Shown: positions 1-32,000 of the stretch, piece after piece
Layout of the letters: each line of letters begins with the position of its first letter
How positions within the stretch are numbered: position 1 is the stretch's first letter
Assembly (NCBI GenBank): GCA_019359075.1
Contig: JAHHIB010000008.1
Location: forward strand, 100,793-132,792
Source: Kalymmatonema hyalinum WJT4-NPBG1
GTDB lineage: Bacteria; Cyanobacteriota; Cyanobacteriia; Cyanobacteriales; Nostocaceae
Length of the DNA: 32,000 nt
Direction: 5' to 3'
Notes under the pieces: generated by a model
Seen by the model: only the letters and a program-made list of their open reading frames with translations
Database searches by the model: none
Told to the model about the DNA's origin: nothing
Program-made: the position numbers and the translations under genes

Positions 1-347
1 CAGGAGGAGTTTCTATCGAAGCTCTTAAAGCCTACTATCTTGTCTCTAATATTTTTATGATTACCAGTGAACATGAGGGGTTTTGTGTCCCACTGGTCGA
101 AGCTATGGCAATGAAATTGCCAATTGTAGCTTACGGTTCAACTGCAATTCCTTACACAGTAGGAAAAGCAGGTTTGGTTTGGAACCAACCAGATCCTTAC
201 CTACTGGCTGGGTCAGTAGACTGTGTAGCTAGGGATGAAATGATTAGTGCCAATCTTGGTGAACTTGGATGGCGGCGATACAACGAAGCTTTTACAAATG
301 AACAAATTGAAACCAGTTTTCTAGAAATTATTAAAAACATAGAATGA
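1..347 (+). CDS. Glycosyltransferase family 4 (GT-B fold), C-terminal fragment; 5' end lies outside the window
   Basis: Frame 3 is open from nt 3. The translation ...VSIEALKAYYLVSNIFMITSEHEGFCVPLVEAMAMKLPIVAY carries the GT4 'EHEGFxxPxxEAM' motif. Stop TGA 345-347 overlaps the next ATG (ATGA). Confidence 0.8.
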   Translation, partial: GGVSIEALKAYYLVSNIFMITSEHEGFCVPLVEAMAMKLPIVAYGSTAIPYTVGKAGLVWNQPDPYLLAGSVDCVARDEMISANLGELGWRRYNEAFTNEQIETSFLEIIKNIE

Positions 348-1531
348 AAAAGATTGCAATTGTTGTTCAAAGATGCCATGAAAGCATAGTAGGAGGCTCA
401 GAAGCTTTAGCATGGCAATATGCTACTTTGCTGAGTGATGAATTTAAAGTTGATGTCATTACAACAACGGCATTAGATTATATAACTTGGGCTAATGTAC
501 TATCTCCGGGTTGTGAAACAAAGCAAGGCATAAACGTTTATCGCTTTCCGGTAACTATAGGGCGAAGTGAGTACTGGCACAGAATACATGAACGACTTCT
601 ACGAGAGTTTAATTACCGGAAACAAACTCAGACAGACAATAGCAAACTCATACCTTGGAGTATCGCGCTGCAGGAAGAATTTATTCGCCGTCAAGGTCCT
701 TACTCAGAACCGATGCTGTCTTTTTTGAGAGAGCGGTCTACTGACTATGAGGCTATCATATTTGCAACTTATCTTTATCCAACCACTTACTTTGGAGTGA
801 CTCAGGTTCCATTATCCAAGGTTCTGCTAGTCCCAACACTCCATGATGAGCCAGCTGCATATCTGACTGCTTATAAGTATATGTATCGCCGAATTCGCTC
901 TTGGATTTGGTTGACTAATGCTGAAAAACTTGTAGGAGAAAACTTATGGGGAGAATTACCGGGTCGTGTTGTCTCTATGGGAGTTGAAACGCTACCTTGT
1001 AGTCCTTTCAAAGCTGAATACCCTTATTTACTTTACTGTGGTCGTGTTGATCCAAGTAAGGGATGTAATGACTTAATAAATTTTTTCATTCAGTTTAAGA
1101 AAAGTCAGCCATCAAACTTGCGTTTAATTTTGACAGGTAAAGCTGAAATGGAAATACCATCTCATTCAGACATTGAATTTAGAGGCTTTGTTTCATCAGA
1201 AGAAAAATTTCAACTTATGGCTGGAGCTTCTATTTTTGTTATGCCTTCACCCTATGAAAGTTTTAGCATAGTCACTTTGGAGGCAATGGCTCAACGTACT
1301 CCTGTCTTAGTCAATGGCTCTTGTCAAGTGTTGGTTGAACACGTTGCACGTAGTGGTGGCGGTAATATTTATTCTAGCTATGAAGACTTTGCTAAAGCAA
1401 TACAAGAAATAATGGCAAATCAGAATCATCTGACTGAAACGGGTGAGATAGCCAGGAAATATGTCGTAGATAATTATGCTTTTAAAAGCGTCAAAAATAA
1501 TCTTTTGGAAATCATTGACAAATCTCTTTAA
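344..1531 (+). CDS. Glycosyltransferase family 4 (GT-B)
   Basis: 395-aa ORF. C-terminal half has FVMPSPYESFSIVTLEAMAQRTPVLVNG, the GT4 E-x7-E region. ATGA start/stop overlap with the upstream gene suggests translational coupling. Confidence 0.8.
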   Translation: MKKIAIVVQRCHESIVGGSEALAWQYATLLSDEFKVDVITTTALDYITWANVLSPGCETKQGINVYRFPVTIGRSEYWHRIHERLLREFNYRKQTQTDNSKLIPWSIALQEEFIRRQGPYSEPMLSFLRERSTDYEAIIFATYLYPTTYFGVTQVPLSKVLLVPTLHDEPAAYLTAYKYMYRRIRSWIWLTNAEKLVGENLWGELPGRVVSMGVETLPCSPFKAEYPYLLYCGRVDPSKGCNDLINFFIQFKKSQPSNLRLILTGKAEMEIPSHSDIEFRGFVSSEEKFQLMAGASIFVMPSPYESFSIVTLEAMAQRTPVLVNGSCQVLVEHVARSGGGNIYSSYEDFAKAIQEIMANQNHLTETGEIARKYVVDNYAFKSVKNNLLEIIDKSL

Positions 1532-1645
1532 ACTATCCATAATATCCATACTTTCAGCAATTAACTAAGTAATAAAGACTAGTAGTTTATCTTTCATGAA
1601 ATTTAGCGGAAGTCAAAAGTCTCAAATCAATCTTGGATTCGATTT

Positions 1646-2608
1646 ATGTATAGTTATTCTATCATTATAGTGATTCCAGTATTTAATGACTGGGAATCTT
1701 TAAGTATTTTAGTCATGAAAATAGACGAAATATTGTATAGCGAAAATATTAATGCTGATATTTATCTATTAAATGATGGTTCAACAATAAGTTTTCAGGG
1801 AATTCTAAAAATATCTGACACCAAAGCTATAAATCAAATATATATTTTGGATTTGACAAGAAACCTTGGCCATCAAAGAGCAATTGCTGTAGGACTAGCA
1901 TACATTGAAGCTAATATTGACTGTCAAGCAATTGTTGTAATGGATAGTGACGGAGAGGATGATCCAAGAGATATTCCTAAACTTGTTTCTAAATGTAGCG
2001 AAGAAAAATTTTCAAAAATAGTATTTGCTAGACGTACTCAACGTTCCGAAACTTTGCTATTTAGATTATTTTATAAAATATATAAATCCTTATTTATATT
2101 ACTTACGGGTGAACAGATAGAAATGGGTAATTTTAGTATTATTCCTTTTGATAGTTTACGACGGATTGTTGTGGTATCAGAAATTTGGAATCATTATGCT
2201 GCAGGAATCTTGAAAGCCAGGATTCCTTTTGTAACTGTTCCATGTAAACGTAGTAGTCGTATAACTGGACGATCAAAGATGAACTTTGTGTCTTTAATAA
2301 TGCATGGTCTTAGTGCAATTTCTATATATGGTGATGTTATAGGTGTCAAAGCTCTACTTCTAGCTATTCTACTGATGTTACTTAGTATGATAATTATTAT
2401 TGTAGTTTACATAGTCAGAGTAGCTGTTCCTAATTGGGCTCCTTATGTTGCTGGGTTGTCTTTCATTATTTTTCTACAACTGATAACTATATCTTTTTCT
2501 TTCATATTCTTAATCTTAAATGGAAGGAATAACTTTGTTTTTCTGCCAAAACGAGATTTTCATTATTTTATACTAAAGATTCATCAATTTCTTTTAAGTC
2601 ATAAATAA
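1646..2608 (+). CDS. GT2-family polyprenyl-phosphate glycosyltransferase (GtrB/ArnC/DPM1-like) with C-terminal TM helices
   Basis: The N-terminus IIVIPVFNDWESL...LNDGS...VVMDSDGEDDP is the GT-A/GT2 signature with a DxD-type acidic motif. About 320 aa with two hydrophobic helices near the C-terminus (LLLAILLMLLSMIIIIVVYIV; GLSFIIFLQLITISFSFIFLIL), as in GtrB/ArnC-type enzymes. Confidence 0.75.
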   Translation: MYSYSIIIVIPVFNDWESLSILVMKIDEILYSENINADIYLLNDGSTISFQGILKISDTKAINQIYILDLTRNLGHQRAIAVGLAYIEANIDCQAIVVMDSDGEDDPRDIPKLVSKCSEEKFSKIVFARRTQRSETLLFRLFYKIYKSLFILLTGEQIEMGNFSIIPFDSLRRIVVVSEIWNHYAAGILKARIPFVTVPCKRSSRITGRSKMNFVSLIMHGLSAISIYGDVIGVKALLLAILLMLLSMIIIIVVYIVRVAVPNWAPYVAGLSFIIFLQLITISFSFIFLILNGRNNFVFLPKRDFHYFILKIHQFLLSHK

Positions 2609-2647
2609 TGGCTTTTCATCTTTTTTAGTAAGTAAGTTTAGGTAATT

Positions 2648-4951
2648 ATGATACGAGTAAAAGACAAATATAAGATATTTTTTTGGTATTTTTTGGTCCT
2701 TGTATTTGCTTATATTTCTCATTTTTTACTAATTATTAAAAATTTTTCGCCTTTAATTGGATTTGGTGATGAAGAACAATGGGAATATGCAGGCTTTTAC
2801 TTATTAAAAAATTTAACTTTTACTCCATTTCCTCACCTTAATCTTGTTAATAACCAAGTATTTTATCCCTATGGTACCAATAGTGTATTTCAGCCTTGGG
2901 GTATAGAAAGAGATATATTTTATGCGGGTTTTGAATTTTTTTTTGGAATGGGACCCTGGATACAGATCTACTATCTTTTAACATTATTAGTTACAGCAAT
3001 AGGAAGTTTTAGACTGTTATTGTGGGATTACGGTTTTGTTCGTGCCAGCGGCTCTACATTAATAATTTCCTTCTTTAATTTTTACGCACTTTATAAGTAT
3101 CCAATACAGTTGAGCTATTCAGTAATTCACTGGACTGTGCTGAGCTTTATAGCAGATTTTCTAATAGTTAAAAGGGTTGCTTTGAAGCAACATTTATCTT
3201 TAAAACTCGTTTTATTAAGAGTATGTCTATTGCTCTTGTCTATGGGTCAGGAGTTAGGATATATAGCTGGCTACGCACTTATGTCTTTTAGTATTTCGCT
3301 CCTTTACATTGCTTCAATAGTTTTATATAGAAAATTGAAATCAAGGCAAAAGTTAATCGGCTTATTTAAAAGTTATTTAATAGACTGGAGGACAGAGTTT
3401 TTTTCAAACCGTCGCACATATCTTTTGTTAGTGGGATTTTCTGTTGTCACCGCATATGTATATTTACCTTTAGTTTTTCAAATTTTTAAGGAAGCTAAAA
3501 GTTTTGACTTTACAGGAGTTATTACAGGAGCTTGGTGGACTAGTCCCTTGAGGTTAGTAATTCCCTTTTTACCTTTCTTTAATCCCGAAACACTCAAAGA
3601 TCAACAAATTTTTGGGGATTTACCAGAGGCTTTAGTTGATGGAAGCCCTGGTTTGTCCCTACTTATTCTTGGGATTTTAGGAATATGGCAGGCACGTAAA
3701 CGAATGATCATCTTTGTGCCCCTAATTATTATTTTCCTCCTTTGCCTTGTTTACCACCCAACTAATTTACCAACTCTTAAAATATTTCCTTGGTTTTCCT
3801 TCAATCGAGTTGCAGGTCGTTCTACTGTCATTTACCCAGTTATACTTGGTATCTTCGCCTTGCATATCAATTTGAACTGGTTGCAATCTCGTAGTAAGCA
3901 ATTAATTACAGGAATGTTAGTGCTTCTAGCTTCTACTGAGATTTATACAGCTTATTCATTCAAGCTAAATTATCAACCATACGTGTTAGACCAGAAATTT
4001 TTTACATACATGAATTATGTAAAAGATCAACCAGGAGAAGCCGTTCTGGATTGGCCATTTTGTGCACAAGGCGGAAACGGTGTCGGTAGTCCAGAGCTTT
4101 GCCCATACTTTTGGAAAAATGCTTCAATTTTTGCTTTAAGAAGGTTTCATGAGAAAAAAGTCATGGGGCAGTACTTTGGTAGGTTGCATCCTTCTCAGAT
4201 AGAACCATATCTTCAAGCGGGTTGGGACAAACTATTTTTACCCGACAACCCAGATATTTCAAAAGCTTCAAAACAAAGGCGCTGCTTTCGTCCAGAGGAA
4301 TGGTCCTTTTTTACAGATTTCTATAAGTTCAATGATTTTGCTGGGATTAATCTTTATGTAGATTTGTTACCAGAAACTTGCGTTAATGAATTTTATACAC
4401 GTTTTGGTACTCCTAATATCGAGACTAAGGTTCCTGGAGCAGGCAATGTTCAATTTATAAAAAAACCTTCTGAATTAAGAAATGAAGTTGACTTAGCGTT
4501 GGGTACTAAATTAAGGTTTGACCCTTTCTTAGATTTATCTGAAACTGACTTGCTTAAGTTCAGTTCACCTTATGGTTTAACTATTAATGGTTTAAGCACA
4601 ATAGAGCAAAATTCTCAAAGTGGCACTTGGCGTTGGGCTTTAGGTCCGGAAACTCGCCTAAAGTTTAAGCTGCAGAAACCTCAATCACTAATGTTGTTTT
4701 TTAGCTTGAGCAATCCTATTGATAATCAGGATATAGTTATAGAAATCAATGGAGCCACTGTAGATCACTTAGCTGCAATAAAAAAAGATGACTCATTCAA
4801 GCGTAGCATCGAATTTCTTGGGAACGAAGGAGACAATACCGTACTATTTAAATATAAGAAGTGGAACCAATATAAAGGAACATTTGCCCGAAAAGATCAA
4901 CGACATCTTGCTGCATTTGTCACGGAATTTTCAATTAAAGAAAAGTCATAA
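2648..4951 (+). CDS. Large polytopic membrane protein with about 330-aa soluble C-terminal domain; putative GT-C-type (polyprenyl-P-sugar dependent) glycosyltransferase
   Basis: 767-aa ORF. The first ~440 aa consist of many hydrophobic segments. An acidic motif (GFGDEEQWEY) sits in the first predicted loop after TM1, as in GT-C enzymes. The gene lies between a GtrB-like GT2 and a small flippase-like gene. The function is inferred from context, not from a recognised motif set. Confidence 0.55.
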   Translation: MIRVKDKYKIFFWYFLVLVFAYISHFLLIIKNFSPLIGFGDEEQWEYAGFYLLKNLTFTPFPHLNLVNNQVFYPYGTNSVFQPWGIERDIFYAGFEFFFGMGPWIQIYYLLTLLVTAIGSFRLLLWDYGFVRASGSTLIISFFNFYALYKYPIQLSYSVIHWTVLSFIADFLIVKRVALKQHLSLKLVLLRVCLLLLSMGQELGYIAGYALMSFSISLLYIASIVLYRKLKSRQKLIGLFKSYLIDWRTEFFSNRRTYLLLVGFSVVTAYVYLPLVFQIFKEAKSFDFTGVITGAWWTSPLRLVIPFLPFFNPETLKDQQIFGDLPEALVDGSPGLSLLILGILGIWQARKRMIIFVPLIIIFLLCLVYHPTNLPTLKIFPWFSFNRVAGRSTVIYPVILGIFALHINLNWLQSRSKQLITGMLVLLASTEIYTAYSFKLNYQPYVLDQKFFTYMNYVKDQPGEAVLDWPFCAQGGNGVGSPELCPYFWKNASIFALRRFHEKKVMGQYFGRLHPSQIEPYLQAGWDKLFLPDNPDISKASKQRRCFRPEEWSFFTDFYKFNDFAGINLYVDLLPETCVNEFYTRFGTPNIETKVPGAGNVQFIKKPSELRNEVDLALGTKLRFDPFLDLSETDLLKFSSPYGLTINGLSTIEQNSQSGTWRWALGPETRLKFKLQKPQSLMLFFSLSNPIDNQDIVIEINGATVDHLAAIKKDDSFKRSIEFLGNEGDNTVLFKYKKWNQYKGTFARKDQRHLAAFVTEFSIKEKS

Positions 4952-5006
4952 TCTCGAGATTATAAAATGTTAATTAGTAGCAAAAAAGAGTAGAGAGGAC
5001 ATCTTT

Positions 5007-5375
5007 GTGACACTCCAAGAATTGAGTTTACTGCTGATGTCAGTCATAGCTAGTGTAGCAGGGCAGTTTTTTTTAAAAGCAGGAGCACTTAAGTTAGGCA
5101 GAGTTCATGCAGGGAATGCGGTTAATCACATTCTAAGCATCTTGACAACACCTGAACTTTTAATAGGGCTAACTTGCTACGCTCTAGGAGCTCTCGCTTA
5201 TATCCTACTTTTAACCAGAGTCAGCCTAAGCGTTGCTGGTCCATCCGTCTCCCTCGTTTATATTTTCTCAGTCCTACTGGGTTACTTCATATTCAAAGAA
5301 CCCATTCCCTTAATTCGCCTTATAGGTTTGACCTTCATTATGAGTGGAGTTATTTTGGTAGTCTGGAAAAAATAA
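5007..5375 (+). CDS. Small 4-TM DMT/SMR-like membrane protein (EamA-like; ArnE/ArnF- or GtrA-like flippase candidate)
   Basis: 122 aa, four hydrophobic helices, ending ...LIGLTFIMSGVILVVWKK as is typical of EamA/SMR-like proteins. The start is GTG at 5007; the alternative is ATG at 5037. Confidence 0.6.
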   Translation: MTLQELSLLLMSVIASVAGQFFLKAGALKLGRVHAGNAVNHILSILTTPELLIGLTCYALGALAYILLLTRVSLSVAGPSVSLVYIFSVLLGYFIFKEPIPLIRLIGLTFIMSGVILVVWKK

Positions 5376-5442
5376 AACTTATCGTGCTCGACTGAGTTTT
5401 AGCAGATACATCTTCTGCCTTAATAAGCAAAACGGTAAATTA

Positions 5443-6411
5443 ATGACTAAAAAAGCCCTGATCACTGGATTAACCGGACAAGACGGTTCTTATCTTGCTG
5501 AACTACTACTAGCCAAAGGCTACGAAGTATTTGGCTTAGTCCGCCGCTCCAGCACAAGTAACTTGGAGCGTGTCAGCCATCTGTTCAATCAGATCCAAAT
5601 TGTATCCGGCGACCTTTTGGATCAAACTTCCTTAATGGATGTGGTGACTGAAACACAACCGGATGAAATTTACAACCTCGCCTCCCAAAGCTATGTCCCC
5701 CTCTCCTGGACACAACCAGCCCTCACTGCTGAATACACTGCTCTTGGCGTCTCTCGCTTACTAGAATCTATCCGTCGCTGCAAACCGGATGCCAAATTCT
5801 ACCAAGCTTCCAGTAGCGAAGTTTTCGGTCAACCCGACGAATCACCCCAAACTGAACGCACTGCCTTTCGCCCTCGCAACCCCTACGGTGTCGCCAAAGC
5901 TTATGCTCACTGGATGACCGTCAACTATCGCCAACAATACAAGCTTTACGCTTGCTGTGGTATCACTTATACGCATGAATCTGCACGACGTGGTGCAGAA
6001 TTTGTATTTCGGAAAATCACCCAAGCAGCTGCCAAGATAAAACTTGGTTTAGCCAACGAAATAAAATTAGGTAACCTCGATGCTCGTCGTGACTGGTGCT
6101 ATGCCAAAGATGCTGTTTACGCCATGTGGCTGATGTTGCAGCAAGAGCAACCTGACGACTACATCATCGCCAGTGGTGAAACGCACTCAGTTAGAGAACT
6201 GGTTGAGTGTGCTTTCAACAGTGTTGGACTCAATTGGCAAGATTACGTTTCACTTGATCCAGCATTCTACCGTCCTGATGAACCAGTACAATTGGTTGGT
6301 TGCATTGATAAAATTAAGACCAAATTGGGTTGGCAACCTCAGTACTCTTTTAAGGAATTGGTAGAGTTAATGGTTGATTATGACCTCAAACAACTGAGCG
6401 AAAATAAGTAA
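5443..6411 (+). CDS. gmd: GDP-mannose 4,6-dehydratase
   Basis: 322 aa. KALITGLTGQDGSYLAELLLAKGYEVFGLVRRSS (Rossmann GxxGxxG of short-chain dehydrogenase Gmd), then ...FYQASSSEVFG...PRNPYGVAKAYAHW (catalytic S...YxxxK) and a DARRDW segment. Confidence 0.95.
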   Translation: MTKKALITGLTGQDGSYLAELLLAKGYEVFGLVRRSSTSNLERVSHLFNQIQIVSGDLLDQTSLMDVVTETQPDEIYNLASQSYVPLSWTQPALTAEYTALGVSRLLESIRRCKPDAKFYQASSSEVFGQPDESPQTERTAFRPRNPYGVAKAYAHWMTVNYRQQYKLYACCGITYTHESARRGAEFVFRKITQAAAKIKLGLANEIKLGNLDARRDWCYAKDAVYAMWLMLQQEQPDDYIIASGETHSVRELVECAFNSVGLNWQDYVSLDPAFYRPDEPVQLVGCIDKIKTKLGWQPQYSFKELVELMVDYDLKQLSENK

Positions 6412-6420
6412 TTGCCTAAT

Positions 6421-7731
6421 ATGCATTCAGAAACAGAAACAGAAATTTCATCCGTAGCCAAGAGTTGTTTTCCCGGCGTTAACATTTCAGGTTATGTTAA
6501 CAGTGAATTTGGTCTAGGAGAAGGCGTCAGATCCACTCTTAGAGCACTTGAGGCGGTTAATATTCCTTTGGTTATTAATAATTGCACTTTTAATACATAT
6601 CATAGGAAATTAGATTCTACTTTTACAAATTTTTCCGATGATAATCCCTATCCAATTAATATTATTCATGTGAATGGGGATATGATAAATTTTTTTCTCA
6701 ACTCTGTAGGCATTGAATATTTTAAAAATAAATATAATATTGGCTTTTGGGCATGGGAACTTCCAGATTTCCCCAAAGAATGGCTACCTGCATTGAATCT
6801 TTTTGATGAAATCTGGACTCCTAGCAGTTACAGTGTGGAGGCGATCGCCCCACTATCACCTATCCCAGTCATTAAGGTCACACATAGTATCTCACTACCA
6901 GAACCTACAGCAAGTAAACAATCACTAGGGTTACCAGATAATAAGTTTATTTTTCTCTTTATCTTTGATTTTTACAGCGTATTTGAACGCAAAAATCCTA
7001 TAGCAGTTATTGAAGCTTTTGCGCGAGCTTTCGGCAAAGATAATGAAAAAGTATTACTAGTTCTCAAGTTTTCTAATGCCAACAAATTTCCTGAAAAATA
7101 TAAGCAGTTAAAAGATTTAGTGAAAAACTTTAAGAATATTAAATTTATTGACAAATATTTGCTAAAAGACGAGCTTCATGCACTCATTTATCATTGTGAC
7201 TGCTACGTATCTTTACATCGTTCAGAAGGGTTCGGCTTGACAATTGCTGAGGCAATGTTTTATGAGAAACCAGTCATAGCAACTGCTTACTCAGGAAATA
7301 CTGACTTTATGAATGTTAGTAATAGTTTTCCTGTCAAGTACTCTTTAACTAGCTTAACAGAAGATTATGCACATTATAAAAAAGGAAATATATGGGCAGA
7401 ACCAGATGTTGACCATGCTGCATACCTAATGCAATACGTATTTAATAATGATGAAGAAGCAAAGCAGATAGGGAAAAAAGCCTCTGAACAAATCAAACTG
7501 TTGTTAAACCCTAAAATAATTGGACAAAAGATTAAAAATAGATTGGAATATATAACGCAAATCACTAAAAAAAATGGAAAAACTTCTGAATTAAATACAG
7601 AGTTAAAACATAAAGATGCAGAAATTCAACGATTACAAGCTTTGCTAGATTACATGGAAAGAAGTAGATTCTGGCAACTGAGAAATCAGTGGTTTAAGCT
7701 AAAAGAAATGTTGCAATCAAAATTTAATTAA
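6421..7731 (+). CDS. Glycosyltransferase family 4 with C-terminal coiled-coil tail
   Basis: The ORF is open from TTG 6412; the first ATG at 6421 is preferred. SLHRSEGFGLTIAEAMFYEKPVIATAYSGNTDF is the GT4 motif. The last ~60 aa (ELNTELKHKDAEIQRLQALLDYMERSRFWQLRNQWFKLKEML) are heptad-like. Stop TAA 7729-7731 shares its last base with the next ATG (7731-7733). Confidence 0.75.
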   Translation: MHSETETEISSVAKSCFPGVNISGYVNSEFGLGEGVRSTLRALEAVNIPLVINNCTFNTYHRKLDSTFTNFSDDNPYPINIIHVNGDMINFFLNSVGIEYFKNKYNIGFWAWELPDFPKEWLPALNLFDEIWTPSSYSVEAIAPLSPIPVIKVTHSISLPEPTASKQSLGLPDNKFIFLFIFDFYSVFERKNPIAVIEAFARAFGKDNEKVLLVLKFSNANKFPEKYKQLKDLVKNFKNIKFIDKYLLKDELHALIYHCDCYVSLHRSEGFGLTIAEAMFYEKPVIATAYSGNTDFMNVSNSFPVKYSLTSLTEDYAHYKKGNIWAEPDVDHAAYLMQYVFNNDEEAKQIGKKASEQIKLLLNPKIIGQKIKNRLEYITQITKKNGKTSELNTELKHKDAEIQRLQALLDYMERSRFWQLRNQWFKLKEMLQSKFN

Positions 7732-9092
7732 TGCCTGAACTGGAAAATGTTAAAACTCGCCCACGTTTGCTGATTGTCAGTAATGATGTGGTGGATACTA
7801 AAATGGCAGGTCCGGGGATGCGATACTTGGAATTAGCTCGCGTCTTGAGTCAGGAATTAGATGTAACTCTAGCTATTCCCTCTGAAACGACTCTCGAAGT
7901 CCCAAATATTAACTTGGTGCGTTACTGGGATGATCGCCCCAAAAGTTTGCAAGTCCTGGTGGAAAACAGCGATATTGCTTTGGTGTCTGGTTACATGGTA
8001 GAAAAATTCCCCTTTTTGCACCAGACACAAAAACGTATCATCGTTGACCTTTACGACCCGTTTATTCTAGAAAATTTACACTACCACCTCAACAAGCCAC
8101 TCGCTGCACAGGAAAGCTTGAACAACCGCGCAGTAGATGTGACGAATAGCCTAGCGCGTTTAGGTGATTTTTTTATTTGTGGAAGCGATCGCCAGCGAGA
8201 TTTGTGGATAGGTGTACTAGCTTCCAATGGACGCATTAACCCCCGCAATTTTGCCAAAGATAGTAGCCTACGCTCTTTGATTGATGTCGTAGGAATCGGC
8301 TTCCTCAACCGAGAACCTCGTCCAAATCCTACACTGCGCGGTATACATCCTGGATTTCCAGAAGATGCTCGTATTGTACTGTGGGGGGGCGGCATTTGGG
8401 ATTGGCTCGACCCCCTAACCTTAGTCAAAGCTTGGACTCAAGTTGTAGCTAAGAACCCGCAAGCACGACTCGTATTTTTAGGAACACGTCATCCTAATCC
8501 TCAGGTTGCTCCTCATAAAATGGCAGAACAAGTCCAAGTTCTTGCTGCTGAAATTGGTGAGAAAGACCGCACAATCTTTTTTTACGAGTGGATACCTTAC
8601 GAACAAAGAGAAGCGCTGTTGTGTGAAGCTGATATCGGGGTAACTCTTCATCCCCCACACATCGAAACCCGCTATTCCATTCGCACACGAGTACTAGATT
8701 ACCTTTGGGCGCGTTTACCAGTTCTTGTAAGTGAAGGCGATGTCACAAGTGAATGGGTAAAAGAGTATGGTGTTGGTAAAGCTGTACCACCATTGGATGT
8801 AGAAGCAGTATCGCAGGCGATCGCCCAAATGTTGGAACGTCCCAAATCATCTTGGGCTTCAGCATTTGACCCGTTGCGAGAATCCTTAAGTTGGTCACAA
8901 GTCGTTGAACCTCTCCGGCGGTATTGTTTGCAAGCAGAGTACGCGCCTGACCGACAGACACGTAAACTAGTTACACCGAGCGTGGTAAAACGTGGCAAAT
9001 TGGCGCGAGTTATTGAAATTTGGCGGACTGAGGGAAGTCGCGAACTTCTGCATCGCATTCGGCAAAAGTTTCGGCGGGGACTGGCGCGGTAA
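7731..9092 (+). CDS. Glycosyltransferase (GT-B, GT4-like)
   Basis: 453-aa ORF, GC-richer. RIVLWGGGIWDWLDPLTLVKAW...VFLGTRHPNP...LPVLVSEGD is consistent with the GT-B C-terminal domain. The TAATG junction shows coupling to the upstream gene. Confidence 0.7.
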   Translation: MPELENVKTRPRLLIVSNDVVDTKMAGPGMRYLELARVLSQELDVTLAIPSETTLEVPNINLVRYWDDRPKSLQVLVENSDIALVSGYMVEKFPFLHQTQKRIIVDLYDPFILENLHYHLNKPLAAQESLNNRAVDVTNSLARLGDFFICGSDRQRDLWIGVLASNGRINPRNFAKDSSLRSLIDVVGIGFLNREPRPNPTLRGIHPGFPEDARIVLWGGGIWDWLDPLTLVKAWTQVVAKNPQARLVFLGTRHPNPQVAPHKMAEQVQVLAAEIGEKDRTIFFYEWIPYEQREALLCEADIGVTLHPPHIETRYSIRTRVLDYLWARLPVLVSEGDVTSEWVKEYGVGKAVPPLDVEAVSQAIAQMLERPKSSWASAFDPLRESLSWSQVVEPLRRYCLQAEYAPDRQTRKLVTPSVVKRGKLARVIEIWRTEGSRELLHRIRQKFRRGLAR

Positions 9093-9098
9093 CCATAT

Positions 9099-10337
9099 AT
9101 GAAAATTCTGCACGTTACCCAAGGTTATACCCCAGCAATTGGGGGGACAGAATTGCTCATTCAACGCGTTTCTGAAGAGTTAGTTCGGCAATTCGGCGAT
9201 GAAGTCACTGTGTTTACCACCAATTGCTTTAATGGAGAAGGTTTTTTCAATCCAAAACTACCACGCTTGCAACCAGGTGACGAGGAAATTAATGGTGTTA
9301 AAGTGCGGCGGTTTCCAGTTAATTGCCGAATTAGCCAAATGGTACGATTTCCTCAAAAAGTCGCTTATCGCCTGCATTTACCATTCAACGAGCATTTAAG
9401 GACAATCGCAGGAGGACCGATTATTCCGGGGTTGAAAAAAGCTATCCAAGAATTTCCGGCTGATATTATTGCTGCTTCATCTTTTCCATTACTACATATG
9501 TATGCGGCGTTAAACGGTGCTAGGGAGTCTGGAAGACCTTGTGTCTTGCATGGAGGGATACATCCGCAAGATGATTGGGCATTTCAACGTTCCAGAATCT
9601 ATAGTGCTATTGGGCAATCTACTTACTATTTATCTAATACAAAATACGAGGCAGATTATGTTATCAAACGGGGAGCATCACCTGAACGTGTCGTAGTTGT
9701 AGGAGTTGGTGTAGATCCACAACCGTTTGAACAAATTTCCGCAACGCAAGCGAAACAGCATTTCGGTTTTGGAGAGCAACCAGTCGTAGGTTTTATTGGA
9801 CAGTTGGGGGGACACAAGGGAGTAGACACACTTGTACGAGCAATGTCCCTTGTCTGGCAAATTTTTCCTGATGTGCAGTTCCTGATTGCTGGAGTCAGGA
9901 CAATGTTTGCAGAGAAAGTAGAAAACATTATCCACCAATTGCCAGAGGCATACAAAAATAAAGTCAAGCTTTACTATAACTTTTCTAATGAAGAAAAACC
10001 CTTGTTATTTGCTGCGGTAGATGTGTTTGCTTATCCTTCTGGTTTTGAATCTTTTGGAATTGCATTTCTAGAAGCTTGGGCAGCAGGTAAGCCTGTTATT
10101 GGTTGTCGTGCAGGAGCAATACCTTGGGTTATAGATGAGGGAAGAGATGGGCTGTTAGTAGACTATAAAAACGAGGAAATGCTAGCAGAAGCAATTATAG
10201 AGTTATTAAAAAATTCTTCTTGGGCAAAAAGTTTAGGTAATGCTGGTCGGCAGAAAGTTTTATCAAGATACACTTGGAGTAAAGTTGCTCAAAAGTTTCG
10301 AGAAGTTTATGTCGAAGCTATTAAACGACATAGCTGA
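9099..10337 (+). CDS. Glycosyltransferase family 4
   Basis: MKILHVTQGYTPAIGGTELLIQRVSEEL (GT4 N-terminal glycine loop) and VFAYPSGFESFGIAFLEAWAAGKPVIGCRAGAIPWVI (E-x7-E). Confidence 0.85.
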   Translation: MKILHVTQGYTPAIGGTELLIQRVSEELVRQFGDEVTVFTTNCFNGEGFFNPKLPRLQPGDEEINGVKVRRFPVNCRISQMVRFPQKVAYRLHLPFNEHLRTIAGGPIIPGLKKAIQEFPADIIAASSFPLLHMYAALNGARESGRPCVLHGGIHPQDDWAFQRSRIYSAIGQSTYYLSNTKYEADYVIKRGASPERVVVVGVGVDPQPFEQISATQAKQHFGFGEQPVVGFIGQLGGHKGVDTLVRAMSLVWQIFPDVQFLIAGVRTMFAEKVENIIHQLPEAYKNKVKLYYNFSNEEKPLLFAAVDVFAYPSGFESFGIAFLEAWAAGKPVIGCRAGAIPWVIDEGRDGLLVDYKNEEMLAEAIIELLKNSSWAKSLGNAGRQKVLSRYTWSKVAQKFREVYVEAIKRHS

Positions 10338-10368
10338 CTAAATTAATATTTAGGAAACATTAAATAAT

Positions 10369-10746
10369 TTATGACTCTAAAGAATAACTATACGGCAAAT
10401 GAATAATTTGGTTTTTATATTCATTCTGGAAAGAAGCGTCAGCAATGAAAATCAGTTCATCAATATTTTGACCAATACTTAACTTAGGATTCAGAATAAA
10501 AATTCCTGGTATATGACGATCTTGTGCCAAATGTTCAGCTAAATGTACAGGCATAGATGTACGGTTGTTTGTCACTAGGATAAAATCATACTCTTCGCAC
10601 CAAAGTAAAATTTCAGGGTCTAGCGTACCTTTAGTAGGGGTTGTTGGTTCTCCCACTGACCATATTGTTAAATTTGGTCGCACTCGCCGCAGCTGTATCT
10701 TGTAAACTGGATTAACGTTCTCATCCAGCAAATATTTGAGAGTCAT
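10369..10746 (-). CDS. DUF5615-family PIN-like (Mut7-C-like) putative toxin
   Basis: 125 aa. LKYLLDENVNP...DPEILLWCEEYDFILVTNNRTSM matches the 'LLDENL...D.EIL..A....RILVT.D.DF' layout of DUF5615. It overlaps the upstream DUF433 gene by 26 nt. Confidence 0.7.
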   Translation of the reverse strand: MTLKYLLDENVNPVYKIQLRRVRPNLTIWSVGEPTTPTKGTLDPEILLWCEEYDFILVTNNRTSMPVHLAEHLAQDRHIPGIFILNPKLSIGQNIDELIFIADASFQNEYKNQIIHLPYSYSLES

Positions 10747-11074
10747 TCGTATTCTTTTTTGCTTGTTGTTCTGCTCTTAGCTGTCGTAACCGGAGCATTG
10801 TGGGAGAAGGATTGAGTTGTTGAGCTTTCCATTGCTGATGACTTGATTCTAGCCAGTTAGCAACATACTTGCTAACGCTTTCTTGGTTGTGCAAGTAGTA
10901 GAGAATAGTAGCGTAGACTTGCTCTAAGGTAATAGTAGAAAAACTATTGACAATGTCCTCAGGAGTACGACTGCGATAGACATATTCATAAAGAATGTTT
11001 TCAATGCCCACTCGTGTTCCTTTAATCCGAATATCATCGTGACGTTGAAAGTCGAAATATTCTTCTAATTGCAT
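10721..11074 (-). CDS. DUF433-family putative antitoxin
   Basis: 117 aa. IRIKGTRVGIENILYEYVYRSRTPEDIVNSFSTITLEQVYATILYY matches the DUF433 core (GTRI...V......G.S.EEI...YP.L..E.I.AAL.Y). It lies immediately upstream of, and overlapping, the DUF5615 gene. Confidence 0.75.
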   Translation of the reverse strand: MQLEEYFDFQRHDDIRIKGTRVGIENILYEYVYRSRTPEDIVNSFSTITLEQVYATILYYLHNQESVSKYVANWLESSHQQWKAQQLNPSPTMLRLRQLRAEQQAKKNTNDSQIFAG

Positions 11075-11171
11075 CCTTAAATTCTCCTATTTTCCTAATC
11101 TAGTATTGCCCTCAATAAGCAAATTTTTCTGTTATACAGATTTTGGCAATACCCTGTGTGCATTTGACAAT

Positions 11172-12095
11172 TTAAACTTCAGTACCAATTGCCAGCCGCA
11201 CTCCCCAAAATACGATGAGAAGTGCGATCGCCACCCAATCACCTGTTTTCAGCCGTAAGTCGTGCCATTGCACTCGATGTTCATGAGGACTCGTAAAACC
11301 CCGCACCATCATTGCGCTAGCCATTTGCTCTGCTCGAAGTAGCAAATTTTCCAACAGCCGTTGTGCAACCAACAACCAAACTTTAGCGGCTCCTTTCAAT
11401 CCCAGCTTTTTCCAATTAATCGCCCTTGTCATAATAGAACGAATTAAATTCTGGATTTCTTCTAAAACTAGGGGAATAAACCGCAACGATAAAGTTAAAG
11501 TCAAAGTGATCTCAGTGACAGGTAATTTGAACCGTCGCAAGGGTCGCATTAAGCTTTCTAGAGCAGCTGTGATTTCCTCTGGTGCGGTTGTCAGCAAATA
11601 TAGGTTGGTACTGTAAATCAAGGTAAATATCATCGTACTCACACTGATTGCCAAATCCAACGAACGGCGAGTTACTTTAACTGGACCTTTGTCAACCAGT
11701 ACGTATCTGTAGTCTTTTTGGTTGTTTGTTGGGACTGCTGGAGTTGAAGGAGTCGCAGTTGATTTTTCTGTTAAGACTTGTTGGTTGGTTGGCAGGCGCG
11801 GTTGATAACTTATACCAAGCCCATCAGGACTAATAGATATAATCACTAGCACAAAAAAGCATAATGTCAACAGCCAGACCATTTGCTGCCGCCAAACTCG
11901 CCGGGGAATACGTGCTATTAAGGTAGCAAGAATCAACACGACTACCAACAGCACGCGCCATAAGTTGTTGGCAAAAATATAGGTTGTGAGAAAGCTCATC
12001 AACCAAACCAACTTGACTCGTGGATCGAGTTTGTGTAGCCAAGTTTGAGGTTGTTCTAAGTAAAGACCAATGGGCAGCGATCGCAGTAAATCCAT
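11172..12095 (-). CDS. ECF-transporter transmembrane (T) component, CbiQ/EcfT family
   Basis: 307-aa polytopic protein. N-terminal LHKLDPRVKLVWLMSFLT and C-terminal A..MA.AM.VRGF motif (LLRAEQMASAMMVRGFTSP) are typical of CbiQ/EcfT. A long hydrophilic insert lies mid-protein. Confidence 0.8.
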   Translation of the reverse strand: MDLLRSLPIGLYLEQPQTWLHKLDPRVKLVWLMSFLTTYIFANNLWRVLLVVVLILATLIARIPRRVWRQQMVWLLTLCFFVLVIISISPDGLGISYQPRLPTNQQVLTEKSTATPSTPAVPTNNQKDYRYVLVDKGPVKVTRRSLDLAISVSTMIFTLIYSTNLYLLTTAPEEITAALESLMRPLRRFKLPVTEITLTLTLSLRFIPLVLEEIQNLIRSIMTRAINWKKLGLKGAAKVWLLVAQRLLENLLLRAEQMASAMMVRGFTSPHEHRVQWHDLRLKTGDWVAIALLIVFWGVRLAIGTEV

Positions 12096-12177
12096 TTTTT
12101 AGAAGAAAGAACAGTGAAGATTGAAGAGTGAAGAAAGAAAAAGTTTCACTCTTCTTTCTTTCTTCTTCTATCTTCAT

Positions 12178-13539
12178 TTACACGCGGGTGGCGCGATTGG
12201 CACTACCACTTTCGACATCACGAGTTTTCTTACTCCGCCATAGTATACGGATAGGAGTTCCTTGAAAGCCCAAATGTTGCCGAAATTGTCGCTCAATGTA
12301 GCGACGGTAGTTGTCGTTGAAGCGTTTGGCTTCATTGACAAACAATGCTATTGTAGGCGGTTGAGAAGTGACTTGTGTACCATAATAAATCCTGCCCTGA
12401 CGCCCACCGCGAGAGACTGGCGGCGAATGTCGGCCAAGCGCTTCTTCCAAGACTTCGTTGATCACCGCTGTACTAACACGGCGTTTGTGTGATTCGGCTG
12501 CTGTATTCACCAACTCCAAAATCTTTTCCACCCGTTGCCCAGTCAAGGCGCTAACAAAAATGGTTTGCGCCCATTCCGTAAAATGCATCCGTTCTTGCAG
12601 ATGTTTTTCGTAATCATAAATCGTGTGAGAGTCCTTTTCGATCGCATCCCACTTATTGACCACGATAATGCAAGCTCGACCTTCTTCGACAATCCGGCCA
12701 GCTAATTTTTGGTCTTGCTCGGTGACACCATCAAGGGCATCTATAACCATTAAAACCACATCAGCGCGACGAATTGCTTTAAAAGCACGGTTGATGCTAA
12801 AGAATTCGGGACCATAATCCACGTTCTTCTTTTTGCGAATTCCTGCTGTGTCAATCAAGCGGTAAATTTGCCCATTTCGTTCCACAACAGTATCAATCGC
12901 ATCGCGGGTTGTACCAGAGATTGGGCTGACGATCGCCCTTGCTTCTCCCACGAAAGCATTTAATAAACTGGATTTCCCTACATTCGGGCGTCCCACAATA
13001 GCCACTTTAATTTCATTGGTTTCTGGGATGTCTTCTGTAGGTGGGAGGTAGTTAAGCAGCGCGTCGAGTAAATCTCCTGTGCCGCTTCCATGAATGGCAG
13101 AGATGGGGAAAGGTTCACCCAAGCCCAATTCCCAGAATTCGCTGGCTTGCATTAAACCTTGTTCTGGGGATTCACACTTATTGACAGCCAGCAGGACAGG
13201 GACAGGTTGTTGTCGCAACCACTCTGCAACTTCTTCATCAGCGGGTGTTGGTCCAGTTTGACCATCTACCAGAAAAATCGCCGCACTTGCTTCTGCTAGA
13301 GCTGCCATAGCCTGTTGACGAATCAGTGGTAAAAATTCCGTATCGTCATTAAATACCAAACCACCAGTATCGACGACGAGAAACTCGCGATCGCTCCAGT
13401 AGGCGGGTAAATATGTGCGATCGCGTGTCATACCTGGTTCGTCATGAACAATAGCAGATTTTTCCCCGGCAAGACGATTGACCAGGGTAGATTTGCCCAC
13501 ATTCGGGCGACCAATAATAGCAACAATAGGAAGAGCCAT
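12178..13539 (-). CDS. der: Ribosome-biogenesis GTPase Der (EngA), tandem GTPase domains plus KH-like C-terminus
   Basis: Two G domains: [19 protein letters not shown]...DTGG...NKCE and [18 protein letters not shown]...DTAG...NKWD. Start placed at MALPIV (ATG 13539). The 44 upstream codons in the track ORF run through repeat-like non-coding sequence. Confidence 0.95.
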
Positions 13540-13722
13540 AACCGGATGCACAATGCTCCAAATCTCTATTGTAGCGGTTTGTAGTGAGTGCTTAGCGCGT
13601 AGACGTGTATCCCTCACAGAACGCTTTGCGACTGGGCGGGTTCGCGTAGGGTAGATAGTGCCAACGACCACCTTCTAAAATAGGGACGGGCTGTCCGGGC
13701 GATCCTACAATAATTTAATGAG

Positions 13723-13944
13723 ATGAAAGCGATTACGACAATTGCTACAGTTACAACAGATGGGAAAATGACAGTGGAGTTGCCATCAGATATTCCACCA
13801 GGTGAGCATCAAGTTGTGGTGGTAATTAATGAAAAGCCTTTGGTAGAAAAACCGGAGACAAAGGAGAAGCGTACACCGCTGAAATTTTCTGCCTATCCTG
13901 TAGGATTAGTTTCGGAAACCGTTACTTTCCGTAGAGAAGACTGA
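13723..13944 (+). CDS. VapB-like (AbrB/SpoVT-type) antitoxin paralog, no cognate toxin behind it
   Basis: 73 aa. MKAITTIATVTTDGKMTVELPSDIPPGEHQVVVVINE aligns residue by residue with the next ORF (MKTIETIATVTADGKITVQLPPDIPAGEHRVVVMIDE). It ends ...FRRED, lacking the MYGDDGR tail of the paralog. Confidence 0.55.
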   Translation: MKAITTIATVTTDGKMTVELPSDIPPGEHQVVVVINEKPLVEKPETKEKRTPLKFSAYPVGLVSETVTFRRED

Positions 13945-14015
13945 TTGCTGAACTACTAAAGAAACAAACTGGTCGTACATAGAATAAAATAGCCCTGATA
14001 AAAACGAGGAATAAT

Positions 14016-14258
14016 ATGAAGACTATTGAAACAATTGCCACCGTTACAGCAGACGGTAAAATCACAGTACAGTTACCACCCGATATTCCAGCAGGTGAGC
14101 ATAGAGTTGTGGTGATGATTGATGAACAGCCTTTACCCAAAAAAACAGAGGCAAAGGAAAAGCGTCTGCCGCTAGATTTTCCTGTGATTCATGTTGGTTC
14201 TTGGCCTGAAAATCTTTCTCTAAGACGTGAGGATATGTATGGTGATGATGGACGATAA
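14016..14258 (+). CDS. VapB-like antitoxin of the adjacent PIN toxin
   Basis: 80 aa, paralogous to 13723-13944. Its 3' end overlaps the PIN ORF (stop TAA 14256-14258; PIN ATG candidates at 14239, 14245 and 14248). This is the classic type II TA layout. Confidence 0.65.
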   Translation: MKTIETIATVTADGKITVQLPPDIPAGEHRVVVMIDEQPLPKKTEAKEKRLPLDFPVIHVGSWPENLSLRREDMYGDDGR

Positions 14259-14691
14259 CTCTGTTTTTCTTGACACTAATATCCTCGTTTATGCCAGTGT
14301 TCCTGAGTCTCCTTTACACTTAGTTGCTATCAACGCAATTCAAACTTATGAACAAGCTGGGACACAATTGTGGATTAGCCGACAAGTGTTGCGGGAATAT
14401 CTGGCAACTCTCACTCGTCCGCAGCTATACACTGAGCCTATACCAATTTTGACTGTAATTGCAGAAATTCATTTTTTCCAAAACCGGTTTCAAGTTGCTG
14501 AAGATGGTTTTCAGGCGACTGAAAGGTTGTTGACGTTGATGGAAGAAATTACTATCGGTGGCAAGCAGGTACATGATGCGAATATTGTTGCCACAATGTA
14601 AGTTTACGGTATCCGTCAGCTATTAACTCATAACACAGGTGATTTTGCTAGATTTTCTGAGTTGATTACTGTTTTGCCTTTACAACAGTAA
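14248..14691 (+). pseudogene. vapC: PIN-domain VapC toxin interrupted by an in-frame TAA (14599-14601)
   Basis: VFLDTNILVYAS (first PIN Asp)...LREYLATLTRP...QVHDANIVATM*VYGIRQLLTHNTGDFARFSELITVLPLQQ*. The same frame continues for 29 codons after the TAA. Those codons encode the conserved 'T.N..DF' segment carrying the last catalytic Asp. Confidence 0.7.
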
Positions 14692-14697
14692 GAAGTA

Positions 14698-14798
14698 GGG
14701 TGTGTTACGGCATACTTGTGAGTAAAGATAGCGGCAATGAAGATTTTGCCGTAACGCACGCCCGATCAATGATGCGTTGCGCTTCGCTATAACGCATC
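14698..14798. repeat. Two GC-rich stem-loops of the 'GTAACGCAC / AACGCATCCTAC' type (cyanobacterial small dispersed repeat-like)
   Basis: GGGTGTGTTACGGCA (14698-14712) pairs with TGCCGTAACGCACGCCC (14747-14763). GATGCGTT (14771-14778) pairs with AACGCATC (14791-14798). Confidence 0.5.
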
Positions 14799-14858
14799 CT
14801 ACAAACTACAAACTGAGATATTGCACCAGTCCCAACAACCGCCATAGGTTAGAAACTT

Positions 14859-14948
14859 ATGGCTAATAGCTAAAGTCTTTTAAAGAAGACTAAATACTCA
14901 TTCAGCAAGGTTTTTAGTCCATTTTAATGGACTTGAGCTATTAGCCAT
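14859..14948. repeat. 90-bp MITE-like element with 19-bp terminal inverted repeats
   Basis: ATGGCTAATAGCTAAAGTC (14859-14877) versus GACTTGAGCTATTAGCCAT (14930-14948): 18/19 complementary. Internal hairpins are GACTAAA/TTTAGTC and GTCCATTttAATGGAC. AACTT occurs on both flanks (14854-14858, 14950-14954). Confidence 0.45.
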
Positions 14949-15078
14949 GAACTTCAGTTCTGGGCGGACGAGAATACGAATTGAGAATCGTGTAATATAT
15001 CAACCTAATGATTTTCCGAAATCTTCCGAGATACAGTGTAGATAGAATCAAAATCAATCTCCACTTCAGGGTTAGTTT

Positions 15079-15519
15079 ATGGAACCTGCAACACTAACAG
15101 CAGCTATGATCGCCACTTTAGCATTTAGCAAAGCTATAGAAAAAACCGCAGAAACCCTGACAGCAACCGTATTAAACAAGTTAAATAATCTCCGCGAGAA
15201 AATTTGGCAGAGGTTCAAGGGTAATCAGAAATTAGAACAGACGCTAGCGAAAGCACAGAAAGAAGGCTCAAAAGAAGATGTTGATTTGATTTCTGCTTAC
15301 TTGCAGGTAGCGATGGATACAGACGATAAATTTGCTCAAGACATTCAACAGCTTGCCGAAGAAATTAACCAAGAAATTAATATTGGCAAGATTGAAGGGC
15401 GGAATGTCCAGAATGTTTATGGTGGTGAAGCTTATCAAAATAATGACAGTAAAGCTCCCATCTTCCAAGGCGTAGATAATAGCCCAATTACTATAAACTA
15501 CAATAATCCGCCTTCTTGA
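15079..15519 (+). CDS. 146-aa helical N-terminal effector-like domain (Bell/HeLo-like candidate) ending at an in-frame TGA; probably the detached N-terminus of the downstream NB-ARC-TPR gene
   Basis: Hydrophobic first helix MEPATLTAAMIATLAFSKAI, then charged helices, then an N/Q/G-rich tail NVQNVYGGEAYQNNDSKAPIFQGVDNSPITINYNN. It is in the same reading frame (frame 1) as ORF 15646-17784. Confidence 0.6.
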   Translation: MEPATLTAAMIATLAFSKAIEKTAETLTATVLNKLNNLREKIWQRFKGNQKLEQTLAKAQKEGSKEDVDLISAYLQVAMDTDDKFAQDIQQLAEEINQEINIGKIEGRNVQNVYGGEAYQNNDSKAPIFQGVDNSPITINYNNPPS

Positions 15520-15645
15520 CTGGAGTCGCTCGAACGGGAACGGGCAAAGTTAAATCCCCCTACTGGAATACCACAAAATATCCCCTCCCATCGGGCAGTA
15601 AAGTTCGTCGGGCGAGAGGAAGAACTACAACGCCTCCATCAACTC

Positions 15646-17784
15646 TTGCAGCAAAATGACCGTGTGGCAATAGCCGCTATTGCTGGTATGGGTGGAGTGG
15701 GGAAAACAGAACTAGCGCTGCAATATGCGATTGCACACCGCGAAAGTTACCAAGGTGGTGTTTGTTGGTTGCTGGCGTTACAAGATGTGGGGTTGCAGAT
15801 TGTGCAATTTGCTCGTATACAACTGCAATTAAATCCACCAGAGGATTTTGATTTACAGGCGCAAGTCGCATACTGCTGGCGAAACTGGCGTGAAGGTGAA
15901 GTGCTGTTAGTGTTAGATAACGTTACCGACTACAAACAAGTCAAGCCTTATCTCGAGACGTCATCGTCTCGGTTTAAAGTGTTGATGACAACGCGTCAAC
16001 GCTTAGGCGCATCAATCGCACAATTGTCCTTAGATGTGCTGCAACCAGAAGCGGCGCTGGAGTTATTACGAACACTCATCGGTGCAGAACGGGTTGATGA
16101 AGAAATTTCACAAGCAACGTCTCTGTGTGAGTGGTTGGGATATTTACCTTTGGGGTTAGAATTAGTCGGGCGGTATTTGGCACGGAAAGAGGATTTGTCC
16201 CTAGAAGAAATGTTGCAGAGGTTGGAGAAAAAGAAACTAGAACAACCTGCTCTTCTTAAGCCCAAGTCTGAGGACGACATGACAGCACAACTGGGTGTGC
16301 AAGCAGCGTTTGAGTTGAGTTGGCAGGAATTAAACAACACCGATAAGCAACTGGCGTGTTTACTGAGTTTATTTGCCCCTGCACCGATACCTTGGCAGTT
16401 GGTAGAACAGTGCTTACCCGATGTAGATGCAGAGGAAATAGAAGAAAGTCGGGATGATAAGCTGCTGAATTTGCATTTGCTACAGCGTAAGGAAAAGGGA
16501 ATTTATCAACTGCATCCACTGTTGCGGGAATTTTTTCAAATGAAGCTGGAAGAGTTAGAGAAAGCAGATGTAATGAAACGCGCTTTTGCCACAGCAGTGA
16601 TAGCAGTTGCCAAGTATATTCCTGAAACCCCTAACCGTGAGGAAATCAAAGCTGTGAGCACTGCTATGCCTCATATGGCAGAGGTAGCAAACAACCTCAC
16701 GACCTATCTCAATGATAAGGATATAATTTCACCTTTCTTGAGTTTGGGTCGATTCTACCAAGGTCAGGGGTTTTATGAACAGGCAGAACCTTGGTATAAG
16801 AAGTGTCTAGAAGTCACTAAAAAGCGCCTGGGGGAGGAACATCGCGATATCGCACCAACTTGGAATAATCTGGCTTATCTCTACAATTCACAAGGACGAT
16901 ACGCAGAAGCTGAACCCCTTTACTTGCAAGCTTTGGAACTGAGGCGATGCTTGCTGGGAGAAGAGCATCCCGATGTCGCTCTAAGTCTTAACAACCTGGC
17001 TTATCTCTACGATTCTCAAGGAAGATACGCAGAAGCTGAACCCCTCTACTTGCAAGCTTTGGAACTAAGACAACGCTTGCTGGGAGAAGAACATCCCGAT
17101 GTCGCCACTAGTCTCAATAACCTGGCAGGACTCTACAATTCACAAGGACGATACGCAGAAGCTGAACCCCTCTACCTCCAAGCATTAAAACTAATCCGAC
17201 GCTTGCTAGGAGAAGAACATCCCCATTTCGCCACTAGTCTCAACAACCTGGCGGCAATCTACAATTCCCAAGGACGATACGCAGAAGCTGAACCCCTCTA
17301 CCTGCAAGCTTTGGAACTGACGCGACGCCTGCTAGGAGAAGAACATCCTCATTTCGCCAGTAAGCTCAACAACCTGGCGGCAATCTACAATTCCCAAGGA
17401 CGATACGCAGAAGCTGAACTCCTATTCCAACAAGCTTTGCAACTAATGCGACGCCTGTTGGGAGAAGAACATCCTCATTTCGCCACTAACCTCAACAACC
17501 TGGCGGGAGTCTACTATGTACAAAGACGGTACAAAGAAGCTGAACCTCTGTTACAACAAGCTTTGCAACTAAGGCGACGCCTGCTAGGAGAAGAACATCC
17601 CGATGTTGCCAGTAACCTCAACAATTTAGCAGGATTATACCAATTCCAAGGACGTTATAGCGAAGCTGAGCCATTGTATAAACAAGCTTTGGAGATTTCT
17701 GAGCGCAGCTTAGGGATAGGTAATCCGTTAACAATAATGATTCGGAGAAATTATGCAAATTGCTTGAGGCGGGGATATCGTTGA
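15646..17784 (+). CDS. NB-ARC (STAND) NTPase with about 8 C-terminal TPR repeats; start uncertain (TTG 15646), likely 5'-truncated by the TGA at 15517
   Basis: Walker [18 protein letters not shown]; Walker B VLLVLDNV; then MTTR and a [10 protein letters not shown] (GxP) motif. The tail holds 42-aa TPR_12-type repeats ([38 protein letters not shown]). There is no in-frame ATG between the upstream stop and the P-loop. Confidence 0.85.
   Translation: [712 protein letters not shown]
16830..17700 (+). repeat. Intragenic 126-bp tandem repeats encoding the TPR units
   Basis: caaggacgatacgcagaagctgaac recurs at 16891, 17143, 17269 and 17395, with a close variant at 17017. The spacing is exactly 126 bp. 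Confidence 0.85.
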
Positions 17785-17890
17785 TGCTTCAATAACCAAA
17801 ATCATACTAGAGAAATGAACTTCTGAGCCTCAACGCCGAAGTTCTAAACTCGGACTTTGTACTTTTGAAGCTGAAGCCCCGAGTTCAGAA

Positions 17891-17973
17891 GCGCAAGTTT
17901 CAAGTTCCAACCACGAAGTTCCGAGTTCCAAACTTGAAGTTTCGAGTTCCAAGCACGAAGTTCCGAGTTCTGA
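17891..17973. repeat. About four tandem copies of a 21-bp unit built from AAGTTCC/GAGTTCC heptamers
   Basis: ccacgaagttccgagttccaa (17911) / acttgaagtttcgagttccaa (17932) / gcacgaagttccgagttctga (17953), plus a degenerate copy at 17891. The 60-aa ORF 17865-18047 is a by-product. Confidence 0.75.
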
Positions 17974-18150
17974 GGTTGAATGATGATGTTACACAGGCGA
18001 TCGCCCACCTAAAACTATCAAACCATCAAAAGCGATCGCTCTATTGATGCTATTGATGCTACGCGATCGCCTTCTCAATATCTGTGCATCTTAATTTCTT
18101 GGCGTTCTAGCCTTCGGCACGCCGCTTTGCGTCTAAGGCGTCTTGGCGGT

Positions 18151-18957
18151 TCAAATCTTCACCTTCTCCACAAACGGAGTAAAAATCGGAATCAATTCTT
18201 TTCGACTGACAACTAAAGTCGGGAAAGAACGAGTCGTATAATCTTCCCCTGGTATCAAAGGAAACGGTTCCGACTTTAACGATACCCAGCTTCCCCCAGC
18301 AGCTTGGACAATCACCCAAGCAGCCGCTATATCCCAAACTTTTGGTGTAGCTTCGACACCACCTAATGTTGCGCCAGCAGCAGTCGTCAGGAAATTATAG
18401 CTAGCAACTCCCAGCATCCGAATTTTGCAGGGAAAGTCTTTCTGTATCGCTGCGGTGCTACGGGAACAGAGGTTGAAGAAGTGGTTCCCACTTGGATCGT
18501 CATTACTGGTATAAATAGGACGTCGATCGCAAAAAGCTCCTGTTGGTGCTTCTAACTCAGGTATACCTCCCCAGTAGCCGTGAAAAGCTTGATTCAATGG
18601 CGGCACGTAGACATAGCCAAAAACTGGTGTGCCTTGATACAGCAAACCAAGGGAAATCGACCAAATGGGAATCCCACGAGTAAAGTTAGTTGTACCGTCC
18701 AAGGGGTCAATCACCCAGCACCATTCGGTACCAGGAAAAACCTTGTCGCCTTCTTCACTCAAGATACCGTAACCAGCGAAAGTAGATGCTATGGCGTCCC
18801 GTATTTCCTGATCCGCCCATTTATCTGCTTGCGTTACCAAAGTGCCATCAGCTTTTTGTAACGCTTGCACTTGCCCAAAATCTTGCATTAACTGGTTTCC
18901 CACTCTTGCGGTAGTGGTTTGGGCAAAATCGAGAATCGTTGTCCAAAATTCAGTCAT
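18151..18957 (-). CDS. Inositol monophosphatase family protein (IMPase/SuhB/CysQ-like)
   Basis: ILSEEG (metal-binding Glu) and WVIDPLDGTTNF (IMPase signature). Start set at MTEFWTT (ATG 18957). The 16 extra codons in the track ORF fall inside a heptamer repeat. Confidence 0.85.
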   Translation of the reverse strand: MTEFWTTILDFAQTTTARVGNQLMQDFGQVQALQKADGTLVTQADKWADQEIRDAIASTFAGYGILSEEGDKVFPGTEWCWVIDPLDGTTNFTRGIPIWSISLGLLYQGTPVFGYVYVPPLNQAFHGYWGGIPELEAPTGAFCDRRPIYTSNDDPSGNHFFNLCSRSTAAIQKDFPCKIRMLGVASYNFLTTAAGATLGGVEATPKVWDIAAAWVIVQAAGGSWVSLKSEPFPLIPGEDYTTRSFPTLVVSRKELIPIFTPFVEKVKI

Positions 18958-18959
18958 TT

Positions 18960-19002
18960 GAGGGATAGGGAATGAGGAATAGGGAATGAGGAATAGGGAA
19001 TG
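18960..19002. repeat. STRR-like tandem repeat, 14-mer AGGGAATGAGGAAT x about 3
   Basis: Copies at 18967-18980 and 18981-18994, with a partial copy at 18995-19002 and another before 18967. It lies directly 5' of the IMPase start on the minus strand. Confidence 0.8.
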
Positions 19003-19077
19003 CATAAAAAGACCAGTTCCCTAATTTCAATTCCCATTTCTCAATTATTATTGAGGATTTGAAGCAAACGAATATTT

Positions 19078-20511
19078 TTAATCTAATTCGCTTTGCAAAA
19101 TAGATGCAATCGCCTGCTTGGCATTTGTCTGAAACTCTCTCACATTCACGCGGTTAAGGAACCAAATCGCCAGCAGCATTAATGCGGCTTCTAAGGCAAA
19201 CACCAGTCCATAGGCTAGCACCAAGTTGGGCAGCACCTTACGTCCGACATCCAAGATCGCACCACCTGCAGCCACAGCCGTTCCTCTCGCTAGAGATTGC
19301 GCTAGTCCCCAAGCACCAATGAACGTTCCTGAGGTTTCAGGTGCTGTAAGATCCAGCATCAAGGTGATTGCGGCAGTCGTTAGAATACCAGTTGCTAAAC
19401 CGAACAATACCAAACCCAGCTTGAGTAACGCTGGATTAGCAGAAAATCCTGATATCCCAAGTAATCCTGCACAGAGTGCCACTAACATACAACCAAGGCG
19501 TATAGTTCTTTGCTTACCTAAACGCGGCACAATCAAAAAGCCCCCGACACCATACGCAATCAGTATACCTGTGCCGTAAAAAACATTCAGTTTAGTACTT
19601 TCTGCTAGAGGCATCCGAAAGACCTGACCCGCATAAGGTTCTAAAATAGGGTCTTGCATAAATAAGCCCAGCGACATCACCACTAAAAAGGTGAAAAATA
19701 TACCTGTTTGCGGGCTAGCTGTTAGTATTCGCCAAGCTGCGCCAAGGGTAATGCTGTCTTCTCGGTTGATGACTGTGGAACGAGTGGTGTACTGAGAATA
19801 CTTTTTTTCTACGCCAAACGTCGCTATAATCGCCAAGGCAAATACAATCGCTGGTACGATGAGAAACAGCCGATTGACTGATGCTTGTAATGTCGCTGTT
19901 GTTGCCTCGGGTGTTAATTGCTTGAGCAAACTGGAACTGATAATTGCCCCGACAATAATCCCCACCATCAGCATCGACCAAACAACACCGACAACTTTGG
20001 AACGGTTGTCTTCTTCAGAGATATCTACCAACAAAGCGGCAAAGGCAGTACTGCTTGCACAAATTGCCAAACCGTATAAAGCGAAAACCAAAGCTAGAAG
20101 AGCAATCCAGCTCATTGTTTGGGTTGTCCATGCCCAGCCACCAGCACTGCTGACGACAGTGTTCAGTTGCCACAACACTTGCACAGCTAAAAATGAGGCT
20201 ACAGCAAATACCGCAGCTCCCACCCAAACATAAGCCGTGCGGTGGTAGCCCCATATCGGCTTGGCATCGGACATTTGACCAAACCAAACGCGAGAAGGAG
20301 AAACAAATAACTGTATTGCTAGCACTGCCCCTACCAGCGTCGCCGGAATGGCTATTTCCTGAATCATGACTCTGTTGAGCACCCCCAGAGTCAGGATAGA
20401 CATCATAGCCAGCCCCATCTGAAATAAGCCAAGCCGAAACATGGTCAACACATTAACCTTTGGCATCGCCAGGGAACTTCCGTGGGAATCAATGAAATCT
20501 CCGCTTGCCAT
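19078..20511 (-). CDS. MFS transporter of the PucC/LhaA (BCD) family
   Basis: 477 aa, about 12 TM. The N-terminus FRLGLFQMGLAMMSILTLGVLNRVMIQEIAIPATLVG matches the characteristic PucC/BCD-family opening. The alternative start is Met16 (20466). Confidence 0.7.
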   Translation of the reverse strand: MASGDFIDSHGSSLAMPKVNVLTMFRLGLFQMGLAMMSILTLGVLNRVMIQEIAIPATLVGAVLAIQLFVSPSRVWFGQMSDAKPIWGYHRTAYVWVGAAVFAVASFLAVQVLWQLNTVVSSAGGWAWTTQTMSWIALLALVFALYGLAICASSTAFAALLVDISEEDNRSKVVGVVWSMLMVGIIVGAIISSSLLKQLTPEATTATLQASVNRLFLIVPAIVFALAIIATFGVEKKYSQYTTRSTVINREDSITLGAAWRILTASPQTGIFFTFLVVMSLGLFMQDPILEPYAGQVFRMPLAESTKLNVFYGTGILIAYGVGGFLIVPRLGKQRTIRLGCMLVALCAGLLGISGFSANPALLKLGLVLFGLATGILTTAAITLMLDLTAPETSGTFIGAWGLAQSLARGTAVAAGGAILDVGRKVLPNLVLAYGLVFALEAALMLLAIWFLNRVNVREFQTNAKQAIASILQSELD

Positions 20512-20756
20512 AACTACTTTCTCACATGGAATATATAATTTTATTTTTCATCGGTTTTATAACCAAGATAAACCTTGTGAGGGAAGATTCAGTTAACAGC
20601 GACTAAGCAGGTGAGCGCAGATAAACCGAACTACGTGACAAAAGATCATTTAGAATTCACAACGCATCATTTGTCTACACTCTGAGAGATATTTTGAGAA
20701 AAGTTTTACAATACACTGAAAAGTAAAGAATTGTAAAGAAATTTAATGTTGTAAAC

Positions 20757-21704
20757 GTGGAAACTATCACACTAGGGCAAAATGGTCCGGCTGTTACACC
20801 CCTTTGCATTGGAACTTGGGCATGGGGTGATAAGCTCTTTTGGAATTATGGCAATAACTACGGTGCAGATCAATTGCAAGCGGCTTTTACAGCAGCTTTG
20901 GAGGTTGGTGTCACCTTCTTTGATACCGCTGAAATTTACGGATTTGGACTTTCAGAGGAATTTTTGGGGCAATTCTTAAAGAAAACCGACAAACAGGTGC
21001 AGATTGCAACCAAATACGGTCCAGTTCCCTGGCGATTTCTGGGTCAGTCTGTCGCCGATGCCCTCACAGATAGTCTCAAACGCCTACAATTAGAGCGAGT
21101 TGCTTTGTATCAAGTGCATTGGCCCTTTACCTTCTTTATGAGCCAAGAAACCTTGATGAATGCTCTTGCAGATGAGGTGAAGCGCGGCAGAATTGAAGCA
21201 GTCGGTGTGAGTAATTACTCGGCACAGCAAATGCGGGAAGCGCACCAAATACTAGCTGCGCGTGGAGTCCCTTTGGCTGTGAATCAAGTACGTTATTCTT
21301 TGCTGACTCGCCAGATTGAAAGTAATGGTATTCTCGAAACAGCCCGTGAATTAGGTGTAACAATCTTGGCGTATAGTCCTTTGGCGCAGGGTTTACTGAC
21401 TGGCAAATACACTGCTGATAGCGCCAACACCCCTAAAGATGGCAGAAGGATAGACTCCCGTTTTAGTAAAGAAGGCTTGCAGAAACTTGAGCCTGTGATA
21501 TCTTTGCTACGCCAGTTAGGAGACAAGCACGATCGCACACCAGCCCAAGTTGCCTTGAGGTGGTTAATTGATCAAGGAAACATCATTCCTATTGCTGGGG
21601 CGAAAACTGCCGAACAGGTAAAACAGAATGCAGGCGCTTTGGGTTGGAGATTGGGCGATGATGAGATTAAGCAGTTAGACGAAGTGAGTCGTCCTTACAA
21701 CTAA
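20757..21704 (+). CDS. Aldo/keto reductase
   Basis: 315 aa, GTG start. LGQNGPAVTPLCIGTWAWG...FFDTAEIYG...ATKYGP...ALYQVHWP...VGVSNY...IPIAGAKT covers the AKR catalytic and cofactor motifs (D, Y, K, H positions plausible). Confidence 0.9.
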   Translation: METITLGQNGPAVTPLCIGTWAWGDKLFWNYGNNYGADQLQAAFTAALEVGVTFFDTAEIYGFGLSEEFLGQFLKKTDKQVQIATKYGPVPWRFLGQSVADALTDSLKRLQLERVALYQVHWPFTFFMSQETLMNALADEVKRGRIEAVGVSNYSAQQMREAHQILAARGVPLAVNQVRYSLLTRQIESNGILETARELGVTILAYSPLAQGLLTGKYTADSANTPKDGRRIDSRFSKEGLQKLEPVISLLRQLGDKHDRTPAQVALRWLIDQGNIIPIAGAKTAEQVKQNAGALGWRLGDDEIKQLDEVSRPYN

Positions 21705-21713
21705 AAAGAACTA

Positions 21714-21757
21714 AGTAAAAAGTTAAAAAAATTATTTCTTTGTTTTAACTTTTTACT
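21714..21757. terminator. AT-rich perfect 15-bp inverted repeat between convergent genes (candidate bidirectional terminator)
   Basis: AGTAAAAAGTTAAAA (21714-21728) / TTTTAACTTTTTACT (21743-21757), flanked by A/T runs. It sits between the AKR stop (21704) and the KaiB-like stop (21769). Confidence 0.5.
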
Positions 21758-21768
21758 TTTCACTTGAT

Positions 21769-22530
21769 TTACGAGTTCTCCTGACCTGCTAACATTTGTA
21801 AGATTTTTTCTACATTATCCAAATTCCCAGCAATTCTCCGTATAGGCTGAGGCCAAACTTTAACGAGGGTGGGAGTTGCAGAAACTTGATCGGATTCTGC
21901 TTGTTCTGGATTCGTTAATACGTCAATGACTTTCAGAGTATAAGGGTTGCCAAGATATTTTTCTAAAAGTTCGTGTAAATTTTTTAAAATGCGTTCAGTG
22001 GCAGCACTATGTCCTGCAACAAATAAGCGGAGAACATAGCCCTTTGTTTTTGATTGAGGTTGTTGTGCGGATGTGACTGGTTGATAGTACGAAGGAGTTG
22101 GATCACTAAGATCGAGCCGCATAACTAAGTCGTGATCTTCCCAAAGCTGGGGAAATCTGGAGCGATATGTTGTTAATACCAGGCGATCGCACAACCCCTC
22201 CTGCCAAGGTGCAGATTGCCATGCTAGCTCCCCTGTACCAAAAATAGCGTTAAGGACTGCTTGATGTCGCATGACTGCCGGATAAGCTTCGGCAAAAGTC
22301 TGGATTTGTTGGGTGCGCGGATTTAACCAATGGTCTATAGTCGCTGTGTAGCATGGTACTAAAAAGTGAGGCGGTTCTGGTAAGTCTAGGATTTCCTGCA
22401 ATATAGCGCACAAATGTAAATGCCATCGACCTTGCTTACTGGGGTCGATACAGTAAATTAAATCTCCTCCAGGTGTAAACAGCGCAATGCCTTTAAACAG
22501 TTGGGGTAGAGGTGGTTTGTCAGGTGTCAA
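21769..22530 (-). CDS. Long KaiB-family protein: about 155-aa N-terminal extension plus C-terminal KaiB (thioredoxin-like) domain
   Basis: C-terminus YVLRLFVAGHSAATERILKNLHELLEKYLGNPYTLKVIDVLTNPEQAESDQVSATPTLVKVWPQPIRRIAGNLDNVEKIL aligns with canonical KaiB (YVLKLYVAGNTPNS...[24 protein letters not shown]...P.P.R.IIGDLS). The only available start is TTG at 22530. Confidence 0.8.
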   Translation of the reverse strand: MTPDKPPLPQLFKGIALFTPGGDLIYCIDPSKQGRWHLHLCAILQEILDLPEPPHFLVPCYTATIDHWLNPRTQQIQTFAEAYPAVMRHQAVLNAIFGTGELAWQSAPWQEGLCDRLVLTTYRSRFPQLWEDHDLVMRLDLSDPTPSYYQPVTSAQQPQSKTKGYVLRLFVAGHSAATERILKNLHELLEKYLGNPYTLKVIDVLTNPEQAESDQVSATPTLVKVWPQPIRRIAGNLDNVEKILQMLAGQENS

Positions 22531-22548
22531 GGGCGTGTTAGGAGAAAA

Positions 22549-22602
22549 TTATGAATTATATATTATGAATTATGAAATTTTTTATCATTCATAATTCATA
22601 AT
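22549..22602. repeat. ATGAATT heptamer repeats forming a 15-bp perfect inverted repeat
   Basis: ATTATGAATTATGAA (22562-22576), an 11-nt loop, TTCATAATTCATAAT (22588-22602), plus an extra TTATGAATTAT copy at 22549. It lies 32-72 nt upstream of the KaiB-like start. Confidence 0.75.
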
Positions 22603-22884
22603 TTACAATTCTCAACGCTTAAACTCTACTGTGTCAATATGGTTGTCCAGGGTTTTGGAGAAGGACAATGTGCGTGCGAACTAGCTGTCCGACTCGTTAG
22701 CGCAAGGTGTTATTGAACCTTTCAATATAGCTTGTCTTACCACTATCTTTGCTCACTGGTTGATGTCGTTTGCTGGGTAAAACCTGTTCGTACGCTTCCC
22801 AAAAATATGTGTAAAAAATTGCACATTGGCGAGAGACAGGTGGTAGAGATTGCCATAACTGTTTTGGCGCTCACAAATGATCGC

Positions 22885-22931
22885 GATCGCACACTATCCC
22901 CACCGCATGGCGGATGGGATAGTGTGCGATC
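22885..22931. other. Strong 20-bp stem-loop containing a HIP1 site, in the 524-bp divergent intergenic region
   Basis: GATCGCACACTATCCC (22885-22900) pairs perfectly with GGGATAGTGTGCGATC (22916-22931). The inner stem is CCGC-atg-GCGG. No U-run follows on either strand. Confidence 0.6.
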
Positions 22932-23054
22932 ATAGGTTAAAATCAAAATAAATATAAAATCATAAAATCTCTATCTCGCCGCTAGGCATACTTGCATAAA
23001 CTACCCACCACTGAGAGCCGTAGCGTTTCACTGGTAGTCACCTCGAGGTTTTAG

Positions 23055-26000
23055 ATGATTCATTCAGTTGTCATCAATCTAGGATATGGTGATTTATACG
23101 AGGGATTTCCTGTTGTGACTGCTGGGTTGTGGGCATTAAATAATCCTCGTCCGCAGCAGTTTATCGGTAGTTTACCACCAGCGCCGAATTTGGTAGAGTT
23201 GTATCGAAATTGGCAATCGATGTATCAGAGTTTGTGCGATCGCCTTTGGCGGGGCGCAGCGCATCGCCTAGGAAGTGGATCGATTAGGAATTTGGCGAAT
23301 GATGATGATGAACTAGAAATTGATGAAGGTAATATCACGAATGTCTCTGTAGTAGATTTTAATGATTTGTGCCACCAGTTACAGCTAAGTATTGATAATT
23401 GGCTGGGATCACCAGGGATTACTGGTATTAGCCGACAGCTACGCGCTGCACTTCATCCCGCAGATGAAATACGGGTAATTATCGAAACTCAAGATATTAT
23501 TATCCAAAAATTACCTTGGCATTGTTGCAGTTTTTTTCAAGATTATCCGCGTTCAGAACTTTCTTTTTCGAGAACTGAATATAAACGCACTCCTAAGTTG
23601 CAATTGTCGCAAGTTCCCAGAAATCACGCAAGAATTTTGGCAATTTTAGGCAATTCTCAAGGTATTGATTTAGAAAGAGAACAGAGGTTTTTACAAAGTT
23701 TACCCGATGCAGAGATACAGCTAGTTGTCAAGCCTTCACGGAAAGAATTTAACGATAAACTTTGGGATTCTCAAGGTTGGGATATGCTCTTTTTTGCTGG
23801 GCATAGTCAAACTGAGGAGGAAACAGGAATAATTTATATTAATGAAAATCCGACCAATAATAGTTTGACGATTGAACAATTAACAGAAGCGTTAAAAGCG
23901 GCGATTGAGAAGGGTTTGCAACTAGCAATTTTTAATTCTTGCAATGGTTTAGGGTTGGCTCATGGCTTGGAAAAATTAAACCTGCCGACGACAATTGTTA
24001 TGCGCGAACCAGTGCCAAATCGCGTTGCAGAAGAATTTTTTAATTATTTTTTACAAGCGTTTGCGTTTGAACAAAAATCGTTGTATACGTCAGTACAGCA
24101 AGCGCGACGCAGACTACAAGGATTAGAAGATGATTTTCCCGGTGCGAGTTGGCTACCTGTAATTTTTATTAATCCCGCTGAAGAACCACCAAGTTGGGTG
24201 AATCTCAAGGAAAAATTTGCATCTCAAGCTATATTGAATCACACTCAAGTAGAAAGTAAAAAAAAGCGCCAGGATTGGGGAGAGGCGATTGATGTTTCGA
24301 TATTTTACGGACGTAATGACGAAATTAACATATTAAAAAGATGGATTGTGACGGATAATTGCCGATTAATTACAATAATTGGCATGGGTGGAATTGGAAA
24401 AACAGCTTTATCTGTCAAGTTAGCAGAACTGGTGGAAAATGAATTCGATTGTTTAATTTGGCGAAGCTTACGGAATGCGCCACCAGTAGAAGAATTATTG
24501 AGCGATTTAATCAGTTTTTTATCTCAAAAACATCAAATAGTTGTAGCAAATTCCTTAGATAAACAAATATCTCAATTAATCGAATGTCTGCGTGCTTCTC
24601 GCTGTTTAGTCGTGTTGGATAATCTCGAATCGATTTTACACAGCGATAAACAAGCCGAAAATTACCTTGAAGGATATGCAGGATACGGACAACTTTTGCA
24701 ATGTGTGGGAGATACTCGCCATCAAAGTTGTGTTTTAGTCACCAGTCGAGAAAAACCTAGAGGACTTGGCGCGAGGGAAGGCGATAATTTTCCAGTGCGA
24801 TCGCTGGCATTAAAAGGGTTAAATTCTCAAGAAGGAGAATTAATTTTAGTACAAAAAGGTTTATCGCCATCAGCAAGTCAAATAAACAGCTTAGTTGAGT
24901 CTTATGCTGGTAATCCGCTGGCGCTAAAGATTGCAGCAACGACAATTGAAGAATTATTTGCTGGTAGTATTACTGATTTTTTACAAGCAGGTACAATTAT
25001 CTTCGGCGATATTTTCGATTTACTCAGCCAGCAGTTTCACCGTATTTCGATTTTAGAAAAAGAAGTTATGTATTGGTTGGCGATTAATCGAGAGTGGCTA
25101 TCTTTAAAAGAGTTACAAGGCGATATTATTGATGTTGTCAAAACGCGAGATTTACTGACAGCTTTAGAGTCTTTACAATCGCGTTGCTTACTTGAAAATA
25201 AAGCAGGTAAGTTTACTCAGCAACCAGTAGTGATGGAATATGTCATTGAAGAATTAATCGAACAAGTTACCGAAGAGATTTCTACGGGAGAAATTCAAAT
25301 CCTGAATAAATATGCTTTAATTAAAGCCCAAAGCCAAGATTACCTCAGAAATGCTCAAATTGAATTTATTCTCAAACCAATTGCTGATAAACTATCAAAA
25401 TTTTGGGTACAAAACGAAACTATTCAAAAGCATTTAAATCAAATTTTATCGCAACTAAAATCCTCTACAATACCAAAAACGGGATATGCTGCAGGTAATA
25501 TAATTAATCTCTTGCGACAACTTGATATAGAACTAAATAACTATGACTTTTCTAATCTAAATATTTGGCAAGCTTACCTGCAAGGAATCAACTTACAACA
25601 AACAAACTTTGCTAATTCCGATTTAAGTAAATCAGTATTTACCCAAAGTTTAGGTAGTATTTTAGCAGCCAAATTCAGCCCCACAGGTAAATTATTAGCA
25701 ACAGCGATTGAGAATCAAATATATCTATGGGAAGTTGACAACATCAGACAATTACTTCAACTTGACGGTCATACAGCTTGGGTGCGATCGCTTGCATTAA
25801 GCCAGGATGGTAAAATCCTAGCGAGCGGTAGTCGCGATCGCACTATCAGGTTATGGAACGTCGAAAGCGGACAATGCTTGCAAATACTAACAGGTCATAC
25901 ATCAGATGTACAATCCGTTGCTTTTAGCCACGACGGTAACACTTTAGCTAGTGGTAGCAACGATAAAACTATCAGATTATGGAATATCTCAACCGGACAA

Positions 26001-27509
26001 TGTTTGCAGGTTTTCCGAGGACATACAAATAATCTCACCTTTGTCACTTTCCATCCCCACAAGGAAATATTAATTACTGCAAGTGTCGATAAAACCGTTA
26101 GATTGTGGGATATCCCAACTGGGGAATGTTTACAAATCTTCAATATTCCGATTAATTGGGAACTTGCTGTTGCTTTAAGTCACGACGGACAAACATTAGT
26201 TACCGGAAGCGATGGTAATACGGTAAAATTCTGGGATATATCCAGTGGTAAATGCATCAAAACTCTACCAGATTACAACAGCTTTGTCTGGACTGTAACT
26301 TTTAGTCACGACGATAAAACCATAGTTACTGGCAGCGAAGATAACACAATCAAAATTTGGGATATAGAGACTGGAGAATGTCTGCAAACCTTACATGAAC
26401 ATAACCAGCGAGTTTGGTTAGTTGATTTGCATCCAGACAATCAAACTTTACTGAGTATCAGCGAAGACCAAACTATCAAACTCTGGGATGTGCGATCGCA
26501 ACGCTGCTTAAAAACATTAAAAGGGTATAGCAACTGGATATTATCTCTCGCTTTTAGTCCAGATGGTCAAACATTAGCCAGCAGTTCCCAAGACCAGAAA
26601 ATTAGACTATGGGATATTAAAACAGGAAAATGCCACTCAATATTACAAGGACACGATAACTTAATATCTTCAGTCACCTTTGCTCCTCAACATATTAAAG
26701 ATTGTCTACTAGCTAGCGGTAGTGATGACAACACCATCAAACTGTGGAATCATCAAGGCGAATGCTTGAAAACACTCCGGGGACACGAGGCTTGGGTATA
26801 TTCAGTTGCTTTTAGTCCCCAGGGGAAAATTTTAGCTAGTGGTAGTCGTGACAATACTGTAAAACTTTGGGATTGGCGGACGGGTGAATGTTTGCACACT
26901 TTAGTCGGACATCAAAATAGAGTCAAATCAGTTGCCTTTAATCCTTTCAGTAACATATTAGCAAGCGGTAGTGATGACACAACCATCAAAATATGGGATG
27001 TCAATAATCGAACTTGCTTGCAGACACTGGTAGGACATCAAGATAGGCTTGATTGCGTAGTTTTCAGCCCCAATGCAAACATAATTGCAAGTGCTAGTTG
27101 CGACAAAACCATCAAACTATGGGATGTGAATACCGGGGAGTGTCTCCACACATTACAAGCACATACCCACCGTATCCGCATGGTAGCATTTAGTTCAGAT
27201 GGTCAGATTCTAGCTAGTTGTAGCGACGACCAAACAGTAAAACTATGGGATGCCAGTACAGGTAAACATATTAGAACATTGTCAGGACATGATAAAGCAG
27301 TATGGACGGTTGCAATTAGCCTCGATAATTGCATATTAGCCAGCGGTAGCGAAGACCAAACCATCAAACTTTGGCATCTGCAAACAGGTGAATGCTGGCA
27401 AACCTTAAGATGCAGTAGACCATATGAAGGTATGAATATTAACAATACTACTGGTTTAACAACTGCTCAGAAAACTATCTTAAAATCCTTGGGGGCAGTC
27501 GAAGAATAG
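23055..27509 (+). CDS. CHAT protease - NB-ARC/NACHT-type STAND NTPase - pentapeptide-like linker - 14 x WD40 protein (1484 aa)
   Basis: The CHAT region has a His/Cys dyad: MLFFAGHSQ (His codon 23802-23804) and LAIFNSCNGLG (Cys codon 23940-23942). Walker A IIGMGGIGKTALSVKLA (24381-24404); Walker B CLVVLDNLES; then VLVTSRE. Linker: NYDFSNLNIWQAYLQGINLQQTNFANSDLSKSVF. There are 14 repeats ending in xxLW(D/N/E/H)x with GH...SPDG/SHDG cores. Confidence 0.9.
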   Translation: MIHSVVINLGYGDLYEGFPVVTAGLWALNNPRPQQFIGSLPPAPNLVELYRNWQSMYQSLCDRLWRGAAHRLGSGSIRNLANDDDELEIDEGNITNVSVVDFNDLCHQLQLSIDNWLGSPGITGISRQLRAALHPADEIRVIIETQDIIIQKLPWHCCSFFQDYPRSELSFSRTEYKRTPKLQLSQVPRNHARILAILGNSQGIDLEREQRFLQSLPDAEIQLVVKPSRKEFNDKLWDSQGWDMLFFAGHSQTEEETGIIYINENPTNNSLTIEQLTEALKAAIEKGLQLAIFNSCNGLGLAHGLEKLNLPTTIVMREPVPNRVAEEFFNYFLQAFAFEQKSLYTSVQQARRRLQGLEDDFPGASWLPVIFINPAEEPPSWVNLKEKFASQAILNHTQVESKKKRQDWGEAIDVSIFYGRNDEINILKRWIVTDNCRLITIIGMGGIGKTALSVKLAELVENEFDCLIWRSLRNAPPVEELLSDLISFLSQKHQIVVANSLDKQISQLIECLRASRCLVVLDNLESILHSDKQAENYLEGYAGYGQLLQCVGDTRHQSCVLVTSREKPRGLGAREGDNFPVRSLALKGLNSQEGELILVQKGLSPSASQINSLVESYAGNPLALKIAATTIEELFAGSITDFLQAGTIIFGDIFDLLSQQFHRISILEKEVMYWLAINREWLSLKELQGDIIDVVKTRDLLTALESLQSRCLLENKAGKFTQQPVVMEYVIEELIEQVTEEISTGEIQILNKYALIKAQSQDYLRNAQIEFILKPIADKLSKFWVQNETIQKHLNQILSQLKSSTIPKTGYAAGNIINLLRQLDIELNNYDFSNLNIWQAYLQGINLQQTNFANSDLSKSVFTQSLGSILAAKFSPTGKLLATAIENQIYLWEVDNIRQLLQLDGHTAWVRSLALSQDGKILASGSRDRTIRLWNVESGQCLQILTGHTSDVQSVAFSHDGNTLASGSNDKTIRLWNISTGQCLQVFRGHTNNLTFVTFHPHKEILITASVDKTVRLWDIPTGECLQIFNIPINWELAVALSHDGQTLVTGSDGNTVKFWDISSGKCIKTLPDYNSFVWTVTFSHDDKTIVTGSEDNTIKIWDIETGECLQTLHEHNQRVWLVDLHPDNQTLLSISEDQTIKLWDVRSQRCLKTLKGYSNWILSLAFSPDGQTLASSSQDQKIRLWDIKTGKCHSILQGHDNLISSVTFAPQHIKDCLLASGSDDNTIKLWNHQGECLKTLRGHEAWVYSVAFSPQGKILASGSRDNTVKLWDWRTGECLHTLVGHQNRVKSVAFNPFSNILASGSDDTTIKIWDVNNRTCLQTLVGHQDRLDCVVFSPNANIIASASCDKTIKLWDVNTGECLHTLQAHTHRIRMVAFSSDGQILASCSDDQTVKLWDASTGKHIRTLSGHDKAVWTVAISLDNCILASGSEDQTIKLWHLQTGECWQTLRCSRPYEGMNINNTTGLTTAQKTILKSLGAVEE

Positions 27510-27531
27510 AGCTTTAAATCACTGAACAGTA

Positions 27532-27670
27532 CCAGCCGCAGTGACGCCTGCGGGCTGGTGGGGGATTTAAACCCGCCCTCCGGGTTCGCCACTTGCTCTA
27601 CTTGGGGAAACCCCAAGACCGCAGTGGCTCACCACCAACGCTTTCGGTCCAATTGGTGTGGTGTTTCCCC
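27532..27670. repeat. GC-rich multi-hairpin segment resembling cyanobacterial dispersed repeats, just 3' of the CHAT-WD40 gene
   Basis: CCAGCCGCAG/CTGCGGGCTGG (27532-27558); TTGGGGaaaCCCCAA (27602-27616); CACCAA...TTGGTG (27633-27658). GC is far above the surrounding spacer. Confidence 0.45.
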
Positions 27671-27681
27671 CAACGATAAAA

Positions 27682-27723
27682 CTGATAACTGGTAACTGGT
27701 AACTGATAACTGGTAACTGTTAA
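27682..27723. repeat. STRR-like heptamer tandem repeat (CTGRTAA x 6)
   Basis: ctgataa ctggtaa ctggtaa ctgataa ctggtaa ctgttaa, contiguous from 27682. Confidence 0.85.
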
Positions 27724-27878
27724 AAGACTTTCAGCTTATAAGCATCCGTACAACCCTCAAGCAACTTTTGTTGCCATTACTATTACCATCACGGCTAATA
27801 TCATATCCGGCTTCCCCATCTCCAAAGCAAAATTAACTCTTAGGAGGGATATGAATGTTGTTAAAAACCATCCAAAAT

Positions 27879-27909
27879 TTGACTTGGTGTACTGAAAAAT
27901 ATATATAAT
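27879..27909 (+). promoter_or_regulatory. Sigma70-like promoter candidate (TTGACT ... TATAAT)
   Basis: TTGACT at 27879-27884. TATATA follows after a 17-nt spacer; perfect TATAAT (27904-27909) follows after a 19-nt spacer. It faces the small ORF at 27924 and the 3' end of the minus-strand WD40 gene. Confidence 0.25.
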
Positions 27910-27923
27910 ATTTTCCTTCTAGT

Positions 27924-28091
27924 ATGAATACAGAAAATCAAAAACCAAAAAAATCTGACGCAGAAGACCAAACATCTGATGATTCTCGTTCTCCTGGAGT
28001 TACAGACAGAAGCCCGAATACATCAGAAAATACATCTAAGAATAATGAGGCGAAGGAGCCTGAACAGGAAAGTACAACAAAGAAAAATTAG
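27924..28091 (+). CDS. Hypothetical 55-aa hydrophilic low-complexity peptide (below the ORF-track cutoff)
   Basis: ATG 27924 ... TAG 28089-28091. MNTENQKPKKSDAEDQTSDDSRSPGVTDRSPNTSENTSKNNEAKEPEQESTTKKN. No Shine-Dalgarno sequence. It sits only ~14 nt after the -10 candidate. Coding status is doubtful. Confidence 0.2.
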   Translation: MNTENQKPKKSDAEDQTSDDSRSPGVTDRSPNTSENTSKNNEAKEPEQESTTKKN

Positions 28092-28136
28092 GCTTAGTCT
28101 GATGGCTATAGAGTTCCCTGTTCCCCCTTTTTGTAA

Positions 28137-31100
28137 CTACTTGTTTACATTGTCACAGAGATGGCGATCGCTTTCCTCAACATCAGGGCTATGATTCAGA
28201 TAGTCACGCATCCAATTGCAAGCCCGTTCCATCAGTTCGTCAGATGATTGAATTGACCACGATTTAAAGCTACCATCGCTCCCCACAGTCGTCAGTAATT
28301 TACCATCTGAACTTAAACTAATGCTGTTAACAGCAGATTGTTTAGTCTGCCATGCTGCTAATGGTAATTGTTCTTTAGGGTCTTGCAAATTCCACAATAG
28401 TATGCGACCTGTGTGATCGCTGCTGATAATCCTTTGAGTGTCTGGGCTAAAAGTTACTGAGGTTATTCGGGGTCCATATATTTGAAATATTCTTTCCCCT
28501 TTACCTTGTAAATTCCATAAACGAATAGTACCGTCATCACCACCACTCACTATTTGCTTGCCATCTGAACTAAACGCTACACTGTTGACATCGCCCAAAT
28601 GATCTTCAAATGGTTTGCTCAAGGGTTGACCTTGCAAGTTCCACAAACGAATAGTACCGTCCTTACCACCACTCACTATTTTTTTACCATCTGGGCTAAA
28701 CGCCACACTCTTAACATCGCCCAAATGACCTTTAAATGGTTCCCCCAAGGATTGACCTTGCAAGTCCCACAAACGAATAGTACCGTCCTTACCACCACTC
28801 ACTATTTTTTTACCATCTGGGCTAAACGCCACACTCTTAACATCGCCCAAATGACCTTTAAATGGTTCGCCCAAAGGTTGACCTTGCAAGTCCCAAAAAC
28901 GAATAGTACCATCCTTACCACCACTAACTATTTTCTTACCATCCCTACTCAAACTAATCGCACTAACGCTGCTTGCATATTTTTTATTTTCAAACTTCTT
29001 TAATTCCCGACCTTGTAAATCCCAGATGCGAACCATCGTATCATCGCTGCTACTCGCCAATTGCTGACCATCTGGGCTAAAACTCACACTTCTAACTGGT
29101 CCTTTATGACCGACAAATTTCTCCAATTCCTGTTTAGGATCGACAAATTTCTCCAATTCCTGACCTTGCAAATTCCAAACCTTAACAGTACCGTTTCCTC
29201 CTGCGGTAGCCAATTGCTGACTATCCAAGCTGAATACTATATCCCAGAGTTTGTCTTGTTGTGCATTCCATTCTTCGACTAACTTACCCTGCAAGTTCCA
29301 CACTCGCACAAAGCCGTCTTCTCCAGTACTAGCAAGTAGTTGACCATCTGGGCTAAAACTAAGACCGCTTACAGGACCTTTATGACCTGCAATTTTTTTT
29401 AACTCCTGACCTTGAAAGTTCCACAACCGTATAGTGCTATCATCTGACGCGCTTGCTATTAGCTGACCATTCGGACTGAAACTAAGATTTTTGACTGGCT
29501 TTTGATGCCCTTTTAATTCTACTGATAACTCACCCTGCAAGTTCCATAAACTTACAGTACCGTTATTTGCTTCGCTAGCGACTAAGTTACCATCTGGACT
29601 AAACCCAATCCCCCACAATTTACCTTGTTGTGCATTCCATTCTTTGACTAACTCACCCTGTAAGTTCCACAAACGAACAAATCCGTCATCTCCAGCAGTT
29701 GCAACTAGCTGACCACTAGGGCTATATTTGATACTTCTTACCGAACCTTTGTGTTTTTCAAATCTCTGCAATTCCTTACCCTGCAAATTCCACAAGCGGG
29801 CTGTACCATCATCTCCACTGGTAGCCAATTGCTTACCATCTGGGCTAAACATCACACTTCTAACGGGGCGATCATAACCCTCTAGGCGGTTGCGTTCTCT
29901 AACAGTATAAACTGCTCGTTGCAGCGTTCCTTCTATTTGCTCCTGTAGCAGAGGAGGATTGAGTGGGAAGAATTTTAAAAGTCGTTTTTTAAGAGTATTT
30001 CCAGCTTGCAAAATTTTAATCATCCCATCCAAAGATTGATTATCATCCAAGCTTATTTCTGCCGATTCTCTCAATCTACTGGCTTCTCTTATCTGTGATC
30101 TTCCTAGAAAAAACAAAAGTCCAAGAGCCAACCCGCTTAAACCCAGGATTACGCCAATAGCAATCCGCCACCGCCAACTTACGTTTCGACGTTTTTGCAA
30201 AACACTACGCCCGACAAACTCAGCTTCTAACTTGTTAAACCAATTTTGCTGGGAGTTGAGTTGCTCATTTAAGACATCAAGATAAGGATTACCATTCCAA
30301 AGAAATTCTGCTGGTTTTTCTTTTGAAGACTTCTGCTGATTAGATTGCGATCGCCTCCACAGTCGAATCAACTCGGTATCGGTTTTGCTAAGTAAGTTTT
30401 CAACGGCGTAGAGTTGGCGATCCAACCAATCGATCGCAGGTTCAACCTTGGCTGGAAAACCGGATGGTTGTTCCTTGCTTTTAACACTTTGCCACTCCAC
30501 CGCAGCTGGTGTCAGTCGCCGTTGTAAAATTAAACTTTCTTCCTCATCTTGTTTCCACAGCAGCAGCTTTTGCCAACCCCGTACCAAAGCATCATGGGCT
30601 GGTTCCACATAAGGTTTACCTTCAGCGTCTTGTCCTTCTACCAGTAGACGCGCATCTGTAAAACGCCGAATCACCTCTTTGATGCGGGTATTTTCCGGTT
30701 CGGGATACTCTAGTTCGGATAAAGGTACCCGTCTACGCGCCAAATCTGGACTACCCACCGCCACCATCCGCAGCATCACCTTACGGATAGTACTAACATA
30801 TGCCGTATTTTTTTTAACTAAATTATCATATTCCCAGTCTGCTCTTTGGGTGAGACTGCGCGTTACTCCTCCCAATTGTTCGTAATCTGCTTGAGTAATT
30901 ACTCGGTCGCTTCTTGTACCTTCCCTGACACTCTTTAAGTACTTCAAATACAATTCGCTTAAGGTAAAAGAAAGTAACGGTAACGCCCCTGGCATCTGGG
31001 CTACTTCATCAATTAACTGTTCTACCAAACTGTGCGGCTCAAAATACATTACCCGCGCTGAGGCTGGTTCCTCAATGCAAGCGCGTAATTCCTCCCGCGT

Positions 31101-32000
31101 CATTGCTGGAACAATAAACCGAGATGAATACCAATATGGTTCTAAGGCTGAGTTGGACAATTGAGATTCAAAGTCACTACGTAGTGTCAGTACAATTCGT
31201 AATTTTTCTGAATAATTAGCTACTAAATTAGCCAAGAGTTTGAGAAAGCCTTCCCGCTCTTGCTCGTTGCGACACAAGGTAAGCAATTCTTCTGCCTGGT
31301 CAATGACTAGCATTAATTTTGACTGAGGATTTTGCTGCAACCAAGTCGAAATATGATCCTCAGTATTAACTAATAATTTATCTACCGCTAATGTATTATT
31401 TAAAGCTTTTAACGGCGACTCCCCAGGACGCATAGGTGTAAGGATATGCCATTGTACATTTAACTGTTTGATGTAAGGTATCAATCCCGCTTTCACCAAA
31501 CTGGATTTTCCGGTTCCCGAAGCAGCCAACACTACTGTTAACGGTTGTTTGCAAACTTGTTGATACAATTGTTCTGTTAAAGCTTGTCTGCCGAAAAATA
31601 GTTGACTGTGTTCCTCATCAAAAGCTTGCAAACCACGATAGGGATTTTGTGACTCATCTAAAGGTGGCGCGGGTGGTAAATTTAGTTCGTGTTCGGGGGA
31701 AAGAAAGATATACTCGCCTTTATCGTGCTTGTTTAAACACCAAATACCAGGTGTTTGACGCAAACGGTATTTTTCGGTAGGAATTTCCACTCTATCCCGT
31801 AAATATAAATATAGTTCGGTAGCAGTAATCACCCCATCCCCAGCAGATTTACCAGGTTGAGGGGGAGGATAGATATCTGCTGCACCTTCGAGGGCTTCTA
31901 ATAATGCAGCAGCAAAAGGTGAATAATTACCGACTTGACCGCGTTGGGTATCCAGGGTAAGCGCAAGAAAAAATGAGCCAAAAGATGCTAGACCCGACAT
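28137..32000 (-). CDS. Caspase-like (peptidase C14) C-terminal part - P-loop STAND NTPase - single TM helix - about 13 x WD40; 5' end probably beyond the window
   Basis: N-terminal ...FLALTLDTQRGQVGNYSPFAAALLEALEGAAD...GDGVITATELYLYLRDRV...RQTPGIW matches the p10-like end of bacterial C14 caspase domains. NPYRGLQAFDEEHSQLFFGRQ plus Walker A LAASGTGKSSLVKAGLIP (about 31503-31526) and Walker B LMLVIDQAEEL form the NTPase. TM helix: WRWRIAIGVILGLSGLALGLLFFLG (about 30109-30178). WD40 repeats carry the recurring 'WNLQG' motif. Confidence 0.85.
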   Translation of the reverse strand: MSGLASFGSFFLALTLDTQRGQVGNYSPFAAALLEALEGAADIYPPPQPGKSAGDGVITATELYLYLRDRVEIPTEKYRLRQTPGIWCLNKHDKGEYIFLSPEHELNLPPAPPLDESQNPYRGLQAFDEEHSQLFFGRQALTEQLYQQVCKQPLTVVLAASGTGKSSLVKAGLIPYIKQLNVQWHILTPMRPGESPLKALNNTLAVDKLLVNTEDHISTWLQQNPQSKLMLVIDQAEELLTLCRNEQEREGFLKLLANLVANYSEKLRIVLTLRSDFESQLSNSALEPYWYSSRFIVPAMTREELRACIEEPASARVMYFEPHSLVEQLIDEVAQMPGALPLLSFTLSELYLKYLKSVREGTRSDRVITQADYEQLGGVTRSLTQRADWEYDNLVKKNTAYVSTIRKVMLRMVAVGSPDLARRRVPLSELEYPEPENTRIKEVIRRFTDARLLVEGQDAEGKPYVEPAHDALVRGWQKLLLWKQDEEESLILQRRLTPAAVEWQSVKSKEQPSGFPAKVEPAIDWLDRQLYAVENLLSKTDTELIRLWRRSQSNQQKSSKEKPAEFLWNGNPYLDVLNEQLNSQQNWFNKLEAEFVGRSVLQKRRNVSWRWRIAIGVILGLSGLALGLLFFLGRSQIREASRLRESAEISLDDNQSLDGMIKILQAGNTLKKRLLKFFPLNPPLLQEQIEGTLQRAVYTVRERNRLEGYDRPVRSVMFSPDGKQLATSGDDGTARLWNLQGKELQRFEKHKGSVRSIKYSPSGQLVATAGDDGFVRLWNLQGELVKEWNAQQGKLWGIGFSPDGNLVASEANNGTVSLWNLQGELSVELKGHQKPVKNLSFSPNGQLIASASDDSTIRLWNFQGQELKKIAGHKGPVSGLSFSPDGQLLASTGEDGFVRVWNLQGKLVEEWNAQQDKLWDIVFSLDSQQLATAGGNGTVKVWNLQGQELEKFVDPKQELEKFVGHKGPVRSVSFSPDGQQLASSSDDTMVRIWDLQGRELKKFENKKYASSVSAISLSRDGKKIVSGGKDGTIRFWDLQGQPLGEPFKGHLGDVKSVAFSPDGKKIVSGGKDGTIRLWDLQGQSLGEPFKGHLGDVKSVAFSPDGKKIVSGGKDGTIRLWNLQGQPLSKPFEDHLGDVNSVAFSSDGKQIVSGGDDGTIRLWNLQGKGERIFQIYGPRITSVTFSPDTQRIISSDHTGRILLWNLQDPKEQLPLAAWQTKQSAVNSISLSSDGKLLTTVGSDGSFKSWSIQSSDELMERACNWMRDYLNHSPDVEESDRHLCDNVNK
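28515..29018 (-). repeat. Intragenic 126-bp tandem repeats (WD40 units); two adjacent copies are nearly identical
   Basis: Units starting at 28641 and 28767 differ at only about 3-4 of 126 positions by my manual comparison. Flanking units (28515, 28893) are more diverged. They encode KIVSGGKDGTIRLWDLQGQ(S/P)LGEPFKGHLGDVKSVAFSPDGK. Confidence 0.85.

Follow-up and report, generated by a model that had tools for sequence, protein, structure and literature searches.

A conserved in-frame UGA-C stop and pseudoknot between a Bell-type effector and an NB-ARC/TPR NLR in filamentous cyanobacteria: a candidate signal for programmed readthrough

Two open reading frames (ORFs) that share a single frame lie next to one another on the plus strand of the window, by which we mean the whole 32,000-nucleotide stretch of DNA analysed here. 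The upstream ORF (15079..15519) runs from an ATG to a TGA and encodes a small protein of 146 aa, the putative effector. Its stop at 15517-15519 is followed by a C (15520), and the frame beyond it stays open over 754 codons (15520..17784), as far as a stop at 17782-17784, encoding a linker, an NB-ARC domain and TPR repeats. The identity of the first stop, its following base and the shared frame had all been pointed out in a first-pass annotation of the sequence, whose quoted translation across the stop we reproduced exactly; the predicted long product (15079-17784) would count 901 residues. The NB-ARC domain (15616..16242; Pfam PF00931, E = 1.4e-15) covers post-stop residues 33-241 and contains the Walker A motif GMGGVGKT (15685-15708), and the sensor region beyond it (16681..17703) is built of eight TPR repeats (TPR_12, E = 5e-127; TPR_10, E = 3.5e-107). 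By Pfam, the collinear neighbour of the effector ORF is thus an NB-ARC protein with eight TPR repeats. A terminator-like hairpin lies 3' of the NLR stop (17837..17859), and no terminator-like site was found between the effector ORF and the NLR ORF. The window DNA comes from a MAG and shows 100% identity to Scytonema hyalinum WJT4-NPBG1 KME57_05460.

That the 146-aa protein is helical, with a tail rich in N, Q and G, had likewise been read from the sequence, and the AF2 model agrees. Helices are placed between residues 8 and 111 (8-16, 18-24, 29-45, 50-62, 65-81 and 83-111), with pLDDT of 80-90 over residues 30-100, and a low-confidence G/N/Q-rich tail occupies residues 106-146. Residues 1-104 (15079..15390) make up a helical globular domain; the remainder (15391..15516), which the model leaves disordered from about residue 105 to 146, carries a C-terminal G/N/Q-rich motif of amyloid-signalling type (BASS-like), GRNVQNVYGGEAYQNNDSKAPIFQGVDNSPITINYNNPPS. 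This tail aligns with the tails of relatives (..MTQINYGGTNYQT..NTNFFGG) whose adjacent NLRs repeat the motif N-terminally. At the opposite end, the hydrophobic MEP helix-1 region (MEPATLTAAMIATLAFS, 15079..15129) opens an N-terminus, MEPATLTAAMIATLAF, in which M1, E2, L6, T7, A8, I11, A12, T13 and L14 vary little or not at all (alignment A1). The MEP helix corresponds to the 'MEPIS' region of about 15 aa that is common to Bell, Hell, Bab and Avast2 (Ibarlosa et al. 2024, bioRxiv 10.1101/2024.11.07.622273). Homologs of the effector (n = 92) are, nearly all, stand-alone proteins of 139-155 aa, and a profile search with the effector recovered 621 representatives, mostly of 57-160 aa. The first-pass annotation had gone on to propose a Bell/HeLo type for this domain, and here profiles give no help: scans of the 146-aa protein against Pfam, NCBIfam and PADLOC returned noise only, none of 31 effector family members matched Pfam HeLo, HELL or SesA, the top Foldseek match of the AF2 model in the PDB had an E-value of 3.5, and a profile search of PDB sequences with the effector yielded nothing relevant. 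Bell folds are themselves described as varying widely (Ibarlosa et al. 2024). What stands of the proposal is a Bell-type assignment that rests on the MEP helix, size, helicity and homology to small proteins found in canonical paired-motif gene pairs. As the small domain matches no Bell, HeLo or HELL profile and no solved fold, a killer function is ascribed to it by analogy. The domain is probably membrane-targeting.

The comparison covered 80 homologous genome loci. TGA-C (15517..15520 in the window) is conserved, with the downstream body in frame, in 64 of the 80; these 64 belong to filamentous cyanobacteria of many genera, some with complete genomes, and a single genome may hold several paralogues. 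A sense codon at the stop position was seen in none of the homologs; the comparison of related loci that the first-pass annotation had recommended returns a stop at the disputed codon. Variant stops accompany the pseudoknot described below in L059 (TAA-C) and L068 (TGA-G). Over the 42 codons that follow the TGA, a frame-0 stop occurs in none of the 64 loci, as against 61 of 64 in each other frame. P-loops fall in frame 0 in all 53 NB-ARC loci of the TGA type, whereas those of the TAG/TAA two-gene relatives with a P-loop match (n = 9) are found in any frame. Judged by these counts, the arrangement is far beyond chance. The earlier view that a single gene is split here by an in-frame TGA gains from the recurrence of stop, +4 base and frame in these loci; the alternatives offered alongside it (a fresh pseudogene, a fission caught in the act or a sequencing error) are rejected on the 64 conserved loci and the several paralogues per genome. 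A recent nonsense mutation, ongoing gene fission or an assembly error might be suspected given that the window derives from a MAG, but the identical layout recurs in 64 genome loci, complete genomes and paralogues included, and in 32 metagenome junctions, with purifying selection on both sides of the stop, and this comparison refutes decay or artefact of any such kind. A pseudogene was rejected on the grounds that the lesion is not lineage-restricted and that its flanks are constrained.

To judge from substitutions and pairing, the ~45 nt 3' of the stop is conserved as RNA rather than as peptide. An 8-nt spacer (CUGGAGUC, 15520..15527; consensus CUR CAG UC), 90-100% conserved at most positions (A2 columns 13-20), leads into a putative H-type pseudoknot with short stems (5 + 4 bp). 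In stem 1 (15528..15545), GCUCG (15528-15532) pairs with CGGGC (15541-15545) across the loop AACGGGAA (15533-15540); in stem 2 (15536..15558), GGGA of that loop (15536-15539) pairs with UCCC (15555-15558), and the A-rich L3, AAAGUUAAA, spans 15546-15554. Across the alignment 91.3% of cells are paired and compensatory changes are seen in 7/9 pairs, with double changes in four of the five pairs of stem 1 and three of the four of stem 2. The stem 2 variants include CGGA/UCCG (L035 and L047), GAGA/UCUC (L080) and, in L062 and L068, CGGCA/UGCUG versus CGGUA/UACCG. The observed pairing values were reached by none of 500 shuffles, made without correction for phylogeny, and slid controls were 21-55% paired. 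RNAalifold independently predicts stem 1, and a covariance model on stem 1 found 65 matches in 631 kb, at junctions only, and also matched L059 and L068, both outside its training set. The pseudoknot region lacks a coding signature (pN/pS 1.22, third positions being the most conserved). An Rfam E-value scan of 14600-16000 gave no family at the junction. The single-sequence MFE of 15505-15575 did not improve on that of shuffles (z = +1.36, from a folding model without pseudoknots), a comparison that says little about a pseudoknot this short. The conserved ~45 nt could also be envisaged mainly as a DNA-level site for recombination or module shuffling, a role compatible with readthrough: the same junction joins several MEP-helix effector families and an alpha/beta-hydrolase to bodies as different as NB-ARC, NACHT, other STAND NTPases and proteins without a family match. 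Such a site would leave the obligatory stop codon and the maintenance of frame unexplained, however, and the compensatory changes, present in both helices, indicate that selection acts on the RNA fold rather than on sequence identity; as the main function of the element, we regard it as highly improbable.

Metagenomes were searched with the pseudoknot core alone, the stop being left unspecified. The search returned 33 matches, of which 32 had a TGA at the expected distance and one was unrelated. The TGA lies exactly 19 nt 5' of the core in 26/33 and 20 nt 5' of it in 6/33, the latter representing three sequence types in which the longer distance results from a 1-nt insertion in a pseudoknot loop. 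Upstream ORF and downstream body nevertheless remain in one frame in all six insertion junctions. In the two types that could be compared with the standard junction (L084; L091/L107), a compensating 1-nt deletion was traced after stem 2, and the frameshifted linker peptide in between reads EQGTGKVKSP.

Beyond the pseudoknot, the signature of a protein-coding sequence appears 5' of the first canonical start of the window. The first-pass annotation had noted that the 42 post-stop codons of the window contain no ATG, and GTG and TTG turn out to be absent there too; the first canonical start is, as it had said, TTG 15646 (15646..15648), which by our count precedes the Walker A G by 13 codons. The pre-P-loop segment FVGREEEL (15604..15627) lies 5' of this codon, as do the starts of the Pfam matches to NB-ARC (post-stop residue 33, 15616) and AAA_16 (residue 28, 15601). 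Over codons +29 to +42, pN/pS is 0.20 in frame 0 versus 1.6 and 7.2 in the remaining frames; over codons +14 to +42 it is 0.36 in frame 0, equal to that of the NLR body (0.35), and above 1 in the others. By this measure, the codons 5' of TTG 15646 evolve as protein. These data bear on the proposal that two separate proteins are made, the NLR having an internal start, either TTG 15646 or a non-canonical codon 3' of the pseudoknot; the pseudoknot would then have some other role, for instance in translational coupling, pausing, mRNA stability or protein binding. Gene callers do annotate two genes at the locus, and a two-gene layout is the norm for Bell/NLR pairs. Moreover, 44/53 TGA-pseudoknot NB-ARC loci use TTG for the Leu that lies 13 codons ahead of Walker A, against a 24% share of TTG among Leu codons in NLR bodies, which hints that some NLR may arise by internal initiation. 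Separate synthesis is hard to reconcile, however, with purifying selection 5' of the TTG in frame 0 only, with profiles that begin 5' of it, and with a frame held in 64/64 loci despite indels. The insertions in L084 and L091/L107 are compensated before the first plausible non-canonical start; an ATG before FVGR is missing from all NB-ARC loci but L056, about half of these loci lack any canonical start in that stretch, and the NLR would be left without a motif for signalling to the effector. We consider two separate proteins unlikely, and a Bell-less isoform started at the TTG could exist alongside readthrough. Termination followed by reinitiation, in which the effector would be released at the UGA and a ribosome held by the pseudoknot would restart at an adjacent codon, has in its favour that a conserved element directly follows the stop and that adjacency would account for the shared frame. 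The +1 codon, however, is mostly CUA but also CUG, CUC, CCA, CCG, AUC or GUG, with no consistent start-like codon (CUA and CCR match AUG at one position or none), and here as well the NLR would be left with no signalling motif, which makes this route very unlikely.

A dedicated recoding of UGA, through selenocysteine and a SECIS-like hairpin or through a lineage-specific UGA suppressor tRNA, might be read from the near-exclusive use of UGA as the stop and from the hairpin that follows it at about 8 nt. Against this, L059 retains an intact pseudoknot and 621 in-frame codons behind TAA-C, neither Cys nor any other sense codon occupies the stop position in any homolog, the element is a pseudoknot sited in a non-catalytic linker, and tRNA genes are absent from the window; dedicated recoding is, in our estimation, most improbable. 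A selenoprotein gene was rejected on the TAA-C variant, the lack of Cys homologs and the report that the Sec trait is undetected in Cyanobacteria (2006, PMC1794560). Stop-hopping was discarded as well, in that the take-off codons are variable (TCT, CCT, GAT, AAC, AAT, TTC, ATT and others), unlike the CUN landing codon, and so was a +1 or -1 frameshift, the ORFs sharing one frame and a slippery site being absent. A-to-I editing of the UGA was set aside by reasoning: its A does not lie in a TadA-like UACG loop.

We favour, and consider probable, the reading that the two ORFs are translated as a single unit by way of programmed stop-codon readthrough. The core of this reading, a unit split by a leaky UGA-C in which a killer domain of Bell type and its amyloid-type tail precede an NB-ARC/TPR NLR and readthrough would give the full-length protein, is supported by the sequence comparisons, and much more strongly so now that stop and frame have proved to be conserved, the pseudoknot to covary and the coding signature to lack a start codon. 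Two-gene relatives have TAG or TAA stops and NLRs with their own ATG, and in the homologs L051/52, L055, L065 and L058/66 the motif is present on both the small protein and the NLR N-terminus. NLRs of the TGA clade carry no motif copy of their own and begin directly at the linker, followed by GIPQNLP..FVGR; in the window, too, the motif repeat is absent and the post-stop translation runs into FVGR. True all-in-one fusions of Bell, motif and NB-ARC-TPR exist (P0218, P0223), and the long architecture is accordingly viable.

We propose that most ribosomes would terminate at UGA 15517 and release an abundant, free 146-aa effector with its motif, and that a minority would decode the UGA by a near-cognate tRNA and continue, yielding a rare effector-motif-linker-NB-ARC-TPR fusion of ~901 aa. 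Readthrough would be favoured by the weak UGA-C context, the conserved 8-nt spacer and the H-type pseudoknot (15528-15558), which is positioned such that it may meet the mRNA entry channel when the UGA is in the A site. In canonical relatives, the motif copy at the N-terminus of the NLR templates the free effector; in the TGA clade, readthrough would supply the NLR with that copy. Ligand-driven oligomerisation of the rare long form might then nucleate the amyloid fold, which would recruit and activate the abundant short form and lead to membrane damage and abortive infection, with the ratio of sensor to executioner set by recoding efficiency, much as for Gag and Gag-Pol. We infer from sequence that readthrough occurs, and its efficiency and the amino acid inserted, like amyloid behaviour, membrane killing and a role in defence, are to be taken as parts of the same conditional model.

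The nearest parallel for such a signal is viral. In murine leukaemia virus gag-pol, 8 nt separate the stop from the pseudoknot, and the window shares with it an in-frame stop, a conserved spacer of ~8 nt and a pseudoknot that is compact and of the H type. In the virus the result is a fixed ratio of short to C-terminally extended product, and the same result is proposed for the window by analogy. The differences are considerable: the window holds a bacterial chromosomal gene with UGA-C and RF2 in place of UAG-G and eRF1, its stems are much shorter and of unrelated sequence, and the function of its signal is a predicted one. Bacterial termination based on RF2 differs from the eukaryotic systems in which pseudoknot readthrough signals have been characterised. 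Among bacterial precedents, phage Qbeta coat/A1 yields a minor extended protein through a leaky UGA, as is proposed for the window, and does so without needing a downstream pseudoknot. UGA-C, reportedly a weak termination context (Poole et al. 1995, as cited in the first-pass annotation), is a poor context for RF2 and is used as such in prfB, where a +1 frameshift depends on a slippery CUU together with a Shine-Dalgarno sequence upstream of it; in our loci the codon preceding the stop varies, and the junction consequently offers no such slip site. Background on viral gag-pol readthrough is given by Atkins et al. 2016 (PMC5009743).

On the side of immunity, gene pairs of Bell-domain effectors and NLRs linked by BASS amyloid signalling are known (Dyrka et al. 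2020, bioRxiv 10.1101/2020.01.06.895854), as is Bab/Agp in E. coli (Ibarlosa et al. 2024). Like these and the fungal HET-S/NWD2, the window offers a small helical effector with an N-terminal hydrophobic helix and a C-terminal G/N/Q-rich motif. As in the Bell/BASS pairs of filamentous cyanobacteria, the effector lies immediately 5' of and collinear with an NB-ARC/TPR NLR, and its direct homologs themselves sit in canonical pairs whose NLR repeats the motif. Unlike in those pairs, the window NLR has neither a start codon nor a motif copy, and its ORF is in frame with that of the effector, from which a conserved UGA-C and pseudoknot divide it. The predicted long isoform follows the order of the fusions P0218 and P0223 (Bell, motif, NB-ARC, TPR). 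Those proteins, however, have no stop and no pseudoknot-encoded linker, and they cannot also yield a free effector for that reason. Only two architectures, the gene pair and the all-in-one fusion, have been described for Bell/BASS NLRs, and the Dyrka et al. 2020 preprint makes no mention of stop codons, readthrough or frame. Our searches of PMC and bioRxiv on readthrough and pseudoknots in combination with cyanobacteria, NLRs or Bell domains found no prior description. Readthrough dependent on a pseudoknot has so far, to our knowledge, been associated with eukaryotic viruses; our searches brought up no case of its stimulation by a pseudoknot in bacterial cellular genes, and none is known to us.

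If confirmed, the junction would be the first pseudoknot-dependent programmed readthrough signal known to us in bacterial cellular genes, conserved over many genera of filamentous cyanobacteria. To the gene pair and the all-in-one fusion of amyloid-signalling NLR immunity it would also add a third architecture, in which one mRNA gives both executioner and seeding sensor at a stoichiometry set by the ribosome, and would provide a compact, portable element of ~45 nt for tuning two-isoform expression in bacteria. A bolder possibility, quite unlikely in our view, is that the junction does not fix a ratio but works as a switch under regulation, and as a portable connector by which effectors (Bell-type, alpha/beta-hydrolase) are shuffled onto STAND sensors. 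Perturbed termination, for example when a phage takes over translation, when RF2 becomes limiting, or when ionic conditions or temperature put stress on the marginally stable 5+4-bp pseudoknot, would then raise readthrough and with it the seeding-competent effector-NLR fusion, such that termination fidelity would itself be a guarded process feeding abortive infection. If readthrough is confirmed, annotation calls for some caution: at present, NLRs of this kind are annotated as genes truncated at the N-terminus, or joined to their effectors by a wrongly invoked TGA=Trp code, and screens for motif pairs would score the effectors of the TGA clade as orphans. The apparent sense-codon ('W') fusion P0121 was set aside as a gene-caller artefact of the TGA=Trp code; its DNA reads TGA.

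The small ORF of the window, which encodes a 146-aa putative Bell-type protein (the effector), lies where the first-pass annotation had placed it, at 15079-15519 on the forward strand, beginning with ATG and ending with the TGA at 15517-15519, which is followed by C. Its account of what lies beyond the stop is likewise borne out: translation continues in one frame across the TGA for 754 further codons, ending at 17784, and there is no ATG, GTG or TTG between the TGA and TTG 15646, which sits 13 codons before the Walker A glycine. Pfam matches to NB-ARC (E = 1.4e-15) and AAA_16 begin at residues 33 and 28 of the post-stop translation, respectively, both upstream of TTG 15646, and eight TPR repeats (Pfam) lie downstream of the NB-ARC domain. 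The small ORF is 100% identical to KME57_05460 from the Scytonema hyalinum WJT4-NPBG1 MAG.

Searching 5.8 billion proteins with the 146-aa query returned 92 homologs, all from filamentous cyanobacteria. These stand alone, measure 139-155 aa and share the same C-terminal end point in the alignment, the exceptions being three fragments (80-134 aa) and one 224-aa Phd fusion. We fetched 80 genomic loci and inspected the sequence after the stop; the stop is TGA, followed by C, in 64 of the 80, and the more distant homologs have a two-gene layout. In those 64 the frame stays open past the TGA, mostly for hundreds of codons, and the NB-ARC P-loop is in frame 0 in 53/53. Within the next 42 codons a stop is met in frame 0 in 0/64 loci, compared with 61/64 for each other frame. 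The distance from the stop to the FVGR segment is 23, 24, 25, 28, 31 or 40 codons, so indels have happened, solely in multiples of three. Carriers include Nostocales and other filamentous groups, among them Coleofasciculus, Kastovskya and Microseira, and two or three paralogues occur in single genomes of Iphinoe (L001, L048, L050), Brasilonema CT11 (L003, L037, L042) and Tolypothrix campylonemoides (L002, L015). Such conservation of stop and frame, across 64 loci and between paralogues, rules out the fresh pseudogene, ongoing fission and sequencing error that had been listed as alternatives.

No sense codon replaces the TGA among the homologs and metagenome junctions examined. One public 386-aa gene call (P0121) joins the effector to the NLR with a W at the junction ('...KD-W-LNSSER...'; L112 915-920), but it was rejected as a sense-codon variant, as its DNA has TGA and the gene caller had evidently used a TGA=Trp code; gene calls of this kind could be mined for further recoded loci. 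Stop-context variants with an intact pseudoknot were also seen, namely TAA-C in L059 (4385-4450, with 621 in-frame codons), TGA-G in L068 (4412-4477) and TGA-A in L102 and in the second copy of L108. In L098 the sequence reads TGA CTG TAG, with a second stop two codons further on, and this locus is possibly decaying.

Conservation within the locus peaks in the roughly 45 nt that follow the TGA, also among loci whose effector tails and bodies are unrelated. Read from the stop, the consensus of these nucleotides is TGA CTR CAG TCG CCY GAA NGG GAA CGG GYA AAG TTA AAT CCC CC, which can be folded as an H-type pseudoknot. On the forward strand of the window, an 8-nt spacer (15520-15527) precedes stem 1, in which GCUCG (15528-32) would pair with CGGGC (15541-45); the loop between the stem-1 arms, AACGGGAA, contributes GGGA (15536-39) to a predicted stem 2 with UCCC (15555-58), and L3, AAAGUUAAA, is A-rich. 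Across 62 distinct junctions, 91.3% of cells are paired and compensatory double changes occur in 7 of the 9 pairs (29 cells), values reached by 0/500 shuffles, while sliding the partners reduces pairing to 21-55%. Stem 1 varies from GCCCG/CGGGC to GUCCG/CGGAC, GCCUG/CAGGC, GUCGG/CCGAC, GUCCU/AGGAC and GUCAG/CUGAC, and was also predicted independently by RNAalifold. Stem 2 likewise varies from GGGA/UCCC to CGGA/UCCG (L035, L047) and GAGA/UCUC (L080), and pairs as CGGCA/UGCUG in L062 versus CGGUA/UACCG in L068. A covariance model that combined stem 1 with the sequence gave 65 matches in 631 kb searched on both strands, all at effector-ORF stops and including two untrained variants (L059, TAA-C; L068, TGA-G). 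No Rfam family matches the junction element.

Protein-level constraint was assessed as pN/pS by the Nei-Gojobori method in 28 gap-free loci. The pseudoknot region has no coding signature (pN/pS 1.22, third positions being the most conserved). Codons +29 to +42, which all precede the TTG, have a pN/pS of 0.20 in frame 0 and of 1.6 and 7.2 in the other two frames; codons +14 to +42 give 0.36 in frame 0 vs 0.35 in the NLR body. The low frame-0 values argue that residues upstream of the TTG are made as protein, and these codons thus appear to be translated although no start separates them from the stop. The NLR may nonetheless be reached by an additional route, internal initiation at the TTG. The Leu codon equivalent to TTG 15646 is itself TTG in 44/53 NB-ARC loci with the TGA and pseudoknot, against a background of 24% TTG among Leu codons of the NLR bodies, and Leu codons are mixed at the equivalent position in the two-gene relatives. 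The conserved TTG 15646 may be an internal start from which a third NLR isoform, lacking the Bell part, is made, or it may belong to another RNA signal. Initiation there, however, cannot account for translation upstream of the TTG, for the way the frame is kept and indels are compensated, or for the absence of the motif. An ATG before FVGR is found in L056 alone among the NB-ARC loci, and in about half of these loci that stretch is devoid of canonical starts.

Metagenome contigs were searched with the pseudoknot core alone, GGGAACGGRYAAAGTTAAATCC, leaving the stop unspecified. Among the 33 matches, one is unrelated; the TGA lies exactly 19 nt upstream of the core in 26 (24 TGA-C, 2 TGA-A) and 20 nt upstream in six, owing to a 1-nt insertion in the pseudoknot loop. 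The latter comprise three sequence types (L084; L091/L107; L090/L099/L111), and in 6/6 one frame still spans the ORF before the junction and the body after it. Against the standard junction, L084 and L091/L107 have lost 1 nt just past stem 2, which offsets the insertion and leaves the linker peptide frameshifted to EQGTGKVKSP; in L090/L099/L111 the body is of a different type and the open frame continues for >1000 codons. With the frame kept and the linker frameshifted, selection appears to act on the RNA and the reading frame, leaving the linker peptide free of it.

The junction is also modular. The same TGA and pseudoknot occur after effectors of two or more other MEP-helix families, and the junction follows an alpha/beta-hydrolase effector (DUF676/PGAP1-like, by inference SesB-like) in L084, L091, L097 and L107. 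The bodies beyond it include NB-ARC, NACHT (L002), AAA_16/TANC1-lid STAND NTPase (L040) and other P-loop proteins, as well as bodies without a family match. A DNA-level shuffling site is a possible reading of so conserved a junction, but one that leaves the covariation and the stop unexplained. In a Pfam scan the bodies of L039, L050, L072 and L083 matched no family; among such bodies (L083, L039/L043, L050, L072) is a 313-aa protein with ..IVHFSGYG.., CHAT-like by eye, and others are proteins of about 125-155 aa. In the L029 and L073 bodies a Ser/Pro/Thr-rich segment comes after a hydrophobic stretch. The contigs L081 (4004, 9648) and L108 (5186, 8113) each carry a tandem pair of effector-TGA-pseudoknot-NLR units, suggesting that such systems form local arrays.

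The small protein has no match in Pfam, NCBIfam or PADLOC, nor in the PDB by sequence or by fold. Its structure model predicts a helical bundle (residues 8-111) followed by a disordered G/N/Q-rich tail, and its homologs share a nearly invariant N-terminus, MEPxxLTAxAIATLAF. This MEP start matches the 'MEPIS' helix-1 region, about 15 residues long, which Ibarlosa et al. (2024; bioRxiv 10.1101/2024.11.07.622273) report to be what the N-termini of Bell, Hell, Bab and Avast2 chiefly have in common; they describe Bell folds as otherwise variable. The more distant homologs from the same search belong to two-gene systems, with a TAG or TAA stop and an NLR that has its own ATG in any frame, and here the small-protein tail recurs at the NLR N-terminus: MTQINYGGTNYQTRTGAVNTNFFGG vs MSQINYDGTNYQVNPGENNTNIF in L055, MTQYNSDNARGWQTKVEGGTAYVG vs MIQINQDNAKSFQTLVEGGIAQVG in L051/52, and likewise in L065 and L058/66. 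The paired tails fit exactly the way in which a BASS motif pair is defined operationally (Dyrka et al., 2020; bioRxiv 10.1101/2020.01.06.895854); we regard this match between sequences as decisive for the identity of the protein. Unlike the NLRs of two-gene BASS systems, those of the TGA loci have no motif copy and, L056 apart, no ATG before FVGR. In the two-gene NLRs the motif is followed by ..GIPQNLP..G..FVGR, a continuation that in the window comes after the linker; the pseudoknot-encoded linker thus sits where the NLR's own motif would be. All-in-one fusions of the family also exist (P0218, 967 aa; P0223, 957 aa), indicating that Bell-motif-NB-ARC-TPR is a viable polypeptide. In other cyanobacterial proteins (P0112, P0143, P0254) Bell and motif are fused straight to TIR, CHAT+TIR or CHAT-like bodies, recognized by eye (FFSYSHKDE, IVHFSGHG) and with no profile; the effector-motif unit has thus been paired with many partners.

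Comparative sequence analysis establishes the stop, the frame, the predicted pseudoknot and the coding signature; readthrough itself, how often it happens, which residue is inserted, amyloid formation and killing are inferred. Most ribosomes would terminate at the weak UGA-C and release effector and motif, while a minority, aided by the conserved spacer and the pseudoknot 8 nt after the A-site codon, would read through to yield effector, motif, linker and NLR, with the junction APIFQGVDNSPITINYNNPPS-X-LESLER, where X, the residue inserted at UGA, is expected to be Trp, Cys or Arg. The long form would supply the NLR-tethered motif that two-gene systems encode separately, and NLR oligomerisation could then seed the abundant short form, converting it to amyloid and activating it. 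Selenocysteine is an unlikely identity for the UGA given that a TAA variant exists, that there are no Cys homologs and that the Sec trait was not detected in Cyanobacteria (2006; PMC1794560). The codon adjoining the stop is in most cases CUA and in some CCR, which makes reinitiation there unlikely. Ribosome hopping and frameshifting were rejected, the needed codon matches or slip sites being absent.

The MuLV gag-pol signal likewise has a pseudoknot 8 nt after its stop codon, a spacing in which the proposed cyanobacterial signal resembles it. Atkins et al. (2016; PMC5009743) place the MuLV pseudoknot simply 3' of the site of recoding. What appears to be new is the combination of amyloid-signalling NLR systems with pseudoknot-dependent readthrough, each known separately, and the bacterial setting; the layout was not found in the literature searched, and the Dyrka preprint (bioRxiv 10.1101/2020.01.06.895854) makes no mention of stop codons, readthrough or frame.

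Several further features surround the locus. A long imperfect inverted repeat (14852-14955; 46-nt arms, 78% complementary, 12-nt gap) lies about 125 nt upstream of the effector ATG, gives spurious miRNA-like Rfam matches and may be a MITE-like element or the terminator of the upstream unit. At 13723-14601, two paralogous small ORFs of 73 and 80 aa, both beginning MK.I.TIATVT.DGK.TV.LP.DIP.GEH.VVV.I.E, are followed by an overlapping PIN-domain ORF (a weak match, E = 1.5e-4, below the Pfam cut-off), probably a toxin-antitoxin module with a duplicated antitoxin that adjoins the NLR locus. Just downstream of the NLR stop and a terminator-like hairpin is a tandem repeat (17879-17970; period 7/21/42, about 2-11 copies), which we would guess to be of the cyanobacterial STRR type.

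Follow-up and report, generated by a model that had tools for sequence, protein, structure and literature searches.

The closest described counterparts of the locus examined here are the Bell/BASS-NLR amyloid-signalling gene pairs of filamentous bacteria, 42 % of which overlap (Dyrka 2020, bioRxiv 10.1101/2020.01.06.895854). In that work, the Bell domain is defined as a protein of ~120-140 aa whose all-alpha bundle spans ~100 aa, whose N-terminal helix is hydrophobic and which carries an acidic residue at position 2-3. One such system, Bab/Agp of E. coli, has been shown experimentally to be an antiphage Abi system (bioRxiv 10.1101/2024.11.07.622273). Fungal HET-S/NWD2 and the single-polypeptide HeLo/Bell-NLR proteins likewise place a pore-forming helical domain under NLR control, in the one case through two genes with a common amyloid motif, in the other within a fused protein.

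Conserved, structure-assisted stop-codon read-through is a textbook case in eukaryotic viruses. The signal of MuLV gag-pol consists of UAG, an 8-nt spacer and a pseudoknot, and that of alphaviruses and coltiviruses of UGA-C followed by a 3' stem-loop. Bacterial recoding is represented by Qβ A1, produced by UGA read-through, and by E. coli dnaX (tau/gamma), produced by frameshifting with a hairpin; both yield two proteins with a common N-terminus in a fixed ratio. Phage and selenoproteins offer a few cases; beyond these, read-through stimulated by a 3' structure is not known to us from chromosomal genes of bacteria, and to our knowledge conserved read-through assisted by structure is essentially undocumented for bacterial cellular genes.

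Proteins of the metacaspase/CHAT-STAND-WD40 type reportedly go back to the work of Koonin and Aravind in 2002, and their architectures became known between 2002 and 2012. In cyanobacteria, proteins of the form metacaspase-NACHT-(pentapeptide)-WD40 have been described (Asplund-Samuelsson 2012, PMC3501461). The nSTAND1 domain is treated by Kaur et al. (2021, PMC8195603), and HetF is a CHAT protease (PMC9457339).

The window, meaning the whole stretch of DNA analysed, comprises 32,000 nucleotides of Kalymmatonema hyalinum WJT4-NPBG1 (GCA_019359075.1 JAHHIB010000008.1:100793-132792). A preliminary description had placed three STAND NTPase genes, here called (i), (ii) and (iii), within 15079-32000. 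Domain annotation confirms their presence, and the domains had been called essentially correctly; all three belong to the NLR/apoptosome-like STAND proteins of bacteria, as found in multicellular cyanobacteria. Genes (ii) and (iii) belong to known families and have exactly the known cyanobacterial metacaspase/CHAT-STAND-WD40 architectures, including the pentapeptide insert before WD40 and the TM helix after the protease/NTPase. For gene (i), we found no description among bacterial immune-type genes of its layout, an effector and an NLR split by a stop codon, which looks like programmed read-through. It had been taken for a single helical-NB-ARC-TPR ORF; in fact, a TGA at 15517-15519 splits a 146-aa helical ORF from the NB-ARC-TPR part. 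The parts of gene (i) are as follows.

15079..15519, + strand: Bell-like effector ORF of 146 aa, with a helical bundle at aa 8-111, an N/Q/G-rich tail at aa 112-146 and a TGA end
15517..15519, + strand: in-frame UGA stop with C at +4, the proposed read-through site, conserved at 27 of 28 sites
15520..15560, + strand: conserved RNA element, with spacer CUGGAGUC at 15520-15527, stem arms at 15528-15532 (GCUCG) and 15541-15545 (CGGGC), and loop AACGGGAA at 15533-15540
15536-15539 with 15555-15558, + strand: possible pseudoknot, GGGA with UCCC; covariation is suggestive in an aligned register, and the pairing is not significant per sequence
15520..17784, + strand: NB-ARC-TPR continuation ORF of 754 codons, in frame with the Bell ORF (Pfam NB-ARC and TPR_12/TPR_10)

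Nothing else in the region is as unusual as this in-frame stop, which the preliminary description missed.

The 146-aa ORF is 100 % identical to MBW4499021.1 and belongs to a family of 139-155 aa (about 80 clusters, 572 representatives in a profile search), which is annotated as stand-alone proteins throughout and whose clusters end at this point. Its N-terminus reads M-E-P-ATLTAAMIATLAF, with M1 and E2 nearly invariant and a hydrophobic first helix, and its tail reads NVQNVYGGEAYQ...ITINYNNPPS. AF2 predicts helices at 8-111 with pLDDT ~90 and a disordered tail. These are the traits by which Bell effectors are defined: a short protein whose ~100-aa bundle is all alpha, whose N-terminal helix is hydrophobic and whose residue 2 is acidic. 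No match to the domain was obtained in Pfam, NCBIfam or PADLOC, nor by Foldseek against the PDB at E<=0.001, where no solved Bell-domain structure came up; we call it Bell-like, a membership assigned by features and not by a profile match.

The ORF that follows the stop carries FVGREEEL from 15604, an NB-ARC domain (51.1 bits in Pfam) with both Walker A GMGGVGKT (15685-15708) and Walker B LLVLDNV, and eight TPR units at ~16681-17703, which Tandem Repeats Finder resolves as 126 nt x 5.9 copies at 86 % identity. Its first canonical start is a TTG at 15646, past the FVGR helix. The same holds in at least 13 of 26 loci, where the first ATG, GTG or TTG lies beyond this conserved NTPase helix; L085 and L086 first offer one as the Met within Walker A GMGGIGKT. 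One locus (L076) has an ATG at codon 71 that could start its NACHT protein independently. The downstream ORF lies in the frame of the effector ORF in every locus and stays open for 137-1054 codons. Within the linker, differences at codon positions 1, 2 and 3 number 2, 2 and 16 between L080 and L081, and 1, 1 and 7 between L108 and L110, a coding-type pattern. The NB-ARC clade of gene (i) normally bears a domain at its N-terminus; in its other proteins, the same ...GIPQNLP..FVGR linker connects the NB-ARC to EAD10, EAD4 or helical domains. Current annotation of gene (i)-type loci looks wrong, as the NLRs have been given arbitrary internal starts or the TGA has been read as Trp.

Gene (i) resembles the Bell/BASS pairs in its ~140-aa protein with a hydrophobic N-terminal helix, acidic residue 2, ~100-aa bundle and short N/Q/G-rich C-terminal motif, in the NB-ARC-TPR that is collinear and immediately downstream, and in its occurrence only in multicellular cyanobacteria. 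Collinear NB-ARC/NACHT genes with TPR or WD repeats close downstream are part of the BASS arrangement, and gene (i) has one. In L103, L104 and L098, homologous small proteins belong to textbook pairs in which both partners bear the motif; there and in L102, the NLR possesses a start codon as well as a copy of the tail motif (MTQTNYGGTNYQ...NTNIF), the BASS signature. In contrast, the NLR of gene (i) has no start before FVGR and no copy of NVQNVYGGEAYQ...ITINY, so that the two parts, read as separate ORFs, share no motif, and it lies in frame with the effector across a conserved UGA and hairpin. Lacking both a start and a motif of its own, this NLR could be supplied with the motif only through read-through.

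The comparison of the stop codon covers 28 sites, namely 27 distinct ones from many genomes and one found later; as their sequences are related, the counts that follow are not independent events. TGA-C occupies 27 of the 28 sites and TAA-C the remaining one (L099), and none of the 28 distinct DNA sites, which come from different genera and neighbourhoods, has a sense codon at this position. The same leaky context terminates only 2 of 182 long ORFs from the same genomes. Viewed in a single genome, an ORF that is continuous but for one in-frame stop is what a decaying pseudogene with a nonsense mutation, or an assembly error, would look like. Yet the same stop recurs in 28 distinct sequences from independent assemblies, and both halves are open and under coding constraint, which makes this explanation hardly credible; the comparative data rule out decay or sequencing error as the source of the TGA. 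A candidate natural sense-codon fusion, P0250, with Trp at the stop position, was rejected as a gene-caller artefact, since the underlying DNA has TGA and the gene caller had read it as Trp.

Beyond the stop, third codon positions are almost invariant for 45 nt. The stem is 90.8 % paired among 24 sequences, compared with 20-51 % in slid controls, and compensatory changes occur at two pairs (CG/UA/UG at one, CG/GC/UA/UG at the other). RNAalifold predicts the same stem, and the distance from stop to hairpin is 8 nt in 20 of 21 sequences. The hairpin is short (5-6 bp, about -7 to -9 kcal/mol), and two sites, L110/L108 and L088, have no clear one. For the pseudoknot, covariation is suggestive in the aligned register, and a register-free shuffle test was not significant. 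A covariance model of the element recovers the gene (i)-type site and nothing else in 1.12 Mb, and a local search against Rfam returned nothing relevant at E<=10. A conserved in-frame stop, a coding-type extension without its own start and a covarying 3' stem at a fixed distance, the features expected of read-through, are thus found together. The cassette is also portable: downstream of it lies mostly an NB-ARC-TPR protein, and in L076 it precedes a NACHT-HEAT protein.

A UGA with a hairpin close downstream is also the layout of a bacterial SECIS, and the near invariance of the UGA would fit a selenocysteine or other non-standard residue. We consider this very improbable: one site (L099) has TAA, the Rfam search up to E of 10 gave no SECIS match, the residue would fall in a disordered linker and not in a redox site, and the free 146-aa form, annotated as stand-alone throughout its family, is clearly selected. 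Bacterial SECIS stems are, in addition, far longer than this one.

It is also conceivable, if unlikely, that two separate proteins are made, the Bell protein ending at the UGA and the NB-ARC-TPR protein beginning at a non-canonical linker codon (the CUN after the stop, or the AUA/AUU/AUC of 'IP'), with the hairpin holding or pausing the ribosome and so coupling the ORFs. Bell/NLR pairs elsewhere are indeed separate and tightly coupled, with the frequent overlap noted above (Dyrka 2020); many linkers have an Ile codon near codon 17, and one gene model of Rivularia PCC 7116 begins at that linker ATA. None of the candidate starts is conserved, however, the first codon being CTG, CTA or CTC, and two loci (L094 and L087) have no Ile codon ahead of FVGR. 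No conserved Shine-Dalgarno-like sequence is visible, the resulting NLR would lack the motif found on canonical partners, and Ile-Pro is a conserved peptide motif of the single-ORF fusion proteins.

We therefore lean, by a modest degree, towards programmed UGA read-through, by which gene (i) would be a two-product Bell/NLR death-effector system in one reading frame, giving an abundant free effector and a rare fusion. Most ribosomes would end at the UGA (15517-15519) and free the effector, a helical bundle with an N/Q/G-rich, BASS-like tail. A minority would pass it and make a rare Bell-BASS-linker-NB-ARC-TPR fusion, favoured by the weak UGA-C context and by the hairpin, possibly a pseudoknot, 8 nt downstream, which would sit at the entrance of the mRNA channel of a ribosome that holds the stop codon in its A site. 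The UGA would most likely be decoded by near-cognate Trp-tRNA; no tRNA gene that might serve as a suppressor was found in the window. By analogy with Bell/BASS-NLR pairs, E. coli Bab/Agp and fungal HET-S/NWD2, triggering of the TPR sensor may lead the fusion to oligomerise through NB-ARC and thereby cluster its tails, which might then template or recruit the abundant free effector, with membrane damage and cell death (abortive infection) as the outcome. What the data show is the anatomy and its conservation, the RNA stem and a linker that evolves as coding sequence; that the stop is read through, how efficiently, and that amyloid is templated and cells die are inferences. The TAA at L099, which is hard to read through, speaks against this reading. 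A broader formulation, to which we give somewhat less than even weight, is that of a portable recoding cassette (Bell-type death domain, UGA-CUN, 8-nt spacer, hairpin or pseudoknot) placed before NB-ARC/NACHT sensors, in which read-through would fix the ratio of free effector to fusion and the fusion would be the nucleating seed for the free pool.

Set beside known recoding signals, gene (i) resembles those of eukaryotic viruses and genes (MuLV gag-pol, alphaviruses and coltiviruses, and the UGA-CUAG of mammalian genes, PMC4132726). The shared traits are a leaky UGA with C at +4, often as CUA or CUG, and, after an 8-nt spacer, a conserved paired element that covaries. In the scheme proposed here, as in these cases, the main product would be short and a lesser one extended at its C-terminus, in a set ratio. 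Unlike the eukaryotic and viral cases, gene (i) is a chromosomal cellular gene in a bacterial host with RF2-dependent termination, its stem is much shorter, and its read-through is a proposal. Among the bacterial cases, Qβ A1 has no dedicated 3' structure, dnaX frameshifts and obtains the shorter product from recoding, and neither involves immune-type STAND proteins. Whereas HET-S/NWD2 and the fused HeLo/Bell-NLR proteins represent two genes or one fusion, the cyanobacterial locus would yield both forms from one mRNA. A literature search of limited scope found no earlier account of NLR/Bell genes, cyanobacterial or bacterial, that are read through or recoded, and no mention of a stop codon, read-through or an in-frame arrangement was found in Dyrka 2020 (bioRxiv 10.1101/2020.01.06.895854).

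The surroundings of gene (i) contain the following features.

10369..11074, - strand: putative DUF433/DUF5615 TA-like pair (DUF433 29.8 bits, above cut-off; DUF5615 20 bits, below cut-off)
14016..14601, + strand: putative TA pair upstream of gene (i), an 80-aa ORF and a PIN-like 124-aa ORF
18151..22530, no strand assigned: housekeeping block between genes (i) and (ii), encoding an inositol monophosphatase, a PucC/MFS protein, an aldo-keto reductase and a 253-aa KaiB-family protein (Pfam, NCBIfam)
23055-27509, + strand: gene (ii), 1484 aa, with CHAT at 23472-24128, NB-ARC at 24318-24938, pentapeptide stretch at ~25545-25646 and WD40 propellers at ~25647-27443
27510..28136, no strand assigned: convergent spacer of 627 bp between genes (ii) and (iii), with no credible gene, only low-complexity ORFs of 28-71 aa
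28137..32000, - strand: gene (iii), 5'-truncated by the window, with caspase tail at 31656-32000, nSTAND1 at 30474-31643, TM helix at 30096-30170 and at least 12 WD40 repeats at ~28251-29903

The CHAT-NB-ARC-pentapeptide-WD40 architecture assigned to gene (ii) holds, and the gene is intact. Its protein, MBW4499028.1, annotated 'CHAT domain-containing protein', has CHAT at aa 140-358 (E 4e-13; PF12770, 49.9 bits, cut-off 24), NB-ARC at aa 422-628 (41.9 bits, Walker A GMGGIGKT), a pentapeptide stretch at aa ~831-864 (PF00805, 24.6 bits, cut-off 20.2) and about 13 WD40 repeats. The dyad His250 (23802-23804) and Cys296 (23940-23942) is invariant in 16 orthologues (FFAGHS, FNSC). One-to-one, slowly evolving orthologues of 1457-1515 aa are present in at least 15 Nostocales genomes, in Scytonema, Tolypothrix, Cyanomargarita, Rivularia, Calothrix and Rhizonema; conservation of the WD40 region equals that of the remaining protein (74-97 %), and Tandem Repeats Finder detects no near-identical internal repeats. 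This unusual conservation apart, the gene does not differ essentially from other metacaspase/CHAT-STAND-WD40 genes. A dedicated conflict role had been proposed for it, with conserved genes and slowly evolving repeats named as what would tell against such a role, and these are what the comparison gives. Gene (ii) encodes a conserved, vertically inherited CHAT-NB-ARC-WD40 protease switch, which probably has a conserved cellular substrate and, like HetF, may have a cellular instead of an immune role.

For gene (iii), described as caspase-like-NTPase-TM-WD40, the NTPase (nSTAND1, PF20703, E 1e-103, 348 bits), the TM helix and the WD40 repeats stand; of the caspase domain, only the C-terminal ~105 residues lie within the window, with no Pfam match. 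Only this tail aligns with homologues, its first ~14 residues being unlike their conserved SAASDQ.A.D segment, and their catalytic His/Cys lies about 190 residues upstream, past position 32000. Nearly all close homologues among the matches listed carry PF00656, and the hydrophobic helix (aa 611-635) lies between NTPase and WD40 in homologues as well. Nothing more than 67 % identical was present in the protein collection searched. WD40 units repeat as 126 nt x 3.5 copies at 91 % identity (Tandem Repeats Finder), and the NTPase module appears swapped. Scytonema PCC 10023 and about 10 other genomes have no such gene downstream of gene (ii). This caspase-nSTAND1-TM-WD40 gene thus looks mosaic and is variably present, as a conflict sensor would be expected to be. 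Genes (ii) and (iii) do run tail to tail across the 627-bp spacer, which has no promoter-like site and one weak terminator-like site. A search for a substrate gene next to the proteases yielded none: the spacer holds no credible ORF, and neighbours in related loci are not conserved.

The preliminary description had taken the region as consistent with one enriched in conflict or defence genes; read as a single island, its three STAND genes and TA modules would work together or have been acquired jointly. Consistent with this, Tolypothrix campylonemoides has all three genes in synteny, along with extra TA modules; of about 17 genomes, 5-6, belonging to several genera, have a caspase-nSTAND1 gene convergent with gene (ii); and gene (iii) looks mosaic with near-identical repeats. 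The two TA modules are plausible and weak: the PIN match (E 1.5e-4, 22.8 bits in Pfam) falls below its cut-off of 23.6, although L070 has an 80-aa ORF and a 147-aa PIN protein at the orthologous position, and the other pair is DUF433/DUF5615. Against an island, four housekeeping genes, syntenic in L002 and L003 at 95-98 % identity, separate genes (i) and (ii), other genomes carry gene (i)-type modules among unrelated neighbours, PCC 10023, a close relative, lacks gene (iii), and GC content is unremarkable over 11-32 kb of the window. PADLOC finds no complete known system, and with NCBIfam it gives only weak partial matches, among them one to Avs4 (E 6e-5, 18 bits); the Avs4 matches, at 18-22 bits compared with a cut-off of 1500, are confined to the P-loop region. 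Repeat matches aside, genes (i) and (ii) match no Avs1-5/bNACHT family-level model in PADLOC or NCBIfam, and no Rfam family reaches its gathering threshold anywhere in the window. Comparison across strains divides the genes, (ii) being conserved, (iii) variable and (i)-type modules found in differing neighbourhoods. As the three genes behave differently, a single island is not supported and seems quite improbable; they should be treated as one core-like gene, one mosaic and variable gene, and one putatively recoded effector-sensor module.

If programmed read-through in gene (i) proves true, it would, as far as found, be the first report from bacterial chromosomal genes of stop-codon read-through stimulated by a 3' structure, and at least 28 covarying examples would offer translation biology a ready-made test system. 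Surveys of Bell/BASS systems that require a motif on the NLR side would miss this class. The locus would represent a single-mRNA version of NLR amyloid signalling and a bridge between the two-gene (HET-S/NWD2, Bab/Agp) and single-polypeptide NLR designs. A bacterial NLR would be physically coupled to its pore-forming executioner while most of the executioner is still free, an arrangement that would combine amplification with a built-in stoichiometry.

The three STAND genes of the window, referred to as genes (i), (ii) and (iii), lie in the following layout.

1-10.3 kb: glycosyltransferase / GDP-mannose dehydratase cluster of low GC
Between this cluster and gene (i), in this order: DUF433/DUF5615 pair, CbiQ, GTPase Der, PIN-like pair
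15079-15519 and 15520-17784: gene (i), a 146-aa Bell-like ORF followed in frame by an NB-ARC-TPR frame
Between genes (i) and (ii): four housekeeping genes (inositol monophosphatase, PucC, aldo-keto reductase, 253-aa KaiB-family protein)
23055-27509: gene (ii), with a CHAT domain (E 4e-13), an NB-ARC domain, a short run of pentapeptides and some 13 WD40 repeats
28137-32000 (-): gene (iii), caspase-nSTAND1-TM-WD40, convergent on gene (ii) at a distance of 627 bp and cut by the window end

Three products have identical database entries: MBW4499021.1 for the 146-aa ORF, MBW4499027.1 for the KaiB-family protein and MBW4499028.1 for gene (ii). The preliminary description of three STAND genes was borne out in part: genes (ii) and (iii) do converge across 627 bp, whereas gene (i) is split by a TGA and gene (iii) is truncated. 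Several features of the surroundings were also recorded. The stretch of lowest GC (0.29-0.35), within the glycosyltransferase / GDP-mannose dehydratase cluster, contains a 767-aa ORF (2648-4951, +) with no Pfam or NCBIfam match. The 253-aa protein (21769-22530, -), whose gene immediately precedes gene (ii) in the reverse orientation, carries a KaiB domain only at residues 168-247, its N-terminal 160 aa being without assignment, and its identity is at least 90 % across Scytonema, Brasilonema and Tolypothrix. Immediately 3' of gene (i) (17879-17970) and of gene (ii) (27680-27723) the intergenic DNA contains short tandem repeats with 21/42-nt units.

Gene (i) had been taken for a single helical-NB-ARC-TPR gene, a view that does not hold because an in-frame TGA (15517-15519) divides the frame. 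From ATG 15079 the frame runs to this stop and then remains open for 754 codons, encoding LESLERERAKLNPPTGIPQNIPSHRAVKFVGREEELQRLHQLLQQNDRVAIAAIAGMGGVGKT, an NB-ARC domain and eight TPR units; the first canonical start 3' of the stop is TTG 15646, past the FVGREEEL helix at the beginning of the NTPase domain. The 146-aa ORF belongs to a conserved stand-alone family, with about 80 clusters of 139-155 aa across Nostocales in a protein search using its N-terminal part as query and 572 representatives in a profile search. AlphaFold2, run with 87 homologues, predicted residues 8-111 with confidence as a helical bundle and the tail as disordered, and the protein had no match in PDB or Pfam. Bell domains, as defined by Dyrka et al. 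(2020), are five-helix bundles of about 120-140 aa with a hydrophobic first helix and an acidic position 2, found mostly as short proteins adjoining NLR genes in multicellular bacteria. The 146-aa protein starts M-E-P, with the acidic residue at position 2, and its features fit a Bell domain.

The same arrangement recurs elsewhere. Loci were fetched for four family members whose neighbourhoods are unrelated (Iphinoe, Tolypothrix campylonemoides, Scytonema HK-05 and Rivularia PCC 7116), and a metagenome scan supplied 41 further loci. The stop-split arrangement was present at 27 distinct sites, plus one found later in locus L116; Mastigocladopsis repens is another strain with the element. In every site an upstream ORF of 133-178 codons is closed by TGA, with a single exception that has TAA; this site (L099:3394), from a divergent subfamily (L099, L100, L107; stem GUCAGA/UCUGAC), still has a downstream frame open for 611 codons. 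Downstream frames are open for 137-1054 codons, with the P-loop normally 50-59 codons from the stop. The first ATG, GTG or TTG lies past FVGR in at least 13 of 26 loci, and in L085 and L086 the first canonical start is the Met of GMGGIGKT itself. Termination followed by non-canonical re-initiation, which would yield two separate proteins from these frames, is the main rival explanation. Differences in the linker between element and P-loop are biased to third codon positions, as in coding sequence; within 45 nt past the stop, third positions hardly vary, and what few changes there are affect positions 1 and 2. A pseudogene is an unlikely account of such frames. In other annotations the NLR is given arbitrary starts, at the IP-motif ATA in Rivularia PCC 7116 and at the FVGR GTG in Scytonema HK-05.

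The stop is followed by CT[ACG][ACG]A[GC][TCA]C[GA], a hairpin of 5-6 bp and usually AAAGT…CCC. The stem arms vary among GCUCG/CGGGC, GUCCG/CGGAC, GCCUG/CGGGC, GUCGG/CCGAC, GCCUG/CAGGU, GCCCGA/UCGGGU and GUCAGA/UCUGAC, and 90.8 % of cells are paired, with double changes at two pairs, against 20-51 % in slid controls; RNAalifold gives the same stem. In the window the two arms occupy 15528-15532 and 15541-15545. The spacer between stop and stem measures 8 nt in 20 of 21 sequences, and TGA-C ends only 2 of 182 long ORFs of the same genomes. A covariance model of the element, tested on 1.12 Mb of other Nostocales DNA, matched the window site alone, and no Rfam family matched the element. No sense codon occupied the stop position among the sites examined, which suggests selection for the stop itself. 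Selenocysteine at the UGA is considered unlikely. These sequence features of the element are solid, with hardly any room for doubt; together with the missing starts and the behaviour of the linker, they argue for a recoding signal and against a plain gene boundary. A pseudoknot is only suggestive: the loop GGGA at 15536-15539 could pair with a downstream UCCC at 15555-15558, and variants (GGAG/CUCC, AGGA/UCCU, CGGCA/UGCUG) occur at the same offset, but the pairing was not significant in a register-free test.

Individual loci add further observations. An apparent natural Trp fusion, P0250 (L116:488-1648), was rejected as an artefact: the public gene call, made as if under genetic code table 4, read the TGA as Trp and produced a 386-aa Bell-NB-ARC 'fusion', while the DNA has the TGA and hairpin. 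At L076:3439-6438 a NACHT-HEAT-NCC-H protein, not NB-ARC-TPR, follows the same Bell-UGA-hairpin cassette, whose loop and downstream stretch change jointly (GGAG/CUCC). In T. campylonemoides (L070:6442-6600), a 3-residue deletion removes the first Gly of Walker A (AAMGGVGKT), and the NB-ARC gene is called at only 466 aa; this copy of gene (i) may be decaying.

Comparison with Bell/BASS pairs indicates what the element might achieve. Homologues at 41-45 % identity (the P0205/P0220 group) occur in textbook pairs, in which, at L103, L104 and L098, the small protein terminates in …MTQINYGGTNYQTKTGANNTNFFGG and the adjoining NLR has its own ATG or GTG and its own copy, MTQTNYGGTNYQIQTGRDNTNIF. Such canonical pairs (L103:2920-4359, L104:152-2585, L098:279-2536, L102:160-1095) carry the motif on both partners, in the form MTQ[IT]NYGGTNYQ…NTN[FI]F or GWQTKVEGGTAYIG / GFQTLVEGGIALVG. 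The window tail NVQNVYGGEAYQNNDSKAPIFQG aligns with this motif; unlike in the canonical pairs, however, the NLR of the window's subfamily has neither a start nor the motif, so the effector's motif would reach the sensor only by translation through the UGA. The same NB-ARC clade, with its …GIPQNLP..FVGR linker, elsewhere has EAD10, EAD4 or helical domains as fusion partners, and Bell-like domains likewise occur in fusions with TIR, CHAT or other modules.

A mechanism can be modelled on Bell/BASS, on HET-S/NWD2 and on Bab/Agp, the last shown to be an antiphage Abi system (bioRxiv 10.1101/2024.11.07.622273). Termination at the weak UGA-C would make the free Bell-tail effector the main product, while the hairpin at the mRNA-channel entrance would favour occasional near-cognate decoding and a rare Bell-tail-NB-ARC-TPR fusion. 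Activation of the TPR sensor would then cause NB-ARC oligomerisation, clustering the tails and seeding or recruiting the free effector, with membrane damage and abortive infection as the presumed outcome. Read-through as the mechanism joining effector and NLR is judged somewhat more likely than not.

Gene (ii) presents a different picture. When species-representative genomes were scanned, full-length relatives (71-94 % identity) turned up in about 25 Nostocales genomes, in genera including Scytonema, Tolypothrix, Cyanomargarita, Rivularia, Calothrix, Richelia and Rhizonema. Of 16 aligned proteins, 13 have the full length of 1457-1515 aa, and all 16 retain both catalytic residues, His in FFAGHS and Cys in FNSC, without variation. 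The pentapeptide stretch scores above the PF00805 cut-off. The WD40 region is conserved equally with the remainder (96-97 % in the closest genomes, 74-84 % in distant ones), and Tandem Repeats Finder reported no near-identical internal repeats. An immunity role for gene (ii) is weakened, since a widely conserved orthologue with slow WD40 repeats is the pattern set beforehand as counter-evidence. In our reading, gene (ii) is probably a protease switch passed on vertically, the target of which is likewise conserved. That CHAT proteases of this kind can be developmental is shown by HetF, which cleaves PatU3 in heterocyst development (PMC9457339).

In gene (iii), the first 115 or so residues within the window align with the C-terminal part of the homologues' Peptidase_C14 domain, whose catalytic motifs (FYFAGHG and LDCCFAG) lie about 190 residues further upstream, beyond the window. 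Residues 120-509 form nSTAND1 (E 1e-103), followed by a hydrophobic helix (611-635) and at least 12 WD40 repeats. The exact protein was absent from the protein collection searched, in which 951 proteins matched at E<=1e-20, the best at 67 % identity; among the matches listed, nearly all close homologues have PF00656 and PF20703. The transmembrane helix (30096-30170, -), between nSTAND1 and the WD40 array, has an equivalent in 9 of 13 homologues checked, and would either place the WD40 sensor across the membrane from the caspase/NTPase or act as a membrane anchor. The caspase tail (31656-32000, -) is 85-90 % identical to syntenic genes of other genera (L003, L007, L019), whereas nSTAND1 is only 56-64 % identical to these genes, which share 68-78 % among themselves, and is nearer to unlinked genes (68-69 %). 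This suggests a mosaic gene whose NTPase/sensor module was swapped. Furthermore, 3.5 WD40 units show 91 % nucleotide identity. Given its patchy presence, the nSTAND1 divergence and the near-identical WD40 units, gene (iii) behaves as a variable, recombining sensor gene. At the window edge, about 14 residues, MSGLASFGSFFLAL, stand where homologues have a conserved SAASDQKA.D segment, which could be explained by divergence, by a lost S1 pocket or by the edge of an assembly.

The view of the three genes as one conflict island found only partial support. In the closest genomes the region is syntenic, with housekeeping neighbours 95-98 % identical, and all three genes occur in T. campylonemoides, together with additional toxin-antitoxin modules; outside these genomes, however, gene (ii) occurs without gene (i) and often without gene (iii), and gene (i)-type modules sit in other neighbourhoods. 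A caspase-nSTAND1 gene converges on gene (ii) in L003 (17341-19689), L007 (18731-21016), L018 (17080-19311), L019 (17406-19841) and probably L006, and is absent in Scytonema PCC 10023 (L002) and about ten others. This recurrent tail-to-tail pairing across genera is the sole hint of a functional link; it also raises the possibility that the two protease-STAND genes were linked as a pair ancestrally. In T. campylonemoides at least four extra modules (PIN, RHH/PIN, HicAB, UPF0150; L070:9397-11972) are inserted between the gene (i) orthologue and inositol monophosphatase, where the window has about 370 bp; the site may be a local toxin-antitoxin hotspot. As to the expected defence function, PADLOC and profile-HMM (NCBIfam) annotation recognised none of the three genes as a known defence system.

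The architectures of genes (ii) and (iii) (PMC3501461), nSTAND1 (PMC8195603) and Bell/BASS pairs (Dyrka 2020) have been described. A term search of Dyrka 2020 returned no mention of a stop codon, read-through or an in-frame arrangement, and the literature searched contained no account of read-through in NLR genes of cyanobacteria or bacteria. The element of gene (i), a well-supported element of recoding type linking a death effector with its NLR, apparently has no earlier description.

What the first reader, a model, noticed from the sequence alone, without database searches (positions are those of the whole stretch)
28137..32000. Caspase-like STAND NTPase with a transmembrane helix between the NTPase and the WD40 sensor
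After the NTPase/helical region, the sequence ...RRNVSWRWRIAIGVILGLSGLALGLLFFLGRSQIRE (about 30109-30178) is a clear single hydrophobic helix of ~22 residues. About 13 WD40 repeats follow. If the helix spans the membrane, the WD40 propellers and the caspase-NTPase module lie on opposite sides. That would be an NLR-like receptor wired for extracytoplasmic sensing, unlike cytosolic Avs/bNACHT paradigms. The catalytic His/Cys of the caspase domain lie upstream of the window: the sequence begins MSG..., plausibly just after the active-site Cys. Activity therefore cannot be judged here.
Basis: partly seen in the sequence, partly recalled or inferred. Interest (0 to 1): 0.62.

Follow-up and report, generated by a model that had tools for sequence, protein, structure and literature searches.

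The report
Broken membrane-anchored caspase–STAND–WD40 gene
This is a transposon-disrupted copy of a common cyanobacterial gene family in which a caspase and an ATPase switch sit inside the cell and a WD40 "sensor" most likely sits outside the inner membrane; the membrane helix is real and conserved, but this layout and its outside-sensing interpretation are already in the literature.

Summary
The hydrophobic helix is real (aa 597-617 of the gene-derived protein, window 30102-30164, minus strand). It is the only such segment in the protein. It is conserved in 119 of 120 homologues, and 110 of 127 long relatives at 50% identity clustering have a comparable helix after the NTPase. A strongly basic N-flank (SVLQKRRNxSWRWR) predicts NTPase inside and WD40 outside. 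AlphaFold2 does not pack the helix into a domain. Cysteine patterns fit an exported WD40 array, as suggestive evidence only.

Two corrections apply. First, "MSGLASFGSFFLALTL" is not gene sequence. It is the end of a multi-copy mobile element whose outer end resembles ISAs1-type elements. The element cuts the caspase domain about 53 residues after the catalytic Cys. A second repeat sits about 30 nt before the expected start codon. The His/Cys-bearing 5' part is absent from the assembly, so this copy is probably a pseudogene.

Second, the idea is not new. TMHMM surveys of cyanobacterial (ortho)caspases catalogued the helix in 2012. A 2020 review explicitly proposed a cytoplasmic p20/AAA domain with an extracellular WD40. 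Earlier follow-ups in this scan reported the same nSTAND1-TM-WD40 layout in at least six other genomes.

No experiment has tested the topology. Verdict: an ordinary, broken member of a known family.

The parts
31953..32000 (-). Outer end of a multi-copy mobile element (continues 78 nt to the contig end). It supplies the in-frame ATG and the 16 residues MSGLASFGSFFLALTL.
   Evidence: 126 nt are 100% identical at six contig ends with unrelated flanks. The outer ~38-40 nt match element ends in a relative at 89-98%, and one of those abuts ISAs1-type transposase ORFs (DDE_Tnp_1_assoc + DDE_Tnp_1).
31668..31952 (-). Remnant of the Peptidase_C14 (caspase/orthocaspase) domain. It covers only the C-terminal part (DTQRGQVGNYSPFAAALLEAL...); the His and Cys are missing.
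   Evidence: Aligns to residues 187 onward of the intact orthologue P0003, whose aa 4-258 match PF00656 (E 1.9e-22). The remnant alone gives no Pfam hit.
30474..31643 (-). nSTAND1 NTPase domain, with Walker A AASGTGKSS (31500-31526) and Walker B LMLVIDQAEE (31287-31316).
   Evidence: PF20703 E 1.2e-103, 348 bits against a cut-off of 27.1. AlphaFold2 pLDDT is mostly 80-95.
30306..30473 (-). Low-complexity, probably disordered linker.
   Evidence: AlphaFold2 pLDDT below 50 for model residues 395-450.
30165..30233 (-). Conserved juxtamembrane helix ending in the basic cluster SVLQKRRNVSWRWR.
   Evidence: E577, F579 and S583 are invariant. K/R averages 5.1 in the 15 residues before the helix against 2.5 after it.
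30102..30164 (-). Single predicted transmembrane helix, IAIGVILGLSGLALGLLFFLG.
   Evidence: Kyte-Doolittle 2.49 and a scale sum of -1.84. It is the only such segment in the protein and is conserved as IAIAVILGLSGLTIAALIG in 119 of 120 homologues.
29913..30101 (-). Helical stalk between the membrane helix and the first WD40 blade.
   Evidence: AlphaFold2 helices 508-537, 541-556, 558-562 and 567-584. The sequence is conserved in the family consensus.
28254..29912 (-). Thirteen cysteine-free WD40 repeats forming two beta-propellers. Two adjacent units are near-identical (28638-28889) and there is a 10-residue duplication (29112-29159).
   Evidence: Pfam WD40 E 2.4e-131. Repeat list. AlphaFold2 pLDDT above 90. 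Foldseek finds 2ymu_A and Apaf-1.
28140..28253 (-). Conserved C-terminal tail with the only two cysteines after the helix (C1245 at 28218-28220, C1266 at 28155-28157). They are a candidate disulfide.
   Evidence: Both Cys columns are at least 90% conserved in 91 aligned sequences. The motif CxWxRDYLxxNxxxxESDRHLC recurs in most homologue tails.

Best explanation
The frame is a mobile-element-disrupted copy of the cyanobacterial orthocaspase-nSTAND1-TM-WD40 family. [quoted passage not shown] A flexible linker and a basic juxtamembrane helix lead to one membrane-spanning helix that acts as an internal signal-anchor. A helical stalk, two WD40 propellers and a two-cysteine tail lie on the far side of the cytoplasmic membrane, most likely in the periplasm.

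Inferred mechanism, none of it shown: a ligand bound by the outside propellers promotes clustering or rearrangement of the helices. That lets the cytoplasmic nSTAND1 domains oligomerise with nucleotide, and the attached caspase domains are activated by proximity.

In this genome the gene is cut inside the caspase domain by an element whose outer end resembles ISAs1-type elements. A second repeat lies just upstream of the start. What remains cannot encode an active caspase and is most likely a pseudogene. At best it is an effector-less chimeric ORF starting at an ATG inside the element.
For: Disruption:
- Identical 126-nt ends occur on six contigs.
- Colinearity with the 94% orthologue stops exactly at the repeat boundary. 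tblastn finds only residues 184-230 of the orthologue's N-terminus in this genome.
- The orthologue's upstream neighbour lies on contig C137. Its homology ends ~30 nt before the expected start codon, in a second repeat with at least 37 copies.

Family:
- PF20703, WD40 and PF00656 are present in the orthologues. YFAGHG and LDCCFAG are nearly invariant.

Membrane helix:
- It is the unique hydrophobic 21-mer in the protein.
- It is present in 119 of 120 homologues and in 110 of 127 long representatives at 50% identity.
- K/R is higher on the N-side in 102 of 110 homologues and 104 of 110 representatives, with 1 and 0 reversed.
- AlphaFold2 gives pLDDT below 50 around the helix while both flanking domains exceed 90, with pTM 0.56.

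Outside location of the WD40 part:
- The post-helix region has an even cysteine count in 100 of 118 homologues, against 56 of 118 for the pre-helix region.
- In this genome, WD40 arrays behind a helix carry 0-2 Cys, while NB-ARC-type arrays without a helix carry 16-21.
- nSTAND1 paralogues with a helix have 2,2,2,2,2,2,6 Cys after it. Those without have 5,3,5.

The same topology was proposed from TMHMM in PMC7475262 and PMC3501461.
Against: No experiment on any family member is known to me or was found.
- No dedicated topology predictor (TMHMM, DeepTMHMM, Phobius) was available. The orientation rests on the positive-inside rule and hydropathy.
- The cysteine evidence is weak in places. Homologues are not independent. 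The cysteine-free WD40 array is also seen in two helix-less nSTAND1 paralogues (C104, C132). Among 17 representatives scored as helix-less, 12 also have even counts.
- Known STAND and Apaf-1 autoinhibition uses direct contact between sensor and NTPase, which a membrane between them would forbid. The signalling step is therefore pure inference.
- The insertion was inferred from an assembly filtered to contigs of at least 10 kb.
- The element's family assignment rests on ~38 nt of end similarity.
Confidence: 0.72

Rival explanations
1. The helix spans the thylakoid membrane rather than the plasma membrane, so the WD40 propellers face the thylakoid lumen.
For: Cyanobacteria have two Sec-competent membrane systems. 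All sequence evidence here shows only that the C-terminal part is extracytoplasmic, not which compartment it is in.
Against: Nothing in the sequence points to the thylakoid. The same nSTAND1-helix layout gives family matches in control genomes without thylakoids (Bacteroides, Corynebacterium), and the scan notes report it in Bacteroidota (unchecked).
Confidence: 0.1
2. The hydrophobic segment is not membrane-spanning in the resting state, so both halves are cytoplasmic. It would be a buried oligomerisation helix, or a latent membrane-inserting element released on activation.
For: STAND regulation normally needs contact between sensor and NTPase. Helix-less paralogues with otherwise the same architecture exist in the same genome (C104, C132). 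Their WD40 arrays are also cysteine-free, so cysteine depletion may be lineage inertia.
Against: A 20-residue uncharged I/L/V/A/G stretch (Kyte-Doolittle 2.5, scale sum -1.84) is conserved with a 5-6 K/R cluster on one side only in more than 200 diverse relatives. AlphaFold2 does not pack it against either domain.
Confidence: 0.08
3. The interruption is not fixed: the element is present in only part of the sequenced population, or the contig break misrepresents the locus. An intact, functional gene would then exist in this organism.
For: The assembly holds only contigs of at least 10 kb, and nearly every contig end lies in a repeat family. Reads could not be examined.
Against: The contig runs 126 nt into sequence shared with five unrelated loci, and homology to the orthologue stops exactly there. 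The upstream contig also ends in a different repeat. The 5' 555-590 nt are found nowhere in the 8.4 Mb held.
Confidence: 0.12

Closest known systems
Membrane-bound cyanobacterial orthocaspases with a p20 - (AAA_16) - TM - WD40 architecture, e.g. Ava_0039, Ava_3079, GEI7407_1667 (Bhattacharjee & Mishra 2020, PMC7475262; catalogued as 'iTMHo' architectures by Asplund-Samuelsson et al. 2012, PMC3501461)
   Same: Same domain order, the same single helix between the NTPase and the WD40, and the same proposed topology (cytoplasmic protease and ATPase, extracellular WD40) and 'extrinsic death signal' idea. Many homologues here also carry the AAA_16 hit (PF13191) alongside PF20703.
   Different: This copy is cut by a mobile element and lacks the catalytic half of p20. 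I did not align it directly to the named Ava or GEI proteins. The published proposal is a TMHMM-based inference without experiments. The positive-inside statistics, cysteine pattern and AlphaFold2 model are added here.
nSTAND1 clade of STAND NTPases (Pfam PF20703; Kaur, Iyer, Burroughs & Aravind 2021, PMC8195603)
   Same: Strong full-length match to the family model with Walker A and B motifs. N-terminal effector (caspase) plus C-terminal repeat sensor, as described for these predicted conflict systems.
   Different: That paper discusses the associated lectin-type sensors as intracellular. In the passages I read it does not mention a membrane helix after the NTPase. Here most relatives have one.
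Apaf-1 / apoptosome (PDB 3sfz, 5juy)
   Same: An NTPase followed by two WD40 propellers. Foldseek aligns the model to full-length Apaf-1 over ~1290 columns (TM-score 0.40, 18% identity). The output is a caspase.
   Different: A different STAND clade (nSTAND1, not NB-ARC). The caspase is fused rather than recruited by a CARD. A membrane helix separates the switch from the sensor, so the Apaf-1 mode of WD40-on-NTPase autoinhibition cannot apply as such.
Avs / bNACHT cytosolic antiphage STANDs
   Same: The effector - STAND NTPase - repeat sensor logic.
   Different: Only a P-loop-level match to Avs4 (20-23 bits against a curated cut-off of 1500). The sensor is predicted to be extracytoplasmic. 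No phage-defence evidence exists.
Highly repetitive WD40 propeller of Nostoc punctiforme (PDB 2ymu)
   Same: Best structural match for the sensor (E 9e-55, 37% identity). Similar two-propeller array with recently amplified, near-identical blades.
   Different: Only the propeller part was solved, so it says nothing about membrane topology.

Membership tests
nSTAND1 (PF20703) | Match to the family profile above the curated cut-off | tested here: met
   348.1 bits against 27.1, E 1.2e-103, profile positions 1-377 of 379.
nSTAND1 (PF20703) | Intact P-loop NTPase motifs (Walker A GxxGxGKS, Walker B hhhhD) | tested here: met
   AASGTGKSS and LMLVIDQAEE are present. G47, G49, K50, S51, D119, Q120 and E122 are invariant in the 91-sequence alignment.
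Peptidase_C14 (caspase/orthocaspase) | p20 region with the catalytic His-Cys dyad | tested here: not met
   The His (YFAGHG) and Cys (LDCCFAG) of the orthologues lie in the first 186 residues. These are absent from this frame and from the whole assembly. The remnant gives no PF00656 hit.
Peptidase_C14 (caspase/orthocaspase) | Homology of the remaining N-terminal part to the C-terminal part of the domain in intact family members | tested here: met
   93.6% identity to residues 184-230 of P0003, whose aa 4-258 match PF00656 at E 1.9e-22.
WD40 beta-propeller | Tandem WD40 repeats folding as propellers | tested here: met
   12 Pfam stretches, E 2.4e-131. 13 repeats by eye. AlphaFold2 four-strand blades with pLDDT above 90. 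Foldseek 2ymu_A E 9e-55.
Membrane-bound orthocaspase with extracellular WD40 (PMC7475262) | A single transmembrane helix between the cytoplasmic module and the WD40 | tested here: met
   Unique hydrophobic 21-mer, conserved across homologues. No dedicated predictor was available.
Membrane-bound orthocaspase with extracellular WD40 (PMC7475262) | N-in / C-out orientation, demonstrated experimentally | not testable with these tools
   Only indirect evidence: the positive-inside rule and cysteine parity and depletion.
Avs4 / AVAST | Match above the NCBIfam equivalog cut-off | tested here: not met
   22.7 bits against a cut-off of 1500, covering the P-loop region only.
ISAs1-family insertion sequence (the interrupting element) | Element encodes a DDE_Tnp_1_assoc + DDE_Tnp_1 transposase | tested here: inconclusive
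   The element's body is not in the assembly. Only its outer ~38 nt match ends of copies in another genome, one of which abuts such a transposase. No match in the plasmid collection.

The most novel reading that the evidence does not exclude
The large majority of the nSTAND1 family, tens of thousands of clusters, would be true transmembrane NLR-like receptors whose WD40 or lectin sensors work in the periplasm. In filamentous cyanobacteria the periplasm is shared between cells (established knowledge, not tested here). Caspase-type members could then sense a diffusible or envelope-borne danger or death signal along the filament and trigger caspase activity inside each cell, a bacterial 'extrinsic' death pathway. 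The paired C-terminal cysteines would form a disulfide that marks the exported state.
Probability: 0.5. Interest if true: 0.55.

Novelty: already known. Interest (0 to 1): 0.22.

Why it matters
If the topology is right, this family is a bacterial counterpart of receptor-type death signalling, with sensing outside the cytoplasm and a protease inside. That differs mechanistically from all characterised cytosolic bacterial STAND and Avs systems. The family is very large: 43,760 clusters at 50% identity hit the query at E <= 0.001. It is also entirely untested. However, that significance belongs to the family and has been pointed out before. This particular locus adds only a broken copy. It also gives a small cautionary example that contig-end ORF starts can be mobile-element sequence.

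Tried and rejected
1. Extending the gene 5'. The contig ends 78 nt past the window inside the repeat. The missing 5' part is not in any held contig of at least 10 kb.
2. A caspase N-terminal fragment on contig C26 (34244-34504) was considered as the missing half. It was rejected because it lies mid-contig, is only distantly related, and is truncated by a different small repeat.
3. Identifying the element. There was no hit in the plasmid collection. Relatives gave only short end matches. One of these (L008) has no transposase beside it and looks like a solo end or miniature element.
6. Sequence search of the PDB with the nSTAND1 domain found nothing meaningful.
7. Cysteine parity as a discriminator between helix-bearing and helix-less representatives was not clean: 12 of 17 'helix-less' ones are also even. 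It is reported as suggestive only.
Full report
**What is there.** The minus strand of window 28137-32000 carries a 1287-codon frame that runs off the window. Pfam finds nSTAND1 (PF20703, E 1.2e-103, aa 120-509) and 12 WD40 stretches. Splitting by hand gives 13 WD40 repeats followed by a 38-residue tail. The window is C164:100793-132792 of an 8.4-Mb, 174-contig assembly, and contig C164 ends only 78 nt beyond the window. Homologues are from Nostocales and other filamentous cyanobacteria.

**The N-terminus is not what it seems.**
- The last 126 nt of the contig (window 31953-32000 plus 78 nt) are 100% identical to the ends of five other contigs (C42, C75, C77, C79, C94). The adjoining sequences of those contigs are unrelated to each other.
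- The 16 residues MSGLASFGSFFLALTL are translated from this shared sequence.
- The 94%-identical orthologue P0003 (1456 aa) reads ...DQKALDNFNL|DTQRGQVGNHSPF... at this point. Colinearity therefore stops exactly at the repeat boundary.
- P0003 residues 4-258 are a complete Peptidase_C14 domain (E 1.9e-22). Its His is at 82 (YFAGHG) and its Cys pair at 133/134 (LDCCFAG). Both motifs are nearly invariant in a 91-sequence alignment.
- In this genome tblastn finds only residues 184-230 of that N-terminus. The break is thus about 53 residues after the catalytic Cys, and the catalytic half is missing.
- The outer ~38-40 nt of the repeat match element ends in another cyanobacterial genome of the same order at 89-98%. 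One of those ends abuts ORFs with DDE_Tnp_1_assoc and DDE_Tnp_1 domains, the ISAs1-type combination. The family assignment is tentative.

**The other side of the break.**
- In relatives the gene is preceded by a Peptidase_C14-DUF7379-lipase-like gene. It is followed, convergently, by a CHAT-NB-ARC-WD40 gene. The latter is the neighbour at window 23055-27509.
- The orthologue of the upstream gene is on contig C137 (94.8% identity).
- DNA homology there ends ~30 nt before the expected start codon, where a different repeat with at least 37 copies begins.
- The first ~590 nt of the gene are thus bracketed by two mobile or repeated elements and are absent from the contigs held (all at least 10 kb).
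- This copy cannot make an active caspase. The element end happens to provide an in-frame ATG, so an effector-less chimeric protein is conceivable but unsupported.

**The helix.**
- IAIGVILGLSGLALGLLFFLG (aa 597-617 of the gene-derived protein P0001; window 30102-30164) has a Kyte-Doolittle 19-mer mean of 2.49.
- Its simple sum on the biological hydrophobicity scale is -1.84 kcal/mol, using scale values recalled from Hessa et al. 2005. The next best 21-mer in the protein scores +7.8.
- It is preceded by a conserved helix ending in SVLQKRRNVSWRWR.
- Of 120 homologues (57-94% identity), 119 have the homologous segment (consensus IAIAVILGLSGLTIAALIG). It is essentially the only hydrophobic segment in these proteins.
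- The 15 residues before it average 5.1 K/R and 0.35 D/E. The 15 after it average 2.5 K/R and 1.25 D/E. K/R is higher on the N-side in 102 of 110, equal in 7 and lower in 1.
- A profile-free search of 1.84 billion representatives gave 43,760 hits at E <= 0.001.
- Among the best 146 of those, 127 have more than 700 residues after Walker A. Of these, 110 have a helix 350-550 residues after it. K/R is higher on the N-side in 104, equal in 6 and never lower.
- In this genome 7 of 10 evaluable nSTAND1 paralogues have such a helix.
- By the positive-inside rule the NTPase side is cytoplasmic. This is also required for an ATPase.

**Structure prediction.**
- AlphaFold2 on aa 100-1271 with the 91-sequence alignment gave mean pLDDT 84.7 and pTM 0.56.
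- The NTPase and two propellers are confident (mostly above 90).
- Model residues 395-450 (linker) and 494-509 (start of the hydrophobic helix) fall below 50.
- The segment is drawn as part of a helical connection (475-500, 508-537) rather than packed into either domain.
- This fits a membrane helix and argues against a buried soluble helix.
- Foldseek's best matches are the Nostoc repetitive propeller 2ymu_A (37% identity) and full-length Apaf-1 (3sfz, ~1290 columns, TM-score 0.40).
- No solved relative of the nSTAND1 domain is detectable by sequence.

**Cysteines as an independent hint of export.**
- After the helix this protein has exactly two cysteines, both in the C-terminal tail (C1245, C1266). 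Both columns are at least 90% conserved.
- In 118 homologues the post-helix region has an even number of Cys in 100 (2 in 61, 4 in 25). The pre-helix region is even in 56 of 118. Cys density is 0.41% after the helix and 0.83% before it.
- In this genome, WD40 arrays lying 30-125 residues behind a hydrophobic helix carry 0-2 Cys (0.3%). The helix-less NB-ARC-type arrays, including the neighbour gene, carry 16-21 (2.7-3.6%).
- nSTAND1 paralogues with a helix have 2,2,2,2,2,2,6 Cys after it. The three without have 5,3,5.
- Paired or absent cysteines are what is expected of proteins folding in an oxidising compartment (established knowledge).
- Caveats: the sequences are related. The blades of the two helix-less caspase-nSTAND1-WD40 paralogues (C104, C132) are also cysteine-free. 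In the representative set, 12 of 17 proteins scored helix-less also have even counts. I therefore treat this as supportive, not decisive.

**Comparison with what is known.**
- nSTAND1 was named by Kaur et al. 2021 (PMC8195603) as a STAND clade of predicted counter-invader systems with caspase and other effectors. The passages I read speak of intracellular sensing and do not mention the helix.
- Asplund-Samuelsson et al. 2012 (PMC3501461) ran TMHMM on all prokaryotic metacaspases. They introduced 'iTMHo' for helices with intracellular N-terminal and extracellular C-terminal domains.
[quoted passage not shown] They list Ava_0039, Ava_3079 and others with an AAA_16 domain before the helix, and they draw an 'extrinsic' death-signal model.
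- Doré et al. 2024 (PMC10907252) likewise predict periplasmic sensors for some STAND targets of diversity-generating retroelements.
- Notes from this scan report the nSTAND1-TM-WD40 layout in at least six other genomes. These notes are unchecked AI notes. My own counts agree that the layout is typical.
- The match to Avs4 models is only at P-loop level (20-23 bits against a cut-off of 1500).

**Mechanism.**
- Shown: domain order, conservation of the helix and its charge asymmetry, intact dyad in orthologues, and disruption here.
- Inferred: N-in/C-out insertion in the plasma membrane, a disulfide in the tail, ligand binding by the outside propellers, helix- or stalk-mediated clustering, nucleotide-dependent nSTAND1 oligomerisation, and proximity activation of the caspase.
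- The membrane precludes the Apaf-1-style clamp of WD40 on the NTPase, so the coupling must differ. This is the weakest step.

**Verdict.** Interest is low for this locus. The family as a whole remains an attractive target for a first topology and function experiment.

Noticed in passing
G000 contig C137:1-121 (outside the window; upstream side of the same locus): A second repeat with at least 37 identical copies at contig ends begins ~30 nt before where this gene's start codon should be. The 5' ~590 nt of the gene are therefore bracketed by two different mobile or repeated elements.
   Followed up: partly
window 31953-32000 plus 78 nt beyond (L001:3454-3579): The element end carries an ATG in frame with the truncated gene, after an in-frame TGA. 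This creates a chimeric 1287-codon ORF that gene callers will annotate as a protein (it is P0002 in the protein collection).
   Followed up: partly
window 28638-28889: Two adjacent 42-residue WD40 units (aa 1022-1063 and 1064-1105 of P0001) are almost identical, and a third is close. This looks like recent blade amplification, as in the Nostoc repetitive propeller 2ymu.
   Followed up: no
window 29112-29159: A tandem 10-residue duplication, ELEKFVDPKQ-ELEKFVGH, lies inside one WD40 blade. AlphaFold2 pLDDT drops below 50 there (model residues 839-846).
   Followed up: no
G000 C104:19003-23240 and C132:~116650-120850: Two caspase-nSTAND1-WD40 paralogues in the same genome lack the hydrophobic helix and its basic flank but keep the stalk-like helix and cysteine-free blades. 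These natural helix-less counterparts are useful for comparison. The broken gene is the only helix-bearing caspase-type nSTAND1 copy seen in this assembly.
   Followed up: partly
G000 C26:34244-34504: An orphan 104-codon N-terminal caspase fragment ends just after the SGHG histidine motif. It is followed by small palindromic repeat sequence, so it is another decayed caspase gene.
   Followed up: no
L012 and L013 (orthologous loci in relatives); window 23055-27509: The locus is a conserved island of death-fold genes: C14-DUF7379-lipase-like, one to three tandem caspase-nSTAND1-TM-WD40 genes, and a convergent CHAT-NB-ARC-WD40 gene.
   Followed up: partly
whole assembly G000: Nearly all 174 contigs end in one of about 25 repeat families (the largest with 37, 30 and 16 members). 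The genome is heavily loaded with mobile elements, and other contig-end ORFs may be chimeric in the same way.
   Followed up: no
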